Sequence record: PZ445431.1 | Reading direction: 5' to 3' (one strand) | DNA: 64,000 nt | Source: a phage | Part shown: positions 1-64,000 of the stretch, piece after piece | Numbering within the stretch: the stretch's first letter is position 1 | Layout of the letters: every line of letters starts with the position of its first letter | Program-made: the position numbers and the translations under genes | The notes under the pieces: model-generated | Told to the model about the DNA's origin: nothing | Seen by the model: the letters and a program-made list of their open reading frames with translations, nothing else | Database searches by the model: none

Positions 1-419
1 TGAGCGTGAATGATTTCATCACGAGGGATACCAGCACGTTCCAGAAGGTCATCAACGTTAGTAGTGAAGTTCTTCACGCTATCCGCACCATAACGCTGGA
101 ACCATTCTGCAATTCGCAGATGGGCAATGTTAGGCTCAACAGTCTGTAATTCCTGACGACGCATGTTGTAGAACTCATGAGTCTTGAGATACAGATCGTT
201 ACCATCTTTATCAATGCCAGGGAAACGAGCACTGAAGTAGTTAGGATCATCTTCACCACAGAAGCGACGGAAGCCAGCTTCAAAGTTAGGCAAGCTACAT
301 ACTTCCTCTAGATCGTACTCATCCCACAAGGATTTCCCACTAGCAGTATCAGTACGGAAAGCACGAACACCACTATCTACACTCAAACCTGCACCACTAA
401 CAACGATTAGTCTACGCAT
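1..419 (-). CDS. Sir2-like NAD-dependent deacetylase/ADP-ribosyltransferase family protein, partial (C-terminus beyond window start)
   Basis: Minus-strand frame from ATG at 419-417 translates MRRLIVVSGAGLSVDSGVRAFRTD..., i.e. the sirtuin N-terminal GAG[IL]S..SG..FR motif; stop of upstream gene overlaps the ATG (TAATG); not in ORF track because truncated. Confidence 0.55.
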   Translation of the reverse strand, partial: MRRLIVVSGAGLSVDSGVRAFRTDTASGKSLWDEYDLEEVCSLPNFEAGFRRFCGEDDPNYFSARFPGIDKDGNDLYLKTHEFYNMRRQELQTVEPNIAHLRIAEWFQRYGADSVKNFTTNVDDLLERAGIPRDEIIHA

Positions 420-613
420 TATACGATTCCTTGCTTGAATCCTTCGATGATATTTTGGAGCAGAATTGCTTCTTCTGGGCGAACCTTCTCTTGCTTAATA
501 AGCATATCCAAACCAGCAATACAGGTAGCTACTCCAGCATTATACCCAGCATTCCACTGCTCCATGAGCATATTTTCTAAATTACTTTTTAGATTCTGAT
601 TCAAGAAGTCCAT
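419..613 (-). CDS. hypothetical small protein (about 65 aa; ORF track lists longer 419..697 form)
   Basis: GGAGGA RBS immediately upstream of internal ATG at 613; region upstream of 613 better explained by the overlapping 582..785 ORF. Confidence 0.4.
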   Translation of the reverse strand: MDFLNQNLKSNLENMLMEQWNAGYNAGVATCIAGLDMLIKQEKVRPEEAILLQNIIEGFKQGIV

Positions 614-785
614 AAAGTTTTTCCTCCAATTCCATAATACGATTTTCGTAAGAAGCACGCAGCTTCTCGATGGACAAAGCACGAACTGTAACTTCATCTG
701 AATTGATCGCTAGCTGAGCTAGATCTTCTGTTTCCATACGTCCGTTGTAAATTAAGCGATATTTAAGATGTTTTACGTTTTTCAT
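582..785 (-). CDS. hypothetical protein (67 aa)
   Basis: ORF in minus-strand gene string; exact 3' end versus the 419..613 gene unresolved. Confidence 0.4.
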   Translation of the reverse strand: MKNVKHLKYRLIYNGRMETEDLAQLAINSDEVTVRALSIEKLRASYENRIMELEEKLYGLLESESKK

Positions 786-794
786 TCTTGTTCC

Positions 795-1076
795 TTAGTT
801 CTGTACTGTAAATTCATTCTTATCACAGTGAGCATAATAATACCCATACATACGATAAATTTTCACAGCCTTAGTAGACCCCTTCGATTCTTCATAATCA
901 ATCCAGAGCCACTTGTCTTTACCTACATAATGTACCCGAAACTTCTTAACTTTCTTATCATTCCATGTTGCAACAACACGACGATAATCAAATCCGCCCA
1001 ACCAATCTAGAGCCTTACGTTCTTCACTAGGCTCTCCAAGATGGGAAACATCTACTTTTGGAAGCAATTCGCTCAT
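795..1076 (-). CDS. hypothetical protein (93 aa)
   Basis: ORF with GAGGAGA RBS upstream of the ATG. Confidence 0.5.
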   Translation of the reverse strand: MSELLPKVDVSHLGEPSEERKALDWLGGFDYRRVVATWNDKKVKKFRVHYVGKDKWLWIDYEESKGSTKAVKIYRMYGYYYAHCDKNEFTVQN

Positions 1077-1174
1077 AGCTTTCTCCTCTCAAATTTATAA
1101 ATCAATTATACATAAGTTTTAGTTCGAAAGCAAATAAAATAAAAGCCAGGTCGACTAGCAACCTGGCTGATTCA

Positions 1175-3049
1175 TTATTTAGCGCGAATGTCTTGATGTT
1201 TCACTCGACCCATAACCTCATGTTGTTTACCTGGGTTAAACGGACGAGCACCTGGATTTCCAAGATATCCACAAACTCGACGAGTTACCTCAAGAGTCTC
1301 AGGATCATGGTTGCCACAAATAGGGCATTTGAAACCATCCTCAGAAGCTATAGTTTCACCCAAGAACCCACATTCCCCACAAGAGTCTACTGGAGTATTA
1401 ATACCGAAGTAATGAACTTTACTTGCAGCATAGTTAATAACCCATTCCAGTGCATCAGGGAATCGTTTCATATCCGGTAATTCCACATAGGAAATGCACC
1501 CACCAGAAGCAATAGGAGTAAAGTTAGACTCATAATCAAACTTCACATTTGGAGCAACCTTACGTTCTACATCAAGGTGATGGGAATTAGTGTAATATCC
1601 TTTAGCCAGAATATCTTCATGCTCTGGGAAATACTCACGGTCTAGGCGACAGAAGCGATCACATAGAGATTCAGATGGTGTAGCATACAGACTATACCCT
1701 AATTGAGTCTCTTCCTTCTTCTGATCAGCACGATCACGCATGTATTGTAGCACACGTTGAACGAACTTGATACAAGACTCAGACATTGTATCTACATCTT
1801 TACCAAACATGAGTTGCAACATTTCGTGGCAGCCAATATATCCTAGGGATACAGAAGCACGCTTGTAGAAATGATCAAACACATATTCATCTGGCCCCAG
1901 ACGTAATCCAAAGGCTCCTGACGTATAGAGGATGGGCGCAGCTTTAGCTTGAATGTATTTTAAGCGATCAACCCTCCACTCCAATGCTTTTAACGCGGTA
2001 TCCACACGCAGCTCAAGCAGATCGAAGAATAGATCAATATTTCCTTCCGCTTCGATAGCGATTCGAGGAAGGTTTACGGAAACAACGCCTAAGTTGTTAC
2101 GACCAGAAGTTTCACCATCTTCCGCAGCAGCCAGGAATGAACGACAGCCCATAGAGACTTTGTAGTCCCCCGTAACTTCTACAACCTTATCATAACTGAT
2201 GTAGTCAGGATACATACGTTCAGCAGTACATTTCATAGCTAACTTCTTGATATCATAGTTAACATCACCAGGTTTCATGTTTACGCCCTCACGCAAAACA
2301 AATACCAGTTTAGGGAAGATAGCTGTACGTTTATTGATACCCAAACCATCCATACGTACTTCTAGTATTGCTTTCTGTACAAGACGTGCTTCCCAAGAAG
2401 TTCCTAGACCAAAACCAAAGGTAATAAACGGACTTTGACCATTAGAGTTGAACATCGTATTGATTTCATACTCCAGGCCCTGACAGGCATCGTAAACTTC
2501 TTTCTCAGTCATTTCCGTAGCCATTACAGATGCTTTAGCTTCATCCTTAGTCCAACGCTTTGCAAACGCATGATTCTTATCATAAGACTTACGAACATAA
2601 GGAGCCAATACTTCATCTAATCGGTCTACAGAAGTACCCCCATATTGATGTGAACTAACCTGAGTGATAATCTGAGCTGTGATAGCAGCCGCAGTAGTAA
2701 TAGAGTTTGGTGTACTGATTTCAGCATTACCAACCTTCATACCATTCTTCAACATATCTTCCAAAGCAACCAGGCAACAGTTAGTCATACCTAACGCAGC
2801 GTAATCAGCATCATGGAAGTGAATATCACCAATCATGTGAGCATTTCGAATCTGGATTGGCATTTCTTCCAGAATCAGATATTTACTCAATTCCCCTGCA
2901 AGCATATCCCTTTGTGTAGGGAAACGTTCTGAGGGCTTATTGGCATTATTAAACAGCAGCTCTTCATCTGCTGAACCTTCGATAATTTCTTTGCAGTTTC
3001 GAATCAAGGACTGCATTCCTTTATACTTTAGTTCTTCATTGCGATTCAT
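1175..3049 (-). CDS. nrdD: anaerobic ribonucleoside-triphosphate reductase (class III RNR, glycyl-radical enzyme)
   Basis: 624 aa; C-terminal glycyl radical motif RVCGYLG preceded by Cys-rich zinc ribbon (CGECG...CPICG); length and layout typical of NrdD. Confidence 0.9.
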   Translation of the reverse strand: MNRNEELKYKGMQSLIRNCKEIIEGSADEELLFNNANKPSERFPTQRDMLAGELSKYLILEEMPIQIRNAHMIGDIHFHDADYAALGMTNCCLVALEDMLKNGMKVGNAEISTPNSITTAAAITAQIITQVSSHQYGGTSVDRLDEVLAPYVRKSYDKNHAFAKRWTKDEAKASVMATEMTEKEVYDACQGLEYEINTMFNSNGQSPFITFGFGLGTSWEARLVQKAILEVRMDGLGINKRTAIFPKLVFVLREGVNMKPGDVNYDIKKLAMKCTAERMYPDYISYDKVVEVTGDYKVSMGCRSFLAAAEDGETSGRNNLGVVSVNLPRIAIEAEGNIDLFFDLLELRVDTALKALEWRVDRLKYIQAKAAPILYTSGAFGLRLGPDEYVFDHFYKRASVSLGYIGCHEMLQLMFGKDVDTMSESCIKFVQRVLQYMRDRADQKKEETQLGYSLYATPSESLCDRFCRLDREYFPEHEDILAKGYYTNSHHLDVERKVAPNVKFDYESNFTPIASGGCISYVELPDMKRFPDALEWVINYAASKVHYFGINTPVDSCGECGFLGETIASEDGFKCPICGNHDPETLEVTRRVCGYLGNPGARPFNPGKQHEVMGRVKHQDIRAK

Positions 3050-3158
3050 TATACCCTCCTTCTCTAACTAAGACTACTATTATAACTCATTCGAAGGCGG
3101 ATGTCAACAATATTTTACTATAAAGTTCTGTAACATGATCTGAGTCAAAAAATTTTAT

Positions 3159-3187
3159 TTGCCAACCTCTACTAAAAATAGTATAAT
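3159..3187 (+). promoter_or_regulatory. sigma70-type promoter (TTGCCA-N17-TATAAT)
   Basis: -35 at 3159-3164, -10 at 3182-3187. Confidence 0.55.
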
Positions 3188-3299
3188 CACGCATCCGTGT
3201 ACGCGATATAAAATGATTATCTAGTACCATACATCTCCCAATAAAAGCAAGCAAATTTTTTATTTAAATGCAATATCATAGGCTTATTTAAAATTGTAG

Positions 3300-3328
3300 T
3301 TGCTTTCTCCCGTATATATTGGTATAAT
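3300..3328 (+). promoter_or_regulatory. T5-type early promoter (TTGCTT-N17-TATAAT) upstream of phoH
   Basis: -35 at 3300-3305, -10 at 3323-3328. Confidence 0.65.
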
Positions 3329-3401
3329 ATATTTGTAAGTTGATAAACAAGATCTTTTTGTTGATCCTCTGTTAGCGAAGTACACTATAGGAGTGTTATT
3401 T

Positions 3402-4154
3402 ATGGGAAAAGCACGTCAAAAAAGAGAGAACCGCAATGGTTCAAGAAAGCGTGGCAACAAGTATGAGAGTAACGTAATTCAAGCAGATTTCTCTGGTGAT
3501 TACGCCAATCCAGTTGCTAAATCCCTAGTTGGTAAAAACCGTGAGCAAAAATCATATATCAATATGATCAAGAACAACACAGTGACTGTGGGTATTGGTG
3601 AACCAGGTACTGGTAAAACCTTTATTCCGTCCGTTCTTGCAGCTCAGGAACTCGTAGACATTCACTCAGATATTGAGCAAGTGATCCTCGTGCGTCCGAA
3701 CGAACCTCTAGGTAAATCTCTTGGTATGCTCCCAGGTGATCTGGCAGAAAAGCTAGAGCCTTGGTTGGAACCAATAACCGATGGTATGAAATGGGCAATC
3801 GGTGATCACGCCTACAAAGGATATGTCGAACGTCAGAAAATTAAATTCCTGGCTATCGAACATGCCCGTGGCCGAACTTTCAACAACTCCTATGTAATTG
3901 TCGATGAAGCTCAGAATATCTCCGTTGAAGCAATGATCTGTCTCCTGACTCGTGTAGGACAAGATTGTCGTTTAATTATCTGTGGGGATATAGCTCAGAA
4001 AGACATCAAGGGTGATTCAGGTCTAGCACTTCTTATGGAAGTCTATGAGAAGTACGAAAACTCTCCTTTCTCTATGATCGAACTGATCGACAACGTTCGC
4101 TCACCAGAGTCTAAAGCATTCTACGATATCTTTAAGGATATGGGGAAGGTGTAA
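3402..4154 (+). CDS. phoH: PhoH-like ATPase
   Basis: Walker A GEPGTGKTF and VIVDEAQN motif; start moved to ATG 3402 (RBS TAGGAG 9 nt upstream) rather than track start 3393. Confidence 0.85.
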   Translation: MGKARQKRENRNGSRKRGNKYESNVIQADFSGDYANPVAKSLVGKNREQKSYINMIKNNTVTVGIGEPGTGKTFIPSVLAAQELVDIHSDIEQVILVRPNEPLGKSLGMLPGDLAEKLEPWLEPITDGMKWAIGDHAYKGYVERQKIKFLAIEHARGRTFNNSYVIVDEAQNISVEAMICLLTRVGQDCRLIICGDIAQKDIKGDSGLALLMEVYEKYENSPFSMIELIDNVRSPESKAFYDIFKDMGKV

Positions 4155-4155
4155 T

Positions 4156-4398
4156 ATGGGAAACGTCGTACATCTGCACCGCAAAACTAAGATCCACCGT
4201 ACTTCACTGAGCGCTGCTAATATGATTACACGTAAGGAAGGGGAAGAAAGTCCTAAGACTACCCTAGCGTGGAAAATTGTAGCCTCTAATCCAAATCGGC
4301 CTTTCAACTATAATGAACTGAGTACTTCTATAGACATTCTTATGGCTAAGGAAATACAACAGAAACTAACTGATATGACCGATAAACTTAAATGGTAA
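4156..4398 (+). CDS. hypothetical protein (80 aa)
   Basis: ORF tightly coupled to phoH stop; followed by hairpin terminator. Confidence 0.5.
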   Translation: MGNVVHLHRKTKIHRTSLSAANMITRKEGEESPKTTLAWKIVASNPNRPFNYNELSTSIDILMAKEIQQKLTDMTDKLKW

Positions 4399-4405
4399 GA
4401 CAGAC

Positions 4406-4439
4406 GAGCCTGGGTATGAAAATATCCGGGCTCTTTTTA
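4406..4439 (+). terminator. rho-independent terminator candidate
   Basis: GAGCCTGG ... CCGGGCTC stem followed by TTTTTA. Confidence 0.6.
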
Positions 4440-4454
4440 TCTGTAAAATTGTAC

Positions 4455-4483
4455 TTGCAAAATGACCCAAAACAAAGTAGAAT
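4455..4483 (+). promoter_or_regulatory. promoter upstream of nrdA (TTGCAA-N17-TAGAAT)
   Basis: -35 at 4455-4460, -10 at 4478-4483. Confidence 0.55.
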
Positions 4484-4521
4484 ATTTCCTAAATCCTGAT
4501 AACTACAAAAAGGAAAGCCAA

Positions 4522-6855
4522 ATGAGCCATCGTATCGAAAAAGTAATTAAACGTGACGGTACTGTTCAGGACTTTGCTCCTGAAAAACTCAATGATTGGG
4601 CTGCATGGGCATGTAAAGATACTGACGTAAGTTGGTCTGCCGTAGTTATGGCTGCCCTGAAAAATCTACCCAAAGGTGTTGTAGACTCCGATACACTCCA
4701 AGATGTGTTAATTAAAGCCGCTGAAGGTCTTATCAAAGACAACCCAGCATATGATACTGTAGCAAAGGAATTACGTCTTGCGCAGATGCGTAAACGCCTA
4801 TATGATTCTTTTGAACCTCCTTCTCTGCGTTTCTTCCACGATCATATGGTTCGTGTCGGCGCTTGGGAAGACATGAGTGCATGGATTAGCGATGATCAGT
4901 TTGAAGCTCTGAACCAAGTTATTGATCATGATCGTGATCGTTTATTCACCAGTGGTGGACTGAAACAGTTCTTCGACAAGTATTCCCGTCGTAATATTGC
5001 AACTGGTGAAATTTATGAAACCCCGCAGTTTGCCTACATGGGTATGGCAATGGCGATGTTATCTCAACCTAACTGGACAATTCTCGATGCAATCGACCTC
5101 TACAACGCAATGTCACTCCATAAAATCAACGTGCCGACTCCACCTCTCGTGGGTCTTAGGAGCAGCGACCGCGGTTTTGCTTCTTGTTGTCTTGTTGATA
5201 GTACTGATACCCTCGATTCAATCGACACAGCCGAGCACATCGTCTTCAAAATGGTCGCAGCCAGAGCGGGAATCGGGTATCATCTTGAAAGCCGATCAAT
5301 TGCTGATCCGGTGCGAAATGGGGCATTCCCGCATTCCGGAAAACTGCCATATTATCGACACATTGACCGATCAGTAAAAGCTAACACTCAGCAAACCCGT
5401 GGTGGTTCTGCTACTGTGTCTTACCCATACTTCGATCCTGAAATCATTCAGTTGATGCAGGTTAAGCAGCAACGTGCTACAGACGAGAATAAAATCGATA
5501 AGATGGATTACTCTCTGAGCTTTAACAACCTTCTGTTAAAACGTTACCTGAAAAATGAAGATATTACGCTAATGTCCTACTTCTACGCACCAGAAGTTCA
5601 TGAAGCGTTTTATGGCGAAGATGAGGCTAAGTTTGAAGAAATCTACGTGGCAGCGGAGAAACGTGTGGCATCTCTTACAAAGATCGACCACGAAGGAAAA
5701 ACAATTCCAGCAGCTCCTAGAATCTCTGCAAAAGAAATCCTAGATACTTGGTTACGTATCCGTATGGAAACAGGGCGTATGTATGCTCATCACATTGGTG
5801 AATCTAACCGTCATGGTAACTTCCTTGACCCGATTCGTATGACCAACCTTTGTGTTGAAATTACTCAGCCAACCCGTCCATTCCATCACATTACGGAGCT
5901 GTATAAGACCCAAGATCAGTTAGACGATATGCGTCCAGAGGACATTGGTGAAGTATCTCTGTGTAACTTAGGTGGTGTTGTACTAGGTCGCATGGAATCT
6001 CTGGCTGAATGGGAGAAAACTTGCTACATCCTTCTGAAATTCGTTGATACAATCATCGAGATTCAGGATTATCCATTCCCAACCATGGAATACACGGCTA
6101 AGAAACGTCGTAACGTTGGTATTGGTCTGATGAACGCAGCAGGTGCAATGGCAGCAGAAGGTTTGGCTTACGAAGGTGTTGAAGCACGTAACTGGATTCA
6201 CCGTGAAGCTGAAAAGCTGTCCTACTTCCTGCACAAAGCCTCTGTACGTCTGGCCAAAGAACAGGGTGCATGTGACTGGTTTAATCGTACTAAGCCTTCA
6301 CAAGGAACTCTGGTAATCGACACGTATAAGAAAACTGTTGATGAACTGGTAACTGTAGGTCTAGAAATGGATTGGGAATCTCTACGTGCAGATATCCTGA
6401 AATATGGTATGCGTAACTCCGTTCTGACTGCTCAGATGCCGGGTGAAAGTTCCTCTGTACTGCTAGGTGTTACTAACTCTATTGAACCGCCTCGTAAGAT
6501 TGTATCTATCAAGGGTAGTGCAGTGAATAAAGTAATTGCAATTGCTCCAGGTGCAACTGATTGGGATACATTAATGAGCTATAAACTGGCTTATGATGTA
6601 GATCGTATCGAGTGGATCAAATGGGTAGCAACCATGCAGAAATTCTTCAGTCAGTCTATAAGTACGAATATGTACTATGACTACACCAAGTTTGAGAATG
6701 AAATTATTCCTGGCCCAGTAGTAGTTCGTGACTTCATGACTGCTGTTAAGTACGGTTGGAAAACTTTCTACTATGCAAACTTTAACACCGAGAATGGTGG
6801 TGGTGCAGGGGAAGAAACTGCTGCTGGATGCGCATCAGGTGGTTGTAACCTGTAA
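4522..6855 (+). CDS. nrdA: ribonucleoside-diphosphate reductase large subunit (class Ia)
   Basis: ATP-cone N-terminus (VIKRDGTVQDF), about 778 aa from ATG 4522 with AAGGAAAG RBS; track start 4462 lies inside the promoter. Confidence 0.9.
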   Translation: MSHRIEKVIKRDGTVQDFAPEKLNDWAAWACKDTDVSWSAVVMAALKNLPKGVVDSDTLQDVLIKAAEGLIKDNPAYDTVAKELRLAQMRKRLYDSFEPPSLRFFHDHMVRVGAWEDMSAWISDDQFEALNQVIDHDRDRLFTSGGLKQFFDKYSRRNIATGEIYETPQFAYMGMAMAMLSQPNWTILDAIDLYNAMSLHKINVPTPPLVGLRSSDRGFASCCLVDSTDTLDSIDTAEHIVFKMVAARAGIGYHLESRSIADPVRNGAFPHSGKLPYYRHIDRSVKANTQQTRGGSATVSYPYFDPEIIQLMQVKQQRATDENKIDKMDYSLSFNNLLLKRYLKNEDITLMSYFYAPEVHEAFYGEDEAKFEEIYVAAEKRVASLTKIDHEGKTIPAAPRISAKEILDTWLRIRMETGRMYAHHIGESNRHGNFLDPIRMTNLCVEITQPTRPFHHITELYKTQDQLDDMRPEDIGEVSLCNLGGVVLGRMESLAEWEKTCYILLKFVDTIIEIQDYPFPTMEYTAKKRRNVGIGLMNAAGAMAAEGLAYEGVEARNWIHREAEKLSYFLHKASVRLAKEQGACDWFNRTKPSQGTLVIDTYKKTVDELVTVGLEMDWESLRADILKYGMRNSVLTAQMPGESSSVLLGVTNSIEPPRKIVSIKGSAVNKVIAIAPGATDWDTLMSYKLAYDVDRIEWIKWVATMQKFFSQSISTNMYYDYTKFENEIIPGPVVVRDFMTAVKYGWKTFYYANFNTENGGGAGEETAAGCASGGCNL

Positions 6856-6864
6856 TAAAAACAA

Positions 6865-6890
6865 GGAGATCTTCGGGTCTCCTTTTTCTT
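6865..6890 (+). terminator. rho-independent terminator candidate
   Basis: GGAGAT-CTTCGG-GTCTCC hairpin followed by TTTTTCTTT. Confidence 0.6.
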
Positions 6891-6901
6891 TGAAATTTTA
6901 C

Positions 6902-6930
6902 TTGCTAATCGCTACCAGATTTGCTATAAT
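6902..6930 (+). promoter_or_regulatory. promoter (TTGCTA-N17-TATAAT) upstream of HNH/nrdB
   Basis: -35 at 6902-6907, -10 at 6925-6930. Confidence 0.65.
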
Positions 6931-6956
6931 ATCTCCATTAGTTAAGGAGATTAGTT

Positions 6957-7472
6957 TTGATAACACAAGATGAATTAAAAAGGATTCTGGAGTATAATCC
7001 AGATGAAGGAACATTTACTTGGTTAAATAACCAAGAAGTACACAATAAAGTAAGAGGACTACCTGCTGGTTGTTTAAAACCCCACTCAGTAGATCCTAAC
7101 CGAAAAGACTTAGTAATACAAATCAATGGTAAGAAATATCCTGCACAAAATATTGCTTTCCTGTACATGACAGGAAACTTACCTAAAGTTATGGTTGATC
7201 ATATAGATGGAGATTCACTAAACTATAAGTGGACTAATCTAAGAGAAGCAGACTGGCAGTTAAATAGTCAAAATAGAAAAACCAGTAAAAACAATATATT
7301 GGGTACTAAGAATATTCGGAAGAAAGGGTCTGGATTTCAAGTTAGAAAATCCATTAACGGAAAAGAATACGTGAAAACTCTTCCAACTCTCGAAGAGGCG
7401 ATAGAGTATCGAGATTCTTTAATCCTCTCTATAACCAAAGACCCAACACTACTTAGAAACACAGATAAATAG
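6957..7472 (+). CDS. HNH homing endonuclease with AP2-type DNA-binding domain (free-standing, between nrdA and nrdB)
   Basis: N-terminal ELK..LEYNPDEG.F.W motif, DHIDGD...N...NLR HNH core, AP2-like SGFQVRK..NGKEY; TTG start after AAGGAG; paralogous to 28254, 39420, 41576. Confidence 0.8.
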   Translation: MITQDELKRILEYNPDEGTFTWLNNQEVHNKVRGLPAGCLKPHSVDPNRKDLVIQINGKKYPAQNIAFLYMTGNLPKVMVDHIDGDSLNYKWTNLREADWQLNSQNRKTSKNNILGTKNIRKKGSGFQVRKSINGKEYVKTLPTLEEAIEYRDSLILSITKDPTLLRNTDK

Positions 7473-7480
7473 GAGAACTA

Positions 7481-8626
7481 ATGACAACTTTACTTAACTT
7501 AAACTGGGATCATACCAATAAAGATCTATTTCTCGGTGATTCTCTTGGTATTGCAGATTATGTACGAGTAGCTCATCCAGAGCTAGAAAGGCTGGCGTTA
7601 TTAGCTCGCTCTCAATTCTGGACTGAAACTGAAATCAGTCTGGAAGCTGATAAGAAACAATGGCCAAACCTTCCGCGTGATATTCAGGAAATTACTCTCC
7701 TGAACTTAGCATGGCAGACCCAAACAGATTCTTTCATTAGCCGTGCTCCTGAAGCAGCTATTATGCCGCTTGTAAGCCGTCCTGAATTGGAGGGTATGCT
7801 CAAGCAGTGGAGCTACTTCGAAGATCTGCATAGCCGTGCATATAGTAACATTATTCGTAACGTTCTGACTGATCCAGCAGAATTTATTGATTCTGTAACT
7901 AAAAACCAAGAAGCATTTGCACGTATCGCAGATTCTGTTGAACTGTTTGATGAATTGTATCTGTTAGGTCAGTATTTCCTTGCAGTACGTGATCATCGTG
8001 GTGATAATACTTATCCAGAAACTGAGTTCCCTGAAGTTAAACGTGAAACTCAGGCTAAGCTGTTAGATGCTTACTTTGCAATCTACGGTCTGGAAGCAAT
8101 GCAGTTCTACGCATCCTTTGCATGTACCTTTGCTCTAGCAGAGAACGATATTCTGCAAGGTATTGCCAAGAACCTGCAACTAATCGCTAAAGATGAAGCT
8201 CTACATACTCAAATGTCTAAAGCTATCATCCAGATTATGTTCCAGCAGTTTGATAAAGATCTGGTAGACGAAGCATTAGCTAAAGCACCAGCACAACTCC
8301 TAAAAACTCTGAAAACTGAGATTGAATGGGGCCACTTTATCTTTAAAGGCCGCAGTCTGATTGGTTTGAACGCAGAATTGCTTGAAGAATACCTTTACTT
8401 TGTAGGACGTAACGCATTTATGCACATTGGTGTAGAATGGCCAAGCCACTTACCTGTAATTACTAAGAACCCTATTCCGTGGATTATGAACTGGCTGGAT
8501 ACTACTTCCTTACAGCCTGCCCCACAAGAAATCCAGATTGGTGCAGCATATCGTGTGGGTCAGGTAACTGAAACTTCTGCTGATACCCTGAAAGATCTGG
8601 GTAACGAATTTGAGGGCATGTTCTAA
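7481..8626 (+). CDS. nrdB: ribonucleoside-diphosphate reductase small subunit (class Ia)
   Basis: 381 aa, di-iron RNR small-subunit layout, directly downstream of nrdA. Confidence 0.85.
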   Translation: MTTLLNLNWDHTNKDLFLGDSLGIADYVRVAHPELERLALLARSQFWTETEISLEADKKQWPNLPRDIQEITLLNLAWQTQTDSFISRAPEAAIMPLVSRPELEGMLKQWSYFEDLHSRAYSNIIRNVLTDPAEFIDSVTKNQEAFARIADSVELFDELYLLGQYFLAVRDHRGDNTYPETEFPEVKRETQAKLLDAYFAIYGLEAMQFYASFACTFALAENDILQGIAKNLQLIAKDEALHTQMSKAIIQIMFQQFDKDLVDEALAKAPAQLLKTLKTEIEWGHFIFKGRSLIGLNAELLEEYLYFVGRNAFMHIGVEWPSHLPVITKNPIPWIMNWLDTTSLQPAPQEIQIGAAYRVGQVTETSADTLKDLGNEFEGMF

Positions 8627-9156
8627 TGATAGCAGCAATCTATGCAACTGGGCCGAATGGGGAGTTCGGCCTCAATGGTAAGCTCCCCTGGGGTTCTTTC
8701 AAAGAAGAACTAGATATCTTCTATACTACTTTGGATTCTCTAGCACCTGATAATATTATTGTAGGTGCAGGAACTTGGTTAGCCTTCCCTGAGACTCTGC
8801 AAAAAAGAATACTAGGAGATTCTGACCTATTTATTTATGCAAATAGATCACTACCTAACTCTGTAGGATCAGCTACACGCATAAGCAACATTGGATACCG
8901 TCTGCCTGATTTTCTCAAGGAAGAGGTAACTGTAGTATTAGGGGGAGCAACTCTGCTTCTTGAAATGTATGTCAAAAATCATCTAGATATGGCGTATATC
9001 TCTACTATTACTTCAGCCACACCATTATCTGCTGATGTACATCTGCATCATCATATTACTTTAACTAATTCAATGGCAACTAGAATGGACTATGTGGCAG
9101 GACAGAATGCAGATAAAACGCTTTCATTCTTACAAGAATTGGTGATATTTAAATGA
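8626..9156 (+). CDS. frd: dihydrofolate reductase
   Basis: N-terminus [22 protein letters not shown] matches the DHFR signature; sits between nrdB and thymidylate synthase. Confidence 0.75.
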
Positions 9157-10007
9157 AGCAATATATTGAAACTGGAAAACGTATTCTTGAAGAGGGTGTA
9201 TGGGTAACGAATCCTAGAACAGGGGTTCGTTGCCTAACCATTATTGATGCAGACTTTACCTTTAACGTAGGAGCAGGAGAACTGCCGCTAGTAACTACTC
9301 GTAAAGCATTTGCTAAACAAGCAATAATGGAAATGATCGGATATCTCCGTGGGTACGACTCAGCAGCACAATTCCGCGCTATTGGTGTTAATACATGGAA
9401 TGCTAATGCAAATGAAAATATTGCCTGGCTAGGTAATCCATTCCGTAAAGGCGAGGATGATATGGGACGAGTCTATGGTGTTCAAGGACGTCATTGGACT
9501 AATTCTGATGGTATGGTATTTGATCAGTTAGCCAAAGTCTATCATAATTTGAAAAGAGGGATTGACGATCGTGGAGAAATTTTAACTTTTTGGAACCCTG
9601 GGGAATTTCGTAAAGGATGCCTACGTCCGTGTATGCATACCCATCAATTCTCTATTTTAGGTGATACACTATACCTAAACTCTTTCCAGAGGTCTAATGA
9701 TTTCTTGCTGGGCCAAGTATTTAATATGGTGCAATGCTATGCACTTCTAGCTATTATGGCACAGATTACAGGTCTTAAGCCAGGTATTGCTCGTCAAAAG
9801 ATTATTAATCTTCATATCTATGAAGATCAGTATAATGTTCTGATGGAGCACAAGCAATTCGATCGTGAACCTTTTGCACCTCCTACTTTAGAAATCAATC
9901 CAAATATTAGAACTTTGGATGATGTATTAACGTGGGTAAGTAAGGATGATTTTACTGTTCGTGGCTATGAACACCATCCTGCTATTGCATATCCATTTAC
10001 GGTGTAA
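9153..10007 (+). CDS. thyA: thymidylate synthase
   Basis: MKQY start, [14 protein letters not shown] (active-site Cys region), [24 protein letters not shown]; collinear with E. coli ThyA. Confidence 0.9.
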
Positions 10008-10055
10008 CATATATTAATTATACTATTATTTGTCATATTCTTTCTAAAACATTTT

Positions 10056-10364
10056 ATGGCCGATTATCCACTCCAAACACCATATATGCTAAAAAAGACG
10101 CATAAAATAGGGTGGAAACTTCCATTATTAACCCATTCGCTAGTACATGCTGGATTAACATTTGCAATTCTAATCCTATTCACATCACCAGGAATGTCTA
10201 TAGCTTTAGCTATTATGGAATTAATTCTACACTTTATTATAGATTATTGGAAAGCACAACGCTGTAAATACGCTATAAGCGATGCTAAGTTTTGGATAGC
10301 TTTAGGATTTGATCAGTTACTGCATTATCTGACATACGCCCTAATAATCTTGATTATAATCTAA
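10056..10364 (+). CDS. hypothetical membrane protein
   Basis: Highly hydrophobic 102 aa ORF; start may be the internal ATG near 10086. Confidence 0.5.
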   Translation: MADYPLQTPYMLKKTHKIGWKLPLLTHSLVHAGLTFAILILFTSPGMSIALAIMELILHFIIDYWKAQRCKYAISDAKFWIALGFDQLLHYLTYALIILIII

Positions 10365-10368
10365 TTCA

Positions 10369-10394
10369 AATAGCCCTTCGGGGCTATTATATTT
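10369..10394 (+). terminator. rho-independent terminator
   Basis: TAGCCC-TTCG-GGGCTA hairpin followed by T-rich tract. Confidence 0.7.
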
Positions 10395-10403
10395 AAATTT
10401 CAT

Positions 10404-10432
10404 TTGCTTACTGAGTGAAATTCAAATATAAT
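10404..10432 (+). promoter_or_regulatory. T5-type early promoter
   Basis: TTGCTT 10404-10409, TATAAT 10427-10432. Confidence 0.65.
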
Positions 10433-10462
10433 ATACTTCTAATTTGACAGAAGGATTTAATA

Positions 10463-11041
10463 ATGACAGCCATAGTAGCATTTAAATATAAAGATAAAGT
10501 ATACTTAGCCGGTGATCGTATGGGTTCTAATGGCTATACGAAACTGCTGGTTAAAAATCCGAAAGTATTCAAAATCTCTGATGATTTGTGCTTCGGATAC
10601 ACTAGTTCCTTCTACATGGGACAATTACTAGAGCATAGCTTTACTGTACCACCACGTTTAGCAGATATTTCTGATGATAAATATTTATATACGGAAATAG
10701 TACCTAAATTACGTGATATGTTTAACCAGAAAGATTTTGGCGAAAAGAAAAATGAAAAATATGCTGAACCTAATCTGGGACAATTTATTATGCTCTACAA
10801 AGGAAGAATCTTTATTTTCCAATCTAATGCTTCTATTCTAGAAGTTGAATATGCCGGTGTAGGCTGTGGAGGAGAAGATGTACTTTCCAGTATTCGTACA
10901 GGTTTAGCTATTGCGGATTGTCGAGCCACAGATTTAGATGTAGATGATATATTTGAAATCATTGATCTGGCTTTTACGCATTGTGCAGATTATATGTGTG
11001 GTGTATCTTCTCAACATGATATTTTAGTAATTGGAGAATAA
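10463..11041 (+). CDS. putative Ntn-hydrolase, HslV/proteasome-beta-like peptidase
   Basis: N-terminal MTAIVAFKYKDKVYLAGD (Thr2 after Met, as in HslV TTIVSVRR..V.IAGDGQ) and later YAGVGCGGEDV resembling the HslV GSGG motif; similarity judged by eye. Confidence 0.4.
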   Translation: MTAIVAFKYKDKVYLAGDRMGSNGYTKLLVKNPKVFKISDDLCFGYTSSFYMGQLLEHSFTVPPRLADISDDKYLYTEIVPKLRDMFNQKDFGEKKNEKYAEPNLGQFIMLYKGRIFIFQSNASILEVEYAGVGCGGEDVLSSIRTGLAIADCRATDLDVDDIFEIIDLAFTHCADYMCGVSSQHDILVIGE

Positions 11042-11043
11042 AT

Positions 11044-11313
11044 ATGTCTATTCTTTTATCTGCTTTAGAAGCAAAACAAAATACTATTGCTAGCATTAAA
11101 AAGGAAGTAATTGACCTAGAATCACTTATTGCCGTAGAGATTGACAAAGCTATTAAAGATAAAGAATTTAATTGTCACATCCAGGGATTAACTGAATACT
11201 CAGAAAACGCTAGAAATAGCGTCATGCAAAAACTTAGCAAACTAGGTTATGTTGTAGAAGCTAAGTATGAACAGCGTGAAGGTTTTTGGCTTGAAATTGA
11301 TTGGAGCAAATAA
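11044..11313 (+). CDS. hypothetical protein (89 aa)
   Basis: ORF coupled to upstream gene. Confidence 0.5.
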   Translation: MSILLSALEAKQNTIASIKKEVIDLESLIAVEIDKAIKDKEFNCHIQGLTEYSENARNSVMQKLSKLGYVVEAKYEQREGFWLEIDWSK

Positions 11314-11789
11314 TGTCGGTTTTCCACATATATACAGATGGTGCATGTAAAGGCAATCCTGGTTTAGGTGCGTGGGGATTCGTTGTCTATAATGATAATG
11401 ATGATCGTATTGGCTCTAAATCTGGCTTCAGCCCTAAAACTACTAATAACGAAATGGAACTTACTGCAATTGTAGAAGTTCTTCGTTGGTCTACTAAGAA
11501 AGATAATCGTCCAGTAATTATCTACACTGATTCTGCTTACTGCAAAAATGGTATGGAAAGCTGGATGTGGTCTTGGCAGAAGAAAGGCTGGAAGAAGGGA
11601 GATGGTGAAACCCCTCTTAATCTAGAACTCTGGCAAGAAGCATTTAAACTAACCCAACAGTACATTAACTTCCATGATACCAATCCAACCTTTGTTAAGG
11701 TTAAAGGTCACTCAGGTATTCGTGGTAATGAAGAAGTTGATGCTCTATGCAATACTGTAATTACTGAGCAAGAACTTGCTGAGATGTAA
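11301..11789 (+). CDS. rnh: ribonuclease H
   Basis: RNase HI motif HIYTDGACKGNPGLGAWG and downstream catalytic acidic residues; true start probably ATG near 11313. Confidence 0.85.
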   Translation: MEQIMSVFHIYTDGACKGNPGLGAWGFVVYNDNDDRIGSKSGFSPKTTNNEMELTAIVEVLRWSTKKDNRPVIIYTDSAYCKNGMESWMWSWQKKGWKKGDGETPLNLELWQEAFKLTQQYINFHDTNPTFVKVKGHSGIRGNEEVDALCNTVITEQELAEM

Positions 11790-11809
11790 TAAATAAATTA
11801 AAAATTCAC

Positions 11810-11838
11810 TTGCTTAAAGCCCTCGAATTTAGTATAAT
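11810..11838 (+). promoter_or_regulatory. T5-type early promoter
   Basis: AAAATTCACTTGCTTAAAGCC...TAGTATAAT; -35 at 11810, -10 at 11833. Confidence 0.7.
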
Positions 11839-11865
11839 ATTCGTATTGAAAGTGAGGAGGGCTTT

Positions 11866-12144
11866 ATGCGAATTTACAACTCAAATTCATTAGGATTTAA
11901 ACCTTTGAGAAAACGCGCACAATCTCCGCGTCAGATCAGAAAGGCAAATATTGGTGAGCCAGAAACTAGGCTTCCACCACCTCCGGAGCAACGTCTAGTT
12001 TACCTAGATGAAGAGTTAGCCGAAAGGGAACGCAAAGCTCAAGAAGAAATTGAGCGTAAGAAACTGTGTACTGCTCCTGCGTATAACAAGGGTGGTTATC
12101 AATACGTTTCCAGTGAGGAACAAGCTAAGATGATCGGCAGATAA
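11866..12144 (+). CDS. hypothetical protein (92 aa)
   Basis: ORF directly after a consensus early promoter with GAGGAGG RBS. Confidence 0.55.
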   Translation: MRIYNSNSLGFKPLRKRAQSPRQIRKANIGEPETRLPPPPEQRLVYLDEELAERERKAQEEIERKKLCTAPAYNKGGYQYVSSEEQAKMIGR

Positions 12145-12160
12145 TTTTTAAAAAATTCAT

Positions 12161-12189
12161 TTGCTAAACGCTTCAAAATTTAGTATAAT
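12161..12189 (+). promoter_or_regulatory. T5-type early promoter
   Basis: TTGCTA 12161-12166, TATAAT 12184-12189. Confidence 0.7.
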
Positions 12190-12227
12190 ATATCTCATAA
12201 ATTGATCAACAAAAAGGAAAACAAATA

Positions 12228-12743
12228 ATGGCTAAGCAGAAAAACGCAAAAACTCAGGCAGCTCCGGCAGTTAAAACTTTCGCTCAGACCGAAGCCAATC
12301 GTAAGGCTCGTCTGGAACGTCATCTGCGTAAGCATCCTAGCGATGCTCAGGCTCAGACTGCTCTGAAGTCTCCGGTTCCGATTCGTCAGAAGCCGAAGGC
12401 TAAGAACTCCACTCGCGCAACTGCTAAGCAGGTTGTGTTCATCAAGGGTGAAGGTCATAAGTCTGTACCGGTAACTCTGAGCTTTAACGGAGGTGCTGAG
12501 ATGTTCGCCCGCAACGGTATGGCTCTGAAAGATTACGAAAAAGCAGTCAATCAGAAGCGTAAGCCAATGGCTGACGTAATGCGTGAATCCCGTGGACAGT
12601 TTGGCTCCGTTAAACCGAATATCTTCGGGGTAGAGTATAGCCGTGACAACGTTCGCGCTCTGTGCTATGGTATCGGTATTAAGTTTACTGGTGCTTCTGA
12701 TCGTAAATCCACTAAACCTGCTCGTAAGCGTAAAGCGAAGTAA
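12228..12743 (+). CDS. hypothetical basic protein (171 aa), probable highly expressed early protein
   Basis: Lys/Arg-rich; codon choice dominated by CTG/CGT/AAA; consensus promoter upstream and GNRA-loop hairpin terminator downstream. Confidence 0.6.
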   Translation: MAKQKNAKTQAAPAVKTFAQTEANRKARLERHLRKHPSDAQAQTALKSPVPIRQKPKAKNSTRATAKQVVFIKGEGHKSVPVTLSFNGGAEMFARNGMALKDYEKAVNQKRKPMADVMRESRGQFGSVKPNIFGVEYSRDNVRALCYGIGIKFTGASDRKSTKPARKRKAK

Positions 12744-12749
12744 TGATTG

Positions 12750-12767
12750 ATGGGGCGAAAGCCCCAT
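12750..12767 (+). terminator. hairpin terminator with GAAA tetraloop
   Basis: ATGGGGC-GAAA-GCCCCAT perfect 7 bp stem. Confidence 0.6.
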
Positions 12768-12804
12768 ATACTAACTCTTTCTCTGACTAATTAAGGATAT
12801 TTTT

Positions 12805-13020
12805 ATGTTCTCTAAGAAACCACGTTCCGTTACTGAAATCGTTGCTTCCTTTACCACTATTACTGATGAACTTCAAGCTCGTATTGAAGCTGACCAGAAA
12901 ACTGCTGCTGATATTCAGAAACAGCAGGAAGAACTCGCTCTGAAACTGGCTGAAACCAATAAGAGTGAAAAATCTGCTCAAACTATTAAGGAAAATATCC
13001 TTAAACTGCTGGGCAAGTAA
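12805..13020 (+). CDS. hypothetical protein (71 aa)
   Basis: ORF with AAGGA RBS between two GAAA-tetraloop hairpins. Confidence 0.55.
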   Translation: MFSKKPRSVTEIVASFTTITDELQARIEADQKTAADIQKQQEELALKLAETNKSEKSAQTIKENILKLLGK

Positions 13021-13027
13021 TTTAAAT

Positions 13028-13052
13028 CAGGGGGCGAAAGCCCCTCTTATTT
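13028..13052 (+). terminator. hairpin terminator with GAAA tetraloop
   Basis: GGGGGC-GAAA-GCCCC followed by TCTTATTT. Confidence 0.6.
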
Positions 13053-13061
13053 GGAGAAACT

Positions 13062-13274
13062 ATGCGTAACTTCGTTGCAAAGAATGATTTTAACCGTGCT
13101 AGCACTCACAAGTCTGCTAGAGACTACACTCGTCTTTCTAAACATGAGCTTCTAGAAGAAATCATGGAAGAAAACTGGGATGTTAGTGAAAATGGAACAG
13201 ACCTGTTTGAAGAAGGGGAACTTCCTCTGAAAGACCCCAAACAGTGGGAGTCTATTAAAGAGACAGCTCTTTAA
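13062..13274 (+). CDS. hypothetical protein (70 aa)
   Basis: ORF with GGAGAAA RBS. Confidence 0.5.
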   Translation: MRNFVAKNDFNRASTHKSARDYTRLSKHELLEEIMEENWDVSENGTDLFEEGELPLKDPKQWESIKETAL

Positions 13275-13304
13275 TAGTTTTCTACAACAATAAAGGACAT
13301 AATT

Positions 13305-14006
13305 ATGAAATTCAAGCCCTTTGGTATGCTGGACATTGAATCTCTAGGTACTCCAGGAAATTGCGGTACTACTCATATTGCAATGCCTTCTTTCGCTTTT
13401 GTAGCGATGCACGGAATTGATAAAGATCCTGATCTGGTATTCGTTACTCTAGACGTTCAAGATCAGCTTAATGCGGGTGCTAAGGTAACTGCCTCTACTA
13501 TTGCATTCTGGATGGATCAAGCTAAAAACAGTCCATCTGCGCTCCATATTATGGAGGCTCTAAATGGTCGTAATCCTAAACTGATTGCCTTCCGTGATGG
13601 TAAGCATCACTGCACTAATGACGTAGGCTCTAATTATGCTGCCTTCTCTATGGCTCAGAACATTATGGAATTGTCTCTAGGAGATAATGCTCTGTATTAC
13701 GGCAATGGCCCAGAGTTTGATATGACTATCTACTCTGCAAATACGTTCCATGCCGGAACCCATGAAGAAGTAGTTCCGTGGAAATTCTGGAACTTAGGTA
13801 ATGTTCGATCTTTCCGTAATCAATGGATGCAAGCTGGTTATAGTTATAAAGATCTAGAAGCCGAAGGTGCTAGCTGGGCAAAAGCTAAAATGGAAAAGAT
13901 GGATACCATTCGTTATGGAATCTATCCAGTTAAACATGATCCAGCATTCGATGCTTTAGTTGAAAGTTATTGTGTAGCCATCATGATCGAAAAAATCAAA
14001 ATTTGA
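13305..14006 (+). CDS. putative DEDDh-type 3'-5' exonuclease-like protein
   Basis: Exo I-like MLDIESLG near N-terminus and C-terminal H-x4-D (KHDPAFD); weak, motif-only. Confidence 0.35.
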   Translation: MKFKPFGMLDIESLGTPGNCGTTHIAMPSFAFVAMHGIDKDPDLVFVTLDVQDQLNAGAKVTASTIAFWMDQAKNSPSALHIMEALNGRNPKLIAFRDGKHHCTNDVGSNYAAFSMAQNIMELSLGDNALYYGNGPEFDMTIYSANTFHAGTHEEVVPWKFWNLGNVRSFRNQWMQAGYSYKDLEAEGASWAKAKMEKMDTIRYGIYPVKHDPAFDALVESYCVAIMIEKIKI

Positions 14007-14007
14007 T

Positions 14008-14036
14008 TTGCTTTCAGCTCCAAAATTCTGTATAAT
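14008..14036 (+). promoter_or_regulatory. T5-type early promoter
   Basis: TTGCTT 14008-14013, TATAAT 14031-14036, then leader CATAAATTTGAGAGAACAA. Confidence 0.7.
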
Positions 14037-14076
14037 ATATTCATAAATTTGAGAGAACAACAAAAGGAAAATAATT

Positions 14077-14259
14077 ATGCCAGTATCTAAAAACGTCCGT
14101 AAAAATGGTAAAGTAGCAAAACGTAACCTGGGTCTGCGTCGTATGGCTGAGCGTCAGTCCGGCATCCAGAAAATCTTTAATGTACTGAATCGCACCAACC
14201 CGAATATTGATAACAGTTCTGATACTGTTCTGCGCACTCTGCTCGCAATCGGTCTGTAA
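14077..14259 (+). CDS. hypothetical small basic protein (60 aa)
   Basis: ORF downstream of consensus promoter with AAAGGAAA RBS. Confidence 0.5.
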   Translation: MPVSKNVRKNGKVAKRNLGLRRMAERQSGIQKIFNVLNRTNPNIDNSSDTVLRTLLAIGL

Positions 14260-14313
14260 TAGACCGTTTTTAAAACAAGTTCAAATCTCAAACTTCATAT
14301 AAGGAAGCAAATA

Positions 14314-14952
14314 ATGACTACTCGTATCTCTAAAACTCGTGCTCTGGCAACTATCAAGTCTCTGGAAGCTAAAATCCGTAAAGCTACTGAACAACAGCTT
14401 TTGATTGCTGTTGGTGAAGGTAAAGACAAGAATCAAGTTGTCGTTGGTGCTGCAATCGAAGTAGATGCTCTGTCTACTCGTATTAAAACTGATTTCCAGT
14501 CTCTGCTGGATATGATGACCCAGCGTGATCATCTGAAAGCAGCGCTGATCAAGAGCAATGCTGAAACTGTTGTAGAGATCGGTTCCCGCTCTATGACTGT
14601 TGCGGAAGCAATCGAAGCTAAGCGTTCTATGGAACTCAAAGCTCAGTTGCTGGCTAACATGCGTAAGCAGTTCCATGCTGCTACTGTTAAGTTTAACACT
14701 CAAAAGGCTCAGTTTGATGCCAAGTATGAGCGTTTGCAGGATACCATGGCTACCCGTGACAAGAAGACTTCCGAGGATGAAGTTAAGATGCAGCTTAACC
14801 TGCTGGAACTCAAGAACACTCCGTTCCTGATCGATCCGCTGGAGCTGGAAAAGCTGATCAAGCAACACGACGAAGAGTACCAGGACTTTGCAACCAACGT
14901 TGACTTTGTTCTGTCTGAGTCCAACGCCTCTACTTTTATCGAAGTAGAGTAA
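14314..14952 (+). CDS. hypothetical protein (212 aa), coiled-coil-rich, probable highly expressed
   Basis: AAGGAAG RBS, host-like high-expression codon usage; antisense ORF 14281..14868 judged spurious. Confidence 0.6.
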   Translation: MTTRISKTRALATIKSLEAKIRKATEQQLLIAVGEGKDKNQVVVGAAIEVDALSTRIKTDFQSLLDMMTQRDHLKAALIKSNAETVVEIGSRSMTVAEAIEAKRSMELKAQLLANMRKQFHAATVKFNTQKAQFDAKYERLQDTMATRDKKTSEDEVKMQLNLLELKNTPFLIDPLELEKLIKQHDEEYQDFATNVDFVLSESNASTFIEVE

Positions 14953-15336
14953 TAATTTAAAAGACTAGTAAATCGGTAGACGAAAGCCCAAGCATCTTAC
15001 CTCGCAGCAGCGGTTGAAATACGAGGTTAAATAAGACCGCTGACCATACTATAAAGTATAATCTATTGGAGATTATGTTTATTACATCAGACATTTAATC
15101 TGACACGTAAAAACAAAAGGTCGTTGGTAGTACCAACACAACTTCAAAGATCAACGCTCAAGTATGAAAGCTGAAAAGTTAAAAGCACTCAAACTTCTAA
15201 CCTTCTAAAGCTAAAAGATGCAAAGTATTCGTTGATGATTCAAACCCTAGATCAAAGGTACATGGCTCATAAGATATGGCCTGTGGCGCCTCTAGGCTGT
15301 TTATCGGTTTACTAGTCTCTCAATTTAAAAATGTAT

Positions 15337-15365
15337 TTGCTAATTAGTTTAGTTTTCTATATAAT
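15337..15365 (+). promoter_or_regulatory. T5-type early promoter
   Basis: TTGCTA 15337-15342, TATAAT 15360-15365. Confidence 0.65.
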
Positions 15366-15395
15366 ATATTTTTAAATTGATGAGACGAGGCTATT

Positions 15396-15713
15396 ATGAT
15401 TTTTCATATTCTGATTGATGATGTGCGTAACCTTCATGGAATGGACATTATCATTCGAACCCCCGAAGCCGCTGTTGAGTTTCTGAATAAAACCGATACC
15501 ACAGGTCATTTCGTTTATATGGATAACGATCTGGCTGTAGATGGTATGGAAGGTTATCAAATTCTTCGTTTACTCCTAGAATTTGGTCAGAGACCCAAGA
15601 AAGTGGTACTAGTAACCTCGAACCCAGTAGCTAAAGAGACCATGCGTAATGATCTCTTAGACGAAGGGTATCAAGAAAGCCCTAATCGTATTGAGTACGA
15701 TTGGCCGGAGTAA
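15396..15713 (+). CDS. putative stand-alone CheY-like receiver (REC) domain protein
   Basis: ILIDD near N-terminus, YMDNDLAVDGMEGYQIL (acidic pocket/phospho-acceptor region resembling CheY DWNMPNMDG), LVTSN and a following Lys; shorter than canonical REC. Confidence 0.35.
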   Translation: MIFHILIDDVRNLHGMDIIIRTPEAAVEFLNKTDTTGHFVYMDNDLAVDGMEGYQILRLLLEFGQRPKKVVLVTSNPVAKETMRNDLLDEGYQESPNRIEYDWPE

Positions 15714-16168
15714 ATAAAATGAAGGCAGCTTTGCTTTTAATAGCTGCCCTAACCTATAGCTTCAATAGTCATGCGACCTACGACTCAAAGCAGATTGATT
15801 GCATTGCAAAAAATATCTACTTCGAAGCACGAGGTGAGGGCACTAAAGGAATGATCGCAGTTGCACAGGTTACTAAAAACCGTGTTAACTCTGGTACTTT
15901 TCCTAATTCTTACTGTAAAGTAGTATATCAGTCTAACCAGTTCTCTTGGGTGGCCAAGAGACCAAAAGTTGATAAAACCGATGAGGCTTGGCAAGTTGCT
16001 AAGAATTTAGCTAGAGTGATATACTACGTTGATTTACCACAAGATCCAACACATGGAGCGTTATACTTCCATAGTGGTAAAGATAAACCGTACTGGACAA
16101 AGAAGTTTAAGAAAACAACGAAGATTCAAGGCCATACGTTCTACAAGCCTGTGGTTAAGAAAACTTAA
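15701..16168 (+). CDS. secreted SleB-like cell-wall hydrolase (Hydrolase_2 family)
   Basis: Signal peptide MKAALLLIAALTYSFNSHA and the NIYFEARGEG...AVAQVTKNR signature; start probably ATG near 15719. Confidence 0.7.
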   Translation: MAGVNKMKAALLLIAALTYSFNSHATYDSKQIDCIAKNIYFEARGEGTKGMIAVAQVTKNRVNSGTFPNSYCKVVYQSNQFSWVAKRPKVDKTDEAWQVAKNLARVIYYVDLPQDPTHGALYFHSGKDKPYWTKKFKKTTKIQGHTFYKPVVKKT

Positions 16169-16176
16169 AAATTCGA

Positions 16177-16205
16177 TTGCTTAAAGCCTTAAATTTCTGT
16201 ATAAT
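16177..16205 (+). promoter_or_regulatory. T5-type early promoter
   Basis: TTGCTT 16177-16182, TATAAT 16200-16205. Confidence 0.7.
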
Positions 16206-16236
16206 ACTTTCATAAATTAATGAGAGGAAGCGAAAT

Positions 16237-16407
16237 ATGAAATCAGTTGTAATTATTGGTGTTAATACTCGTGGTATCCGTACTACGAAAACAGTTAAAA
16301 CTACTAACGTTGCTGAAATTACTACAAACCCTAAGAAGTTTGATTTCGCTAAAGTCTCGGCAGTTATGACAGAACAATCTTTTAACCAAGCACTGGGAAT
16401 TAAATAA
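16237..16407 (+). CDS. hypothetical small protein (56 aa)
   Basis: Not in ORF track (<60 aa); sits exactly behind the conserved promoter/leader ...AATTAATGAGAGGAAGCGAAATATG and is coupled (TAATG) to the next gene. Confidence 0.5.
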   Translation: MKSVVIIGVNTRGIRTTKTVKTTNVAEITTNPKKFDFAKVSAVMTEQSFNQALGIK

Positions 16408-16850
16408 TGGAAGAGAATATTCTAGATGTTTTGCGTAGGGCTTTGCAGGAATCTAAGGTTGATGGTTCTGATAAAGAAGTAGCTAAAAGCTACCAGACCA
16501 TAATCGGAGATCTTCAGCGTGTTGATAAAGACTTCATTACTTCTGAACAGTTTGTATCTTATATAAAAGCTCAACTGAAAAGCATTAATCAGACGAAAGC
16601 TAAACTTCACGGTCAAGACCTTGATAATTATAGCTTGCAGTCTGCTCAGTATGAGTATATACTGAACAAATGGCTACAACAGTATCTGCCGCCTCAGTTA
16701 TCTGATTCTGAGATTCGCAAATACTTTGCAGAATTAGTTAAGTTGAACCCTGGGATTACAAAAGGTATGCTGATGAAAGCGATTAAGGAAGAGTTTCCTG
16801 GTCGTTACGACGGTGGCATTGCTGCTCAGGTTGCTGGCGAATTTAATTAA
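16407..16850 (+). CDS. GatB/YqeY-domain protein
   Basis: C-terminal GMLMKAIKEEFPGRYDGGIAAQVA resembles YqeY; 147 aa. Confidence 0.6.
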   Translation: MEENILDVLRRALQESKVDGSDKEVAKSYQTIIGDLQRVDKDFITSEQFVSYIKAQLKSINQTKAKLHGQDLDNYSLQSAQYEYILNKWLQQYLPPQLSDSEIRKYFAELVKLNPGITKGMLMKAIKEEFPGRYDGGIAAQVAGEFN

Positions 16851-16858
16851 AAATTGAT

Positions 16859-16887
16859 TTGCTAAACGCCTCAAAATTCTGTATAAT
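16859..16887 (+). promoter_or_regulatory. T5-type early promoter driving an ORF-free segment
   Basis: TTGCTA 16859-16864, TATAAT 16882-16887. Confidence 0.7.
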
Positions 16888-17770
16888 AGATTCATAAATT
16901 AGAGAACAGCGAGCCGATTACGCTGAGTGAGTTTAGTGATTCCTACTAGGATAGCTATTCCACTGAATAGAGTCGGTGAGTTTAGAATGATCACCTGTTA
17001 GAGTTCCGAGTCCAGTCCGGTATATCCGGCCAAGTGACTAGAGTAACGAATATAGGTTCGAGACTTCTTGTAAAACTCGGGAGCTGTCCCGAAATCTCGT
17101 AAACTCTTCTCTAGTTTATGTTAGTGGGGTGTCGAACTGACTTATGTGATAACACTGCCGTCCTAGTATAAACGGTAATATCAAACCGTAACTGGTGGAA
17201 GATGCAGGTTCGAATCCTGCGGTCGGAAAGAATCAGATAACTCGGGCTTATACCGGATAAGCATTCGCTGCTGGAGTACATACTATGACGGTTCAGGAGG
17301 TACGCCACCTGATCAGTATTAGGTTAGAATCGAAACAGCTAAACCACGAGGAAACCTGACGGCCTCAACCAAACTCGGAACTCGGGATCACTGCCTAGTG
17401 TGTGCCCCGTTTAACCTGAGACTAGGCATCCAGCTTCGCATCGAAAATCGGAGGTGCGATTCTAACAGACCGCGTGAATATGAGAGTGGGAAACGCTGAC
17501 ATGAGAGATGTCACTAATGGTGCCCAATAGTACAGGTAATTCGCGATAATTCCTGTTGAGCGGCAGCAGTAGGCTGGGAGTCATGACCTAAGCCTAACCG
17601 AGTTCTTCACATACGGAGAACATAACCACAAAGTCACCCTGACTTAAACTGGAAGATATTGTCTGACGGAAGGGCTGCAGAGCTTAATCTGAGGGGGCTG
17701 ACCCTACCTACCATCGGGTATCTTTAAGAGCTTTTTCGAGAGTTCTTAAAAATACCTAACAAAAGGAATC
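16888..17770 (+). ncRNA. candidate structured non-coding RNA region (no ORF >=60 aa on the sense strand)
   Basis: About 0.88 kb directly downstream of consensus promoter 16859-16887; contains tRNA-like T-arm GCAGGTTCGAATCCTGC (17204-17220) without a pairing acceptor stem and several short hairpins. Confidence 0.35.
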
Positions 17771-17773
17771 AAT

Positions 17774-18283
17774 ATGAATCTAGGAACAACTTGTATCTTT
17801 GATCATCAAGAAATGTGTTGCCCTCGTATTCTGCATATAGCACATTTCTCTGAACGATTGACACTTGATCAAGCTCGCGAGAAAATGAGTGAGATTACAG
17901 GATATAATTTTCGAGAAGGTGAATACTTTAGCGTAGCTTTGGATTACATCGACAATACTCGTCTTTATCACCTAGTTCAGCTTGGTGAAGAAACTGATGA
18001 AGTAAAAATGGCGAAAGATACATTACGTCGTTATCGCCCGCAGATTCTAGAGAGTACACTTCGCGGAGAGCCTAGTGATTACTTCTATATGCGCTGTTAT
18101 GACGCAGATGCACAAGAATACATGGCACATCAACGTTTCTACCACGATATTAAAGAGTTCGTTAATATCAAGTATGACAAGCTATTGATTGACTCTAAAG
18201 CACAACGTGCAGCTAAAAATGCTGAGAAATCTGCTAAAGAAGCTGTTGAAAGTCAAACTAAATTGAATAAAGTCATTAAATGA
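17774..18283 (+). CDS. hypothetical protein (169 aa)
   Basis: ORF with AAAAGGAA RBS. Confidence 0.55.
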   Translation: MNLGTTCIFDHQEMCCPRILHIAHFSERLTLDQAREKMSEITGYNFREGEYFSVALDYIDNTRLYHLVQLGEETDEVKMAKDTLRRYRPQILESTLRGEPSDYFYMRCYDADAQEYMAHQRFYHDIKEFVNIKYDKLLIDSKAQRAAKNAEKSAKEAVESQTKLNKVIK

Positions 18284-18291
18284 TTAACTTT

Positions 18292-18363
18292 CGGGGTGTA
18301 GTCTAAGGGATAGGCAGGAGTCTTCTAAATTCCTTTATGCAGGTTCGAATCCTGTCACCTCGG
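18292..18363 (+). tRNA. tRNA-Arg (anticodon UCU, read by eye)
   Basis: Acceptor CGGGGTG/CACCTCG (one G-U), anticodon arm GGAGT-CTTCTAA-ATTCC, T-arm GCAGG-TTCGAAT-CCTGT, encoded CCA. Confidence 0.55.
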
Positions 18364-18392
18364 CCAATTTTATTAACTGCTAGGAAAATAAA

Positions 18393-18593
18393 GTGAAAAC
18401 ACGATATATAGTAAAAGTAGTAGGTGAACATTCACAAGTAAATACCACCGATGTTACAGCGCTAGCATTTGAAGTAGTCTCCGGTATAGTCATATTTCAT
18501 AACGGAGATATCAAAGCTCCTGAATTTGCTGTGGATGCTAGCCTGTTTATTTCTGCAACTAAAGTAACTGTAGTAGCTAACTCTTCTAAATAA
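18393..18593 (+). CDS. hypothetical protein (66 aa)
   Basis: ORF track only. Confidence 0.4.
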   Translation: MKTRYIVKVVGEHSQVNTTDVTALAFEVVSGIVIFHNGDIKAPEFAVDASLFISATKVTVVANSSK

Positions 18594-18604
18594 TAAGGAA
18601 ATAT

Positions 18605-19549
18605 ATGTTTACTAAAAACACTAAAGAACTGACTTCCGATCAAAAAGTAATTCGTACTATTAAACGTTGGGGCGTTGGTGCTGTAGTTGGTCTTGGCGCT
18701 CTTATTCTGGCTCTCAATTCCTATACAGTTGTTCAGGACGGTACGGTTAAAACTCAGACTTTCCTGGGTAAAGTTAGTCCTAATCCTGTATTGCCGGGGT
18801 TCCATATTGTCAACCCATTCGCCTCTTTTGATACTTTTAGTACGAAAGATATTTCTATGAAACTGGATAAACTTCAGGTTCCTAGCCAGGATAAGTTTAA
18901 GTCCACTGTTGACATTACCGTTATGTTGCAGTTTGATGGTGCTAAAGCTCCTATGAACCGTGTTAACGCAGGTACTCAGGATCAAGCTCTGAACAAGTAC
19001 GTTGAAGAGAAGATGCTATCTACGATTCGTGAGTTTGGTAAGTCTGTACCAAAAGCACAAGATCTGTTCGACGCTAAGATTCAGGCTCAACTGCAAACTG
19101 CTATTCAGCAAGAAGTAGAAGAGTACGCGCGTCCTTATGGTTACACGGTTAAGCAAGTATTCCTTCAGGATATTACTCTGCCACCTGTAATCATGGAACA
19201 GGTACAAAACACAAAAGTTCGTGAAGAACAAGTTAACGCCGCTAAAGCTGAATTGGCTCGTGTTGAACAAGAAGCACAGCAGAAAGTTAAGCAAGCTGAA
19301 GCTGATCGTTCTGCTCGTGAAAACATGGCAGTAGCTAACGAACGTGACGCAGATGCTAAACTGTACGCAGCTAAGAAAGAAGCTGAAGCTAACGCCGCGC
19401 TGCAACGTACCATTACTCCTGAAATGATTCGTTGGAAGCAGCTGGAAGTTGAAATGCTTCGTGCTGAAAAATACCAAGGTGGTGTACCGCAGACTGTTGT
19501 TGGTACTGGCTACGATGGTCAAATGATCATGGATATGCGTAACAAGTAA
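18605..19549 (+). CDS. SPFH/band-7 (prohibitin/HflKC-like) membrane protein
   Basis: N-terminal TM helix, then VVQDGTVK...LPGFHIVNPF SPFH core and long Ala/Glu/Gln-rich coiled-coil tail. Confidence 0.7.
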   Translation: MFTKNTKELTSDQKVIRTIKRWGVGAVVGLGALILALNSYTVVQDGTVKTQTFLGKVSPNPVLPGFHIVNPFASFDTFSTKDISMKLDKLQVPSQDKFKSTVDITVMLQFDGAKAPMNRVNAGTQDQALNKYVEEKMLSTIREFGKSVPKAQDLFDAKIQAQLQTAIQQEVEEYARPYGYTVKQVFLQDITLPPVIMEQVQNTKVREEQVNAAKAELARVEQEAQQKVKQAEADRSARENMAVANERDADAKLYAAKKEAEANAALQRTITPEMIRWKQLEVEMLRAEKYQGGVPQTVVGTGYDGQMIMDMRNK

Positions 19550-19572
19550 TAGTTACACGTAATCTTCGAACC

Positions 19573-19612
19573 AAGCCCGCGTTTCCTCTGAGAGCGCGGG
19601 CTTTTCTGTATT
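19573..19612 (+). terminator. rho-independent terminator
   Basis: AAGCCCGCG ... CGCGGGCTT stem followed by TTCTGTATTT. Confidence 0.7.
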
Positions 19613-19752
19613 TAAGGCAAAAGAAAAGCCCATAAGTTATTCAACTAAGGTCTTTAGTATTTAATTCTTTAGAATCATATACTATTATTTCAGCAACAAC
19701 GTGCTGCCCTTAAGTGCCCTGCGATTTTCCTCTAAAAAGTTAAAAAATTCGA

Positions 19753-19781
19753 TTGCTTGAATGCTAAATTCTCTGTATAAT
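19753..19781 (+). promoter_or_regulatory. T5-type early promoter upstream of nadR-like gene
   Basis: TTGCTT 19753-19758, TATAAT 19776-19781. Confidence 0.7.
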
Positions 19782-19811
19782 ATATTTATAAATTTGAGAG
19801 AGGAATCAAAT

Positions 19812-20867
19812 ATGATTAAGACTGGTCTAGTAATTGGTAAGTTCGCACCATTAACACGTGGTCATATTAACCTAATAAACACAGCAGCAACTATGTGTGA
19901 ACGAGTTATAGTTGTAGTTAGTCATGATAATCGCTGGCTGGATAAACAAAACACACGTGATCAGGAAGTCTTACAGTTAAAGAACCGACTTCGTTGGTTA
20001 GAACAAACTTACGCGGATATTGAGCACATTTCGGTAGAGTACATTATTGAAGATGATATTCCTGAATATCCGAATGGTTGGCCGGAATATGCTAGAATAC
20101 TTAATGAAAATTATGGACATTTGCCTGAGATCACCATTTTCTCTAGCGAACTAGACTATGATGCAGAATATAAGAAATATCTGCCGAAGTTTGGTCATTA
20201 TATTGTAGATTCTGATCGGACTCGTGTTCCAATCTCAGCTACAATGATTCGTAATGATCTTATGAAGTATTGGGAGTTTCTTCCTAGCGTAGTTCGTAAA
20301 GATTACGTGCGTAAGGTTGTAATCATTGGGACTGAAAGCTCGGGAAAGACTACTTTAACAAAATACCTTGCGAAGCTATACAACACTTCGTGGGTAGAAG
20401 AATATGGTCGAACGTATTGTGAAGTTGATCTAGTTGGTAACGAAAATCTGCTTACCAGCGAAGATTATAGTAAAATTGCGTTCAGACACAAAGAGCTAGA
20501 GTTTGAAGCAGAACGTACTGCAAATAAGATCATGTTTGTGGATACAAATGCTTTTATTACTGAGTTCTACCACAGACTTTATGAACATAGTAAGAATCCT
20601 GTGGTTACAGCAATTGCAAAAGAAGAACATTATGATTTAGTAATTGTTCTAGCGCCTACTGTCAAGTGGGTAGATGATGGTTTACGTATTAACTCCGATC
20701 GTTCAATTACTTCTGAACTGTTCGAGCAGATGAAGAAAGAATTTCCAAATCAGTTCCCTGAAGGGCGTACTGTTTACATCGACTCTCCGGACTACAAAGT
20801 TCGTATGGACGAAGCAGTAAACGCAGTAGACTGGCTGATTCATCACTTTAACGTTGGAGAGTTTTAA
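19812..20867 (+). CDS. nadR: NadR-like bifunctional NMN adenylyltransferase / ribosylnicotinamide kinase (no HTH domain)
   Basis: GKFAPLTRGHINLI nucleotidyltransferase motif and VVIIGTESSGKTTLTKYLAKLYNTSWVEEYGR P-loop closely matching NadR; start ATG 19812 after conserved leader GAGAGAGGAATCAAAT. Confidence 0.8.
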   Translation: MIKTGLVIGKFAPLTRGHINLINTAATMCERVIVVVSHDNRWLDKQNTRDQEVLQLKNRLRWLEQTYADIEHISVEYIIEDDIPEYPNGWPEYARILNENYGHLPEITIFSSELDYDAEYKKYLPKFGHYIVDSDRTRVPISATMIRNDLMKYWEFLPSVVRKDYVRKVVIIGTESSGKTTLTKYLAKLYNTSWVEEYGRTYCEVDLVGNENLLTSEDYSKIAFRHKELEFEAERTANKIMFVDTNAFITEFYHRLYEHSKNPVVTAIAKEEHYDLVIVLAPTVKWVDDGLRINSDRSITSELFEQMKKEFPNQFPEGRTVYIDSPDYKVRMDEAVNAVDWLIHHFNVGEF

Positions 20868-20868
20868 T

Positions 20869-21546
20869 ATGACTAACTATCTCGTAAATGACTTTAAAAA
20901 CTGGAAACCTCTGGAATATCTGTGGCTGTTCATAGCGGTTGTCTTCATTAGTTTAGCAAACTATAATGGTACAGCTCTAGATTGGGCTACTGCAATAACC
21001 AATGTGGTTTGTGTTATTCTGGTTGCAAAAGGACGTGTTTCCAACTATATTTGGGGCTTAGTGGGTGTTCTTACATATGGTATTACAGCTTTAAACGCAG
21101 ATCTTTATGGTAACGCTGCACTAAACCTGCTATACTACGTTCCTATGCAGTTTTATGGAATGTACTTATGGCATAAAAATAAGCCAAGTAATCTGCCGGA
21201 TGTTCCAACTAAGGTTCTGACTAAAGCCCAAGCTCTGCTGACTCTAGGGATTCTAGCAGTAGCCACGTTAGGGTATGGTAGTTTCTTAGCTACTACGGCT
21301 GATCCATTTCCAATGTTGGATGCATTTACTGCGGTAGGTAGTGTGATCGCTATGTGGCTTATGGTTAAGCAGTATGCCGAGCAGTGGCTGATCTGGATTG
21401 CTATTAACATTGGTACTGTGTACATTTGGCTTGTAACTGCTCAATCTACAGGTGCATCTTATGCAATCCTAGCAATGTGGCTAGTATTCTTAGGTAACTC
21501 TATTATGGGAGCCTATAAAGGATACTTTGTACGCGTTAACAAATAA
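20869..21546 (+). CDS. pnuC: PnuC-family nicotinamide riboside transporter
   Basis: Multi-TM 226 aa protein with Trp-rich PnuC-like helices, immediately downstream of the nadR-like gene. Confidence 0.7.
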   Translation: MTNYLVNDFKNWKPLEYLWLFIAVVFISLANYNGTALDWATAITNVVCVILVAKGRVSNYIWGLVGVLTYGITALNADLYGNAALNLLYYVPMQFYGMYLWHKNKPSNLPDVPTKVLTKAQALLTLGILAVATLGYGSFLATTADPFPMLDAFTAVGSVIAMWLMVKQYAEQWLIWIAINIGTVYIWLVTAQSTGASYAILAMWLVFLGNSIMGAYKGYFVRVNK

Positions 21547-21553
21547 AGTAGTT

Positions 21554-21580
21554 ATAGCCCTCGCTTAGAGGGCTATTATA
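21554..21580 (+). terminator. rho-independent terminator
   Basis: TAGCCCTC-GCTTA-GAGGGCTA hairpin followed by TTATAC. Confidence 0.6.
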
Positions 21581-21593
21581 CAGAAATTTTCAC

Positions 21594-21622
21594 TTGCTTA
21601 ATATAGAAAATTTCTGTATAAT
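21594..21622 (+). promoter_or_regulatory. T5-type early promoter
   Basis: TTGCTT 21594-21599, TATAAT 21617-21622. Confidence 0.7.
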
Positions 21623-21652
21623 ATATTTATAAATTTGAGAGAGGAATCAAAT

Positions 21653-21949
21653 ATGAAACGCATTGTACTTGCATTGACTCTAGTATCTACTTCTGTATTT
21701 GCTGCTCCACAACAGGAACTTTGTCAAGTTCAAGTTTGTAATAAGCTAGAACGATTTACTCTAGACATTTGGTCACATATTAAAGATAATATGGGTGAAC
21801 AGTGTTTTGATATTGTTCTGCCAAAAGAACAAGCTGTTCCTGGTGCTGTTCTCAGTTCAGAATCACGTTGGTGGCAGGGTTCTTCTATCAATCCAACTAA
21901 GAAGTCAGTGACACGTATCAAACAAGTATATCAGTGCAATGTTCAGTAA
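21653..21949 (+). CDS. secreted small Cys-containing protein
   Basis: Signal peptide MKRIVLALTLVSTSVFA; four Cys; conserved promoter/leader upstream. Confidence 0.6.
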   Translation: MKRIVLALTLVSTSVFAAPQQELCQVQVCNKLERFTLDIWSHIKDNMGEQCFDIVLPKEQAVPGAVLSSESRWWQGSSINPTKKSVTRIKQVYQCNVQ

Positions 21950-21957
21950 AATTTCAC

Positions 21958-21986
21958 TTGCTTAATGCCGAAATTTTCTGTATAAT
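21958..21986 (+). promoter_or_regulatory. T5-type early promoter driving tRNA-Ser/tRNA-CAU
   Basis: TTGCTT 21958-21963, TATAAT 21981-21986; tRNA starts 15 nt downstream. Confidence 0.7.
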
Positions 21987-22000
21987 ATATTCATAATTTC

Positions 22001-22091
22001 GGAAGATTAACCCTAAAGGTAAGGGAGCTGTTTGCTAAACAGCTAGTAGCTGTGGAAACACGGTGTGCCAGTTCGAGTCTGGCATCTTCCT
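22001..22091 (+). tRNA. tRNA-Ser (anticodon GCU), type II
   Basis: Perfect acceptor GGAAGAT/ATCTTCC, anticodon arm GCTGT-TTGCTAA-ACAGC, long variable arm, T-arm GCCAG-TTCGAGT-CTGGC, encoded CCA. Confidence 0.75.
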
Positions 22092-22099
22092 CCAAATTT

Positions 22100-22174
22100 G
22101 GTTCTCAAGCTCATTTGGTATGAGCCGTCGCCTCATAAGCGAAAGGTAGGTAGGTTCGAATCCTCCGGGAGCCA
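22100..22174 (+). tRNA. tRNA with CAU anticodon (Met/fMet or Ile-lysidine)
   Basis: Acceptor GGTTCTC/GGGAGCC (two G-U), anticodon loop CTCATAA, T-loop TTCGAAT, encoded CCA. Confidence 0.6.
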
Positions 22175-22194
22175 CCAATTAACTAGGAGACGAT

Positions 22195-22380
22195 ATGTCT
22201 AAGTTTCAGGAATTGAAGCAGGAACTAGAAGAGTGTGCCTGCCCAAAATGCTTCGGAGCAGGTGAATGGAACGATGCTGAACCTGGTGATACATGGTATA
22301 ATACATACGTTTGTACACATTGTAATGGTTCTGGTATTAATCCTGAATGCGGTATTTCTCTAGGTATTGAGCGAGGCTAA
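22195..22380 (+). CDS. hypothetical Cys-rich (zinc-ribbon-like) small protein
   Basis: CxxC ... CxxC pairs in 61 aa; AGGAG RBS. Confidence 0.5.
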   Translation: MSKFQELKQELEECACPKCFGAGEWNDAEPGDTWYNTYVCTHCNGSGINPECGISLGIERG

Positions 22381-22381
22381 G

Positions 22382-22714
22382 ATGGATATTTACACTACAC
22401 CAGCAGTAAACCTGATTGGCTCTTGCCTTGTGCATTTCCGCTTCTTCCAAACGGATGATAGCAAAGAGGAGTATACCTATCCTCTGATGGATTTTCAGAT
22501 TGAGGACTTCTTCCGTGAAGTGCGTAATATCTCTGAGAACTTCTATTATGGCATGGATAAGGAAGACTTTGACATTGAGTTCCCTATAATCTCTCGTTAT
22601 TTCCTAGAGCAGTCCGACGCTCGGTTTGAGAAGATTGAACACATGGAAGTAGCCTGGGCTATCCAGTTCGAAATTACTGGCTTTGCTCGATACATTCAAG
22701 GTTACGAACTATGA
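22382..22714 (+). CDS. hypothetical protein (about 110 aa)
   Basis: ORF; start moved to internal ATG 22382 to avoid overlap. Confidence 0.5.
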   Translation: MDIYTTPAVNLIGSCLVHFRFFQTDDSKEEYTYPLMDFQIEDFFREVRNISENFYYGMDKEDFDIEFPIISRYFLEQSDARFEKIEHMEVAWAIQFEITGFARYIQGYEL

Positions 22715-22809
22715 AATTAAAAGATTATTATATTGGTTGGTTTGTAGGACTAATAGTAGGATTTTCACTGGGCTACAACTTGTATCAACTGATAAACTGA
22801 TTACATGGG
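22714..22809 (+). CDS. possible small hydrophobic peptide (31 aa)
   Basis: ATGA-coupled to upstream stop; single predicted TM; overlaps the 5' end of the following tRNA by 3 nt. Confidence 0.25.
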
Positions 22810-22880
22810 GGTGTAATCGAATTGGCATAGGTACTGGACTTAAAATTCAGGTTTTGTGGGTTCGAATCCCACCACCCCTA
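22807..22880 (+). tRNA. tRNA, anticodon UAA by eye (Leu-type anticodon on a short-variable-arm body)
   Basis: Acceptor GGGGGTG/CACCCCT, anticodon arm CTGGA-CTTAAAA-TTCAG, T-arm GTGGG-TTCGAAT-CCCAC, A73, encoded CCA. Confidence 0.55.
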
Positions 22881-22898
22881 CCAAATTAAGGAAATAAA

Positions 22899-23021
22899 AT
22901 GAAAGCTATTAAGAAAGCACTGCGTAAATTTATGTATTGTCGTTTTCATAGCATCAAGGCTTCAACTAATGGTACTACTTACGATCGCTATGATCCTAAG
23001 TTTGGCTTACATTCTAAATAA
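22899..23021 (+). CDS. possible small basic protein (40 aa)
   Basis: AAGGAA RBS then ATG; not in track (<60 aa). Confidence 0.3.
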   Translation: MKAIKKALRKFMYCRFHSIKASTNGTTYDRYDPKFGLHSK

Positions 23022-23035
23022 CTGGAGAAAACAAA

Positions 23036-23241
23036 TGGCTAATCCTGAAATTACGGCACAACGCTTTATGCTGAAAGGAATTATTGCTGAAGCAGGCATG
23101 ACAGAAGAAGTTGCAGATTTTCAAAAGCAATTCCTCAATATTCTCACTCAAGCCAAAGAGCTAGGAGAGAAAGAACATGGCGCGGCTATTATGGCAATCA
23201 CATTGGTTGGGCTTGATCTGGCTGAAGAATCAGGAGTTTAA
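23036..23241 (+). CDS. hypothetical protein (68 aa)
   Basis: ATG 23036 after GGAGAA RBS; track form 22969..23241 begins inside the preceding small ORF. Confidence 0.45.
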
Positions 23242-23271
23242 CTCCTCCAAGCAGAAATTTTAAAAATGTAC

Positions 23272-23301
23272 TTGCTTTTTACTTAAGATTTCTGCTATAA
23301 T
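23272..23301 (+). promoter_or_regulatory. T5-type early promoter (N18 spacing)
   Basis: TTGCTT 23272-23277, TATAAT 23296-23301. Confidence 0.6.
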
Positions 23302-23330
23302 AGTTATATAAGTTGATGAGAGGAATCAGA

Positions 23331-23597
23331 ATGTTAAAACGTTTTGCAGCAACTGGTATTGAAAGCTCAGTATGTAAATCCTGGGGTGGTTGGGAAGGTG
23401 AGATCGAGTGGCTTTATTTCTACAATGTAGAACTTCTTCCAGAGATCAAAGCTCAATGTATTGAGGCTGGTATGGCTCCTGATGCTACGGCTGATGTTGA
23501 AATCAGCATGAATAAGCTAGAGGGTCGAGTAGTCACTGTTACTGATGAAGGTGAAGAGGTATTCGAACTTCCATTCACTTTGAAAGTCACTCCTTAA
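23331..23597 (+). CDS. hypothetical protein (88 aa)
   Basis: ATG directly after conserved leader TTGATGAGAGGAATCAGA. Confidence 0.55.
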   Translation: MLKRFAATGIESSVCKSWGGWEGEIEWLYFYNVELLPEIKAQCIEAGMAPDATADVEISMNKLEGRVVTVTDEGEEVFELPFTLKVTP

Positions 23598-23642
23598 TTT
23601 GATTAACTGATACAGCACTGAGCAAGTTCTTTAAAATTTGAC

Positions 23643-23671
23643 TTGCTCAGTCCTTCAAAACTTGATATAAT
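23643..23671 (+). promoter_or_regulatory. T5-type early promoter driving tRNA-Tyr/Glu cluster
   Basis: TTGCTC 23643-23648, TATAAT 23666-23671. Confidence 0.65.
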
Positions 23672-23735
23672 AGTTATCTAATTTGGAAAACATATTTAAA
23701 AGTGTTTAAACTAGTATTTGAATATTTCTAAATAT

Positions 23736-23823
23736 GTTGGATTAGTATCGTAGAGGTAGCGAAGCAGACTGTAAATCTGCCGACTCGGAAGGGTCTCGGG
23801 TGGTTCGACTCCATCATCCAACA
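23736..23823 (+). tRNA. tRNA-Tyr (anticodon GUA), type II
   Basis: Perfect acceptor GTTGGAT/ATCCAAC, anticodon arm GCAGA-CTGTAAA-TCTGC, long variable arm, encoded CCA. Confidence 0.75.
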
Positions 23824-23833
23824 CCAAATTTAA

Positions 23834-23907
23834 GTCCTGTTAGACAAACTGGTAAAGTCACTACCCTTTCAAGGTAGGATTTGCGGGTTCGATCCCCGCA
23901 CAGGACG
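23834..23907 (+). tRNA. tRNA-Glu (anticodon UUC)
   Basis: Perfect acceptor GTCCTGT/ACAGGAC, anticodon arm CTACC-CTTTCAA-GGTAG, T-arm GCGGG-TTCGATC-CCCGC, encoded CCA. Confidence 0.75.
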
Positions 23908-23917
23908 CCAATTTCTG

Positions 23918-23995
23918 CATTCCTAGAGTGTTACTGGACAGCATGTCGGTCTCCAAAACCGTACGGTCTAGGTTCGAGTCCTAGTAGGTTTGCCA
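23918..23995 (+). tRNA. tRNA-like gene, possibly Trp (CCA anticodon arm CGGT-CTCCAAA-ACCG); acceptor stem not resolved
   Basis: Anticodon arm and T-arm CTAGG-TTCGAGT-CCTAG resemble tRNA-Trp but I could not pair a 5' acceptor strand by eye. Confidence 0.35.
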
Positions 23996-24001
23996 ATATT
24001 T

Positions 24002-24073
24002 GCACCTTTAGCTGAGATGGATTAGCGCTTGCCTGAAGAGCTTGAGAGGTTCGTTCGATACGAACAGGGTGCA
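24002..24073 (+). tRNA. tRNA, anticodon not resolved by eye (possibly CCU)
   Basis: Acceptor GCACCTT/AGGGTGC, T-arm GTTCG-TTCGATA-CGAAC, encoded CCA; anticodon stem has a mismatch. Confidence 0.5.
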
Positions 24074-24087
24074 CCAATTTGAAGGAG

Positions 24088-24366
24088 ATGCTGATGCATC
24101 CTGAAAACTTCTTTATTTACTGTGCGGATAAGTCACTGAAACGCAGAATTAACAAAGTCTATCATTATCGTGCTAGTCAACAGCCTTATGTTTATGCTTT
24201 TGATGGAGATTACATCCCACTAGAACAGTTGGCCTGTGATTACATGGTTTTGAAGAACTTTGACGAGACAAAGATCTCAAGCGTTCATAATCGACAGAAC
24301 CCGTTAACGTGGAAATATAAGAAGAAAAAGAAAGGCATCAAATTCTTAAAAAATGTAGTTGCTTAA
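24088..24366 (+). CDS. hypothetical protein (about 92 aa)
   Basis: GAAGGAG RBS then ATG; 3' end overlaps the next promoter. Confidence 0.5.
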   Translation: MLMHPENFFIYCADKSLKRRINKVYHYRASQQPYVYAFDGDYIPLEQLACDYMVLKNFDETKISSVHNRQNPLTWKYKKKKKGIKFLKNVVA

Positions 24367-24387
24367 CCGCTTAAAGTTCTGTATAAT
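24359..24387 (+). promoter_or_regulatory. T5-type early promoter embedded in the 3' end of a CDS
   Basis: TTGCTT 24359-24364, TATAAT 24382-24387. Confidence 0.65.
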
Positions 24388-24416
24388 TATTACATAAATT
24401 GAACTGGAGAAGCAAC

Positions 24417-24641
24417 ATGACAGAACAAGAATTGAAAGAACGTAAGCTGGTAATGCTTCGCTTACTAAACATTTTCTCTGGTATGGATGGTGGTATTGAC
24501 TTCATTCAACTACGCACTTTTGTAGAAGAAGCAGAAGGCGAGGCTATCACTAGGATTCTTAAACATATGGGTTTGTTACTAGATGCTGCTAATGTGGCTA
24601 CTCAATATAAACTCGAAGATTTACCGGAGCGTGTTAAATGA
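24417..24641 (+). CDS. hypothetical protein (74 aa)
   Basis: ATG after conserved leader; track start 24399 lies inside the leader. Confidence 0.55.
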   Translation: MTEQELKERKLVMLRLLNIFSGMDGGIDFIQLRTFVEEAEGEAITRILKHMGLLLDAANVATQYKLEDLPERVK

Positions 24642-24829
24642 AAATGTTAGTTAAATTTAAGTGTTGTGGTTCTGAACATATTTTCACTCGTTATAGAGAG
24701 TTTAAGATGTGTGAGTGCGGTAAATCAGGCTACGATGCTGGAGATGGCTATTATGCTAGATCTATAGGACATTCTAAAGATCTAGAGTTTACTAATCTCG
24801 AAAAGCAAGATAAATCGACCGTTGGCTGA
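24638..24829 (+). CDS. hypothetical Cys-rich small protein (63 aa)
   Basis: CC...CxC cluster; overlapping ATGA coupling. Confidence 0.5.
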   Translation: MKMLVKFKCCGSEHIFTRYREFKMCECGKSGYDAGDGYYARSIGHSKDLEFTNLEKQDKSTVG

Positions 24830-24888
24830 ATGGCTTAGGCGGAGGCCTGCAAAACCTCCTTATGTGAGTTCGAATCTCATGCGGTCGT
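24816..24888 (+). tRNA. tRNA-Cys (anticodon GCA)
   Basis: Acceptor CGACCGT/GCGGTCG, anticodon arm GAGGC-CTGCAAA-ACCTC with a C-A closing mismatch, T-arm GTGAG-TTCGAAT-CTCAT, encoded CCA. Confidence 0.55.
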
Positions 24889-24898
24889 CCAAATTTTA

Positions 24899-24978
24899 GG
24901 GTCGTTAGCCAAGCGGTTTGGCGGTGGACTGTTAATCCATGTCGAAAGACAACGTAGGTTCGAATCCTACACGGCCCG
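24899..24978 (+). tRNA. tRNA-Asn (anticodon GUU) with unusually long variable region
   Basis: Acceptor GGGTCGT/ACGGCCC, anticodon arm GTGGA-CTGTTAA-TCCAT (close to E. coli tRNA-Asn), extra hairpin GTCGAAAGAC before the T-arm, encoded CCA. Confidence 0.55.
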
Positions 24979-25084
24979 CCATATTCTGTGTAGAGTTAAG
25001 TAAACCGGTAGCCAACCAGCTATCATTGCTGATATCGAATTCAGTCACAGATACCATTTTTCATTAACAACTGAGGAAATAGAT

Positions 25085-25270
25085 ATGACAACTCGTGCAA
25101 TTGCTCGACTAGAAGCTGATCGTGATAATCTGATTAATAATATTAAGGTTCGTGGTAATATTATTAAGGCTCTGAAAGCTGAACTTCTTGAAGAACTTCA
25201 AGGTCAAGTAGAGCGTCGTGAAGCTCTAAAAGAGGTTGAGGAAGCTATCGAAAAACTCAAAACTGAGTAA
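25085..25270 (+). CDS. hypothetical coiled-coil protein (61 aa)
   Basis: GAGGAAA RBS. Confidence 0.5.
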   Translation: MTTRAIARLEADRDNLINNIKVRGNIIKALKAELLEELQGQVERREALKEVEEAIEKLKTE

Positions 25271-25273
25271 ATT

Positions 25274-25855
25274 ATGCACGGAATATCCTTACCCATTCCA
25301 GGGTTTGAGGAGTACTTAGTAAGTTTGGATGGGTTAGTATTTAGTATCAAATCAAACAAAATACTAACCCAAATAACCAGTAATTACGGATACTTATCTA
25401 TACGTCTCCATAAAAATGGTCAACAGAGAAATACCGGTGTACATAGGATTTTAGCATGTGCATTTAAGAAATTACCAAGTCTAGACTCTGAACTAGAAGT
25501 TGACCATATTAACACAGACATTACTTATTGGGGTCTTAATAACTTACAAGTGCTCACAAAAGAGCAGCATCTAGAAAAGACTTTAAAAGATAAAGGATTT
25601 AGTAAACTAAACCATGATAATTGTTGTAAGGATTGTGGTAAAGCTATTTCTTTAAAAGCTGAAAAATGTCAGGAGTGCTCTTCACATAAACCAAAAGATA
25701 TCTCTATAACTAAAGAAATAATCGAGGTTACAGTAAGAGAGCTAGGCTGGTCAGGTGCAGGGAGAAAGTTAAGTTATTCAGATAATGGGTTGCGTAAAAG
25801 ATACACTTCTTTAGGAGGCAATCCTAAAGAACTTAAAAAGTTAAAGGTACTATAG
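25274..25855 (+). CDS. HNH homing endonuclease (NUMOD-type N-terminus)
   Basis: IPGFEEYLVSLDGLVFS N-terminal motif and VDHINTD...NNLQVL HNH core; stop codon lies inside the acceptor stem of the next tRNA. Confidence 0.75.
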   Translation: MHGISLPIPGFEEYLVSLDGLVFSIKSNKILTQITSNYGYLSIRLHKNGQQRNTGVHRILACAFKKLPSLDSELEVDHINTDITYWGLNNLQVLTKEQHLEKTLKDKGFSKLNHDNCCKDCGKAISLKAEKCQECSSHKPKDISITKEIIEVTVRELGWSGAGRKLSYSDNGLRKRYTSLGGNPKELKKLKVL

Positions 25856-25917
25856 TCTAACGGTTAGGATACTCCCCTGTCACGGGAGAGGTAGGGTTTC
25901 GATTACCCTTAGTACCG
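25846..25917 (+). tRNA. tRNA-Asp (anticodon GUC)
   Basis: Perfect acceptor GGTACTA/TAGTACC, anticodon arm CTCCC-CTGTCAC-GGGAG, T-arm AGGGT-TTCGATT-ACCCT, encoded CCA; 5' end overlaps the HNH gene stop. Confidence 0.75.
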
Positions 25918-25926
25918 CCAAATTAT

Positions 25927-26000
25927 ACATCCATAGCTCAATTGGTTAGAGCTACCGCCTCTTAAGCGGTAGGTTCTAGGTTCAAGTCCTTCATTGGAGA
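25927..26000 (+). tRNA. tRNA-Lys-like (anticodon CUU); acceptor/T stems imperfect
   Basis: Canonical D-arm GCTCAATTGGTTAGAGC and anticodon arm ACCGC-CTCTTAA-GCGGT; acceptor pairing poor by eye. Confidence 0.4.
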
Positions 26001-26010
26001 CCAAACAATT

Positions 26011-26084
26011 GCGGGTTAGATCTTTGGTAGAGATCGCTAGTCTCATAAGCTAGAAAGAGGTAGGTTCGATTCCTGCACCCGCTT
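26011..26084 (+). tRNA. tRNA with CAU anticodon (second copy)
   Basis: Acceptor GCGGGTT/CACCCGC region, anticodon arm CTAGT-CTCATAA-GCTAG, T-arm GTAGG-TTCGATT-CCTGC, encoded CCA. Confidence 0.6.
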
Positions 26085-26108
26085 CCAATTTAATAGAAGG
26101 ATTTCGAA

Positions 26109-26273
26109 ATGAAATTATTTCGTTTAAAAGTAAGTGATTTACGTTCTAGCAAAGATCGTAAGAAGTATCCACTAGCCCATTACGGTAAAGATGAAAACGA
26201 AGTGATGGCGGAATTTGGTATTAATCACCCTTACTTAAAAGTTTATTCTATTAAGGAAGTCTATGCTAATTAA
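26109..26273 (+). CDS. hypothetical small protein (54 aa)
   Basis: AAGGA RBS then ATG; not in track (<60 aa). Confidence 0.4.
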   Translation: MKLFRLKVSDLRSSKDRKKYPLAHYGKDENEVMAEFGINHPYLKVYSIKEVYAN

Positions 26274-26736
26274 TAAAGTTTTAGCTGCCTTAAACCTTCC
26301 TGATAACTTCATTATAGATGATAAGCTCATAAGAGCTTATATGAGCAAATATAACGAAATTTCAGGTAAAGAAGGTAAGTTAAAAACTTCAGAGTTTAGA
26401 TTCTGTTATCGAATGGCAGCCTTAAATCTCTTAAAATATAAAAGGGAGCATAAAATACCTATAACGGAAGGTTTTGTATATGTAATTGGTAATCCAGCAT
26501 GGCCAGGCATGTATAAAATAGGTATGACTATAGATGTGAATGAGAGGTTAACAAGTTATCAAACTTATTCACCTAATAGAGACTACAAGCTATACCATTT
26601 CAGATTTTCGTCGGATAAAAGACGTACAGAGAAAGAATTACATAATCTTCTTAAAGATTATAGAGTATCTGGAGAATGGTTTGAAGTACCTGTACTAGAT
26701 GCTTTTAAATTATTAGTAGAAAAATTGGATTGCTAG
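26263..26736 (+). CDS. T5orf172-domain (GIY-YIG-like) protein, putative homing endonuclease
   Basis: GFVYVIGNPAWPGMYKIGMTIDVNERL matches the T5orf172/GIY-YIG-like core; 3' end overlaps the next tRNA acceptor stem. Confidence 0.6.
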   Translation: MLINKVLAALNLPDNFIIDDKLIRAYMSKYNEISGKEGKLKTSEFRFCYRMAALNLLKYKREHKIPITEGFVYVIGNPAWPGMYKIGMTIDVNERLTSYQTYSPNRDYKLYHFRFSSDKRRTEKELHNLLKDYRVSGEWFEVPVLDAFKLLVEKLDC

Positions 26737-26801
26737 CTCAACTGGATAAGAGTAGCGGACCTTTAATCCGTCAGTTCTGGGTTCGAATCCCAGGCAATCC
26801 A
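26727..26801 (+). tRNA. tRNA, anticodon UUU by eye (Lys) with C at position 33
   Basis: Perfect acceptor GGATTGC/GCAATCC, T-arm CTGGG-TTCGAAT-CCCAG, encoded CCA. Confidence 0.55.
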
Positions 26802-26808
26802 CCAAATT

Positions 26809-26879
26809 GCTCGGTTAGTTTAATGGGAGAACCCCGTCTTTACACGGCGGTTGCGATAGTTCGATTCTATCACCGAGTA
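26809..26879 (+). tRNA. tRNA-like gene with apparent 6-nt anticodon loop (anticodon unresolved)
   Basis: Acceptor GCTCGGT/ACCGAGT, perfect T-arm GATAG-TTCGATT-CTATC, encoded CCA; only CCGT/ACGG pairs around loop CTTTAC. Confidence 0.45.
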
Positions 26880-26906
26880 CCACTCAACTAAAATAAGGAA
26901 TTGCAA

Positions 26907-27143
26907 ATGCAATTATCATCTAAAGTTCAAGGTTTCTTCGCACATGCAACAGCAGAATTTGCTATTAGCAAGGGTTGGGATTTTGAGCAAGAACTTTCTG
27001 AGTTCTATAAAGATATAGATATGAATACGCCATACATGGGACTCTCCACTGGTCAAGAGATCACAGAAGGCGATGTGTTCAAGGCAAGTCAAGGTGAGGT
27101 AACACCTAGTTTTGCCGCTTTTTTGGAGTGGCTTCACAATTAA
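26907..27143 (+). CDS. hypothetical protein (78 aa)
   Basis: AAGGAA RBS; second in-frame ATG chosen for spacing. Confidence 0.5.
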   Translation: MQLSSKVQGFFAHATAEFAISKGWDFEQELSEFYKDIDMNTPYMGLSTGQEITEGDVFKASQGEVTPSFAAFLEWLHN

Positions 27144-27252
27144 AGAAGAAGCTCCAGATGATGATGTATTTATGCAAAGCATGCACTCTGGGAGTTCTGA
27201 TATGTTATTTGTTAAAGATGTACGACATATCCAAGAAGTGGTAAAAACGCAG

Positions 27253-27281
27253 TTGCTTAATGCTTAATTTCTTGTTATAAT
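27253..27281 (+). promoter_or_regulatory. T5-type early promoter driving ORF-free/tRNA-like segment
   Basis: TTGCTT 27253-27258, TATAAT 27276-27281. Confidence 0.7.
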
Positions 27282-27284
27282 ATT

Positions 27285-27615
27285 TATATAAATTGATGCG
27301 AAAATAGCTGCCTAGATACCAGGTGTATGACGTCTACACTAGCAGAGCTACCGAAAAAGAGATCCTCAGGATAAACGTCGTAGCAAAATTAGTCTGGTAT
27401 CCATTAATTTAGTTCACTAAGGTATTAGCTCGACCTAGGACTGGCTGCCAAAAAGCACGATCCCTACGATTTGGGAGAAGTTCTAGATTAGTCCACTAGA
27501 TTCAGCGGCAACTGAATAGTGTATCGGGTTTGTGAAGAGCAGCTATTCTCTACTGGCTAATGTCTGAGGTTAGTACGCACACCGAGCTAATAGCCTTAGT
27601 AAACTTAAAGAATTT
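27285..27615 (+). ncRNA. candidate non-coding RNA (ORF-free segment downstream of consensus promoter)
   Basis: About 330 nt with no ORF >=60 aa after promoter 27253-27281; long-range complement GATACCAG (27308) / CTGGTATC (27394) and hairpin ATTCAG-CGGCAA-CTGAAT. Confidence 0.35.
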
Positions 27616-27688
27616 GGGCGAATAGTGTCAGCGGGAGCACACCAGACTTGCAAGTCTGGTAGGGAGGGTTCGAGTCTCTCTTTGTCCA
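27616..27688 (+). tRNA. tRNA-like gene with non-canonical anticodon loop (6 or 8 nt around TTGCAA)
   Basis: Acceptor GGGCGAA/TTTGTCC (two G-U), D-stem GTGT/ACAC, stem CCAGAC/GTCTGG, T-arm GAGGG-TTCGAGT-CTCTC, encoded CCA. Confidence 0.45.
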
Positions 27689-27706
27689 CCAAATTAAAAA
27701 GAATGC

Positions 27707-27780
27707 GCGCGATTGACGGAATAGGTATACGTGTCAGCCTTAGAAGTTGAATTTTGAGGGTTCGAATCCCTTGTCGCGCA
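27707..27780 (+). tRNA. tRNA, anticodon UAG by eye (Leu-type anticodon on a short-variable-arm body)
   Basis: Perfect acceptor GCGCGAT/GTCGCGC, anticodon arm TCAGC-CTTAGAA-GTTGA, T-arm GAGGG-TTCGAAT-CCCTT, A73, encoded CCA. Confidence 0.55.
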
Positions 27781-27908
27781 CCAAATTTGATGGTCAGAGT
27801 AAATTAAACCTACTATCTCGGTTGAGCTGTTTTAATGGATTCGAATCCCAGCGAGGCGTAACTGCCTGGCGTGATAGAGGCATCATTCCACTAACATTGG
27901 AAAAACTA

Positions 27909-28139
27909 ATGAAACGAAAATTAAAAAAGTCTTATATAATTAAGATAAATAAGCTACGAAGTAGGGCAAAAGGATGGCCACTTCGAATATTAATTGCGGA
28001 TAACCATATTAGATACCATGCGGAACAACATCATTACAAACAGTGGGAGTCATACTGTCGCTCAAAAGCAGGTCGTTTAGATGGATCTTATGAGCTTCTA
28101 TTTGGTAAGAAGCCTACTAGATTAGCTTTAGGTAAGTAA
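27909..28139 (+). CDS. hypothetical basic protein (76 aa)
   Basis: Internal ATG of track ORF 27747..28139; the upstream part of that ORF overlaps tRNA-like sequence. Confidence 0.35.
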   Translation: MKRKLKKSYIIKINKLRSRAKGWPLRILIADNHIRYHAEQHHYKQWESYCRSKAGRLDGSYELLFGKKPTRLALGK

Positions 28140-28144
28140 TACTT

Positions 28145-28235
28145 GGAAAAGCAAATAGACTGGCGACTAAACCCGATTGGAAATCGGTTGAGTAATAGCA
28201 ATATTGCCTTATGGGTTCAACTCCCATCTTTTCCG
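28145..28235 (+). tRNA. tRNA-Ser (anticodon GGA), type II
   Basis: Perfect acceptor GGAAAAG/CTTTTCC, anticodon arm CCCGA-TTGGAAA-TCGGT, long variable arm, T-arm ATGGG-TTCAACT-CCCAT, encoded CCA. Confidence 0.7.
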
Positions 28236-28253
28236 CCAAATATTGGAGTATAG

Positions 28254-28769
28254 ATGCTAACACAACAAGAATTAAAATCCGTGTTGTTATATAAACCAGA
28301 TACTGGAGAGTTTTTCTGGAAATATAGATCTGATTTAGATAGTCAATGGAATAGTAAATATGCTGGAACTAGGGCAGGATTTATTAATGAACTAGGCTAT
28401 TGGAAGATAACTCTAGGAAATACTAGCTGGTTAGCACATCGTCTAGCATTCTTATACATGACTGGGGAAATACCAGATCTAATTGACCACAAGGATCAAG
28501 ATAAGTCCAATACTAAATGGGATAACTTACGAATAGCCACTGTATCACAGAATCAGGCTAATGCTAAATTAAGGGTAGATAATACCTCTGGGTACAAAAA
28601 TGTAACTTGGCATAAGCAAAGAAATAAGTGGAAAGTAGAAGTACGTAAAGATGGCAAACTCCATTATGGTGGACTTTTTACAGAACTAGATAAAGCTGTA
28701 AATAAAGCTAATAATCTTAGACGTGAGTTATTCGGGGAATTTGCAGTATATGAAGAGTTTATGGGGTAG
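28254..28769 (+). CDS. HNH homing endonuclease with AP2-type DNA-binding domain
   Basis: Same architecture as 6957..7472 (ELK..LYKPDTG.F.W, IDHKDQDKSNTKWDNLR, AP2-like SGYKNVTWHK); stop lies inside the next tRNA acceptor stem. Confidence 0.8.
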   Translation: MLTQQELKSVLLYKPDTGEFFWKYRSDLDSQWNSKYAGTRAGFINELGYWKITLGNTSWLAHRLAFLYMTGEIPDLIDHKDQDKSNTKWDNLRIATVSQNQANAKLRVDNTSGYKNVTWHKQRNKWKVEVRKDGKLHYGGLFTELDKAVNKANNLRRELFGEFAVYEEFMG

Positions 28770-28856
28770 GTCAATCCAACGGCTGGCGCTGGACTCCGAC
28801 TTGAAATCGGTTGATCGTAGTGATACGGTGTAAGGGTTCGATCCCCTTACCTACCT
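28765..28856 (+). tRNA. tRNA-Ser (anticodon UGA), type II
   Basis: Perfect acceptor GGTAGGT/ACCTACC, anticodon loop CTTGAAA, long variable arm, T-arm AAGGG-TTCGATC-CCCTT, encoded CCA. Confidence 0.7.
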
Positions 28857-28879
28857 CCAATTAACTATAAGGAATCCTT

Positions 28880-29053
28880 ATGAGCAAAACAGCTACTGTA
28901 ACAATGAAGGATGGTACAAAATTTAAAGCATGTCTTCATGAAACAGATAATGGATGGAAGGCTTATTTGCCACACCTAGATTCCACTGGGTATGGAATGA
29001 CCCAACGTGAAGCTATTGTTGATGCTTTAAATGAGGCTTCCGCTGGTTTATAA
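28880..29053 (+). CDS. hypothetical small protein (57 aa)
   Basis: TAAGGAA RBS then ATG; not in track (<60 aa). Confidence 0.4.
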   Translation: MSKTATVTMKDGTKFKACLHETDNGWKAYLPHLDSTGYGMTQREAIVDALNEASAGL

Positions 29054-29060
29054 AAATTCT

Positions 29061-29191
29061 TGGAATATGCCGGAATTGGTAGACGGGACTGCCGAATAGG
29101 TTTACTAGGAACATCCACTCCTAGAAATATACCTTAAAAGCGGTTGAGTTAAATGGTATAACTCATGAAGGTTCAAGTCCTTCTATTCCTT
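29061..29191 (+). tRNA. tRNA-like element of abnormal length (about 131 nt, or 85 nt from alternative 5' end); possible insertion-containing or degenerate tRNA
   Basis: Leu-like D-arm TGCCGGAATTGGTAGACGGG near 5' end, perfect T-arm GAAGG-TTCAAGT-CCTTC at 3' end, acceptor candidates pair 6/7, no encoded CCA. Confidence 0.3.
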
Positions 29192-29312
29192 GATACATCA
29201 ATGGCTCAAAGTGTAACGGTGCTATTTGATGCTCTTGGCAAGACTTCCCCGACATGCGTTCGGGAGTAAGCTGCTAAGACTAGAGTAGAAGAGTTTCAAC
29301 AAGACAACGATA

Positions 29313-29384
29313 GCTCTTAAAGCATTGCTGGCGATGCAGTTGCCTTGTAAGCATCTGAACCGGGTTCGATTCCTAGTGGGAGCA
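29313..29384 (+). tRNA. tRNA-Thr (anticodon UGU)
   Basis: Acceptor GCTCTTA/TGGGAGC (two G-U), D-arm GCAT...ATGC, anticodon arm GTTGC-CTTGTAA-GCATC, T-loop TTCGATT, encoded CCA. Confidence 0.55.
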
Positions 29385-29403
29385 CCAAAATTAAAAAATT
29401 CAT

Positions 29404-29432
29404 TTGCCTTCTCTCTTATTTCTTGTTATTAT
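29404..29432 (+). promoter_or_regulatory. early promoter variant (TTGCCT-N17-TATTAT)
   Basis: -35 at 29404-29409, -10 at 29427-29432. Confidence 0.55.
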
Positions 29433-29462
29433 ATTTATATAAATTAATGAGAGGGAAACCAA

Positions 29463-29756
29463 ATGAAACGTTATCTTTCTGTTATGTTCCAAACTGGTGG
29501 TCAACGCTATACTTATGAATTTCCATCTTCTTGGAAGATCAAAGAAGGTGATCAAGTAGTAGTGTTAACACCGCGTGATGGTTTCAAGGTAGTAACGGTT
29601 AAGCAAGTATTTCCAAAAGATCACGAACCATCTAAGGCTATTCAGTACAAGATGATTCATGGTCTGGTACGAAAAGTACCTAGAACAGAAGTCGAAGTAG
29701 ATAAAACTGGGGAAGCTAAATACCAGTATACCTCTTACTTAGACGAGTTGTTATAA
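29463..29756 (+). CDS. hypothetical protein (97 aa)
   Basis: ATG directly after conserved leader AATTAATGAGAGGGAAACCAA. Confidence 0.55.
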   Translation: MKRYLSVMFQTGGQRYTYEFPSSWKIKEGDQVVVLTPRDGFKVVTVKQVFPKDHEPSKAIQYKMIHGLVRKVPRTEVEVDKTGEAKYQYTSYLDELL

Positions 29757-29962
29757 TGGGAATTACTTTCACAGAAAAGATTATGGGCAATGGTGTTATG
29801 ATCATTACCGCATGGGATGGTAATCAGTGGTGTAGTGTTTCAGGTATTAAGCCTGAAGAACAAACACTAGAAAATATCTCAAAGATTAAGCGAAGAATGG
29901 CAGAACGTGCACGACTTCCAGGTGCGCCTAGAAATGGTAAACGTTCTGCAATTAAATGTTAA
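29756..29962 (+). CDS. hypothetical protein (68 aa)
   Basis: ATAATG-coupled ORF. Confidence 0.5.
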   Translation: MGITFTEKIMGNGVMIITAWDGNQWCSVSGIKPEEQTLENISKIKRRMAERARLPGAPRNGKRSAIKC

Positions 29963-29963
29963 T

Positions 29964-30037
29964 GCTTCGGTAGCTTAGCGATCTAAAGCACTCGGCTGAT
30001 AACCGAGAGATCGGGGGTTTAAATCCCTCCCGGAGTA
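29964..30037 (+). tRNA. tRNA-Ile (anticodon GAU)
   Basis: Acceptor GCTTCGG/CCGGAGT (two G-U), anticodon arm CTCGG-CTGATAA-CCGAG, T-arm GGGGG-TTTAAAT-CCCTC, encoded CCA. Confidence 0.65.
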
Positions 30038-30058
30038 CCAAATTTAGGAAGTAAGACT

Positions 30059-30133
30059 ATGCGTCCAGGAAAGTTTAAAAAAAAAAAAAAGCTAATTGGT
30101 CTAAAGAGTATAAAGAATATTTACTTAGTCTAG
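30059..30133 (+). CDS. possible mini-ORF (24 aa) containing an A14 homopolymer
   Basis: ATG after TAGGAAG; translation MRPGKFKKKKKLIGLKSIKNIYLV; coding status doubtful. Confidence 0.2.
   Translation: MRPGKFKKKKKLIGLKSIKNIYLV
30077..30090. repeat. A14 homopolymeric tract
   Basis: 14 consecutive A between tRNA-Ile and the third CAU tRNA. Confidence 0.95.
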
Positions 30134-30144
30134 TAAAACATAAT

Positions 30145-30217
30145 AGTTAGTTGGCAGAGTGGTTATGCACCTCCTTCATACGGAGCGACTACAGTGGTTC
30201 AAATCCACTACTAACTA
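30145..30217 (+). tRNA. tRNA with CAU anticodon (third copy)
   Basis: Perfect acceptor AGTTAGT/ACTAACT, anticodon loop TTCATAC, T-arm AGTGG-TTCAAAT-CCACT, encoded CCA. Confidence 0.6.
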
Positions 30218-30258
30218 CCATAAAAAAGAGCTAGAGATAGCTAAATATAGGAGCAAGT

Positions 30259-30453
30259 GTGTTAACTGTTAAAATAATGTCTGCAAATGGTGGTGAAGAA
30301 ATTCATGATGGTAATAGCGTAGGATTTAATCCTAAAAATAAGAGTATTCATGTCTCGGGATTAGATCAAGCCATATTCCTAAAAGAGGATGAAGTCGCCT
30401 ACGTTATGAATCAGAACGGTAAAACAGTTTCTGTTTACTACGGTAAGCTGTAA
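30259..30453 (+). CDS. hypothetical protein (64 aa)
   Basis: GTG/ATG start after TAGGAGC. Confidence 0.45.
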   Translation: MLTVKIMSANGGEEIHDGNSVGFNPKNKSIHVSGLDQAIFLKEDEVAYVMNQNGKTVSVYYGKL

Positions 30454-30820
30454 AGAACAGAGGATCAGGTCATTGTACCAGATCCTGCTGAGAAGAGAGT
30501 CCACATTCTATAAATGGCCGGGCGTGACAGCAGGAAGTAGACTGCAACTCCATGCTATCCAGGAGTATAAATGTAGAAGCTAAGACTTTAGATAGCCATT
30601 GTCTTAGCGTGAGCAATCACGTAGTTGCAACAGACCTGGAAGATCGCAACGTTAAAATCAAAGCTCCTGTGCTTATTAAACTGAATGGGACTATCAATCC
30701 ACAAGCCGGACTACGAGCGATTATCGGGTATTCACTTAATAAGCAAGCCTGCCTTCCAGTTTTTATCTTGCTTCTGGGTTAACAAAAAGCTGAGCCAAAT
30801 TCTAACATCAGGGAGATCTA

Positions 30821-31189
30821 ATGAAAGCATATCAAAGTCTTAAGTCTGGCGTAATTAACATTGTTCATAACAATCAGATCATTCAACTATATTCTAAAGA
30901 TGGTGAACTTAAACAGAAAGTTCTAGTCGAAGATCTAGAAGGTATCACACCTCACTTTGACCCTGAGGCCTTTCGCATTGTAGATGTGGAAGTGGTTCCT
31001 CAAGTCGAGGGTGGTCAGCACCTAAATGTCAATGTGTTAAGCCGTGATCAGCTTTTGGATGCACAGAAACATCCTGAAAAATATCCTCAGTTGACCATCC
31101 GTGTCTCTGGCTATGCTGTTCGATTTAACGCATTGACGCGTGAACAACAGAACGACGTTATTAGTCGTACATTTACTCAGGCGATATAA
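30821..31189 (+). CDS. grcA: GrcA/YfiD-like autonomous glycyl-radical cofactor (pyruvate formate-lyase C-terminal domain homologue)
   Basis: C-terminal [60 protein letters not shown] is near-identical to the glycyl-radical domain of E. coli GrcA/PflB (RVSGYAV motif); host-like codon usage. Confidence 0.85.
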
Positions 31190-31270
31190 TGGGGTTTGGA
31201 TACGATTTCTCCCAGCTACGCAAGGTAGTCGAGCAAACTCCATTTATCTCCCAAGTTTTAGGAGAAATGT

Positions 31271-31570
31271 GTGGATCGAGCATTAAGACGCCATCACCGG
31301 CAACGTGTGAAAAACAATCGCAAAAAGTATTGGACAGTCTTCCCACATGAAGAAAGTCCTAAGCGGTTAGGCATTATCACTACCACTCCTTGCATCTGTT
31401 CTTGTTGGATGTGTGGGAATCCTCGCAAATACTATAAGAATAGTAAAGCAGGCATGAAAATCTCGGAGATTAAAAAGATGGATGCAATGATTATGGGCAT
31501 CACCTTTACAGGTGGTATCTCTGATGAATTCGACGGTTTTGTAACTCAGGATATTGTCGAAATTATCTAA
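31271..31570 (+). CDS. hypothetical Cys-rich protein (99 aa)
   Basis: GTG start 8 nt after TAGGAG; CxCxC...C cluster. Confidence 0.45.
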   Translation: MDRALRRHHRQRVKNNRKKYWTVFPHEESPKRLGIITTTPCICSCWMCGNPRKYYKNSKAGMKISEIKKMDAMIMGITFTGGISDEFDGFVTQDIVEII

Positions 31571-31579
31571 TTAATAATA

Positions 31580-31617
31580 AACCCCAGCTATTGAATAGGT
31601 AGTCTGGGGTTTTCTTG
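31580..31617 (+). terminator. rho-independent terminator
   Basis: ACCCCAG ... CTGGGGT stem followed by TTTCTTG. Confidence 0.65.
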
Positions 31618-31634
31618 TATGTAGGATTTTCGAA

Positions 31635-31820
31635 ATGAAAATTTTTAAAGTGAACTATAGCGGCCTGTGGTTAGGTGGTACAGCTATTGTCGTTGCAGAA
31701 ACTGCAGAAGAAGCAATCGAACTGACTAGAAACCATAGAAGTTCTATAGAATTCGAGGATGTGACAGTAGAAGAACTCCCGAGCAGTGGGGTAGTATACA
31801 ACAACAACGGAGATTACTGA
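31635..31820 (+). CDS. hypothetical protein (61 aa)
   Basis: ORF with weak RBS. Confidence 0.4.
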   Translation: MKIFKVNYSGLWLGGTAIVVAETAEEAIELTRNHRSSIEFEDVTVEELPSSGVVYNNNGDY

Positions 31821-31878
31821 TGTTATATTTTGAAGTTCGCCCACATTAAGTTAATTTAAAAGACTTAATGGAGGTAAT

Positions 31879-32274
31879 ATGAGCCGTACATATCGTAAAC
31901 AATCTGGTGATCGTCACTGGCGTGATGCACATCGTTCTACTTATAATTTTCATAGCACTAATATCCGTATTCCGTATACCTACACGGATAGGGATGGTAA
32001 GCAGTGGAAGTATTATCAAGTTCGATCCAATGAAGCATGGGCTAAAACTTGGGATGAAATTGAGAAGGAGATTCAGGAAAATATCATCCGTAACGAGAAG
32101 AAAGATGGGCACTGGTGGGATTCTGTTAGTAGGAATGTTAAGTGGCATTCTAACAAAATGGTTCGTCAGGGAAACCGTCGCGAACTTCATCGTGTGATGA
32201 AAGATCCAGAAAATTACGACTATAATCGCGATCATGATCTGCGTAAGCGTGGGTTATGGTGGTGCTACGACTAA
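31879..32274 (+). CDS. hypothetical basic Trp/His-rich protein (131 aa)
   Basis: GGAGG RBS; antisense ORF 31846..32235 judged spurious. Confidence 0.5.
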   Translation: MSRTYRKQSGDRHWRDAHRSTYNFHSTNIRIPYTYTDRDGKQWKYYQVRSNEAWAKTWDEIEKEIQENIIRNEKKDGHWWDSVSRNVKWHSNKMVRQGNRRELHRVMKDPENYDYNRDHDLRKRGLWWCYD

Positions 32275-32291
32275 TTTCGTAAATAATTCAT

Positions 32292-32320
32292 TTGCTAAAA
32301 CCCTCTCCTTTTGATATAAT
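32292..32320 (+). promoter_or_regulatory. T5-type early promoter
   Basis: TTGCTA 32292-32297, TATAAT 32315-32320. Confidence 0.7.
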
Positions 32321-32350
32321 ATTTATATAAATTGATGAGAGGGCTTTGAA

Positions 32351-32623
32351 ATGAAAGAAGCAGAAATTAATGAAATGGCTAGAATATTCATCGTTTCCTA
32401 TATGCAAGGCAGTTGCAATAGTTTATTCGAGTCTGCTATAGTATTTCAGGAAATGTTAGCCGAGAAAGGCGTACATATGGAAGATACTGAAATTGAAGAT
32501 CTTCTAATGGAAACTTGTAGTAGTGCTGAAGTCTTCCAGTGTGGTAACTGTAATTGGTGGTGTCCAGAGCATGATCGTTCTGAAGAAGGTTCCTACTGTT
32601 CCGATTGTGAAGGAGAAGAATAA
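32351..32623 (+). CDS. hypothetical acidic protein with C-terminal CxxC...CxxC zinc ribbon
   Basis: ATG after conserved leader; QCGNCNWWC...YCSDCEGEE. Confidence 0.55.
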   Translation: MKEAEINEMARIFIVSYMQGSCNSLFESAIVFQEMLAEKGVHMEDTEIEDLLMETCSSAEVFQCGNCNWWCPEHDRSEEGSYCSDCEGEE

Positions 32624-32922
32624 TGAATAAGTTTATTATTGCTCTAGTAATTTCAGCAGTTAGTTTCGGTTCTCTGGCATCTACCAAAGTTTCTATGAAA
32701 AATGGTAATGTTAAAGTTCAGCAGAATGGCATTACCACCGAATATGGTAAAGTACGTGATGTAAAAGAACGTAATGGCAAAGTAGAAATATATACTAATA
32801 AAAACTTCTCTACTCCGGCTGTTACTGTTAGTAAACGTGGTGAAATCACTACTCAACGTACTAATAGTTCTGATTCTTTTACTTGCCGTTATGACTGCGG
32901 CTTTGAAGGTGAAGATGAGTAA
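32623..32922 (+). CDS. secreted protein (signal peptide)
   Basis: MNKFIIALVISAVSFGSLAS signal peptide; ATAATG coupling. Confidence 0.55.
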   Translation: MNKFIIALVISAVSFGSLASTKVSMKNGNVKVQQNGITTEYGKVRDVKERNGKVEIYTNKNFSTPAVTVSKRGEITTQRTNSSDSFTCRYDCGFEGEDE

Positions 32923-33334
32923 TTTAGACCCTAGAATTAAACATGCAGTCGAAGAAATCCAAGATCAGATAGATGAGGACTTCACTGTTTGGTCAAGATT
33001 TGGCAATGGTGAAGGCTGTCAGCTTTATAGCATGAAAATGGGCATCTCGATTGAACTTAGTATCAATCCAGAGGGCAACGTAGAAGCCCAACCCATGTTC
33101 AGTGTTCCAGGCTTCTCTGGATTTGTTATGGGCATGAAACTATGTCTACCAAATAAACATCTTTACCGTGTTATCTGTCAGCTAGAAACAATTAAACATT
33201 TCTTGCCAGAAGATAACATTAATGACTACTATCATGAAGTTGTAGCAGCTTACATGATGAAAGAACGCAAACGTCGGAGAGAAGAACGTGAAAGAGCTAA
33301 ATCTCAACAGTCTAGTACAGATTCCAGCAACTGA
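32915..33334 (+). CDS. hypothetical protein (about 139 aa)
   Basis: Internal ATG 32915 overlapping upstream stop (ATGAGTAA); track start 32837 would overlap 85 nt. Confidence 0.5.
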   Translation: MSNLDPRIKHAVEEIQDQIDEDFTVWSRFGNGEGCQLYSMKMGISIELSINPEGNVEAQPMFSVPGFSGFVMGMKLCLPNKHLYRVICQLETIKHFLPEDNINDYYHEVVAAYMMKERKRRREERERAKSQQSSTDSSN

Positions 33335-33581
33335 TGCTGTACTAGAATATCTTAGAAAGGATCATGTTAAATTCTGGACTGATTATAGCTACGAGCATAA
33401 CTCAGATTTAGCTACTGATTTTGCAAATAAACGAATAGCTGAGTATACAGATCCTAGAGTTAAGAATGGTGTGATTACTTTACCACTTTGGGATGTGATG
33501 GAAAAGTTTGGTAAAGATTTGTGCCCAGGTTGTGTACCATTGTTTGTTACTATTCTAATTGATGAAAAGGATCTTAAATGA
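33288..33581 (+). CDS. hypothetical protein (97 aa)
   Basis: ORF overlapping upstream gene by 47 nt. Confidence 0.45.
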   Translation: MKELNLNSLVQIPATDAVLEYLRKDHVKFWTDYSYEHNSDLATDFANKRIAEYTDPRVKNGVITLPLWDVMEKFGKDLCPGCVPLFVTILIDEKDLK

Positions 33582-33862
33582 TTATCTCTCCATTTGCTTT
33601 GTGGTTTGTTATTGGTGCAGTTGTCGCGATTTACAGCCTGATTGATGATCTGTATATCTCTAAAAATAAAGATGTTATTCTTTATGTTATAAACAAATAT
33701 CGTCCACCAGAATTAGCAGAATTTGACAATGAAAAGATGTTCAAATTCATTATGTCAGGTATGCTTATCATGGACACCTTGTTCGGGCCAGTAGCTACTT
33801 ACTTCTTCTTCCGTAAAACTCGTAAGATGAAAAAGTTTCGCGCTGAAATGCAGAGCAAGTAA
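33578..33862 (+). CDS. hypothetical membrane protein (94 aa)
   Basis: Two hydrophobic helices; ATGA coupling. Confidence 0.5.
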   Translation: MIISPFALWFVIGAVVAIYSLIDDLYISKNKDVILYVINKYRPPELAEFDNEKMFKFIMSGMLIMDTLFGPVATYFFFRKTRKMKKFRAEMQSK

Positions 33863-33979
33863 AGAACTCGCGTAGGACCGAGTTGCGTCACCTGCAACTG
33901 TTACGGATAAGGGAGTCGTGCCCCTTTAGTGCGGTAAGTGGTGAGTTGGTCGCTGACCTCAACTTTAACTGGAGATATC

Positions 33980-34327
33980 ATGAGCTTTATTTTATTCAGT
34001 GTAGCAGCATGGTTTATTATTGGTTTAGGCTATGCTATTGCAGTTATTCGTCATCTGGATGAATATTCTGCTGAATGGTTTATTAAGTACCTACGTTTAG
34101 ACGATCGAGAACACGAGTTCGACAGTGCTGAGGAAAGACAGGCTGTCCAGTCAATGACTCCCAAAGAATGCTTGCTTTACATGCGTGTAATTGGTTTCTT
34201 TGGACTGTTGGTAGTGGGGCCGCTAGGTCTTACTATTGCTCCCTACAAAGAAGTTGTTGACGACATTAAACTATGGAGAACCGCTGGATCGCTACGTCGT
34301 GCTAGAGAATTAAGTAAACAAGAGTGA
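33980..34327 (+). CDS. hypothetical membrane protein (about 115 aa)
   Basis: Start at ATG 33980 after CTGGAGA; two predicted TM segments. Confidence 0.5.
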   Translation: MSFILFSVAAWFIIGLGYAIAVIRHLDEYSAEWFIKYLRLDDREHEFDSAEERQAVQSMTPKECLLYMRVIGFFGLLVVGPLGLTIAPYKEVVDDIKLWRTAGSLRRARELSKQE

Positions 34328-34361
34328 TGATAATCACCTCCTAGCAAGAATAATAATGACA

Positions 34362-34396
34362 AAGCCCAGCCTGCAATTTTGCGACTGGGCTATTTT
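34362..34396 (+). terminator. rho-independent terminator
   Basis: AGCCCAG ... CTGGGCT stem followed by ATTTTTG. Confidence 0.65.
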
Positions 34397-34412
34397 TGTA
34401 ATAAAATTTCAG

Positions 34413-34441
34413 TTGCTCAGATGCCACAAGTATTGTATAAT
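34413..34441 (+). promoter_or_regulatory. T5-type early promoter
   Basis: TTGCTC 34413-34418, TATAAT 34436-34441. Confidence 0.65.
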
Positions 34442-34472
34442 ATGTTTATAGATTGAGGCAAAAGGATAATTT

Positions 34473-35171
34473 ATGAGAATCATTTCAAAGTTCAATGATG
34501 TATACGATTTGCAGAATAGTTTATTTGATCCAGATCGTGTCTGGGAGCGTAAAACTGAAGAGCTGCGAGTAAAAGTAACTGACGATGTAGAAAAGAATAT
34601 CGTTCATAATCGTCAGGTGTTTCGTGAGGGTTCCTTATCCTTCCGTGGTGACTTCGAATACTCAGTAAATCCACTGTTTATTGCAGGCGAAGTTTACTGG
34701 TTACATGAACTGTCCTGCTGGCATCCAGCATTCAGTTTCAAAACGTTCAACATCGATGCTGTGTTCGATAAAATGGAAGAAATGGGATTACATGCCCGTT
34801 CTTACTTACTAGATAAGAATCGTGGTGATGTTCGTGAAACCATGCGAGATATGTTGGTTGAAGCAAAACCTAAAGCAGAACGTATCTTATCTGAACTGCG
34901 CGTACCAATTGCATATGTGAAAGGTATTAAGAAGAACGATAACGATGATGTTCGTAACTTCGTAATTCAGACAAACATTCGTTTCCATCAGTCAGGTATT
35001 CCGTGGCAGGAAATTGAAAGTAACTTATACCGTTTACACCAAGTTCTCGAACAGTATATCTTCGGTGTACTAGGAACTGGTGAGCCTGATATGATTACCG
35101 TATCAGATAAAGACAGGTTAGCAGCACATGGATTTGATACAAAAACTTCTTTCAGGAATATGGCAAGGTAA
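34473..35171 (+). CDS. hypothetical protein (232 aa)
   Basis: ATG after AAAAGGATAA and consensus promoter; no motif recognised. Confidence 0.6.
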   Translation: MRIISKFNDVYDLQNSLFDPDRVWERKTEELRVKVTDDVEKNIVHNRQVFREGSLSFRGDFEYSVNPLFIAGEVYWLHELSCWHPAFSFKTFNIDAVFDKMEEMGLHARSYLLDKNRGDVRETMRDMLVEAKPKAERILSELRVPIAYVKGIKKNDNDDVRNFVIQTNIRFHQSGIPWQEIESNLYRLHQVLEQYIFGVLGTGEPDMITVSDKDRLAAHGFDTKTSFRNMAR

Positions 35172-35577
35172 GTGGTATATCCTGGGAGCTGGTCTTGCGA
35201 TAGGTATCGGATTCGGTGCTTATCACTTAGTTAATAAGGTTGAGACTCTAGCAGGTGATCTTGCAGTTGCGACTAAAAAGATCTCCACTCTAGAGACTTC
35301 TCTTAATAAAGTGAAAACTGAGAGTGAACTTCGTGAGACTCGAATGAACCAGTATTTCACAATGAATAATATTTCGCAAGCAGATCTAGACAAAAAGATT
35401 AAGCAGTTAGATAAAGCTCTTAGTCGTCAAGATGTTATCGCTGCAAAGCCTGGATTGGTAACATTAATTGCTAAAAAGCAGAATAAAGAGTTCGAGGAAA
35501 GATTAGCGTGTTTAACTGGAAACTTGGAGTACTGCTCGCAGCCGCAATCACAATCACAGGCTGTGCAGAAGAAATAA
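35128..35577 (+). CDS. membrane-anchored coiled-coil protein, i-spanin-like
   Basis: N-terminal TM helix (WYILGAGLAIGIGFGAYHLV) then coiled coil; 3' end overlapped by a lipoprotein gene in another frame. Confidence 0.4.
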   Translation: MDLIQKLLSGIWQGKWYILGAGLAIGIGFGAYHLVNKVETLAGDLAVATKKISTLETSLNKVKTESELRETRMNQYFTMNNISQADLDKKIKQLDKALSRQDVIAAKPGLVTLIAKKQNKEFEERLACLTGNLEYCSQPQSQSQAVQKK

Positions 35578-35861
35578 AACCGGAGCCATCCCATGAGTTA
35601 AAGCAAGCTCATATAGATTGGCCTAAAGGACTTCAGCCGTGTAGCTTTGATTTCAAATTCGAAAAGAAATTAGCTACAAATGGTGAAGATGGCGTAGTAG
35701 TTGTTGTACCTTACAAAGATTGGAATGCAAAAGCAAAATGCGAGGAAGCAGTTTACTCTTACATTTCACGACTGACCGGTATGGTTTGCTTCTATCGTCA
35801 AGATTTACAAGAAAAACGTTGCTTAGTTTATTATCCACCCATTACAAATAGGAAAGATTAA
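35508..35861 (+). CDS. lipoprotein, o-spanin-like (embedded/overlapping arrangement)
   Basis: Signal peptide with lipobox LAAAITITGC; overlaps 3' end of preceding membrane protein. Confidence 0.4.
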   Translation: MFNWKLGVLLAAAITITGCAEEIKPEPSHELKQAHIDWPKGLQPCSFDFKFEKKLATNGEDGVVVVVPYKDWNAKAKCEEAVYSYISRLTGMVCFYRQDLQEKRCLVYYPPITNRKD

Positions 35862-36613
35862 TGTCAGTATTAGTCGGTTTACACGGTGAGGCTGGTGCGG
35901 GAAAAGATACCGTTGCAGAATTAATGATTGACTGGTGTAATGACACGTTCCCAACGTGTTTATCCCGTCGTTACAGTTTTGCTAAACCCGTTTACGAACT
36001 TGCATCCGTAATCCTCGGGGTAACTCCAGAGTTTCTGGGAGAGCGCAGGGGGAAAGAGATTGACCAATGGTTTACAGTCACACAATCTCAATTGGAGCGA
36101 GCTAGAGACATATGGTTTAAGTATGGTATCGATAAGTTTGAGGACTTCTCGTACGTTTGGCCTATTTTTGAAGGAAAATACCTTGATCCTCAGCAGTTAA
36201 TTGGGCAAGCTGATGATGCGCTGTATAGCGTGTTTATCTCCCCAAGAAAAATGCTACAGCTTGTAGGTACTGAGTTAGGAAGGCAGCTGGTGCATGAACG
36301 CATTTGGCTCATAATTCTGGAGCAATCCATCGATAAAGACGACCCAGACGTCGCAATCGTTACCGATGTGCGTTTTCCCAATGAGGGAGAGCTAATCATG
36401 GAAACCAATACTCTAGATATGGATTCCATACTTATTAAGGTTGAATCTGGTATTACTAATAAGTATCGCATCGAGACAGATCATCCGTCTGAAAGCGGTA
36501 TTCCTGAAAAATACATTTCTCATAAATTTGAGAATACCTTCAACGGACTTGATGCACTTCGTACCGATGTGTACCACTTCTGTGACTTAGAGCTAGAACC
36601 ACTAGTTGGATAA
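35861..36613 (+). CDS. dnk: deoxynucleoside monophosphate kinase
   Basis: P-loop GLHGEAGAGKDT at N-terminus, 250 aa, matching T5 dNMP kinase size and layout. Confidence 0.7.
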   Translation: MSVLVGLHGEAGAGKDTVAELMIDWCNDTFPTCLSRRYSFAKPVYELASVILGVTPEFLGERRGKEIDQWFTVTQSQLERARDIWFKYGIDKFEDFSYVWPIFEGKYLDPQQLIGQADDALYSVFISPRKMLQLVGTELGRQLVHERIWLIILEQSIDKDDPDVAIVTDVRFPNEGELIMETNTLDMDSILIKVESGITNKYRIETDHPSESGIPEKYISHKFENTFNGLDALRTDVYHFCDLELEPLVG

Positions 36614-36625
36614 TTAAGGATCACT

Positions 36626-37225
36626 ATGACTAACAAGAAAGAAGAAAAGACTAACCTGTTTCACACTGTTCGCCAATCTAATGAGTATACCTTTTTCTTT
36701 GACGAAGAGTTAGGCTCACCGGATGAGTATCGTGATCTATCAATGATACTGATGCAGGCTGGTGAAGATGATGAAATTAATCTGATGATTAATGGGCCTG
36801 GTGGTTACGTTGATACTGCTGCACAGCTATCTAACCTAATAGCTAACTGTCGTGGAACGGTTATTGGGCACCTGCTCGGTCCTAGTGCTTCTGCTTACTG
36901 CACAATCTTCCTATCTTGCCACGGTTGGGTTGTACATCCACATGCTACGCTTATGGGACATACGTTCTCTGGCGGATTCTGCGAGAAAGGTCAAGAAATC
37001 AAGAAAGCCTATGAATCCTACAACCAGTTTGTAGAAGATATGATGCTAGATATTTACTTTCCGTTCTTCTCTGTCGACGAAATCGAGGACATGGTAAAAG
37101 AGAATAAGAATATCTATCTCAACAGCAAAGAAATCAATAAGCGTATTGAAATTTTGGCGAATTATCGTAAAGAGCAGTGTAGTAAAGCTCAAGCCCCACA
37201 TCCAGAAGAACATGGAGAAGTGTAA
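36626..37225 (+). CDS. ClpP-like serine peptidase (S14 family-like)
   Basis: INLMINGPGGYVDTA (ClpP INSPGGVITAG), GPSASAYCTIFL (GQAASMG) and LMGHTFSGG (MIHQPLGG) blocks collinear with ClpP. Confidence 0.55.
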   Translation: MTNKKEEKTNLFHTVRQSNEYTFFFDEELGSPDEYRDLSMILMQAGEDDEINLMINGPGGYVDTAAQLSNLIANCRGTVIGHLLGPSASAYCTIFLSCHGWVVHPHATLMGHTFSGGFCEKGQEIKKAYESYNQFVEDMMLDIYFPFFSVDEIEDMVKENKNIYLNSKEINKRIEILANYRKEQCSKAQAPHPEEHGEV

Positions 37226-37233
37226 GTAGTTTT

Positions 37234-37267
37234 AAGCCAGAGTTTAACGACTCTGGCTTTTCTTTTG
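37234..37267 (+). terminator. rho-independent terminator
   Basis: AAGCCAGAG ... CTCTGGCTT stem followed by TTCTTTTG. Confidence 0.7.
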
Positions 37268-37327
37268 CCTAAAATTCTTCTTGACAACGACAAAAAATTG
37301 TGCTCCAGAAGTGATCTTAAAAAACAC

Positions 37328-37357
37328 ATTGTAATTTTACTCTAGAATTAGTATAAT
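37328..37357 (+). promoter_or_regulatory. candidate promoter upstream of holin (TTGTAA-N18-TATAAT)
   Basis: -10 TATAAT at 37352-37357. Confidence 0.4.
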
Positions 37358-37381
37358 GGTAGTGGTTAGAGGAGGTTACAA

Positions 37382-38038
37382 GTGGAAAAGTTTATACAAC
37401 TATTAACGATACTGCTACAAGAAGCGAAAGATCCAGCTTCACTACTAAAACGTCTGCTAACTATCTTAGTTGCTGTCATTATTTTCTTGTTTGTAAGTAA
37501 CACTAGCGAGGTGATGTCATTTTTAAAGACTTTCTCCACGTCTTCGGTTTTACAGGATGTTCAAACCCAAAGGATAGATAACTTTCCTAATGTAGCACGA
37601 GAAAAGAGTATGGTTCTTTTCTCCCAGACTGGTGCGGATGCCGTTTTTGTAGTAAAGTATAAACCAGATGCTATAAATGATTATTCAAACATTATTGCAT
37701 GGGAAAGCAATGCGCAATTGGATAGGGCTGACTTGGCCGATAAAGCAGTAAATAAGACGTCTGAACTTTATAGACGTCACCTGGAAGGCTTTAACTACGC
37801 TGCGGATTTAAGTGTAAAAGTAAATAAATATACGGGGTCAAATATACCAGCGTTTAAGAACATTACTTTTAATTACGTCTACACTTGTCCATATTTCAAC
37901 CTAAATAATATCTATGCTGGATACATAGGTATTGCATGGAAGGATAAACCCGTAGATACAGCTGATTCGGAACAATTTAATGAGTACTTAGCAAAGCTCT
38001 GTTCCCCACAACGGAGATCATTAGGTAGATCTATATGA
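37382..38038 (+). CDS. holin (T5-type, large)
   Basis: GTG start after AGAGGAGG; N-terminal TM helix; immediately upstream of and overlapping the endolysin gene. Confidence 0.6.
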   Translation: MEKFIQLLTILLQEAKDPASLLKRLLTILVAVIIFLFVSNTSEVMSFLKTFSTSSVLQDVQTQRIDNFPNVAREKSMVLFSQTGADAVFVVKYKPDAINDYSNIIAWESNAQLDRADLADKAVNKTSELYRRHLEGFNYAADLSVKVNKYTGSNIPAFKNITFNYVYTCPYFNLNNIYAGYIGIAWKDKPVDTADSEQFNEYLAKLCSPQRRSLGRSI

Positions 38039-38448
38039 GTTTTAAATTTGGTAAAAATAGCGAAAAACAATTAGCAACTGTTAAGCCCGAGCTACAGAAG
38101 GTAGCTCGTAGGGCTTTAGAATTATCTCCATATGATTTCATAATCGTACAGGGTATTCGTACAGTAGCACAAAGTGCCCAAAACATTGCTAATGGTACTT
38201 CATTTTTGAAAGACCCTAGCAAGAGTAAGCATGTAACTGGAGACGCTATCGATTTTGCACCATATATTAATGGAAAGATTGATTGGAAAGATCTGGAAGC
38301 ATTTTGGGCTGTTAAGAAGGCTTTTGAACAAGCCGGTAAGGAACTTGGTGTCAAACTTCGTTTTGGTGCCGACTGGAATAGTTCTGGTGATTATCATGAT
38401 GAGATCGATCGTGGTACTTACGACGGTGGTCACGTAGAATTAGTCTGA
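38035..38448 (+). CDS. lys: endolysin, L-alanyl-D-glutamate peptidase (M15 family)
   Basis: 137 aa with SKHVTGDAIDF and DGGHVEL zinc-binding motifs; size and motifs match T5 endolysin. Confidence 0.85.
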   Translation: MSFKFGKNSEKQLATVKPELQKVARRALELSPYDFIIVQGIRTVAQSAQNIANGTSFLKDPSKSKHVTGDAIDFAPYINGKIDWKDLEAFWAVKKAFEQAGKELGVKLRFGADWNSSGDYHDEIDRGTYDGGHVELV

Positions 38449-38458
38449 TAATAAATCA

Positions 38459-38482
38459 AGGCGGGGTAATTCCCGCCTTTTA
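38459..38482 (+). terminator. rho-independent terminator
   Basis: GGCGGG-GTAATT-CCCGCC followed by TTTT. Confidence 0.7.
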
Positions 38483-38523
38483 AAGCAAAGGGGGCTTTAA
38501 AAACTTAATGATAGGAGAAAGCC

Positions 38524-38940
38524 ATGTTTGCAGAACTATTCACCATGATATTACTAGGAATATGGAAAATAAGCCTAGTAATTTTCATCTTAATGATAAT
38601 TCTCACTGTTGTCGCACTAGTTACCCAAAATGATACATTAAAGAAAGTCGTTCATGGGCTAGAGTATATAATTATGGGCACATTCGGCGTTTGCAAATGC
38701 AACTGTCAGAGGAATACGAAATATTGTTGGCTTTGGATGGAGTTAGAGAACTGCATCACAGTAGCCCTGGCTGTCTCATTCGGTATGATTCTTATGGCCC
38801 TAACTCTAGCATTGATACCACTAATGTTAGCTGGGGGAGTCACGGCTTATTTCACCCTTTTCTCCCCTATACTTATGTATTCAATATATCCAATAACTAT
38901 GTACTTAGTTAGGAAGAGATTCCCACATCAAGCACACTAA
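38524..38940 (+). CDS. hypothetical polytopic membrane protein (138 aa)
   Basis: Several hydrophobic helices and a CKCNC cluster. Confidence 0.5.
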   Translation: MFAELFTMILLGIWKISLVIFILMIILTVVALVTQNDTLKKVVHGLEYIIMGTFGVCKCNCQRNTKYCWLWMELENCITVALAVSFGMILMALTLALIPLMLAGGVTAYFTLFSPILMYSIYPITMYLVRKRFPHQAH

Positions 38941-38953
38941 TATAAAAAAGTAG

Positions 38954-38982
38954 TTGACTTTCCGCTGAAATTTTTATATAAT
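38954..38982 (+). promoter_or_regulatory. early promoter (TTGACT-N17-TATAAT)
   Basis: -35 at 38954-38959, -10 at 38977-38982. Confidence 0.7.
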
Positions 38983-39015
38983 ATTTGTATAAATTGAATC
39001 AGAGGAGTTTCACAA

Positions 39016-39423
39016 ATGTCAGATCGTTACTATACTCAGATGGCTAACCATTACAATATGGCTCCGTATGAATTGAACATCGCATTACGTGACCTCGATT
39101 CACCAGAGCGTGCAAAACTTGAGAAAAAGGCGGGAATTCGTATGTCTAGCAAGGGCAAGAAACTTACTCGTATTGACTTAAATACCATGTTAATGGAAGA
39201 GCTTGGCGTGAATATTGAAGGTCAGAAGTTGCCTCTCAATGTTCTTGAAACGATGCTGGATAAAGTCAAAAAGAAAACCTATAAGAAAGTACAAGTACCG
39301 GAAGGCAGGCTAAAAGCCCCTTATCAGGCTGCTGTATCTGAGTGCTTAGGTGCTACCTTAGATCTTAGCACTGCAACTGTTAAAGTGATGCGTGCGTTTT
39401 TAGAGGCAGTTAATAAATTGTGA
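39016..39423 (+). CDS. hypothetical protein (135 aa)
   Basis: ATG after conserved leader. Confidence 0.55.
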   Translation: MSDRYYTQMANHYNMAPYELNIALRDLDSPERAKLEKKAGIRMSSKGKKLTRIDLNTMLMEELGVNIEGQKLPLNVLETMLDKVKKKTYKKVQVPEGRLKAPYQAAVSECLGATLDLSTATVKVMRAFLEAVNKL

Positions 39424-39947
39424 TTACCCAAGAAAGATTGAAGGAGCTTCTAGAGTACAATCCAGATACAGGGATATTTATATGGAAGAGCCGAAAGATA
39501 GATAGAAGTGGTTTTAACAAGCAATTCGCAGGAAAAGTTGCTGGCAATCCTCAAAATAACGGTTATATCAATATTACTGTTGATTCCGAAGTTCATGGGG
39601 CACATAGATTAGCTTTTCTTTACATGGAAGGCTATATGCCTGCAAGGGTAGACCACGAAAACATGGTTAGGTCTGATAACAAATGGCTTAACCTACGAGA
39701 AGCTACAGTCTCTCAAAATGGTGCTAATGCGTTAAAGTATTCTAACAATAGTTCTGGATATAAGAACGTATACTGGACAAAGAAAACGTGTAAATGGCAA
39801 GTACAGGTTATGAAAGATGGTAAATCCTACTCGGGAGGATACTTCACAAACCTCAAAGATGCTGTAGAAACTGCCAATGAGTTAAGATTTGAATTATTTG
39901 GGGAATTTGCCCTATATGAACCATTTAAAGGAGATAAACATGAGTAA
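39420..39947 (+). CDS. HNH homing endonuclease with AP2-type DNA-binding domain
   Basis: GTG start; ERLKELLEYNPDTGIFIW, VDHENMVRSDNKWLNLR, AP2-like SGYKNVYWTKK; paralogue of 6957, 28254, 41576. Confidence 0.8.
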   Translation: MITQERLKELLEYNPDTGIFIWKSRKIDRSGFNKQFAGKVAGNPQNNGYINITVDSEVHGAHRLAFLYMEGYMPARVDHENMVRSDNKWLNLREATVSQNGANALKYSNNSSGYKNVYWTKKTCKWQVQVMKDGKSYSGGYFTNLKDAVETANELRFELFGEFALYEPFKGDKHE

Positions 39948-40230
39948 ATTAGTATATCTATTAAAGGGATCTACCTGCAATCCGTGCAAAATGTTCGAGC
40001 CTGTATTCGATAAAGTAGTACAGGACTACAGTCTAGAAGTTCATAAAGAGACTGATAACACAGAACTTATGCAGAAATTTGGCGTTCGTCAGGTTCCTGT
40101 AGTAGTTCTAGCAGATCGTCTCCCTAATGGTCGTGTGGAAGCCAACCACATTCTGATTGGTCGTCAGCTTCGTAAAGAAACTATGCACGATGCAATCAAA
40201 AACTTCCTGGAAGATAATCCAGAAGATTAA
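39940..40230 (+). CDS. thioredoxin/glutaredoxin-like protein
   Basis: CNPC redox motif near N-terminus and thioredoxin-fold-like length (96 aa); start ATG 39940 after AAAGGAGA. Confidence 0.5.
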   Translation: MSKLVYLLKGSTCNPCKMFEPVFDKVVQDYSLEVHKETDNTELMQKFGVRQVPVVVLADRLPNGRVEANHILIGRQLRKETMHDAIKNFLEDNPED

Positions 40231-40238
40231 TAAATCCA

Positions 40239-40268
40239 ACCCAGATCTTAGCTGATCTGGGTTTTTTA
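40239..40268 (+). terminator. rho-independent terminator
   Basis: ACCCAGATC-TTAGCT-GATCTGGGT followed by TTTTTATT. Confidence 0.75.
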
Positions 40269-40272
40269 TTAC

Positions 40273-40301
40273 TTGCTTTCTGCTAAAAATTTTGATATAA
40301 T
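40273..40301 (+). promoter_or_regulatory. T5-type early promoter
   Basis: TTGCTT 40273-40278, TATAAT 40296-40301. Confidence 0.7.
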
Positions 40302-40332
40302 ATATTTATAAATTGATGAGAGGAGTATCACA

Positions 40333-40713
40333 TTGAATTACGCATATCTTATAATACATAACAACGTGGTCTGTGGTACTCGTGCTGTAGAAATGGGAAT
40401 CACAGAAGAAAAATATAAGTCACTACCTGAAAAAGAGCAAGAATATTACGTTGAGCAAGCTGCTTGGGAATATGCTGAAGTTTATCCCGAAGAACGTGAA
40501 GGTCGTGTTACTATTGTTGTTGCTCTGGGGCTGGTGGGCTGTGATACCGAAGTTGATACAGATCTAGAAACACTTGAAGAATGGGAAGAGCTGGATATTG
40601 CAGAGCAAAATGCTATTATCCGTGAATCTTTCTGGGAAGCAGTAGACTGTCACGTTGTCTTTGAGCCAAACGATACAGAAGCTGAAAAACATACTAATTG
40701 GATGACTCGATAA
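40333..40713 (+). CDS. hypothetical acidic protein (126 aa)
   Basis: TTG start after conserved leader GAGAGGAGTATCACA; alternative ATG at about 40393. Confidence 0.45.
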   Translation: MNYAYLIIHNNVVCGTRAVEMGITEEKYKSLPEKEQEYYVEQAAWEYAEVYPEEREGRVTIVVALGLVGCDTEVDTDLETLEEWEELDIAEQNAIIRESFWEAVDCHVVFEPNDTEAEKHTNWMTR

Positions 40714-41576
40714 TGAAAAAAGAATTTAACCTGCATGAAATGTTAGTAGTACCAGACGATGTTAACCTGTTCTTCGTAGGAGATATTCACGGCTGTAATG
40801 ATATGCTGGAAGATGCTCTTAAACTAGCAGGATATAAAGAAAAGCGTGACTATGTTGTCTGTGTTGGCGACTTAATTGACCGTGGCCCGCAGAACTTACA
40901 GGTTCTAGCCAAATTCTTATATAACCCACGTTTCCGTAGCGTTCGTGGCAACCATGATCAGTTTATGATTGCCGGGGATTATGCCAACTGGATGTATAAT
41001 GGTGGAATGTGGGCAATGAATGATCTGGATACCGATACAATTAAAGGTATCGCAGAAGATATGGCAGTTAAAATGCCAGTATTCATGACTGTACTCCATC
41101 GTGGCAAGAAATACGGTATTGTTCATGGTGGAATACCATTCCAGTATAAAGATGCGGGATTCGATGTACATACACCTAATTGGGACGATATTATTGATCA
41201 TATCGCTGCAAGTGAAAATGATCCTAATGATCATCCTAGTTATTACATTGAGCCATATCTATGGGATCGTGATGTAATTCAGGAAATTGGGTTCATCCTA
41301 GCACGTGGAGGAGCTACTCATGAGTACTTCAATCGTTATGCTAGCTTTAAGAATCAGTTAGTAGTTGAAGTACCTCCAGTTAAAGGTGTGGACTATGTAT
41401 TCCATGGGCACACAGGTGTACCATACCCAATCCTGTACCAGAACCGCGTATACCTAGATACTGGCGGTGTGTTCAACGGGAAGTTGACGGTTGCGCAAGT
41501 TAATGATGAAGCCGGTAAGATTATGACATTTACCACAGATAAAAATGATAGCTGTGGTGTACAGAGGATTCTGTAA
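40713..41576 (+). CDS. serine/threonine protein phosphatase (calcineurin-like metallophosphoesterase, lambda-PPase type)
   Basis: GDIHGC, GDLIDRG, GNHD motifs. Confidence 0.8.
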   Translation: MKKEFNLHEMLVVPDDVNLFFVGDIHGCNDMLEDALKLAGYKEKRDYVVCVGDLIDRGPQNLQVLAKFLYNPRFRSVRGNHDQFMIAGDYANWMYNGGMWAMNDLDTDTIKGIAEDMAVKMPVFMTVLHRGKKYGIVHGGIPFQYKDAGFDVHTPNWDDIIDHIAASENDPNDHPSYYIEPYLWDRDVIQEIGFILARGGATHEYFNRYASFKNQLVVEVPPVKGVDYVFHGHTGVPYPILYQNRVYLDTGGVFNGKLTVAQVNDEAGKIMTFTTDKNDSCGVQRIL

Positions 41577-42088
41577 TGGCCGGTATTTCTCAGGAATACC
41601 TGAAGAGTAGACTAACCTATAATCCTGAAACATGGGAGTTTCGGTGGAAGCCTAACCCAAATGCTAGTAAAACATGGAATACTAGGTTTGCTGGTAAAGA
41701 AGCAGGTACTCTAAATAAAACTACCGGATATATCAATTTAACAATTGATGGGGTTAAGCATGGTGCACATAGAATGGCTTTCTTATACATGGAGGGCTAT
41801 TTACCTACTAAAGTGGATCACAAAGATACAATAAGAACAAATAATGCTTGGAGTAACCTTAGGGCTGCTGATAATGCTCAGAATACTTGGAATGCTGGTA
41901 TGAAAAGCTCCAATACTTCAGGATTTAAAGGTGTTTACTTAGATAAGCGTATAAATAAATATGTAGGTAGAGTTCGCTTTAGAGACAAAAGGTTCTCTAC
42001 TAAATATTATGAAAATGCTGAGGATGCAGCTAAAGAGTTGGAAATCCTTAGAGAACAGTTACATAAAGAATTTGCGAGGAATGAATAA
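41576..42088 (+). CDS. HNH homing endonuclease with AP2-type DNA-binding domain
   Basis: Same family as 6957, 28254, 39420; KVDHKDTIRTNNAWSNLR HNH core and AP2-like SGFKGVYLDK. Confidence 0.8.
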   Translation: MAGISQEYLKSRLTYNPETWEFRWKPNPNASKTWNTRFAGKEAGTLNKTTGYINLTIDGVKHGAHRMAFLYMEGYLPTKVDHKDTIRTNNAWSNLRAADNAQNTWNAGMKSSNTSGFKGVYLDKRINKYVGRVRFRDKRFSTKYYENAEDAAKELEILREQLHKEFARNE

Positions 42089-42686
42089 TGCGTGTTAAAT
42101 TCTGGTCGGATTTGCACTTAGACCACCCTGGAACTCTTCGCTTCCGTCCGTGGTTTAAGAATATGAAAGAACATGATGAATATATCCTAGATACTTTGTC
42201 CAAGCACATTGGCAAGCGTACTAAGCTCGTCTTGCTAGGGGATATTGCCGTGGGGCGTGAAGGGTTGGCTAAATTAAAGTCGGTTATCCACAATGTGCCT
42301 AACCAGTTAATCATGGGCAACCACGATGCTGAACGTCAGGGTCTGCATATTAAAGATCTTGTAGACGTTTATGATGATATTCAGGCTCTAGGTAAGCAAA
42401 CAGGTGGTGGCAAGAAGTTTTGGCTGTCACACTGTCACACTGTCCATTGCACGAAGCAGAACTTCGTGGTAAGCTAAACATTCACGGACATGTGCACACC
42501 AATTCTGTGCGCGACCCACGTTATATCAACATCTCTTTTGAGATGAGTAAGACTCCTATTCCTCTAGAAGATATTGTATCTGGCAAGTTCACAAGCTATG
42601 ATAGAGTAGTTAACTGCACTACTGGTGAAGTACTCCAAATCGATGAAGATGTGGCAGCAGTATTGAGGGGAGATATCAATGTTTGA
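42088..42686 (+). pseudogene. calcineurin-like metallophosphoesterase interrupted by a frameshift (8 bp tandem duplication)
   Basis: ORFs 42088..42477 (DLHLDH, GDIAVG, GNHD) and 42420..42686 (HGHVH) are two halves of one phosphoesterase; frames switch at CTGTCACA CTGTCACA (42424-42439); removing one copy restores ...FWLSHCPLHEAELRG... Confidence 0.65.
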
Positions 42687-42780
42687 TTTTGATGGTATGG
42701 CTCGTGAGATATTTATAGCAATAGGGGTAGTAGTTCTTATCTCTTTCTTTACGGGCCTAGGCTTAGGCCTTTTATTTTAA
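42679..42780 (+). CDS. possible small hydrophobic peptide (33 aa)
   Basis: ATG overlapping upstream stop (ATGTTTGA); single TM. Confidence 0.3.
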   Translation: MFDFDGMAREIFIAIGVVVLISFFTGLGLGLLF

Positions 42781-42788
42781 AACTTCAT

Positions 42789-42817
42789 TTGCTAAAATGC
42801 TTAGTTTTCTGTATAAT
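42789..42817 (+). promoter_or_regulatory. T5-type early promoter
   Basis: TTGCTA 42789-42794, TATAAT 42812-42817. Confidence 0.7.
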
Positions 42818-42847
42818 TACTTTATAAATTGATGAGAAGGAATCAAA

Positions 42848-43279
42848 ATGCAAAAGATTGATAAAGCACTTTTAATCGCAACAGCAGATAAGTTTGAGCA
42901 AGTTAAAGCTACTTTTAAGGCAGTCTTTCAGTCCTATGTTCAAGACAAATCGAACCCGATTTCTGAGCGTTTGATGATGTGGGAATGTTTTGCTTGCAAT
43001 GCTCTGCTAATTTCCGATTATAAGGGAGAAGTATCTGAGGAATTGCATGAGATCTTTATTAATGAGGATACTCCACGCTATCAGTTAGTGAACTTCCAAG
43101 ATCTAGCTGAGCAAGTTATTCCTGATGATCTTTGGGACAAGTATTACGGTGATCCTGAAGAAGATGGTATGGAACCTGAGAAGTGCATTGAACTGATCTG
43201 TAAAGATCATCCTGAAATTGCTGAGAAATTTGAGTTGGTATTTGCTTCGGAGTTCTCAGGTTTCGTTAACGATTGGTAA
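42848..43279 (+). CDS. hypothetical acidic protein (143 aa)
   Basis: ATG after conserved leader. Confidence 0.55.
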   Translation: MQKIDKALLIATADKFEQVKATFKAVFQSYVQDKSNPISERLMMWECFACNALLISDYKGEVSEELHEIFINEDTPRYQLVNFQDLAEQVIPDDLWDKYYGDPEEDGMEPEKCIELICKDHPEIAEKFELVFASEFSGFVNDW

Positions 43280-43292
43280 ATAAATAATTTAC

Positions 43293-43321
43293 TTGCTAAA
43301 TGTCCAGAAATCTTATATAAT
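43293..43321 (+). promoter_or_regulatory. T5-type early promoter
   Basis: TTGCTA 43293-43298, TATAAT 43316-43321. Confidence 0.7.
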
Positions 43322-43353
43322 ATATTTATAAATTAATGAGAGAGGAAGTTCAA

Positions 43354-43605
43354 ATGGAAAACATGACTAAAACTGAAATGGCAAACGTATTGGCTATCCT
43401 GCTGGACATGCAAGGGTTTGAAGGTCAGCTCATGAAGATGTCTATTCCGGCAATGAAAAAGATGTACGATTCTCTGAACAAGAATGCTATGGCATTCAAC
43501 CTCGCAAAACAGGAAGCACGTTTTGCGAAAGAGCATCAAGCAACTGCCGAACGTCGTGCAGCATCTTTTGAGCGTGAAGTTAAGCAACTAAAAGGTAAGA
43601 AATAA
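43354..43605 (+). CDS. hypothetical protein (83 aa)
   Basis: ATG after conserved leader; track start 43336 lies in the leader. Confidence 0.55.
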   Translation: MENMTKTEMANVLAILLDMQGFEGQLMKMSIPAMKKMYDSLNKNAMAFNLAKQEARFAKEHQATAERRAASFEREVKQLKGKK

Positions 43606-43979
43606 TGACTAACGGAAAATTCTTACTTGTACTAGGGCTGAATGCCCTAGTTTCCCTGGCTATCACGCTTGGTGTTACCGATTTCACGCTCAACCAGCGT
43701 GAGAAGATGGAGGACTTACCTTTATCCTTCTCAGCGGTTGAATATACTAACCAAGAAGCAGATGTTATACGTTACCAAGCTAACCTAGACGAGGGTCTTT
43801 CGAAGTATTCTGGTGTGGAAGTTTTTGATGCGTATAAACTGAATGATATCGCTGAAGCTAAGCTTCAGATTGAAGAAGGTAAACTCTTCTGTAAAGCAAG
43901 TAACTCATCCCTAGTAAAAATTAAGTTTTATGAAACTATAAGCCCCTACATTAAATGTAGTAATGGAGTAACGGATTAA
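43605..43979 (+). CDS. hypothetical exported/membrane-anchored protein (124 aa)
   Basis: N-terminal hydrophobic signal-like segment; ATAATG coupling. Confidence 0.5.
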   Translation: MTNGKFLLVLGLNALVSLAITLGVTDFTLNQREKMEDLPLSFSAVEYTNQEADVIRYQANLDEGLSKYSGVEVFDAYKLNDIAEAKLQIEEGKLFCKASNSSLVKIKFYETISPYIKCSNGVTD

Positions 43980-44260
43980 TGATTACAGAAATTTTAATTG
44001 GATTGCTGGTTCTCACGACTTTAGCAGCAATTGGCGGAATCATTGGCATTATTAATGCTAATAAAAATATGGATAGGATGCGCCTCACTAATGATGGGCT
44101 AGTTAAACGTCTCGTTGAACAGGAAGAAGATATCGAATTAGCACAAAGACGCTCAGATCTTCTTAAAGAAAAGCTAACGAATATTGAAACTCTTGTTGGT
44201 AACACTAAACTTCCTATTAAAGTCCTGCGCGCTCAGGTAATCACGGAGATTAAGAAATGA
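43979..44260 (+). CDS. hypothetical membrane protein (93 aa)
   Basis: N-terminal TM helix, coupled start. Confidence 0.5.
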   Translation: MITEILIGLLVLTTLAAIGGIIGIINANKNMDRMRLTNDGLVKRLVEQEEDIELAQRRSDLLKEKLTNIETLVGNTKLPIKVLRAQVITEIKK

Positions 44261-44502
44261 TGTTAATTATCTTAGCTTTTTATCTGGTTATTGTTGGTGT
44301 TCTGGTTACTAAGTATCATACCTGGATCCCGAAGAACGTTGCTAAAGTAGCACTGTTTGTTCTGCCAGTTCCTATCATCATCGTTGCAATGCTGTTCACG
44401 ATGTTGGCTGGTAAAGTGACAAAAACCGACGTTAAACGCATTGTAGATGAACTACAGCAATCTTCTGACCTGATCGAGGATATTCTGAAAGATGAAGCTT
44501 AA
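44257..44502 (+). CDS. hypothetical membrane protein (81 aa)
   Basis: Two hydrophobic helices, ATGA coupling. Confidence 0.5.
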   Translation: MMLIILAFYLVIVGVLVTKYHTWIPKNVAKVALFVLPVPIIIVAMLFTMLAGKVTKTDVKRIVDELQQSSDLIEDILKDEA

Positions 44503-44824
44503 TTTTAGTGAATTAACCCTGCTGGACGAGTTTCTAGGTTTTGTTACTGAACGTGGGTTTATTAATGTAGATCCTCAGACACTAGAAGTTCTGCAATCTA
44601 TCCAGAATAAAACTAGAACAGATCTAGAAGACTTATGGCGACCGCTTTCTGAGCTAACTCCTCTTAACATGAAAGTGATTGTTAAAAATATTGAAACTGG
44701 TGAAGAACGCGAAATGGTTCGTAAAGAACTGGCTAATAGTTATTCTCCAGAGTCCTTAGTAATGCATCATGACGATGAACCAGAAACACTTTGGACAGCC
44801 CATTACGTTTGGCGTCTGCCTTGA
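44492..44824 (+). CDS. hypothetical protein (110 aa)
   Basis: Coupled ORF. Confidence 0.5.
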   Translation: MKLNFSELTLLDEFLGFVTERGFINVDPQTLEVLQSIQNKTRTDLEDLWRPLSELTPLNMKVIVKNIETGEEREMVRKELANSYSPESLVMHHDDEPETLWTAHYVWRLP

Positions 44825-44924
44825 TTGATTTAACAACTGTTACGGCAATCCTAGTCTTCGGTTTAGTGGTTGCCGTTTTCATAATAGTTGAGCAGGCCAA
44901 AGTAATACGGAGACTTAAAAATAG

Positions 44925-45125
44925 ATGATTAATTTTTATAACCCTAAATTGCAGAAAGCAACGTGGGATTACTTTATAATTCTACCAGCTTTTATGTTAA
45001 GTTGTGCAATCATTAACATTATGTATCAAGAAGCTGGTTGGACAGTCCAAGATTTCCACATTTCACAAGTTCTTCCTTTCATGTATGAAGGCGTTATCGC
45101 AGCAATAAATGGAGTTTGTAAATGA
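44925..45125 (+). CDS. hypothetical membrane protein (66 aa)
   Basis: Hydrophobic ORF. Confidence 0.45.
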   Translation: MINFYNPKLQKATWDYFIILPAFMLSCAIINIMYQEAGWTVQDFHISQVLPFMYEGVIAAINGVCK

Positions 45126-45589
45126 CAGCACTGCAAAGATTACAGAATTACTGGTTTGATGGCCAATTTAATGATTTATTCATCCAGTTGTTTGTCGAAA
45201 CGAACGGACGTTTTAATTACCGCTTCTTTAATACTTTCCATGAAACGAAGTTCTCGCATACAGAGATTAACGCAGCGATTCAAGATCTCACTGGTTCTAA
45301 GGTAATTCCTTATCGTGATGTAGATTTTGCACCTGACTGTTTTGGTTTTGAACTGTTTAAGAAAGCATATAAGTTCGGTAAGTTCGAAGATGCACGACAT
45401 TGGGTTCATGACTTCTGGTATAATACCGATATCGTCCCTAGCCGTGTACTGATCCTCAACTGGATTGCTAAACAACATCCGCCGAAGGCACAATCGGCAT
45501 TCCTTCCAACTGATACAGGAAATCTTTACCATGACACAAAAGAAAAATCCAGTGCTAGAGCAGATGAAGCAGTTGGAGAAGCAGATTGA
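45122..45589 (+). CDS. hypothetical protein (155 aa)
   Basis: Coupled ORF. Confidence 0.5.
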   Translation: MTALQRLQNYWFDGQFNDLFIQLFVETNGRFNYRFFNTFHETKFSHTEINAAIQDLTGSKVIPYRDVDFAPDCFGFELFKKAYKFGKFEDARHWVHDFWYNTDIVPSRVLILNWIAKQHPPKAQSAFLPTDTGNLYHDTKEKSSARADEAVGEAD

Positions 45590-45914
45590 GGAAGGAAGCG
45601 TTGATGGACAGTCAATTGTCAATCATGCTTTTGATCTTACAGTAGGATGTGCTAATCCGCTGGTGGCAGGTGAAACAGCAGATATTCTTGGGCTTTTAAT
45701 GGCAGTTGGCCAGTTAATCGAGATTACCCAAGAAGAGCTAGACAATGATGAAGAAGTAATTGTTCATGATGTTCTTGGTGCTCTAGATCTGATTGTTAAT
45801 GCTTATGCCTATAAACGCCGCCACTCAATTGATGAATATCGAGTTTCTCGTGAGATTACCGAATCTATTCTGGAAACTGCTGATATGGCCTTAAACGGCA
45901 AGCAACTTCACTAA
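45531..45914 (+). CDS. hypothetical acidic protein (about 127 aa)
   Basis: Internal ATG 45531 of track ORF 45465..45914. Confidence 0.45.
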   Translation: MTQKKNPVLEQMKQLEKQIEEGSVDGQSIVNHAFDLTVGCANPLVAGETADILGLLMAVGQLIEITQEELDNDEEVIVHDVLGALDLIVNAYAYKRRHSIDEYRVSREITESILETADMALNGKQLH

Positions 45915-45968
45915 TCCTAGAGGCCAGGACTTAATTGTTCTGGCCTTTCGTGTATCAAGGAATATAAT

Positions 45969-46166
45969 ATGAAATCACTAGATAATTACTTAAAAGCTAA
46001 ATACAGTCCTATAGAAGATCAATCCGCTGTAACTTGTGAAATAAGTCAAAATAATACATTACGATTAGCTCAAAAAGGTGGAGGAGCATCCGCCAGCATT
46101 ATTTGGCTATCCGAAGAACAAGCAAAAGACTTGTACCATAAGCTAGACAAGTTATTTAATAAGTAA
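45969..46166 (+). CDS. hypothetical protein (65 aa)
   Basis: ORF with AAGGAA RBS. Confidence 0.45.
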   Translation: MKSLDNYLKAKYSPIEDQSAVTCEISQNNTLRLAQKGGGASASIIWLSEEQAKDLYHKLDKLFNK

Positions 46167-46167
46167 T

Positions 46168-46686
46168 ATGAGAGATAAAATAAACGAATTACTTTATGAG
46201 GAAGCATTACAATTCCCCATAAATAGATTCACTAAATCAGATGGATCTATTAATAGAACTAAGCTCAAACAACTTCATCCAGATTTCCAGCAAGATGCAC
46301 TTAATCTAATCTTTATTAGAAGAGCTGTAGAAGCACATGGTAAGTTCTTTGGGTATGAAAGAGTTAAGTATAGAACTATGCAACAGCAAGTTGAGATCTA
46401 TTGTCCAGATCATGATGGTTACTTCTTGCAAACTGCACGGTCTCACTTAGAAGGACATGGTTGCCGATTATGTGCACATAAAGTTGTGACACGCTTAACA
46501 GAATATGGAGTGTACACCGTACCAGCACCTTTCCACAAATTTATAGTTGACGGTGAGCACATAATTTGGTATAATAAAGATCAAAAGTTAAAACAGGAGT
46601 TAAAGAAAGATGGAGTACGTAGTCTGGTCAAACCCCTTAGCTCTACTCTCCCACAAACTGTTCAAGACGACGTGGGGAAAGAATGA
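46168..46686 (+). CDS. putative endonuclease-like protein with His/Cys zinc-binding module (paralogue of 48708..49436)
   Basis: Shares HPDFQQDALNLIFI...YGYERV...QTARSHLEGHGC..CA block with 48708..49436. Confidence 0.5.
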   Translation: MRDKINELLYEEALQFPINRFTKSDGSINRTKLKQLHPDFQQDALNLIFIRRAVEAHGKFFGYERVKYRTMQQQVEIYCPDHDGYFLQTARSHLEGHGCRLCAHKVVTRLTEYGVYTVPAPFHKFIVDGEHIIWYNKDQKLKQELKKDGVRSLVKPLSSTLPQTVQDDVGKE

Positions 46687-46894
46687 GATAATTGTTAACG
46701 AGAGTCCTCTTAATCATCAACATCCTTTAGTCCCAGCTCTCTACAAGATTATTATAAATGGTACAGAATACCTAGTAGATGATTTCGGTAAAGAGTTTGT
46801 ACAAGAAGCCATAGACAACAATAACATTTCTATGGGCGAATTAATTAATAGAGCATCTAATTTTGATAAGAGTTGGATGCTAATCTGGGGTTGA
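46610..46894 (+). CDS. hypothetical protein (94 aa); start uncertain
   Basis: Track ORF overlapping previous gene by 77 nt. Confidence 0.3.
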   Translation: MEYVVWSNPLALLSHKLFKTTWGKNEIIVNESPLNHQHPLVPALYKIIINGTEYLVDDFGKEFVQEAIDNNNISMGELINRASNFDKSWMLIWG

Positions 46895-46895
46895 T

Positions 46896-47060
46896 ATGGA
46901 AACATTACTTCTTGTACTACTAGGCGGTTCACTCTTAACCATTCTAGGCTTGATAATTATATGTAGTCGCCTCAATGTTAAGAATCTAGAATTAGATAGT
47001 GAGAATCAGATTCTTAACCGAGAAATTAAACAACATAATACACAGCTCGTAAGCTGTTAG
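46896..47060 (+). CDS. possible small membrane-anchored protein (54 aa)
   Basis: ATG then hydrophobic N-terminus; not in track. Confidence 0.3.
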   Translation: METLLLVLLGGSLLTILGLIIICSRLNVKNLELDSENQILNREIKQHNTQLVSC

Positions 47061-47079
47061 ATAAACTGGAGAATAGATA

Positions 47080-47685
47080 ATGTTTACACAACAAACCATT
47101 AAAGTAGTTGCAGATCATGAACTCGACACATGGGATTACAGCTTTAAAGATCTGACTGCTACAGTACAGTTTAAATCTATGCAACTGTCGTTTTTGCACA
47201 TTGATCTTCAGGCTTGCAAAGAGTTTCAGGCTAAGCTCATGAATGCTCGTAAGATCTTTGGCACAGCTCGCATCCCGGCTGATAATCTGATTAATGCACT
47301 GATCGATGCAGGATACAAACTCGTGAAGACTGAAGTGAACCGCCCGAGTACTACAACTATTCCTCGTAATGACCCTTGGCATATTACTGCACTAACTAAT
47401 TCTGATAAAAGATTAATGTCGGATATGCACAATGTTCCGTGTGGTGGCGTGGTAAGCAATACGCAATCATATAAATTTGGGGAAACATCTAGCGTAGACG
47501 AGTGGAATAAAGCTGGCGTTGCAATGATGGGCTTTGCAAAAGATCGCGGAGCACAAGAAGACTCCGGAGTTTCTAGGAACTCATATACTATCCGTTTGAG
47601 CAATCCTAGAAAAGAGGGAGAGCTTGAAGAAATGTTAACGAAAGTATTCGAAGCTATTGATGCAGATAAAGCTAGAGGTCGTTAA
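47080..47685 (+). CDS. hypothetical protein (201 aa)
   Basis: ORF track; antisense ORFs judged spurious. Confidence 0.55.
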   Translation: MFTQQTIKVVADHELDTWDYSFKDLTATVQFKSMQLSFLHIDLQACKEFQAKLMNARKIFGTARIPADNLINALIDAGYKLVKTEVNRPSTTTIPRNDPWHITALTNSDKRLMSDMHNVPCGGVVSNTQSYKFGETSSVDEWNKAGVAMMGFAKDRGAQEDSGVSRNSYTIRLSNPRKEGELEEMLTKVFEAIDADKARGR

Positions 47686-47993
47686 TGGATATAATTACTC
47701 AGTTTACTGTAGGCCGCTGTAAGGTGGCCACACTCAATAAACATACAGTCGGAGTTAGTACATTATCTGAAAACGAATATGAACAAAAAGAAGATATGCA
47801 GTATATTCTCTTCATTGGTTCAGATGATATGAAGTTACTTAAAGACCTAGTATTTAAGTTACCTCCAAATATAAAAATAACACCTAGAAATATATCTCAC
47901 TTATCTAAGCAGCTAGGGTTTACGTGGATTAAGTTAGATCCTTCAGTGAAATCAGTAACAAAAACTAAACCAAAACCGGATGATTATATATGA
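47685..47993 (+). CDS. hypothetical protein (102 aa)
   Basis: Coupled ORF. Confidence 0.5.
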   Translation: MDIITQFTVGRCKVATLNKHTVGVSTLSENEYEQKEDMQYILFIGSDDMKLLKDLVFKLPPNIKITPRNISHLSKQLGFTWIKLDPSVKSVTKTKPKPDDYI

Positions 47994-48715
47994 GTATAAA
48001 AAAGAATTTAGCAGAGATTATTAAGTTAGCTAGAGCTTGTAATGGAAAGAATGTTTCCGAACTTAATGAGTTAGAAGCTCATGCAGTAGCATTTTGTGCA
48101 GAGTTTTATCCAGCATATATTAATGCTAGTGGGCAACCTAAATATAATAAAGATGCAGAAGAAGTCACATTAGCCCCTTCATACATTAGCTTACGTCGTC
48201 TAATTCAAACTATTGATCCGACTATTAAAGGATTCTCAGCGGATTCATTCCATGTGTTTGCAGATGTAGAACTTCCACATTTTAAGGAAGCAAATGCAAA
48301 GTCAGCATTAGAATGTTATCCAAATATTTTAATGGTTCCACAAAAGCAATGTAAATACGATCATCTTCCTAGACTTATTAAAAAGGTAGAACCTCCTTAT
48401 TCTTCCTTATCTGAATTAAAGCTAGGGATTGTATCTACTCTTACGCAAGTTCATCTAAGTTTAGTTGATGACAATGTTACTTCTAATCCTATTCTAGATG
48501 CCGCACATTATGAAATTCTACGTGACCCTGAGCAAGCTAGAAAAGTTGCAAAGTCAGTTAAGTTTGATATCTCAACAATTCTTGACATTGAACAAGAAAC
48601 GAGACCTAGAGGAAGTGTGGATTATTCTGCGCTTAATTCTGAAGCATCTTATTTAGCGACATTCCTTTTTATGGCATCGAAAGGAGTTATTCTAAAGGTT
48701 AACAAAGATGGATGA
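47990..48715 (+). CDS. hypothetical protein (241 aa)
   Basis: Coupled ORF. Confidence 0.55.
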   Translation: MSIKKNLAEIIKLARACNGKNVSELNELEAHAVAFCAEFYPAYINASGQPKYNKDAEEVTLAPSYISLRRLIQTIDPTIKGFSADSFHVFADVELPHFKEANAKSALECYPNILMVPQKQCKYDHLPRLIKKVEPPYSSLSELKLGIVSTLTQVHLSLVDDNVTSNPILDAAHYEILRDPEQARKVAKSVKFDISTILDIEQETRPRGSVDYSALNSEASYLATFLFMASKGVILKVNKDG

Positions 48716-49436
48716 TTTACGTAGTGAAATTAATAAAAACCTAAGAGAGGAAGCCAGGAGGTTTCCTCTCAAAAACTTTTTAAAGTCAAACGGTTCTACT
48801 AATATTACAAAGATTAGGCAGCTTCATCCAGACTTCCAACAAGAGGCATTAAATCTTATCTTTATTAAGAAAGCATTGAAAGTCCAAAAGGAAGAGTATG
48901 GGTATGAAAGAGTTAACTATAAAACAGCTACTCAATTAGTAGAGATTTGGTGTTACAAACATCAAGGCTATTTTATGCAAACAGCTAGATCCCATCTAGA
49001 AGGGCACGGTTGTTTACAATGTGCTAGAGAAAGCAATCTCAATACACCTATCGAGAAACCGGAAATAGATGAGGATGTTCAGTTTCCCACCTATCTCTAT
49101 ATCTTCTCTAATAAGGATCAGTCTAGGAAGAAATTAAAGACGAAGATTGGAGTTTCTAGAGAGCCACATCAAAGGTTTAAGAATCTAGAATATGATAAAC
49201 TGCGTGTGCCGGGTTTCGAAGATATGGAAGTATTTGGTATATATCAGTATAAGAAAGGATCTAAAGAACTTGCTTATAAAATGGAACATCAAGCACATAA
49301 ATTTTTCGAGAGCAGATTTGCTAATCATTATAAATTCGATGGAGCAAAAGAGATATTCAACGTTAAGGCTGTGGAGGCAGAAGAATATTTATTAAGTCAA
49401 GGATGCATAAAAATTTACCCAACTCCAAACTCATGA
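48708..49436 (+). CDS. putative GIY-YIG/T5orf172-like endonuclease with His/Cys zinc-binding module (paralogue of 46168..46686)
   Basis: N-terminal block shared with 46168 (HPDFQQEALNLIFI, QTARSHLEGHGCLQCA) plus C-terminal YLYIFSNKDQSRKKLKTKIGVSREPHQRFKNL GIY-YIG-like segment. Confidence 0.5.
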   Translation: MDDLRSEINKNLREEARRFPLKNFLKSNGSTNITKIRQLHPDFQQEALNLIFIKKALKVQKEEYGYERVNYKTATQLVEIWCYKHQGYFMQTARSHLEGHGCLQCARESNLNTPIEKPEIDEDVQFPTYLYIFSNKDQSRKKLKTKIGVSREPHQRFKNLEYDKLRVPGFEDMEVFGIYQYKKGSKELAYKMEHQAHKFFESRFANHYKFDGAKEIFNVKAVEAEEYLLSQGCIKIYPTPNS

Positions 49437-49463
49437 TAAAAATTTAAAAGTAACGAAATCTGC

Positions 49464-49493
49464 TTGACATTCGTGAGAATAATGTGTTATAAT
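49464..49493 (+). promoter_or_regulatory. near-consensus sigma70 promoter (TTGACA-N17/18-TATAAT) with no ORF downstream
   Basis: TTGACA at 49464-49469, TTATAAT at 49487-49493; differs from the TTGCTT early promoter class. Confidence 0.5.
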
Positions 49494-49779
49494 AATCTCA
49501 TAGATTAAAAACATCAACTTGTTTTTACCTCTAGGCCGTAGATTTACATCATTCCTCGTAGGAAAACACTTGATGACGGTTCTGCTTGCAGGTTCTCGTC
49601 AATTGTTCTTCCTCCCCGAGACTCAGGAGGATGTATCAAATCGCGCGCGCCTAGAGGGGCTAACTCTCATGAAATGGGGGTATATTAACTTTTAAATAAC
49701 TAAAAATATTTAAAGGCAATATTTATGTTCAAGATGATACACCTGTTGCCGCTCATCTGCTAGGATGGCACAACACTTT

Positions 49780-49960
49780 CTTCTAGGCTCCTAAGTTTCT
49801 AGGAATAGTTAAGCACTAACTCTAGAGTTTACACTAAACTTTAAATCTGTTTCTCACACATTCTAGGGCAGTTTCTCTCCAACGTTACATATCCTAGGGC
49901 GGTTTCCTATACAGGGCGGTTATAGGGAGGGCGGTTATTTCTAGGAGACATTTTTTGAAA
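49780..49960. repeat. short direct repeats (TTTCTAGG x4-5, GGGCGGTT x3)
   Basis: CTTCTAGG, TTTCTAGG, CTAGGGCGGTT, CAGGGCGGTT, GGGAGGGCGGTT read directly. Confidence 0.8.
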
Positions 49961-49979
49961 ACACATTTCTGGAAATTAC

Positions 49980-50580
49980 TGTCGGATTTGCACATTACAT
50001 TTCTAGAAATTTATGGTCGGATTTGCACATTGATAGGAGTCTCCAAAGTTTTTAGGAACACTGAAAATAGCAGCATTATTTCGGGCCGAAGGCCCATATT
50101 TGCCTGAGTTTTTAGAGCCACAGGAATTTTCACTTGTCAAGCGATTTTGCCCCATTTTGCTAATAAAATTTCGCTTTATCTCCCCTAATCTCAATTCTAG
50201 CCAAAACATCCCGCATTATCCTCAAAAATGCAGCAAACCGGTGCTAAAGCACCATCACCGCTGCTCCTTCCGTAGTTCCTCCCAAAATCTCATCGGATTC
50301 GCACTTCTCCCCAAACTCACACAATCACACACCCTCTCATCGAAGTCACAAAAATCTTGTCGGATTTGCACACCTTAACACTTGTCGGATTTGCACATAC
50401 TCTAGTAAACCCAGCTGGATTGCATCGCAGTTGCGGATTGCTGGAGTTTTTAGGAAAATTCATTGTCGGATTTGCACACTATAAAAATTTTTCGGGTAGG
50501 ATTTGCACATTACCAAAAATTGTCGGATTCGCACATACACGCCAGCACGTAACCCATGGAGCAAATGTCGGATTTGCACA
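49980..50580. repeat. iteron array: about 9 direct copies of TGTCGGATTTGCACA (minor variants)
   Basis: Copies at about 49980, 50016, 50291, 50359, 50383, 50464, 50496, 50521, 50566, all same orientation, irregular spacing. Confidence 0.9.
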
Positions 50581-50599
50581 AAAGCGCAGGGCAATTTGC

Positions 50600-50755
50600 C
50601 CTGCCTGCCGAAATGCGAATGATAATGAGAATGATTCGCATTTGAGAAGTTGAATGCGAATGAGAACAGTTATCATTTGACTACCGGAATACGAATGAGA
50701 ATGATTTGCATTTAGGAAGGGAAACGCTAATAATAATGAGAATGACTCGCATTTA
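50600..50755. repeat. second iteron family AATGAGAATGA(T/C)T(C/T)GCATTT (3 full copies plus partial), each embedding short AATGCGAAT/ATTCGCATT inverted motifs
   Basis: Copies at about 50621, 50693, 50733 plus GCGAATGAGAACAG at 50664. Confidence 0.85.
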
Positions 50756-50786
50756 CAAAGCGAAGTGAGAAACACTGTTATTTAAG

Positions 50787-50856
50787 TTATCCACAGGTTT
50801 ATTAACAGCACGATCTGACTTGACAAAATCCTAGTGATTTTGAGGCGTTATCCACA
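50787..50856 (+). promoter_or_regulatory. two perfect DnaA boxes (TTATCCACA) in direct orientation
   Basis: TTATCCACA at 50787-50795 and 50848-50856. Confidence 0.8.
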
Positions 50857-50894
50857 GACTTATCAACAGGTTATTCTACTGTATATTTATACAG
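50848..50894. repeat. left arm of about 47 bp inverted repeat (partner 54593-54639)
   Basis: TTATCCACAGACTTATCAACAGGTTATTCTACTGTATATTTATACAG versus reverse complement of 54593-54639, about 90% identical. Confidence 0.8.
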
Positions 50895-50926
50895 TATTCC
50901 TGCGTAGTGAATAACTCTAATATAGC

Positions 50927-50957
50927 TCTAAAACGCTCTCAAACGCGTTCTAACGCG
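50927..50957. repeat. direct repeat copy 1 (TCTAAAACGCTCTCAAACGCGTTCTAACGCG); partner at 55019-55050
   Basis: Same orientation, about 27/31 matches to 55019-55050. Confidence 0.8.
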
Positions 50958-51041
50958 TTTATTTTTGGGGGAGGTATTTTAATAAGGGGAAATTTGAGGA
51001 AGGCCAGAAAAGACGGGGCCGATAGTTGCGCCCCGTTATTA

Positions 51042-51236
51042 TTAGTCTGGTAGTCGATGTGTGATCTTTTCGCTTTCGCCGTAGGAGTCTACCAAATGTT
51101 GATAGTAACCATCGTTATCATAAATCACTTTATCATAATCGCCACGCTCCACCGCTTGCCGATTTTCCAGCGTATCAGGCACAAAGAAAGTATCAACGGT
51201 AACAGTAGTTTTAGTTACAACAATTTTATCACTCAT
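51042..51236 (-). CDS. hypothetical protein (64 aa), pre-early-region leftward operon
   Basis: ORF in leftward gene string. Confidence 0.45.
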   Translation of the reverse strand: MSDKIVVTKTTVTVDTFFVPDTLENRQAVERGDYDKVIYDNDGYYQHLVDSYGESEKITHRLPD

Positions 51237-51366
51237 AACGCCATTGCTCCTAGAATGAGAATGATTATCAATATCATTGTGAAGCCATTACCAAATCGTA
51301 AACGCTGGGAATGTTTCCCAGCGGTATTATTAGATTTATGGCTTTGTGTTTTTCGCCACCAGCTAT

Positions 51367-51579
51367 TCACGGTTTTAAATTCTCTATAGTTAATTTTGCG
51401 CGAATAGTGATTCCATATAATTCGCCTCCCTTGTTTCTTACATCAGGTAGCCAGTCCCACAATTCATGGTATCCGCTTAAAATTCCTAGCGATGCAAGAT
51501 TAGCAATAAAACCGGCTATAGTAACCGCTTCCAGTGAAATAGTTACACGATTATTAATAACTAAAGTAAACTTTTTCAT
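51367..51579 (-). CDS. hypothetical protein (70 aa)
   Basis: ATGA-coupled to upstream gene. Confidence 0.5.
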   Translation of the reverse strand: MKKFTLVINNRVTISLEAVTIAGFIANLASLGILSGYHELWDWLPDVRNKGGELYGITIRAKLTIENLKP

Positions 51580-51920
51580 TGCGCCACCTTTCGAAACGCT
51601 GTTTCGATACTTTCAGCGGTTGATTGAATATACGCGCCTTTCATAATTAGACGCTCCGTACATACTTTGCGGAAAATGAAAATGAATTCATTTTCATTTT
51701 CCGCTATTAACGCTTCCCCCATAACCTGAACGTCACAAGACCCAAAAGTTAAAAATTGAAACGCTAGTTCACGGGCGACAACGGCAGAAATTTTATAATG
51801 TGCTTTGCCCTCATAGATATTAACCACGCCTTTATAAACAGGGGAAAGCTGATTTAAATAGTTTGCTAATAATGCCGGACGGCAATTAGTTACAAAGCGA
51901 TTGCCCTCATAAATAACCAT
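51576..51920 (-). CDS. hypothetical protein (114 aa)
   Basis: ORF in leftward gene string. Confidence 0.55.
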   Translation of the reverse strand: MVIYEGNRFVTNCRPALLANYLNQLSPVYKGVVNIYEGKAHYKISAVVARELAFQFLTFGSCDVQVMGEALIAENENEFIFIFRKVCTERLIMKGAYIQSTAESIETAFRKVAQ

Positions 51921-52026
51921 TAAATGATCCTCGCATCACGGATAACCATAATCACTAGCGTGATCAACATTGCAGCACTAGACACGCCACAAACAAAAGT
52001 TAGCATTTTAACAATTGCCCCTTCCA

Positions 52027-52239
52027 TTATAACACCCCACGAAAAGCAGCGTAAAAAGTAGCAAAGTGTTTAACCGTTTCGGCTATCAAATTGCCGCGCT
52101 TGTCAAATTTCTTTTCTGTAACACGGAAAGCGTTTTTGTTGCGTGCTACATATTCTATTTTACAATCTGGACGCTCGAAGGTGTTAACATCCACCAGCTT
52201 AAAACCTTTAGAACGGGCAAGGGAAACATTTTTTAACAT
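52027..52239 (-). CDS. hypothetical basic protein (70 aa)
   Basis: ORF in leftward gene string. Confidence 0.5.
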   Translation of the reverse strand: MLKNVSLARSKGFKLVDVNTFERPDCKIEYVARNKNAFRVTEKKFDKRGNLIAETVKHFATFYAAFRGVL

Positions 52240-52245
52240 TTTTAT

Positions 52246-52395
52246 TCCCCTTTACCAGTCATACAGCCCAACAAGTAAGAAAACCCCGCGATACCTGCTC
52301 CAATAATAACCACGTGAACGCCGAAAGCTATTACAAACAGCGATAAAATAGCGCCCAAGATACTAGCCAGAATAGATCGAAAAATAACCATTTTA
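52246..52395 (-). CDS. possible small membrane protein (49 aa)
   Basis: Minus-strand ATG at 52395 followed by two hydrophobic segments; not in track. Confidence 0.35.
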
Positions 52396-52437
52396 TTAGC
52401 TCCTAGAAATTAGGGGATAATATATCCCCTTTAATAA

Positions 52438-52665
52438 TTACATTAAAACAATTTTTACCGCTTGCTTTTTGGTGCAGTGGTTAGTTTTCAATTCATCCAA
52501 CAAAAAGCCCGCCGTTTGCTGGTCAATCTTGTCATTGTCATAAAGTTCCTGAATGGTAACATAAGTTTTACCTATGCCGAACTCAGAAACCATAACGCTG
52601 ACAATAGCGGGAACGGATACCCATTCCATACCGTTAAAAATTGCAGAAGATGATGAATGTACCAT
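52438..52665 (-). CDS. hypothetical protein (75 aa)
   Basis: ORF in leftward gene string. Confidence 0.5.
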   Translation of the reverse strand: MVHSSSSAIFNGMEWVSVPAIVSVMVSEFGIGKTYVTIQELYDNDKIDQQTAGFLLDELKTNHCTKKQAVKIVLM

Positions 52666-52772
52666 TTTAACGCCTCCTAGAAATCAGGGAAAATTTTCAA
52701 TCCACCGTTTCGGTGTAAAGGCATTATAACAAAAAAGGCCACCATAATAGGCGACCTTTACAAAACTTTACA

Positions 52773-53294
52773 TTAGACTATTTCTAATGCTTCCACACCG
52801 AAACAGCGTTTTAGTTCTTTCTGTAAAACTGCATATTCATCCCAACGGGAATTATCAGGAATATAAACAAGCTGTTTTAATCGATTTGCATATAATAACG
52901 CCTTGTTACCAATTATTTCCGCGCCACCGTGTTTAATAATTAGTTTCATAACGGTATTAATAGGATCGCCGCCATTTACATAAGTACCGGACTTACTCAA
53001 TTGATAATGATAAATACTCGCATATACATTATCATTTTCAATCCATTCCCCTGTTTCTTCATCTTCTTCCCCATCGCTACCGAAACGAGAAGCATTATCA
53101 TATGCGTGTTCGTTTGCGAAAGCGTCCAGATCACAGCCAGCGGGAACAAAATGTTCCTCCGTCCAGCCCTCCCCGCAATAGCCAGTATGACAATCAACTA
53201 AAACGATCATATCGTGCTTAGCTTCATTCACACTTTCTAGTGAAAATCCATACTTGCAAACACTATCACGCTCAATAATTAATTTACTAAACAT
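52773..53294 (-). CDS. hypothetical acidic protein (173 aa)
   Basis: Cys/His cluster (CHTGYCGEGW...GC) followed by strongly acidic tract GSDGEEDEETGEWIEND. Confidence 0.6.
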   Translation of the reverse strand: MFSKLIIERDSVCKYGFSLESVNEAKHDMIVLVDCHTGYCGEGWTEEHFVPAGCDLDAFANEHAYDNASRFGSDGEEDEETGEWIENDNVYASIYHYQLSKSGTYVNGGDPINTVMKLIIKHGGAEIIGNKALLYANRLKQLVYIPDNSRWDEYAVLQKELKRCFGVEALEIV

Positions 53295-53347
53295 AATTAG
53301 TCTCCTAACTAAAAGGGAAAGCGGGGATTATTCCCCACTAGTAATTA

Positions 53348-54343
53348 TTATTCACTTTCGGTGTTAGTGGTAAAGGTAGAAATGTCAATACCTTTTACCA
53401 TTTCGTCGATCATTTCAGCAATATTGAAACTCTGTACCATTTCCAACATTGCCGCTTCCATTGCCGCGCCTGCTACCGCTTTCGCTTTCTGATTAGTCGG
53501 GGCGTACTGGTCAACTGCTACGCTTAACAGGTTAGCGATCACTATACGACCAATCGGCGTATCGATATAACCTTTAATCATAAACGGCGCTTTTTTCGCC
53601 GCTACTTTCGTGATTTGAGTTAATGCAATTTTACCCGCTTCCAGTTTTGCAGCATTTACAACAGCGGATTTATTAGCAGCAACGATAGAAGATACTTTAG
53701 TCATGATATTTCCTTTATTTTCAGTAGTTTGCGCATTTGCGCTTGAAGTTTGAGAGTTTACAGCCTGTTTTGCTACGTTGTCAACTGGTTTTAGTGTAAA
53801 TCCAGCGTTTGCAACGTTTGATTCATTCCCATACTCTAAATAATCGTTAGGGATCAACATGTTACCGCTAGCGCGTTCAAAACACAATACGCCAGTTGTT
53901 TCGATTGCGTCACTATCCGCACGTTTAATGGCGCTTGTCAATTCGCCCCAAATGCTAGACAGTAAATCTTCTACATCTCTGGAATTAATACCATTTACGC
54001 GAGTAGCGAAAACCATTTCTTTTTCTTGTACATTGTAACCACGGGCAATATAGCTTTTTTCGTCGTGACCTACAATGATAAAATCAATATCGCTTCCCCG
54101 CTGATTTCGTATGATGTGATAGTCACGGTTGTAAAGCACTAGAACGCGGCTAGGGTCTAGTAATAGCGTGAAATCATCGACTGAATAATGAGTATCATTA
54201 TTATCTAAAATATCATCGTGAATCTTTTCAACCATTGCCACCGTATGTTGTAGGCTTGCTGGACTTGATCCGTCTAGCAGGTTGCGCAAAATACCCTTAA
54301 TAATAGTGGCGTTTGCTGGTACTGCAATTCTTACAGTAGACAT
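53348..54343 (-). CDS. hypothetical protein (331 aa), first gene of leftward pre-early operon
   Basis: Longest ORF of the block; GGAGAC RBS; Ala/Lys-rich C-terminal half. Confidence 0.6.
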   Translation of the reverse strand: MSTVRIAVPANATIIKGILRNLLDGSSPASLQHTVAMVEKIHDDILDNNDTHYSVDDFTLLLDPSRVLVLYNRDYHIIRNQRGSDIDFIIVGHDEKSYIARGYNVQEKEMVFATRVNGINSRDVEDLLSSIWGELTSAIKRADSDAIETTGVLCFERASGNMLIPNDYLEYGNESNVANAGFTLKPVDNVAKQAVNSQTSSANAQTTENKGNIMTKVSSIVAANKSAVVNAAKLEAGKIALTQITKVAAKKAPFMIKGYIDTPIGRIVIANLLSVAVDQYAPTNQKAKAVAGAAMEAAMLEMVQSFNIAEMIDEMVKGIDISTFTTNTESE

Positions 54344-54592
54344 TTCTTTGTCTCCCTCGTTAATCGGTGAGTGAATGATATAGATAATTGTTCGCTATGG
54401 GCAAGAAAAAAGAAAAGGTTTTTTATTCCTTGCCTAACGCTTGTTTTTATGATACCCGCGTGTTTTCTATTTCTAGCTCTCTGTAAGCGTACACAAGGCT
54501 TTATTATAATAAGGGTAGCAGTGAGAAAACGCCGTGTAGCGTGTTCTAGACCTCTTAAATTTGATTGCGGTTGTTACTGCTACCATTCTACC

Positions 54593-54639
54593 CTGTATAT
54601 TTATACAGTAGGATAACCTGTATATAAGTCTGTGGATAA
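54593..54639. repeat. right arm of about 47 bp inverted repeat (partner 50848-50894), containing a DnaA box
   Basis: CTGTATATTTATACAGTAGGATAACCTGTATATAAGTCTGTGGATAA. Confidence 0.8.
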
Positions 54640-54688
54640 GTCGCCAAATCGTCGCCTATTACGTCAAGTTATTTTGTGCTGTGGATAA
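54631..54688 (-). promoter_or_regulatory. two perfect DnaA boxes (TGTGGATAA on + strand = TTATCCACA on - strand)
   Basis: TGTGGATAA at 54631-54639 and 54680-54688; partial boxes at about 54611 and 54965. Confidence 0.8.
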
Positions 54689-55018
54689 CTTTGGGGATAA
54701 GTTAAATGATAGTGGTTCTCACTTAGCCCGATAGTTTCTCATAGTTATTATTTCTCTTTAATTTATAAGTATATTATATAATATGAAATAGTTAGTTGGC
54801 TAATAGGTTTTTAGAGTATTAATAGTCTGCTAATAATAACGCATGTTACAATCCACCAGCGTGATTATCATCCTAGCGACTATTAGCGTGCTAATGACCT
54901 GATACACGTCCAGACTTATTTGTCAATGAAAAATAATAGCAGAAAATACTTTTTTGAAAAATCAAGTGGATAACTCATTAAATTTCATTTTTGCTTTTTG
55001 TATAAGTTATTAACAGGG

Positions 55019-55050
55019 TCTAAAACGCTCTGTAACGCATTCTAAGCGCC
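55019..55050. repeat. direct repeat copy 2 (TCTAAAACGCTCTGTAACGCATTCTAAGCGCC)
   Basis: Matches 50927-50957 in the same orientation. Confidence 0.8.
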
Positions 55051-55351
55051 TCAAAGGAAAAGATAGGCAATCATAAGGAGTACACCGAGAAAACCTCACC
55101 ACTAGCGAAATAAGTTTTGTCAAGTACCCCAAAGCAGATATAAATGAAAAAATTACTTGCTAAAATGGTTGTTTTGATGTTATTCGCGCGCCCGTTTCAT
55201 TTAATTTTAGGCAGTCGCTGGACGTGGTGCGGTGGCGTTTGTCCTTACGTTTCTTTACAAAAATAAGGTTGCGCCCTTCTCGGTATTCTCCTATTATTTA
55301 TCACGTAGGGCGGCAATGACGAACTACACGGCGGAGAAGTTTACCACCGCG

Positions 55352-55388
55352 CTCTTTAAAAACTAGGGAACATCTTAAAGCCTATCGG
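55352..55388. repeat. left arm of 37 bp near-perfect inverted repeat
   Basis: CTCTTTAAAAACTAGGGAACATCTTAAAGCCTATCGG; reverse complement matches 55795-55831 at 36/37. Confidence 0.9.
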
Positions 55389-55421
55389 CGGTAAACTTAT
55401 ATAATATAAGGAATCGACGAT

Positions 55422-55580
55422 ATGACAACAATATTTAACGATCATCCAGCTACCCACGACACGATCGAAAAAATCGAACAATGGGTAAAGACTGCAAATG
55501 AATACTATGCTAATCATTCGGAAGCGGTAATAATCTGCAATGATGGGAATGGTTTATATGCTTTGGAGGATCTCAAATGA
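55422..55580 (+). CDS. hypothetical small protein (52 aa) inside the IR-flanked cassette
   Basis: ATG after TATATAATATAAGGAATCGACGAT; ATGA-coupled to the next ORF; not in track. Confidence 0.45.
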   Translation: MTTIFNDHPATHDTIEKIEQWVKTANEYYANHSEAVIICNDGNGLYALEDLK

Positions 55581-55786
55581 AACAAACGCTTTTGATCACT
55601 GGCAAGCCTATCAAGTCACTTGATAGCAGAACAAAAAATTTGTTGATAGTAGCGCAAAAATCGGTAAAATACCGATTCAAGCAGTACAAGAAAGGAAGGC
55701 AGCAAGGTCTGGAAATGGTGTGGCGTAATATAATGATTGATTTATATAACTCCCATCAAATCGAAAAAAGTTTAAAAAACGCTTGA
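55577..55786 (+). CDS. hypothetical basic protein (69 aa) inside the IR-flanked cassette
   Basis: ORF track; Lys/Arg-rich. Confidence 0.5.
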   Translation: MKQTLLITGKPIKSLDSRTKNLLIVAQKSVKYRFKQYKKGRQQGLEMVWRNIMIDLYNSHQIEKSLKNA

Positions 55787-55794
55787 TACGCTAG

Positions 55795-55831
55795 CCGATA
55801 GGTTTTAAGATGTTCCCTAGTTTTTAAAGAG
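55795..55831. repeat. right arm of 37 bp near-perfect inverted repeat
   Basis: CCGATAGGTTTTAAGATGTTCCCTAGTTTTTAAAGAG. Confidence 0.9.
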
Positions 55832-56017
55832 CGATAACTTGATAAAATTTGACGGTCGGCACTTACCATAATGTGCCCCGCCCCCTAACTGGGATATAGC
55901 GGCCCGCGTGGAGTTCTTTAAATTTATTATACTGGCGAGCGGATTATAATCTAATAGCGTTTCAACGTATCGAGGCGCTATTGTGGAATAATCCCCCAAT
56001 AAACCGGAGTATTAAAA

Positions 56018-56269
56018 ATGCAAAACGTTATTACCGCGCCGAAAGTAGGTCAATCTGTTTTCATTCCTTTTGTAACTAAAACGGATGAATTAACCGGAAA
56101 AGCCGAACGTATTAAAGGTGTGGCGCTTGATCCTTTCGATAAAATCGAAGCGGTATACGCGGAAACGGAACGGAGTAACAACGGCAAGCCAATTTATAAC
56201 GTTCGCGTTAAATCCGGCGACGTTGTAAAGATCATTCAGAAAGATGATAAATGGCAAGCTATTAGCTAA
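56018..56269 (+). CDS. hypothetical protein (83 aa)
   Basis: ORF with GGAG RBS. Confidence 0.55.
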   Translation: MQNVITAPKVGQSVFIPFVTKTDELTGKAERIKGVALDPFDKIEAVYAETERSNNGKPIYNVRVKSGDVVKIIQKDDKWQAIS

Positions 56270-56368
56270 TTAGTGCTAACTTTATATTCCCCTGAAATAT
56301 GGGGAATATATGGATTAACATTAGTTAATCATAATCCCTTAATTAATAATTGAATGGAGTATTAAATT

Positions 56369-56785
56369 ATGTCTAACGTTAAAACCGAAAAAGCCGCAAA
56401 ATTCGCATGGAATGAAGAAAACACTGAAAAAGCCGTTTCTATGTATTCTGAAATGGTCGCTAAAAGCGGAATTGAATTTGCTAACACTGACGGCTTAAAA
56501 GAAATCGCCGCCGCCGTTGGCGCGGCTTCTCCCGTGTCTGTTCGCTCAAAATTGACCAGCGCAAAAGCCTACCAGAAAAGCGATAAACCTCGCAAAGTTG
56601 GCGGTGGTAGCTCAATCCGTAAAGCTCACTATGTGCGCGTCATTGCTAAACATGCCATTGATAGCGGCATTGTAAAAGACGCCGACGATCTGGCAAGTCT
56701 GGAAAGCGCAAAATTGGAAACGCTGGACGCCGTAGCGCAATTGTTAGGCGTAGCGGAGGAAGTAAAACAGGCCGCAGGCGAATAA
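56369..56785 (+). CDS. hypothetical protein (138 aa)
   Basis: ORF with GGAG RBS. Confidence 0.55.
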   Translation: MSNVKTEKAAKFAWNEENTEKAVSMYSEMVAKSGIEFANTDGLKEIAAAVGAASPVSVRSKLTSAKAYQKSDKPRKVGGGSSIRKAHYVRVIAKHAIDSGIVKDADDLASLESAKLETLDAVAQLLGVAEEVKQAAGE

Positions 56786-56834
56786 ATTTAATCAGTGGGG
56801 AATAATCCCCACTATCCCTTAAAGGAGAATAATT

Positions 56835-57059
56835 TTGATCTTTTATCCTAGCGAAGCGTTTATTTTGGGCTTATTTATAGTTGCCGCCGCTTTTATTCTG
56901 AATTATACGCGGTCAATTCTGGCAATAATCGGAATTAATAACGTTTACGCCGCAAATAATTTCCGCAAAAACGCGAATATTCAAAAATATATGTCAATCA
57001 TCTTTCTTACAATTGGCATTGTATTTGGCTTTTGTTCTAGTTTAACGCCGATTAATTAA
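56835..57059 (+). CDS. hypothetical membrane protein (74 aa)
   Basis: Two hydrophobic helices; AAGGAGAA RBS. Confidence 0.5.
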   Translation: MIFYPSEAFILGLFIVAAAFILNYTRSILAIIGINNVYAANNFRKNANIQKYMSIIFLTIGIVFGFCSSLTPIN

Positions 57060-57171
57060 ATGTTGCAAATTATAACGCCTTTAAAAGTCCTCACTTCAGG
57101 CAAGGCGTTATATTTGGCAATATTGCCAGCTTTAAAATGTTTTAAATCCCTTTAATGGAGTTACTTAACTT

Positions 57172-58836
57172 ATGAATATTTCCGCAGAAAAACAGTCTCA
57201 GATCAATAAACTTGCCGCCGACTTTAATTTCTACGGTAAGCGTTTACGCGCTACCAAACTTGAAGTTTGCGACGATATTTCAAAAGCTGTATATGATACG
57301 CCGAAACATTCAACGGCAATTTGTGACTGGTTGGAAGCAAATAAGCCAGCGAAACCGAAGGCAGCGAAAGCTGTAAAAGCCATTAAAAACGATGATCGCC
57401 CCGAAGCGGCGGGGATCGTTTCTAGCACGGTTGAGCAATGGGAAGTTAAATCCGGTCGCCGTTTTATTCTAACGTCGATTCAAAATAATACTTTCCCGCA
57501 CAAAAACTTTTTGAAAGCGCTTGAGCAATACGCTAGTTATTATGGCGCTGAATTGCTTGTTAGCAAATTCATTTACAACAAAAACGGATTTCAGAATGGG
57601 GAAGGCGGCGAAAAAATCAAATATGATCCCGCATTTGATAAATATATTTGTGAGAAAAACGTATTTTTAAATAATCGCCGCTTTGCTTTCATGGCTGAAA
57701 TTAACGTATTACCAACGGCAGATTATCCGCTTTCAGGATTCGCAGAAACTGCCACCGCTTTAAATATTGAAGGTCTGGCAATTGGTCACGCAAAAATTAC
57801 CGCTGAAAGTGTGCCAGCGTTAAAAGGTGAAGTAGTGCGCCGTATGTACTCCACCGGAACGGCTACGCTTAAAAACTACATTCAGCAGAAAGCAGGTCAA
57901 AAAGCTGAGGCGCTGCATAATTACGGCGCTTTGCTGGTAGAATTTGACGACGACGGCGAATTTTTTGTTCGCCAGCTTGAGACAATGGATGAAAGCGGGA
58001 TGTTTTATGATTTGAATATTTGCGCTATACCAACCGGATGTTTCAAAACATCTGATCATGTTTTAGGTTTGCAATATGGCGATATTCACGCCGAAAAATT
58101 AGATGATGATTGCGCTGTTGCATCATGGGTGGGCGAAAATAGCTTGCTTGATATTCTTAAACCAAAATATCAGTTTATCCATGATGTGCATGATTTTACA
58201 TCGCGTAACCATCATAATCGCGCCTCTGGTGTATTCCTAGCTAAACAGTACGCCGCCGGACGTGATAAAGTTATTGATGATCTTATCGATACTGGACGTG
58301 TATTAGAATCAATGGAGCGCGATTTTTCTCAAACAATCATCGTGGAATCCAATCATGATTTGGCGTTATCCCGTTGGCTTGACGATCGCAACGCTAATAT
58401 TAAAGACGATCCCGCAAACGCCGAACTGTATCACAGCCTAAACGCCGCTATTTATGCAGCTATTGCAAAACAAGATGATACCTTTAACGTATTGGATTAC
58501 GCGCTTAGAAACGTTGCAGGTTGCGAATTTAACGCTATTTTTCTGACTACTGACCAATCTTTCAAGATTGCAGGAATTGAATGCGGCGTACACGGTCACA
58601 ATGGCATTAACGGCAGTCGGGGCAATCCTAAGCAGTTTAAGAAACTTGGACGCCTCAACACTGGCCATACTCACACGGCGAGCATTTACGGTGGCGTGTA
58701 TACCGCTGGCGTTGCTGGTAGTCTCGATATGGGTTACAACGTGGGCGCGTCAAGCTGGACGCAAACGCATTTAATTACCTATGCAAACGGGCAACGTACT
58801 TTGATTGATTTCAAAAACGGTAAATTCTTTGCATAG
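57172..58836 (+). CDS. A1: A1-like pre-early protein (metallophosphoesterase-type)
   Basis: 554 aa with GDIHAE, ESNHD, GVHGHNG, NTGHTHT phosphoesterase-like motifs; size and position next to a dmp-like gene match T5 A1. Confidence 0.6.
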   Translation: MNISAEKQSQINKLAADFNFYGKRLRATKLEVCDDISKAVYDTPKHSTAICDWLEANKPAKPKAAKAVKAIKNDDRPEAAGIVSSTVEQWEVKSGRRFILTSIQNNTFPHKNFLKALEQYASYYGAELLVSKFIYNKNGFQNGEGGEKIKYDPAFDKYICEKNVFLNNRRFAFMAEINVLPTADYPLSGFAETATALNIEGLAIGHAKITAESVPALKGEVVRRMYSTGTATLKNYIQQKAGQKAEALHNYGALLVEFDDDGEFFVRQLETMDESGMFYDLNICAIPTGCFKTSDHVLGLQYGDIHAEKLDDDCAVASWVGENSLLDILKPKYQFIHDVHDFTSRNHHNRASGVFLAKQYAAGRDKVIDDLIDTGRVLESMERDFSQTIIVESNHDLALSRWLDDRNANIKDDPANAELYHSLNAAIYAAIAKQDDTFNVLDYALRNVAGCEFNAIFLTTDQSFKIAGIECGVHGHNGINGSRGNPKQFKKLGRLNTGHTHTASIYGGVYTAGVAGSLDMGYNVGASSWTQTHLITYANGQRTLIDFKNGKFFA

Positions 58837-58888
58837 TTAAATTTAATCGGCGGTTGAAATATACCGCCATTAATAAAAGGTTTATTAA

Positions 58889-59146
58889 ATGAATATTGTA
58901 TTACCTAAAACGCTGGATAAAAAGCAGTATATAACGCCGGATGATATGGAGTGCGGCAAGGTATACCAATTCGATTATATGTTGGCTAGTCCGACAAATA
59001 CAGGTTGTATTATTGCAGTTGATACCCGCGATAATGACGTATTAACGTTTAATGATTATTCTGACTTTATGGAATGGTTAGATGATCAAAGTATCACTAA
59101 TAATGGCGAATTAACGCCCTATCAATTAACGCTCACAATTAAATAG
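58889..59146 (+). CDS. hypothetical acidic protein (85 aa)
   Basis: ORF track. Confidence 0.5.
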   Translation: MNIVLPKTLDKKQYITPDDMECGKVYQFDYMLASPTNTGCIIAVDTRDNDVLTFNDYSDFMEWLDDQSITNNGELTPYQLTLTIK

Positions 59147-59184
59147 TTTAATCCCGTAAATATAAATAATCAGGAGTTATAAAC

Positions 59185-59577
59185 ATGAAACAACAAAATA
59201 TTCCTTTTGACGCTGCAAAATCTTCCATCGTTCTAGTTTATTCTAATGGTGAACGTTATCACGTCGAGGCGGGGCAAGTTAATTTTGATTTGCTGAATTA
59301 TAACGACGCTTTGCAGGTTACTACCTTTGCTTATGATACCGGCAAAGTGGCAAGCCATACGAAAGCAAAAGGCGTTTACGCTGATACTTTGACAGTGCAA
59401 ACAATTATTATTGATGCGCTTAAATCCGGTCTAGCGTTTGCAGTTGTTAAGCCGTGTCCGGTCTGCAATCCAGAAGCTAGCGCGATGGTTTACATTTGCG
59501 CGGGAATCCGTTCTAGTGTATCCGGTGAAGATCTTAGCTTTATTGGTGACGCGCTAGCGTACGGCCTCACTAATTAA
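59185..59577 (+). CDS. hypothetical pre-early protein (130 aa), possible A2 counterpart
   Basis: Position downstream of A1 and size; no motif-level support. Confidence 0.3.
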   Translation: MKQQNIPFDAAKSSIVLVYSNGERYHVEAGQVNFDLLNYNDALQVTTFAYDTGKVASHTKAKGVYADTLTVQTIIIDALKSGLAFAVVKPCPVCNPEASAMVYICAGIRSSVSGEDLSFIGDALAYGLTN

Positions 59578-59665
59578 TAGTTAATTGAACATTGCCAGCT
59601 AATCTAATATAATTAGCTGGCAAGATTGAATTAACCCTAAACCCCTTAAATGGAGAATGTAGCAA

Positions 59666-60400
59666 ATGAATCAAGTTAATATGAATATTACCCGCGCTTT
59701 CCCGCATATTTCCCGCGTTATGATTTGGGATTTAGACGGGACAATCATTAATTCAATGCACCGTGTAGCGCCTTGTTTTGATGATAACGGAAATTTAAAT
59801 TTAAATAAGTATTCCCGCGAAGCCTGCAAACATGATTTAATTATGCAGGATTCTTTATTGCCGTTGGTTGAATATATGCGCCAATGTATGAATGATGCAA
59901 ATACTTTAAATATTATTTGTACCGCGCGCCTTATGTCTAAAAGCGATTACTTTTATTTGCGTAAACAAGGCTTGCGAGGGCGCGGAAATAGCAATATCCG
60001 CGTATTCTCCCGCGATACATTACACAAATACTTTGAAGCGGATAAGGTTAGCGAAATATACCACAGCAAAGACGCTGTATACAAAAGCTATTACTTTGAA
60101 CTATTTAAACAGCTATATCCGAACGCTGATTTTACGATGATTGATGATCATAAAGGCGTATTATCGGCGGCGGCAAGTGCTGGATTTAAAACGTTGGATG
60201 CTCAAGCCGTTAACGATATCCTATCAATCGGCGTAACATTGATCGGTGAAACCTTTATTGATGAATCGCTTGATGATGATAACGATTATCAATTCCTAGC
60301 CGAACGTTTAAAAATGTGTTGGGAAGGTATGACCGAGGAAGAACGCGCGGAATATAGTACCACTCCGCAACAATTCATTGATAAATTAAAAGTTGCCTAA
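59666..60400 (+). CDS. dmp: 5'-deoxyribonucleotidase (HAD-superfamily phosphatase), Dmp-like
   Basis: 244 aa with HAD motif I MIWDLDGTIIN; size and position match T5 dmp. Confidence 0.65.
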   Translation: MNQVNMNITRAFPHISRVMIWDLDGTIINSMHRVAPCFDDNGNLNLNKYSREACKHDLIMQDSLLPLVEYMRQCMNDANTLNIICTARLMSKSDYFYLRKQGLRGRGNSNIRVFSRDTLHKYFEADKVSEIYHSKDAVYKSYYFELFKQLYPNADFTMIDDHKGVLSAAASAGFKTLDAQAVNDILSIGVTLIGETFIDESLDDDNDYQFLAERLKMCWEGMTEEERAEYSTTPQQFIDKLKVA

Positions 60401-60415
60401 CAATTAAAAATAAAA

Positions 60416-60450
60416 TAGTCACACTGTGTAATGATAACATGGTGTGACTA
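60416..60450 (+). other. strong hairpin (9 bp stem) immediately after the dmp-like gene
   Basis: TAGTCACAC ... GTGTGACTA with 17 nt loop; no T tract. Confidence 0.5.
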
Positions 60451-60563
60451 TTAGCTTGCTAAGTACCGGGGCGGTAATGAGACTCATTCTCATCTAGGGA
60501 ACCTCTGGGCACACCTTCATGTGTAATCTTATGAGATTTCGAGAATTGGTAATTAGCGCTAAC

Positions 60564-60809
60564 TTAGGAGGAACACCGGTCTACCGGCTTGTATCCTGAT
60601 TCTGACATACGAAATCTCCTCCGCGATGCCCGAGATCCATCCGACCACTCTCGCTCAAACTCCTCCCGTTTCTCCGCAAACTTCCGCTCCCTTTCCGAAA
60701 GCTCCCGCGATACTCCCGCAATATATTCACGATGCTTATTAATCGCCCCGAGTGTTCCGAAGATTCCCGCAAGCACCCCGATAATGAAGATAGCCACAAA
60801 ACTAAACAT
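60564..60809 (-). CDS. hypothetical membrane-anchored protein (81 aa)
   Basis: N-terminal TM helix then Arg/Glu-rich tail. Confidence 0.45.
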   Translation of the reverse strand: MFSFVAIFIIGVLAGIFGTLGAINKHREYIAGVSRELSERERKFAEKREEFEREWSDGSRASRRRFRMSESGYKPVDRCSS

Positions 60810-60912
60810 TACTTGTCTCCCCGCAGCTTACGTTCGATACGAGCTAAGTGGTTATCTAAGATGCACTGTCCGATAATTACCACAACTAGTAAAGCAATAA
60901 TTACTACTTCCA

Positions 60913-61098
60913 TTATAACCACCCCGCCATAGCTGCTAACCAAAAGAGTACAAAGATAAAGAATAACACAGTCCCGAATCCGAAACTATTTATCCAACTT
61001 TCGTACACTTCCCCGCGTCTGTTCTTTCTTCTGTTGTCGTCTGACATCTCTTTGCTTCTCCTGTAGTCTTGGTATTTGGAATACCCTAGCAATTGCAC
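60913..61098 (-). CDS. hypothetical tail-anchored membrane protein (61 aa)
   Basis: C-terminal TM helix; overlapping alternative ORF 60986..61177 not chosen. Confidence 0.35.
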   Translation of the reverse strand: MQLLGYSKYQDYRRSKEMSDDNRRKNRRGEVYESWINSFGFGTVLFFIFVLFWLAAMAGWL

Positions 61099-61376
61099 GA
61101 ACCATTATGACTGTCCCGATAAGATCCATTACTTCATCAAAGCCGGATTCTTCTAGTAAGAAGGATGTTCCCATCACGTCTTCTATTGTATCTTCTATGA
61201 CGTCTTGAATGATTTCATCAATTGCATCATGTATTGCTTTTTATTCCTGGGATTTATTTCAAAGTTAACAGGTTCCTGAAAGGACTTTTCTTCATCTTGC
61301 ATTGTGTTTGCTACCTGTACCTCATCCCAGAAATAAAAATTTTTGTTTACTTCGAGATCTTTTTACTTTATACTAA

Positions 61377-61643
61377 TTACAAGTGACCAGATTGTTCTAG
61401 TTTAAATTTGCAATCACCATATTTGAGATCAAACTGTGACAAATCCCACCACCCAAACTTAGTGCGTAACTGAGTTTTAGGGAATCGGTAGCCCACAGTA
61501 CGTGCTTCTCGAATATCTAAAGCGTAGTGTTCTTCACCAACATGACCATAAGACTTCACATATGCCTTACAAAATGGCTCGGGAGCTGGCACACAACCCG
61601 TCAACACTACTGCTGCAACTACGATGGCTAGTAACTTTTTCAT
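61377..61643 (-). CDS. llp: lipoprotein, lytic-conversion (Llp-like) candidate
   Basis: Signal peptide with lipobox MKKLLAIVVAAVVLTGC; divergently adjacent to the pb5-like gene, as llp/oad in T5. Confidence 0.65.
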   Translation of the reverse strand: MKKLLAIVVAAVVLTGCVPAPEPFCKAYVKSYGHVGEEHYALDIREARTVGYRFPKTQLRTKFGWWDLSQFDLKYGDCKFKLEQSGHL

Positions 61644-61726
61644 AATCGTTCCTCTGTTTAATTTATAAATATATTATAGCAAAATAGAGGGATCTAAGCA
61701 AATACATTTTTAAAGAAGGAGATTGT

Positions 61727-63508
61727 ATGAGTTTTTTCGCAGGAAAATTTAGTGATGGTAAAACTGTATTATCTCTAAACGCTGCTAATGGTGGTGATAT
61801 AAATCAGCACTACTCTCCAAATACTAATAGTATCTTCCACTCAGATATGCCATTTGTCCTAGTTGATGGGACTTATGAAGCAGCCCTAGGTAACGCAGGT
61901 AATGGATACTTTGTTACTCAGATGCCTTGGGATATTATAAATATTAAATCCAATGATCCGGGTAGAGTTATATTAACTGCTATTGAGATAAACGGTACTC
62001 ATCGTGGATTTCTGAATGGTACTCAATCTCAGGTTGGCCAGTTCTTATCATTCTTTGAAGACCCACCACGTGCTGGTGCTGAATTATCTGTAACATCTGC
62101 TTTTGCGATCGGTGATAGTTTAGCTCATGGTACTTATATCTATAATGGTGGTCTTGGTCATGAGGAATCTATTGCTAGGCAAGGTTCTGGAGGCAGTTTA
62201 CTACAGTCCTCTGGTTTCCAGATCTTTAGACCTGGTGGTGTTTCTGCTGGTGAAGCCATTGCCAGAGCCTGGAGTCTTATGGGTTTTCCAACTGGTGTCT
62301 CTACTGTTCCTTTAGATGGTGGTAACGCAGATTATTGGGAACCTAACTGGCAGGCGCCTATTGGTTCTGCTGGTAGAGGCCATGATTGGTTTTATGTTTG
62401 TAGTTCTAATATTCGTGGCTTCGCAGGTAAAAAAGGCGTACTACCAGATAACGTAAACGTTCTTTACCAATCTCCTGCATACCCAGAAAAAATATATGTT
62501 TGTAGAGGTTCTACTTCTAATATGGCTGCTCAGTCTGCTAGAAAGGTATATGTACAGGACTGGTATAACGTTACGCCAACTAAGGTTATTTGGTATGTGC
62601 TAAATCTGCGCTATTCTAATGGTAGTATGGGAGTTTCTGGTAATCCATTTACCGGTTCAGATATCCTAATATCTCCGTCTAATTTTACTATTAAAGGTGT
62701 TAGCCTACCAAATACAGGCTATAAATTTATTAACCAGAATGCTTTCGGAAACTTAGGCTATCGCCCTGATATGGAGTATGTTGGTAATAACGCTGCGTAT
62801 ACCGGAGTTTTTGGTGATAATACTGCACGATGTGAATTTATCGGCTCTAGTAATGGCGGGTTGTGGTCTCCTGTTAACTATGGGGGTGCAGCTTCTCAAA
62901 TTAGCTTATATAAATTTGGTATAGGTAAACAATGGTATGTAGATACTAATACCAACTCCATTGGTAATGAACATGGACCTGTGTGGAGTCCTAGTACTGT
63001 ACCCCTCAGGTTATTCCCAGGCAACGTTGCAAGTACTTATGTAGGGGACGATATAACTCCATCCTACCCTGGTGCTGGTGACTTCTACACACCTTTGGCC
63101 ACAGTTTGGTTGGGATTACCAAATGCTCACTCTACTGTTATATTAACTACTGAAGTTATTATGGGTAATCTTAATACTGCTGGAATGCCTGTGCGTACTT
63201 ACGGCGGTAGCGCTTGGCAGGTACAAGGTAGACGTCAACAAAGTTATACAGCTGGTGATGGTGTATTCCACCAGATTCTTACTCTGCCACCTGGATATCT
63301 AGTACCTTATCACAGTACAACTTCCTATAGTTATATACAGACTTGGGCTAGTAGGCCTGATGAGTTTGCTTTCCGTAGGAACGGATATATTTATACTATT
63401 AAAAACCTTGGTAATGGCAACGTTGAGTTGGGTGTTATCATTCACGCTGCAGAAGCGGCAGCTGTTTTCTTGCCAAGACTACGTGTAACAGTTCAACGCC
63501 TAACCTAA
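61727..63508 (+). CDS. oad: receptor-binding tail protein, pb5-like
   Basis: 593 aa; N-terminus [41 protein letters not shown] follows the T5 pb5 N-terminal pattern as I recall it; divergent from llp-like gene. Confidence 0.65.
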
Positions 63509-63518
63509 AGGAGGATAT

Positions 63519-64000
63519 ATGGCAAATGATGTATTAGTTCCCGATCTCATGTCTCCCGAAGGCATGGATGTTATTGAAGCCTATTTACAGTGCGGTAGTG
63601 ATGTTCCTGCCGCCGCTCGTAGTCTTGGAATGTCCGAGATTGCATTCCGTGATATAATGAATCGTGGGGAAGTTAAAAACTATCTCAACGATATCTTTAT
63701 GGAAAGTGGCTTCCGTAATCGTGACCGCTTATTCGGAGTTCTTGACGAAGTTATCAAGCGTAAGCTGGAAGAACTTGAAGAAACTGGCATGGGTTCTGAC
63801 CAGGATATCATGGATATTCTCTGGAAGGCGCACAAGATGAAGATGGAAGAAATGAAAATGATGGTAGAACTGGAGAAAGTGAAGGCAGCAGCCCGTACTC
63901 CGGCTAACCAGACTAATATTCAGAATAATATTATTGCTGGAAGTGGTGACGAAAACTATATGAATCTTATTACCGCTCTAGCAGGAGGAGGTAAGAGATA
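63519..64000 (+). CDS. putative terminase small subunit-like protein, partial (3' end beyond window)
   Basis: AGGAGGA RBS; N-terminal helix-turn-helix-like segment ([21 protein letters not shown]) and charged coiled-coil region. Confidence 0.4.

What the first reader, a model, noticed from the sequence alone, without database searches (positions are those of the whole stretch)
10463..11041. HslV/proteasome-beta-like Ntn-hydrolase encoded by the phage
N-terminus MTAIVAFKYKDKVYLAGD places a Thr right after the initiator Met, as in HslV, and a later YAGVGCGG segment resembles the HslV GSGG loop. A phage peptidase subunit that could dock onto the host HslU unfoldase would be a way to redirect host proteolysis.
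Basis: inference. Interest (0 to 1): 0.55.

Follow-up and report, generated by a model that had tools for sequence, protein, structure and literature searches.

The report
Phage proteasome-like threonine peptidase gene
This T5-like phage gene does encode a small proteasome/HslV-type protease with an intact active site, but public databases already label it as such, it is optional for the phage, and nothing supports the idea that it plugs into the host's HslU motor.

Summary

It is not HslV. The curated HslV models that score E. coli HslV at 288-304 bits do not match it at all. It is 19% identical to an HslV profile. Seven of eight published HslU-pocket and pore residues are not retained, and it has extra residues in the apical loop and pore loop. 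Relatives are commonest in Streptomyces and alpha-proteobacteria, which fits the "AAH" group described in 2021. No AAA+ gene lies near any of 160 related loci.

The gene is an accessory cassette under a conserved early promoter and is missing from close relatives. UniRef already calls it "Proteasome subunit"; RefSeq orthologs are "peptidase HslV family". I found no functional study. The likeliest mechanism is a stand-alone, propeptide-less, self-assembling peptidase. The fold claim is supported; HslU docking is not.

The parts
10370..10387 (+). Hairpin ATAGCCC-TTCG-GGGCTAT followed by a T-rich tract. It is the likely terminator of the upstream thy/DUF3307 transcription unit and forms the left part of the conserved 79-bp element.
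   Evidence: Read directly from the sequence. The element 10360-10438 is 93-99% conserved in T5-like phages even where the flanks differ. The automatic terminator scan did not list it, so this is inference.
10404..10432 (+). Sigma-70-type promoter of the kind T5 uses: -35 TTGCTT (10404-10409), 17-nt spacer, -10 TATAAT (10427-10432).
   Evidence: Read directly from the sequence. The scan requires 4 of 6 matches in the -35 hexamer and so skipped it. Homology with phages that lack the gene ends at 10438, about 6 nt after the -10. The promoter function is inferred and not shown.
10439..11043 (+). Swappable cargo cassette: the 5' UTR plus the peptidase gene. Salmonella phage S126 has 272 bp of unrelated DNA here, and phage GreteKellenberger has an 84-aa gene (phrog_17630).
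   Evidence: blastn breakpoints; annotations.
10451..10455 (+). Shine-Dalgarno sequence AAGGA, 7 nt before the ATG.
   Evidence: Read directly from the sequence.
10463..11041 (+). CDS of 192 aa: a proteasome-beta/HslV-superfamily N-terminal-threonine peptidase (bas30_0067), probably of the AAH clade.
10466..10468 (+). Codon for Thr2, which becomes the catalytic nucleophile Thr1 after removal of the initiator Met. There is no propeptide.
   Evidence: Thr is invariant in 168 of 168 family sequences, and 159 of 167 start 'MT'. It aligns with Thr1 of HslV and 20S beta. Met removal is inferred from the known specificity of methionine aminopeptidase and from the mass-spectrometry result for BPH in PMC5777263.
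10514..10516 (+). Codon for Asp18, equivalent to proteasome Asp17.
   Evidence: Invariant in 168 of 168 sequences; aligned with HslV Asp17.
10562..10564 (+). Codon for Lys34, equivalent to proteasome/HslV Lys33.
   Evidence: Invariant in 168 of 168 sequences; aligned with HslV Lys33.
10595..10624 (+). Family signature G-Y-T-S-S-F-(R/Y)-M-G-Q (residues 45-54). Its first Gly aligns with HslV Gly45. The HslV 'GGTA' segment is deleted here.
   Evidence: Conservation; alignment. This motif was the search pattern that retrieved 387 bacterial and 362 viral relatives.
10730..10783 (+). Long pore loop between helix H2 and strand S7 (residues 90-107, KDFGEKKNEKYAEPNLGQ).
   Evidence: Secondary structure of the model. 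The loop is 9-10 residues longer than in HslV. The measured segment (residues 89-107) has a family median of 16 residues and a median net charge of -1.5. The comparison with BPH and HslV pore loops comes from PMC5777263.
10856..10873 (+). G-V-G-C-G-G loop (residues 132-137), equivalent to the HslV GSGG and 20S GSGS loops. Cys135 takes the place of HslV Ser124 / 20S Ser129.
   Evidence: Alignments. The family has Cys in 104, Ser in 53 and Ala in 6 of 168 sequences at this position.

Best explanation
The gene encodes a propeptide-less N-terminal-threonine (Ntn) peptidase of the proteasome-beta / HslV / BPH superfamily. It belongs to a large, mostly phage- and prophage-borne clade that most likely corresponds to the 'AAH' group of Fuchs, Alva and Lupas (2021).

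Proposed mechanism:
- The gene is transcribed early, from its own conserved T5-type promoter, together with the nucleotide-metabolism and replication genes (inferred).
- Host methionine aminopeptidase removes Met1, so the free amino group and hydroxyl of Thr1 form the nucleophile. Asp17 and Lys33 complete the catalytic triad, and Gly44 and Cys134 occupy the positions of HslV Gly45 and Ser124 (residue identities are shown; the chemistry is inferred from the family).
- Like its nearest structural relatives, it probably self-assembles into a homo-oligomeric ring or double ring with internal active sites, and cleaves peptides or unfolded proteins without a dedicated ATPase and without host HslU (inferred).

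The gene is an optional accessory of T5-like phages, not a core function. Its substrate is unknown.

For: Active site: Thr1, Asp17, Lys33 and the Gly equivalent to HslV Gly45 are invariant in 168 of 168 relatives. The Ser124 position is Cys in 104 and Ser in 53. 159 of 167 sequences start 'MT'.

Purifying selection: full-length conservation holds down to about 30% identity. There are 6,683 cluster representatives at E<=1e-3 and 818 at E<=1e-30.

Independence from HslU: there is no hit to the HslV equivalog models, while the E. coli HslV control scores 288-304 bits. Seven of eight HslU-interface and pore residues are not retained. The pore loop and the apical loop are both longer than in HslV. 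Of the best 80 bacterial relatives, 38 are Actinobacteria, 19 alpha-proteobacteria and 13 Myxococcota. No AAA+ gene and no other conserved neighbour was found in 160 loci. The only weak HslU-like hit in the window is a NadR-like kinase/adenylyltransferase.

Accessory status: the protein is present in 126 phage records at >=90% identity, out of about 409-449 T5-like records that share the flanking DNA. It is precisely replaced in S126 and GreteKellenberger.
Against: No oligomer could be modelled and no coordinates were available, so ring formation is only an analogy. BPH, the closest structure, showed no activity on standard substrates in vitro and its function is unknown (PMC5777263), so 'stand-alone protease' is not an established activity even for the nearest relative. 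The AAH assignment rests on taxonomic distribution and architecture, not on direct clustering with the authors' sequence set. Every named host of phages carrying close relatives (Escherichia, Salmonella, Enterobacter, Aeromonas, Vibrio) has HslU (from my general knowledge, not tested here), so host distribution does not exclude use of HslU. The residue mapping in the helix H2 / pore region comes from low-confidence parts of a 19%-identity alignment, and two alignments differ there. The phmmer probe with one HslU sequence could miss very divergent ATPases.
Confidence: 0.6

Rival explanations
1. One reading: the phage protein forms HslV-like hexameric rings that dock onto the host HslU unfoldase. 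This creates a hybrid ATP-dependent protease, or competes with host HslV, and so redirects host proteolysis.
For: The protein shares the superfamily and catalytic apparatus of HslV. Among PDB sequences, the best hit of the family profile is T. maritima HslV, E=5e-6. The host E. coli encodes hslVU. The phages encode the peptidase-like gene without any HslU, as already remarked for a Salmonella jumbo phage (PMC7823757). Phe54 of the HslU-tail pocket is retained.
Against: It fails the curated HslV models that real HslV passes and is only 19-21% identical to HslV. Lys28, Phe57, Gln114, Lys80 and the Arg86/Arg89/Lys90 cluster are not retained, although they are invariant or nearly so in gamma-proteobacterial HslV. 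There are insertions on the apical H1-H2 loop, where HslU sits, and in the pore loop. The family thrives in Streptomyces, a phylum without HslV per PMC8665760. BPH, the closest structure, likewise lost the HslU interface and forms heptameric rings (PMC5777263).
Confidence: 0.12
2. It is a sequence-specific processing enzyme, either a peptidase or a connectase-like transpeptidase. It would act as a monomer or small oligomer on one host or phage target, for example to inactivate a host defence or stress protein early in infection.
Against: The protein lacks the connectase-type S3/S4 helical insertion and retains helices H1-H4, which mediate ring and inter-ring contacts (PMC8665760). There is no PADLOC match and no conserved partner or target gene nearby. 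No experimental hint was found in the literature.
Confidence: 0.2
3. It is catalytically inert, acting as a structural protein or decoy that only mimics a proteasome subunit (for instance by poisoning host HslV rings or titrating a host factor), or it is a decaying remnant.
For: The gene is dispensable in close relatives. Serine is replaced by cysteine in the GSGG loop.
Against: The nucleophile and triad are invariant in 168 of 168 sequences, and the Met-Thr start is kept in 159 of 167, which is not expected for a non-enzyme. Cys and Ser interchange freely at position 135. The ORF is intact and 95-100% conserved across more than 120 phage genomes.
Confidence: 0.05

Closest known systems
[quoted passage not shown]
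   Same: It is a compact subunit of about 180-190 aa with helices H1-H4, no H5, no propeptide and no insertions, carrying Thr1/Asp17/Lys33. Its bacterial relatives are concentrated in Actinobacteria (Streptomyces) and alpha-proteobacteria, with some Firmicutes, and many copies are in phages. AAH is likewise uncharacterised experimentally.
   Different: Direct clustering with the authors' AAH set (representative WP_035979212) could not be done, so the assignment is probable and not shown. Myxococcota are also prominent among relatives. The T5-like branch has Tyr instead of the family's usual Arg in the signature (F-Y-M-G-Q rather than F-R-M-G-Q) and Ala instead of Cys after Thr1.
BPH (Betaproteobacteria proteasome homolog; PDB 5ovs/5ovu; PMC5777263)
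   Different: Sequence similarity is marginal (profile E=4e-3, 12-18% identity). The BPH pore loop is strongly acidic, whereas this one has net charge 0 and the family median is -1.5. BPH is a chromosomal gene of Betaproteobacteria, not a phage gene. The 14-mer state of BPH was not tested for this protein.
HslV (ClpQ), the peptidase of the HslVU protease
   Same: It shares the superfamily and the Met-Thr start with Thr1/Asp17/Lys33/Gly45, and it has a GxGxGG loop equivalent to GSGG. This is the label used by PHROG 1040 and RefSeq for the orthologs.
   Different: It fails both curated HslV equivalog models and is 19% identical to an HslV profile. The HslU-tail pocket and basic pore cluster are not retained. 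It lacks the 'GGTA' segment before H1, and has about 8 extra residues in the H1-H2 loop and 9-10 extra in the pore loop. Ser124 is Cys.
20S proteasome beta subunits (bacterial, archaeal, eukaryotic)
   Different: There is no propeptide, no H5/S12 C-terminal elements and no alpha-subunit partner. NCBIfam 20S models score 13-16 bits against cut-offs of 192-224. The position of the 20S Gly47 region is taken by the GYTSSF motif (by-eye register, inference).
[quoted passage not shown]
   Same: These are also phage-encoded proteasome-like genes and are lumped into the same PHROG 1040.
   Different: PPH is about 140 aa and lacks helix H2 (PMC8665760), whereas this protein is 192 aa with H2 present. 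The 294-aa Aeromonas/phAPEC8-type paralog has canonical GSGS and DxxSGG motifs and an acidic C-terminal extension, and it does not occur in T5-like phages.

Membership tests
Proteasome-like Ntn hydrolase superfamily (Pfam PF00227 / MEROPS T1) | Significant match to the family profile above the curated threshold | tested here: met
   PF00227 E=1.8e-9, 38 bits against a gathering score of 22.4, residues 2-187.
Proteasome-like Ntn hydrolase superfamily (Pfam PF00227 / MEROPS T1) | Alpha-beta-beta-alpha Ntn sandwich fold of a proteasome beta subunit | tested here: met
Proteasome-like Ntn hydrolase superfamily (Pfam PF00227 / MEROPS T1) | Catalytic Thr1 at the mature N-terminus, with Asp17 and Lys33 | tested here: met
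   Thr2, Asp18 and Lys34 (precursor numbering) are invariant in 168 of 168 relatives and align to HslV Thr1/Asp17/Lys33. Actual Met removal and catalysis were not tested.
HslV (ClpQ) proper | Scores above the cut-off of the curated equivalog models NF003964 / TIGR03692 | tested here: not met
   There is no hit at E<=1, whereas the E. coli HslV control scores 303.8 and 288.2 bits against cut-offs of 137 and 157.75.
HslV (ClpQ) proper | HslU C-terminal-tail pocket residues (Phe54, Phe57, Gln114, Lys80 per PMC6429459; Lys28 from my memory of Sousa et al. 2000) | tested here: not met
   Only Phe54 is retained. Phe57 is Gly, Gln114 is Glu, Lys80 is Asn and Lys28 is Leu, while all are invariant in 19 HslV sequences. 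Caveat: the mapping relies on a 19%-identity alignment.
HslV (ClpQ) proper | Very short H2-S7 pore linker with a basic Arg86/Arg89/Lys90 cluster (PMC5777263) | tested here: not met
   The loop is 9-10 residues longer than in HslV, the aligned residues are Glu/Asn/Glu or Lys/Gly/Glu depending on the alignment, and the family loop has a median net charge of -1.5.
HslV (ClpQ) proper | Dodecamer of two hexameric rings that binds hexameric HslU, with ATP/HslU-stimulated activity | not testable with these tools
   No multimer prediction or biochemistry was available.
HslV (ClpQ) proper | Genomic pairing with hslU | tested here: not met
   No HslU/AAA+ relative is found in the window (the only weak hit is NadR-like) or within 6 kb in 160 related loci. 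The first 50 kb of the phage genome lie outside the window and were not scanned.
BPH | Elongated, highly acidic pore loop | tested here: inconclusive
   The loop is elongated (residues 90-107) but not highly acidic: net charge is 0 here and the family median is -1.5.
BPH | Sequence membership in the BPH cluster | tested here: not met
   The family profile against the BPH sequence 5ovu gives E=4e-3 and 19.9 bits, no better than 20S beta or HslV. Identity in structural alignments is 12-18%.
BPH | Tetradecameric (7-fold) double ring | not testable with these tools
   No multimer modelling was available.
AAH (Fuchs et al. 2021) | Group I architecture: compact, H1-H4 present, no insertions, no S12/H5, no propeptide | tested here: met
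   Secondary structure of the model; 'MT' start in 159 of 167 sequences.
AAH (Fuchs et al. 2021) | Taxonomic distribution: most abundant in Actinobacteria and alpha-proteobacteria, and also in phages and Firmicutes | tested here: met
   The best 80 of 387 bacterial relatives comprise 35 Streptomyces, 3 other Actinobacteria, 19 alpha-proteobacteria, 13 Myxococcota, 5 beta-proteobacteria, 3 Firmicutes and 2 others. There are also 362 relatives in viral contigs.
AAH (Fuchs et al. 2021) | Clusters with the authors' AAH sequences (representative WP_035979212) in CLANS/HHpred | not testable with these tools
   The authors' sequence set and that accession could not be fetched.
PPH (Fuchs et al. 2021) | About 140 residues, lacking helix H2 | tested here: not met
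   The protein is 192 aa, and H2 (residues 71-89) is present at high confidence.

The most novel reading that the evidence does not exclude
The peptidase is a phage counter-measure or host-takeover cargo. It would be a stand-alone viral mini-proteasome, expressed from a fixed early promoter in a gene-swapping slot, that destroys a particular host protein (for example a defence or stress-response factor) without needing any ATPase. A variant of this reading is that it hijacks a host unfoldase through an interface unlike that of HslV. Either would be the first demonstrated function for any phage-encoded proteasome homolog and for the AAH group.
Probability: 0.15. Interest if true: 0.7.

Novelty: already known. 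Interest (0 to 1): 0.3.

Why it matters
Proteasome-like proteases encoded by phages have been catalogued (PMC8665760) and are routinely annotated, but I found no functional test of any of them in the searched literature. This T5-like copy sits in a tractable E. coli K-12 phage from the BASEL collection (Bas30), and natural sister phages lack the gene (e.g. Bas26, GreteKellenberger). That makes it a convenient system for asking what a viral proteasome homolog does and whether it needs a host unfoldase. For the present scan the result is mainly a clarification. The fold call is right but not new, the common database label 'HslV family' overstates the relationship, and the HslU-hijack idea is not supported by sequence, structure or gene context.

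Tried and rejected
- Second paralog: I looked for a second proteasome-like subunit in the window that could form a hetero-oligomer. An hmmsearch of all six-frame ORFs found none. The tandem paralog seen in Aeromonas phage 4L372D occurs in only 5 of 80 viral loci and never in T5-like phages.
- Downstream gene: I considered the translationally adjacent 89-aa gene (11044-11313, phrog_13270) as a partner. I rejected this because the gene is retained in phages that lack the peptidase.
- Conserved neighbours: all-against-all clustering of ORFs from 160 related loci found no real neighbour in more than 15 loci. The top two clusters are antisense shadow ORFs of the gene itself. The next two appear, by eye, to be an HK97-type prohead protease and a portal protein.
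- AAA+ partner: a phmmer search with E. coli HslU gave 0 hits in the 160 loci. The single weak hit in the window (19761-20864) is a NadR-like CTP_transf_like + AAA_28 protein.
- Defence-system membership: there is no PADLOC hit.
- C-terminal extensions: the 250-390-aa family members gave no informative Pfam domain.
- Direct assignment to Fuchs et al. subgroups: the supplement holds only two figure legends, and accessions cannot be fetched.
- AFDB fold search: the library was unavailable.
- Literature: searches for experimental work on phage or AAH proteasome homologs found only genome-annotation remarks.

Full report
**Identity of the window and the ORF.** Window 7000-14000 is 100% identical to Escherichia phage TrudiRoth (Bas30, MZ501109.1; Demerecviridae, Epseptimavirus, a T5-like phage). 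Window position x equals record position x+49991. The finding's coordinates match an ORF exactly: 10463..11041, + strand, ATG start, 192 aa. It is annotated there as bas30_0067 'hypothetical protein'. An AAGGA Shine-Dalgarno lies 7 nt upstream of the ATG, and no earlier in-frame start exists. The gene lies in the early region, in this order: nrdA, a homing endonuclease, nrdB, dihydrofolate reductase, thymidylate synthase, a DUF3307 membrane protein, this gene, an 89-aa gene, then RNase H.

- The N-terminus and the YAGVGCGG segment are as quoted.
- Pfam PF00227 (Proteasome) matches residues 2-187 with E=1.8e-9, at 38 bits against a gathering score of 22.4.
- PHROG 1040 'peptidase HslV family' matches with E=3e-21.
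- An AlphaFold2 model built on 19 homologs is confident (pLDDT 91, pTM 0.88). It has the strand and helix order of a compact proteasome beta subunit, with four helices and no fifth.
- Foldseek TM-scores are 0.71 for BPH and 0.63 for HslV.

**Active site.** I aligned 168 sequences: the query plus the homologs and cluster representatives returned by the database searches.
- Thr2, Asp18, Lys34, Gly45, Gly106 and Gly134 are invariant, and 159 of 167 sequences begin Met-Thr.
- After Met removal these residues are Thr1, Asp17 and Lys33, the same numbering as in the 20S proteasome and HslV. They align to those residues in HMMER and HH-suite alignments.
- The Cys of GVGCGG aligns with HslV Ser124. Across the family this position is Cys in 104, Ser in 53 and Ala in 6 sequences.
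- A strictly conserved signature, G-Y-T-S-S-F-(R/Y)-M-G-Q, follows the Gly that aligns with HslV Gly45.
- These patterns argue for an active enzyme and against a decoy.

**It is not HslV.**
- The NCBIfam equivalog models NF003964 and TIGR03692 score genuine E. coli HslV at 303.8 and 288.2 bits (cut-offs 137 and 157.75). They give no hit for the phage protein at E<=1, and only 14-23 bits for other family members.
- BLASTP against host HslV is not significant.
- Family profile against the single E. coli sequence gives E=2.7e-5 at 21% identity. Against a 19-sequence HslV profile it gives 97.5% probability, E=8.8e-12 and 19% identity over 166 columns. That is clear homology, but remote.
- Against PDB sequences, the family profile scores T. 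maritima HslV (5e-6), mycobacterial 20S beta (1e-3), BPH (4e-3) and E. coli HslV (0.065) at weak, broadly comparable levels.

**Test of the HslU-docking idea.** Published descriptions give HslV residues that accommodate the HslU C-terminal tail: Phe54, Phe57 and Gln114, with Ala79/Lys80 nearby (PMC6429459). They also describe a basic pore cluster, Arg86/Arg89/Lys90, that responds to HslU, and a very short pore linker in HslV in contrast to a long loop in BPH (PMC5777263; PMC8665760). Lys28 I add from my own memory of the H. influenzae HslUV structure.
- All of these residues are invariant or nearly so in gamma-proteobacterial HslV.
- In the phage protein only Phe54 has a counterpart. The others map to Leu, Gly, Glu and Asn and to non-basic loop residues.
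- Relative to HslV the protein has about 8 extra residues between helices H1 and H2 (the apical face) and 9-10 extra in the pore loop. It lacks four residues before H1.
- The mapping in the helix H2 and pore region is uncertain, because two alignments differ there. Neither alignment yields a basic cluster, and across the family the loop has a median of 16 residues and a net charge of -1.5.

**Distribution and context.**
- The profile finds 6,683 cluster representatives at E<=1e-3 among 1.84 billion proteins. A scan with the signature peptide, confirmed by tblastn, finds 362 relatives in IMG/VR viral contigs.
- A scan of one genome per prokaryotic species found 387 relatives. The best 80 are 35 Streptomyces, 3 other Actinobacteria, 19 alpha-proteobacteria, 13 Myxococcota, 5 beta-proteobacteria, 3 Firmicutes, 1 gamma-proteobacterium and 1 planctomycete.
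- This matches the 'AAH' group of Fuchs, Alva and Lupas. They describe AAH as most abundant in Actinobacteria, present in many phages, compact and without a propeptide. Their Table 1 lists no HslV in Actinobacteria (PMC8665760).
- PPH, their other phage group, is about 140 aa and lacks helix H2, so it does not fit.
- Among ORFs from 160 related loci (±6 kb) no neighbour is conserved, and none resembles HslU or other AAA+ proteins.
- The single weak HslU-like hit in the window is a NadR-like enzyme. PADLOC gives nothing.

**Accessory status and cassette structure.**
- tblastn finds the protein at >=90% identity in 126 phage records, all T5-like. DNA of the flanking genes matches 409-449 records.
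- Salmonella phage S126 is collinear up to window 10438 and again from 11044, with 272 unrelated bp in between. GreteKellenberger (Bas26) keeps only the 79-bp element 10360-10438 and carries an 84-aa gene instead.
- That 79-bp element contains a hairpin with a T-tract (10370-10387) and a TTGCTT-17-TATAAT promoter (10404-10432). Both were read by eye, and the automatic scan did not list them.
- The homology break lies about 6 nt after the -10 hexamer. Alternative cargo genes therefore appear to be exchanged under one fixed early promoter. This is inferred from the sequence comparisons and is not supported by transcript data.

**What is already known.**
- The exact protein is in UniRef as 'Proteasome subunit ... 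Escherichia phage TrudiRoth'. Orthologs are named 'peptidase HslV family', 'putative proteasome', 'proteosome subunit' or 'protease'.
- BFVD holds at least 27 viral proteins with this fold.
- A second, distinct proteasome-like lineage occurs in Phapecoctavirus-type E. coli phages and in Aeromonas and Vibrio phages.
- Phage genome papers have noted HslV-like genes without HslU (PMC7823757) or BPH-like genes (PMC8953757).
- I found no experimental study of any phage or AAH homolog.

**Mechanism and verdict.**
- Shown: the protein is a proteasome-family Ntn fold with a complete, strongly conserved Thr1/Asp17/Lys33 site and no propeptide. It is remote from HslV, closest in structure to BPH, optional for the phage, and has no linked ATPase.
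- Inferred: Met1 is removed to expose Thr1. The protein self-assembles into rings like HslV (12-mer) or BPH (14-mer). It has ATP-independent peptidase activity on peptides or unfolded proteins early in infection.
- I put this stand-alone model at about 0.6. A specific processing or counter-defence enzyme gets about 0.2, the HslU-docking model about 0.12, and an inert decoy about 0.05.
- The finding is a correct fold call on a gene that databases already label this way, so novelty is low. The open question of what phage proteasome homologs do remains interesting and is easy to test in this phage.

Noticed in passing
window 10360-10438: A 79-bp element, consisting of a hairpin terminator plus a TTGCTT-17-TATAAT promoter, is conserved at 93-99% in many T5-like phages even where both flanks differ. 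Homology between phages breaks about 6 nt after the -10 hexamer, so different cargo genes (this peptidase, an 84-aa gene, or 272 bp of other DNA) sit under one fixed promoter.
   Followed up: partly
window 10056-10364: The upstream 102-aa DUF3307 membrane protein (phrog_2470, category 'moron/host takeover') is also variably present. It is kept in S126, absent in GreteKellenberger, and varies independently of the peptidase gene.
   Followed up: partly
L003 4001-5454 (Aeromonas phage 4L372D, NC_048771.1 127736-129189): There are two adjacent proteasome-like genes. One is a 183-aa ortholog of the finding. The other is a 294-aa paralog with canonical TTIAYK start, GSGS and DVYSGG motifs and an acidic C-terminal extension. 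They could form a two-subunit phage 'proteasome'. The paralog type also occurs in Phapecoctavirus-like E. coli phages but not in T5-like phages.
   Followed up: partly
window 19761-20864: This 367-aa ORF has CTP_transf_like + AAA_28 domains, making it a NadR-like NMN adenylyltransferase / ribosylnicotinamide kinase (NAD salvage) encoded by the phage. It produced a weak false lead as an HslU-like ATPase.
   Followed up: partly
window 13305-14006: The gene is annotated 'putative metallopeptidase' in the TrudiRoth record, but it matches the Pfam Rv2179c-like 3'-5' exoribonuclease domain (E=1.2e-7), and some RefSeq relatives call it 'exonuclease'. The peptidase label is probably wrong.
   Followed up: no
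window 6957-7472: A putative homing endonuclease gene is inserted between nrdA and nrdB (annotation of MZ501109.1).
   Followed up: no
window 11044-11313: An 89-aa protein (phrog_13270, unknown function) starts 2 nt after the peptidase stop codon and is followed immediately by RNase H. It is retained in phages that lack the peptidase.
   Followed up: partly
public records matched: Near-identical T5-like sequences are deposited as 'Campylobacter phage A148', 'Listeria phage LM 4-11-1', 'Obesumbacterium phage Ob_P', and as proteins of Brucella melitensis and Citrobacter freundii on contigs of about 113-115 kb. These are probably phage contamination or mislabelled hosts.
   Followed up: no
proteins P0031, P0036, P0041, P0046, P0059, P0074: Some family members are 300-390 aa long, with C-terminal extensions that match no Pfam family. 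These may be fusion partners that could hint at function.
   Followed up: partly
L166 10880-11563 and L147 4569-5903, with 13 and 8 similar loci respectively: In a minority of prophage-like loci the family gene lies about 2.5 kb upstream of what appear, by eye, to be a portal protein and an HK97-type prohead protease. That places it at the edge of the head-morphogenesis module.
   Followed up: no

Follow-up and report, generated by a model that had tools for sequence, protein, structure and literature searches.

A single promoter-like unit recurs throughout the 64,000-nt window, the whole stretch of DNA analysed here from Escherichia phage TrudiRoth (T5-like; Epseptimavirus, Demerecviridae), and its conservation extends past the -35 and -10 hexamers into the transcribed leader. 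The repeats raise the question of which promoter class they represent, whether they are kept alike by recent copying or by function, and, if by function, whether the leader acts through the RNA or through the polymerase that makes it.

The repeated module and its T5 relatives

One module of ~65 bp (-47 to +18) is present in 26 copies in the whole window, as identified with a family-specific matrix (iterated, two-block). None of the 26 sites scores below 39.9 bits, the runner-up elsewhere reaches 11.7 bits and the top score among 20 shuffles is 8.9; scanning the window with each half of the matrix separately revealed no hidden extra copies. Twenty copies lie inside 11790-43360 (first -35 at 11810, last at 43293) and six outside it, three with the -35 at 3300, 6902 and 10404 (+ strand) and three with it at 1133, 54802 and 61701 (- strand); the more than 25 copies that a sequence-only reading had claimed for this interval are correct for the window as a whole. 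Start sites (+1) are predicted, by analogy with N25, in which -12..+2 is TATAATAGATTCAT (PMC7472727). The copies, with predicted start, downstream feature and T5 orthologue, are as follows.

1081..1145, - strand: module; start 1098; ATG 1076 of a 93-aa hypothetical protein, 22-nt leader; T5 55728
3288..3352, + strand: module; start 3335; initial transcribed sequence (ITS) GTAAGTT; 67-nt leader, then a PhoH-like gene (3402); T5 53692
6890..6954, + strand: module; start 6937; TTG start 6957 (homing endonuclease); T5 50115
10392..10456, + strand: module; start 10439; ATG 10463
11798..11862, + strand: module, first in 11790-43360; start 11845; ATG 11866; T5 46391
12149..12213, + strand: module; start 12196; ATG 12228; T5 P-H207
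13996..14060, + strand: module; start 14043; ATG 14077, 34-nt leader; T5 44447
15325..15389, + strand: module; start 15372; ATG 15396; T5 43121
16165..16229, + strand: module; start 16212; ATG 16237; T5 P-D/E33
16847..16911, + strand: module, ATAAATT retained without a Shine-Dalgarno core; start 16894; no ORF follows; transcribes a non-coding stretch like T5 RNAX, then tRNA-Arg; T5 P16-17
19741..19805, + strand: module; start 19788; ATG 19812 (NadR-like adenylyltransferase); upstream half orthologous to T5 P15a
21582..21646, + strand: module; start 21629; ATG 21653; 3' 44 nt identical to the preceding copy (-35 at 19753)
21946..22010, + strand: module; start 21993; ITS ATAATTT; tRNA-Ser from 22001; T5 P15b
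23260..23325, + strand: module, 18-bp spacer; start 23308; ATG 23331; T5 P15c
23631..23695, + strand: module; start 23678; ITS CTAATTT; ahead of tRNA-Tyr (23736); T5 P14a
24347..24411, + strand: module; start 24394; ATG 24417; T5 P14b
27241..27305, + strand: module; start 27288; non-coding stretch, then tRNA-Ala and tRNA-Leu; T5 P13b, which lies ahead of RNA2H
29392..29456, + strand: module, -35 TTGCCT, -10 TATTAT; start 29439; ATG 29463; T5 P11
32280..32344, + strand: module; start 32327; ATG 32351; T5 26776
34401..34465, + strand: module; start 34448; ATG 34473 (232 aa); T5 24497
38942..39006, + strand: module, -35 TTGACT; start 38989; ATG 39016; T5 19422
40261..40325, + strand: module; start 40308; in-frame TTG 40333; T5 18604
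42777..42841, + strand: module; start 42824; ATG 42848; T5 P-F30
43281..43345, + strand: module, last in 11790-43360; start 43328; ATG 43354; T5 16299
54749..54814, - strand: module, weak -35 TAGCCA, 18-bp spacer; start 54766; transcribes a non-coding stretch containing DnaA boxes; T5 6051
61649..61713, - strand: module, top score in the window (65.3 bits); start 61666; ATG 61643 of a superinfection-exclusion protein gene

Alignment of the 26 copies gives the consensus tttAAAAaTt.A.TTGCTta...cct.aaatTTttgTATAATAtaTtTATAAATTga.gagA.gaa, essentially that of the earlier reading. Chance falls far short of accounting for the repetition: with up to 3 mismatches allowed, TTGCT-N18-TATAATA-N2-TTCATAAATT has 18 matches versus 0.01 expected, and with up to 1 allowed, TATAAT-N6-ATAAATT has 21 versus 0.74. 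TTGC of the -35 hexamer is found in 25-26 of the 26 copies, TATAAT in 25, A at -6 in 23, A at -45..-42 in 22-24, and A/T/A/A/A/T/T at +1..+7 in 20-25; 24 copies have a 17-bp spacer and two an 18-bp one, and the discriminator (-6..-1) has the consensus A t a T t T. Seventeen annotated + strand genes begin 20-34 nt past a predicted start, most often (13 genes) at 23-27 nt, and the other 79 are operon-internal, with ordinary ribosome-binding sites and no module, so it is fair to say that the module precedes most early transcription units. The view that it includes leader and ribosome-binding site holds for most copies and fails for six, ahead of tRNAs, stable-RNA-like non-coding stretches or long leaders, from which the part comprising the ribosome-binding site and ATG is absent. 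The TTG at 40333, at the family's usual distance, lies 60 nt upstream of the GenBank start of that gene, which suggests an earlier start codon than GenBank's.

By sequence, the TrudiRoth modules are of the T5 early promoter class (PN25-like), as had been proposed, in their -35, spacer, -10, -43, +1 and discriminator alike. T5 PN25 is the highest-scoring T5 site (63.8 bits) with the matrix built from the TrudiRoth window, and 23 copies can be paired with T5 positional orthologues, most of them annotated as promoters in the T5 RefSeq record (NC_005859) by 75-bp features that extend to the ATG, including P-H207, P-D/E33, P11, P13b, P14a/b, P15a-c, P16-17 and P-F30. In 19 of the 23 pairs, no relative is closer at unconstrained positions than the T5 site at the same genomic position; the remaining four are paired by position alone. 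Common to the two phages are TTGCTw, the 17-bp spacer, TATAATA, the -43 A-tract, an ATATT-type discriminator, ATAAATT and an ATG near +25, and the only differences are sequence drift (21-24% at unconstrained positions) and one extra TrudiRoth copy tied to a nadR-pnuC cassette. The T5 early promoters (PN25, PN26, P-H207, P-D/E33 and the P11-P16 series) were reportedly described by Gentz and Bujard in 1985. The consensus published for the T5-like phage AKFV33, with 32 promoters in its genome, is the same as that of TrudiRoth (TTGCTw, TATAATA, 17-18 bp, -43 AAAAATT, +1 TAAATT), although its +1 region was called merely 'AT-rich', without analysis of selection or non-coding transcripts (PMC3326045). 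An ATATT discriminator is present in all T5 early promoters and is the main difference between early and late promoters (Klimuk et al. 2020, PMC7472727). The repeated module is real and already known, being the well-known strong early promoter of T5-like phages.

Selection on the copies and their leaders

Recent duplication, the alternative to functional constraint named by the sequence-only reading, would leave leaders alike for lack of time, whether one cassette or a mobile promoter element had been copied. One pair would fit it: the copies with -35 at 19753 and 21594 have identical 3' 44 nt and bracket the nadR-pnuC cassette, which is absent from T5. This pair is the sole exception, however. 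At unconstrained positions, identity is 52-98% to the T5 orthologue and 38-54% to the best paralogue in the window, so that the paralogues are saturated; information content falls to zero outside -47..+18 and within the spacer; and the family is present in phages whose A1 protein is just 32% identical. Recent duplication is ruled out on the divergence of the paralogues and retains almost no probability as an account of the family, and leader conservation is therefore functional, most simply at transcription initiation. Each copy is probably an independent, anciently maintained promoter at the head of its own early transcription unit. TrudiRoth and T5 orthologues mismatch least in the -10 (0.7%), followed by +1..+7 (2.5%) and the -35 (4.3%), versus 21-24% in the flanks and spacer. 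Family identity and selection on the family are demonstrated, and the seven bases that begin with the predicted +1 are conserved as tightly as the -10 hexamer across the family, whatever is transcribed.

Two parts make up the conserved leader: ATAAATT at +1..+7 and a purine run at +9..+17. Matches to ATAAATT number 6.17 of 7 before tRNA, stable-RNA or long-leader transcripts versus 6.25 of 7 before short-leader mRNAs, and the ITS is equally conserved at promoters without a nearby start codon (six in the window, 11 in T5). Because the heptamer is equally retained before non-coding and coding transcripts, translation cannot be its maintainer, and conservation that is not tied to a nearby start codon speaks against a translational enhancer in the 5' leader. 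Purine richness at +9..+17 is 0.80 at the promoters of tRNAs, stable RNAs and long leaders versus 0.87 at those of short-leader mRNAs; a Shine-Dalgarno core is found there in none of six copies without a nearby ATG versus 18 of 20 with an ATG (near +25). Structure prediction, as the sequence-only reading had advised, detected no conserved structure in the leaders, which folded no better than shuffles (mean z -0.05) and no differently from internal gene starts (p = 0.38). Only about 5 copies have a TTGAT..ATCAA hairpin whose loop contains the Shine-Dalgarno sequence. Rfam matches were tRNAs only, with no curated RNA family for the leaders, and a structured or regulatory mRNA leader (riboswitch, attenuator or protein-binding hairpin) was rejected on these two grounds. 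The conserved 'leader' is mostly the promoter's own first transcribed bases plus an ordinary ribosome-binding site.

The initial transcribed sequence and its possible readers

The repeats are probably early-class host sigma-70 promoters of a T5-like phage, with leaders that are first of all ITS. Each promoter would pack its elements into about 72 bp, from an A-tract at -45..-42 (presumably the position of the UP-element proximal subsite, a likeness only) through a -35 that departs from consensus (TTGCTw), 17 bp of spacer carrying AAATT at -21..-17, a -10 matching the consensus (TATAAT) with A next to it at -6, a discriminator rich in A+T and an A start to ATAAATT at +1..+7 and the purine run at +9..+17. 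With a protein gene downstream, the purine run would also be shaped to a GAGGA Shine-Dalgarno core with the ATG at about +25, making a minimal unstructured 24-nt leader. The spacer AAATT, 4 bp upstream of the -10, resembles the Z-element-like AAATT of PMC3173786, again in likeness only.

By extension from experiments on one member of the class, T5 N25, the ITS would set how fast RNA polymerase escapes from a very tightly bound promoter. With purified RNA polymerase, N25 gave ~10-fold less full-length RNA once +3..+20 was replaced (PMC12464699, citing Kammerer 1986). The escape half-lives in the ITS swap were 3 min against about 45 min, and N25 is described as making abortive products 2-10 nt long and escaping at about +11 (PMC12464699). 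The N25 'downstream sequence region' (Kammerer 1986; Hsu laboratory, PMC12464699) is the same sequence as the conserved leader of TrudiRoth. Since the N25 ITS is published as controlling promoter escape, the sequence-only reading was right in its class assignment, and the post-transcriptional signal that it attached to the leader is largely unsupported, given the same heptamer at tRNA and stable-RNA promoters and the lack of structure. Whereas the N25 experiments swapped a block in one promoter, the TrudiRoth analysis adds family-wide conservation of the heptamer and its persistence in Vibrio phages; because +3..+20 was replaced as a block, the heptamer itself is not pinned as what matters. 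As a counterpoint to escape, ATAAATT is far more specific than 'A+T-rich, purine-rich'. In a large study of randomised ITS, the slow escapers carried T's among their first 7 bases, in many cases with a G after them, and T at +2 was slow in lacUV5 (PMC5961368), so ATAAATTG is not an obvious generic fast-escape sequence.

The module is also present in Pectobacterium phage DU_PP_V. Vibrio phage PG07 retains the -10, A-6 and ATAAAnTGA with a different -35, at 24 sites on the early strand versus 1 on the other (picked without downstream sequence). Across Demerecviridae, down to Vibrio phages, the ATAAATTGA/A-6 element outlasts the -35 and the upstream A-tract, and selection on it matches that on the -10 and -35 hexamers. 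The block of -10, ITS and leader is multi-copy in contigs with T4-type gp32, RIIA and Dda-like genes and without T5-like proteins, where it has unrelated -35 hexamers and the same ATG spacing as in TrudiRoth. T4 early, T7 A1 and lambda PL promoters resemble those of TrudiRoth in being host-polymerase early promoters with upstream A-tracts and conservation past both hexamers, but the start regions of T4 early promoters differ: TATAAT-N6-ATAAATT was not found in T4 (1-22 kb; 0.58 expected), and so the ITS motif is not general to strong phage promoters in E. coli. T5 promoters with a TTGACA -35 (P-H22, P12, K28b, nrdD and holin) also lack ATAAATT; as these and T4 early promoters work without it, the heptamer is a feature of the class and not a requirement of the polymerase.

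It is unlikely that the 5' AUAAAUU(GA) is mainly post-transcriptional, whether by enhancing translation as an A/U-rich site for ribosomal protein S1 or by setting mRNA stability from the 5' end. Enhancers of this A/U-rich kind do exist upstream of Shine-Dalgarno sequences, the whole leader is 20-34 nt in the 17 + strand genes with its AU-rich stretch adjoining the Shine-Dalgarno sequence, unstructured leaders favour initiation, and unrelated phage contigs have the same block at the same distance from the ATG; yet the heptamer is as well kept where there is no nearby start codon to act on, translation of the 79 operon-internal + strand genes does without it, the leaders have neither a conserved structure nor an Rfam family, and the N25 ITS effect is seen with purified polymerase alone (PMC12464699). 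A contribution of 5' AUAAAUU to translation or stability is possible and needless for explaining the data. It is likewise unlikely that discriminator and ITS together form a temporal-class tag for a phage factor, whether polymerase-acting (such as gpT5.026) or DNA-binding (such as D5), which would permit joint shut-off or modulation of early promoters. The motif does track the TTGCTw -35 class, and TTGACA-type promoters in the same genome do not have it. According to Klimuk et al. (PMC7472727), the discriminator is the main distinction between early and late promoters of T5, and gpT5.026 both weakens polymerase binding to the -5/+2 segment, about 8-fold, and changes the early/late balance. The block is also conserved across Demerecviridae of different hosts, which have early genes in common as well, but its multiple copies in contigs without T5-like proteins point to the host machinery as the target, not to a T5-family protein.

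TAAATT at +2..+7 resembles a -10 hexamer by sequence, and the -10 of lambda PR' is itself TAAATT. A non-template -10-like element at this position could be rebound by sigma-70 region 2 to programme a pause near +16..+18, where the conserved block stops (+18), and the pattern in PG07 is T-A-A-A-n-T, variable where a -10 hexamer tolerates change and with the key A and final T in 22 of 24 sites. It is established elsewhere that -10-like elements in initially transcribed regions can cause sigma-dependent pausing (PMC3326312, PMC3173786). Such a pause is nevertheless very unlikely here: no literature report of it was found for the heavily studied N25, which is described as escaping at about +11 (PMC12464699), and in enteric phages all seven ITS positions are conserved, not just the -10-like key ones.

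Significance and a possible start element

No TrudiRoth promoter result overturns current understanding. The GenBank record of TrudiRoth has no promoter annotation, and the 26 promoters with their predicted starts are its missing transcription-unit map; the T5 N25 promoter, of the same class, is a workhorse of expression vectors and promoter-escape biochemistry. It is decidedly unlikely that ATAAATTGA at +1..+9 with A at -6 is a discrete, sequence-specific element instead of generic A+T richness. If it were, a universal host component would read it specifically, candidates being sigma-70 region 2 (using it as a pause or anchor site of the -10 type), the scrunching polymerase core, and the 30S subunit with S1 (on a minimal leader), and virulent phages would share the motif as a 'start module' gained by convergence or horizontal spread.

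Placement and anatomy of the promoter copies

The early promoter module is a unit of about 65 bp that extends from -47 to +18. The pattern TTGCT-N18-TATAATA-N2-TTCATAAATT, with at most three mismatches, has 18 matches in the window versus 0.01 expected. A two-block weight matrix made from these 18 strict matches (an upstream block with the -35 element, a block from the -10 element through +18, and a spacer of 16-18) was iterated and converged at once on 26 sites in the whole window, scoring 39.9-65.3 bits; the next-best window site scored 11.7 bits and the maximum in 20 shuffled windows was 8.9 bits, which confirms that the repeated unit is real. No additional copies were found in the window with either block alone. 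The sequence-only reading had placed more than 25 copies within 11790-43360: that number fits the whole window (26), but the interval itself holds 20, the first at 11810 and the last at 43293, coinciding with its ends. The copies found by the matrix outside the interval, named like all copies by their -35 positions, are:

3300 (+), module copy upstream of the interval
6902 (+), module copy upstream of the interval
10404 (+), module copy upstream of the interval
1133 (-), module copy on the opposite strand
54802 (-), module copy on the opposite strand
61701 (-), module copy on the opposite strand

A generic sigma-70 consensus scan gave 50 sites versus 50.2 expected and was uninformative because of its TTGACA consensus and permissive cut-offs; the copies stand clear of the background with the family-specific matrix alone.

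In the alignment of the copies, information content is approximately zero outside -47 to +18. The conserved upstream part consists of AAAA (-45 to -42), TT (-40/-39) and A (-37), followed by TTGCT at -35 to -31; the spacer carries a C-rich pair at -25/-24 and AAATT at -21 to -17; TATAAT is followed by A at -6 and T at -3 and -1; and the start region reads ATAAATT (+1 to +7, the heptamer) and gA.GAGAgGA (+8 to +17). Position +1 was placed by analogy with the strong T5 early promoter N25, in which TATAATAGATTCAT spans -12 to +2 (PMC7472727). In the consensus of all copies, the spacer AAATT sits 4 bp ahead of the -10 element, an arrangement termed Z-element-like (beta' zipper contact) in PMC3173786. 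The TG at -14/-13, present in approximately half of the copies, abuts TATAAT rather than occupying the canonical -15/-14, and therefore is not called an extended -10 element.

The start codon lies 20-34 nt past the predicted +1 in 17 annotated plus-strand genes (23-27 nt in 13 of them), whereas the remaining 79 annotated plus-strand genes have an ordinary AGGA/GGAG ribosome-binding site, with neither ATAAATT nor a long GAGAGGA run. An in-frame TTG at 40333, 25 nt past the predicted start of the 40273 module and behind GAGAGGAG, has the usual geometry of the family; the GenBank start of this gene (approximately 40393, 60 nt downstream of the TTG) may be too late.

Of the five exact DnaA boxes (TTATCCACA) in the window, four form two small clusters of opposite orientation, in a position that resembles the injection-stop (first-step-transfer) boundary region of T5. 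The approximately 880-nt non-coding transcript of the 16859 module resembles RNAX of T5. The coordinates of these and related features are:

50787-50868 (+), DnaA box cluster
54631-54700 (-), DnaA box cluster inside the non-coding transcript of the 54802(-) module
17157-17228 (+), borderline tRNA-like Rfam match (29.3 bits, threshold 29) inside the transcript of the 16859 module
17111-17281 (-), hypothetical CDS in GenBank, overlying the tRNA-like match

The T5 early class and its phage

Window positions 11790-20000 are 100% identical to 61781-69991 of Escherichia phage TrudiRoth (Bas30, MZ501109.1; Demerecviridae, Epseptimavirus), the record of which contains the T5 early gene set: RNase H, thymidylate synthase, ribonucleotide reductases, a tRNA cluster, holin, endolysin and A1/A2 genes. 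A segment of 979 bp between two tRNA-Lys(AAG) copies of this record is missing from the window (25927-26003, junction near 25990), which suggests a deletion between repeats or a collapsed assembly. From 25991 on, the window coordinate equals the record-locus coordinate minus 979, and downstream annotations were shifted by -979. The apparent overlap of several promoters with annotated genes was an artefact of this difference; none of the promoters re-checked after the shift lies within an annotated gene. Positions 63519-64000, with which the window ends, are the first 482 bases of the linear GenBank record (small terminase subunit), and the window was therefore taken from a circularised or permuted copy. 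T5-type terminal repeats are not shown in MZ501109.1.

The T5 genome (NC_005859) is annotated with promoter features of 75 bp that stop just short of start codons, by a few bases, and many of which bear historical names: P-N25 (before D2), P-N26, P-H207, P-D/E33, P-F30 and P10a-P16/17. Run on T5, the window matrix recovers the annotated promoters with PN25 as the top score (63.8 bits), and the same consensus, including AAAAATT at -43 and TAAATT at +1, has been published for 32 copies in the T5-like phage AKFV33 (PMC3326045). These matches bear out the earlier assignment to the PN25-like early class: the promoters belong to a known, already described family, carried here by a newly sequenced relative. 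A smaller group of promoters is of a second type (TTGACA or TTGACG, 17-18 bp, TATAAT, without the ATAAATT start region) and matches the TTGACA-type promoters of T5, such as the one before nrdD:

46547 (+), promoter of the second type
49464 (+), promoter of the second type
3107 (-), promoter of the second type

Selection and recent duplication

Recent duplication as the cause of leader conservation is excluded for the family, because T5 orthologues are closer than paralogues. At uninformative positions (flanks, mid-spacer, +19 to +45), 19 window copies are most similar to their positional counterpart among the T5 promoters (52-98% identity), compared with 38-54% for the best paralogue within the window. 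Mismatches between orthologues are very unevenly distributed.

Mismatch fractions in 23 orthologous TrudiRoth-T5 promoter pairs
-10 hexamer: 0.7%
+1 to +7: 2.5%
-35 hexamer: 4.3%
Upstream A-tract region: 11.6%
Discriminator: 15.9%
+8 to +18: 19.4%
Upstream flank: 21.4%
Spacer: 23.6%
+19 to +24: 28.3%

The module is also found in Pectobacterium phage DU_PP_V, of another subfamily. In the T5-like Vibrio phage PG07, the A1 protein of which is 32.5% identical, drift has turned the -35 element into TTGCCA or TAGCCA and only a weak A-tract is present, but the downstream part persists. Sites chosen in the first half of PG07, the replication genes being in the second, with no criteria but a loose -35, a 17-bp spacing and TATAAT (to avoid circularity) number 24 on the early strand versus one on the other; they have A at -6 (24/24), A,T,A,A,A at +1 to +5 (19-22 of 24), a variable +6, T at +7 (22/24), G at +8 (16/24) and A at +9 (19/24). 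A separate pattern count gave 18 matches versus 0.27 expected. These comparisons between genomes show that leader conservation is functional and not merely young. The exception is the pair of copies at 19753 and 21594 (19743-19815 and 21584-21656), which share an identical 44-nt 3' part (CTGTATAAT...ATGA) and bracket a nadR-like/pnuC cassette (19812-21546) absent from T5 at this place, suggesting that the cassette was inserted together with promoter duplication or conversion.

The conserved start of the transcript

Conservation of the leader had been taken to imply a shared post-transcriptional signal. However, tRNA, stable-RNA-like non-coding or long-leader transcripts are driven by six window copies and by 11 in T5, and their promoters match ATAAATT as well as those of short-leader mRNAs do (6.17 versus 6.25 of 7 positions in the window; 6.0 versus 6.1 in T5). 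Purine richness at +9 to +17 is 0.80 versus 0.87, whereas a Shine-Dalgarno core is present in none of the six and in 18 of the 20 others. Leader structure prediction, a check proposed in the sequence-only reading, gave no signal: folding of -24 to +21 around promoter-proximal starts revealed no more RNA structure than in shuffled sequence (mean z -0.05), and internal starts did not differ. The hairpin TTGAT-GAGAGGA-ATCAA that had shaped the earlier consensus is limited to approximately five copies, and an Rfam search of the window returned only tRNAs. With purified polymerase, replacement of +3 to +20 of N25 lowered full-length RNA approximately 10-fold and lengthened the half-life of escape from about 3 to about 45 min (PMC12464699). 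Because the heptamer is equally conserved before non-coding transcripts, no structure was detected, and the N25 initial transcribed sequence acts on escape, the post-transcriptional interpretation is not supported.

The heptamer is far more specific than A+T richness, and differs from the generic fast-escape sequences of a randomised screen, in which escape was slowed by T's among bases one to seven, by a TG near +5/+6 and by a T at +2 (PMC5961368). It is a class feature, absent from T5 promoters with a TTGACA -35 element and from T4 early promoters (T4 1-22 kb). The discriminator and start region may have a class-specific regulatory role, a reading retained because Klimuk et al. (PMC7472727) report the discriminator as the main difference between the early and late promoters of T5, and a weaker binding of polymerase to -5/+2 in the presence of gpT5.026. 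A reader specific to the T5 family is opposed by multiple copies of the same block in IMG/VR loci without T5-like proteins. In an exact-pattern scan, where single matches are compatible with chance and the analysis therefore kept to loci with more than one copy in register, such loci among the matches listed (the uncultivated phage contigs L073, L111, L093, L115, L113, L020, L078, L023, L052, L068, L103 and L122) hold two to five in-register copies of TATAAT-A-N5-ATAAATTGA-purines-ATG, one with five matches versus 0.59 expected. They share this downstream block despite -35 hexamers of TTGACA, TTGACT, TTTACT, TATACA and GTTTAC, and some encode T4-type gp32 (SSB), RIIA, a Dda-like helicase or a non-T5 DNA polymerase. 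The block does not occur in T4 itself (1-22 kb). TAAATT at +2 to +7 also resembles a -10 hexamer and might cause sigma-dependent pausing.

These points, not fully explained, leave the verdict as it is. Most simply, the leader is read as the stretch of the promoter that is transcribed first, and its purine run also contains a Shine-Dalgarno core where a gene starts at +25.
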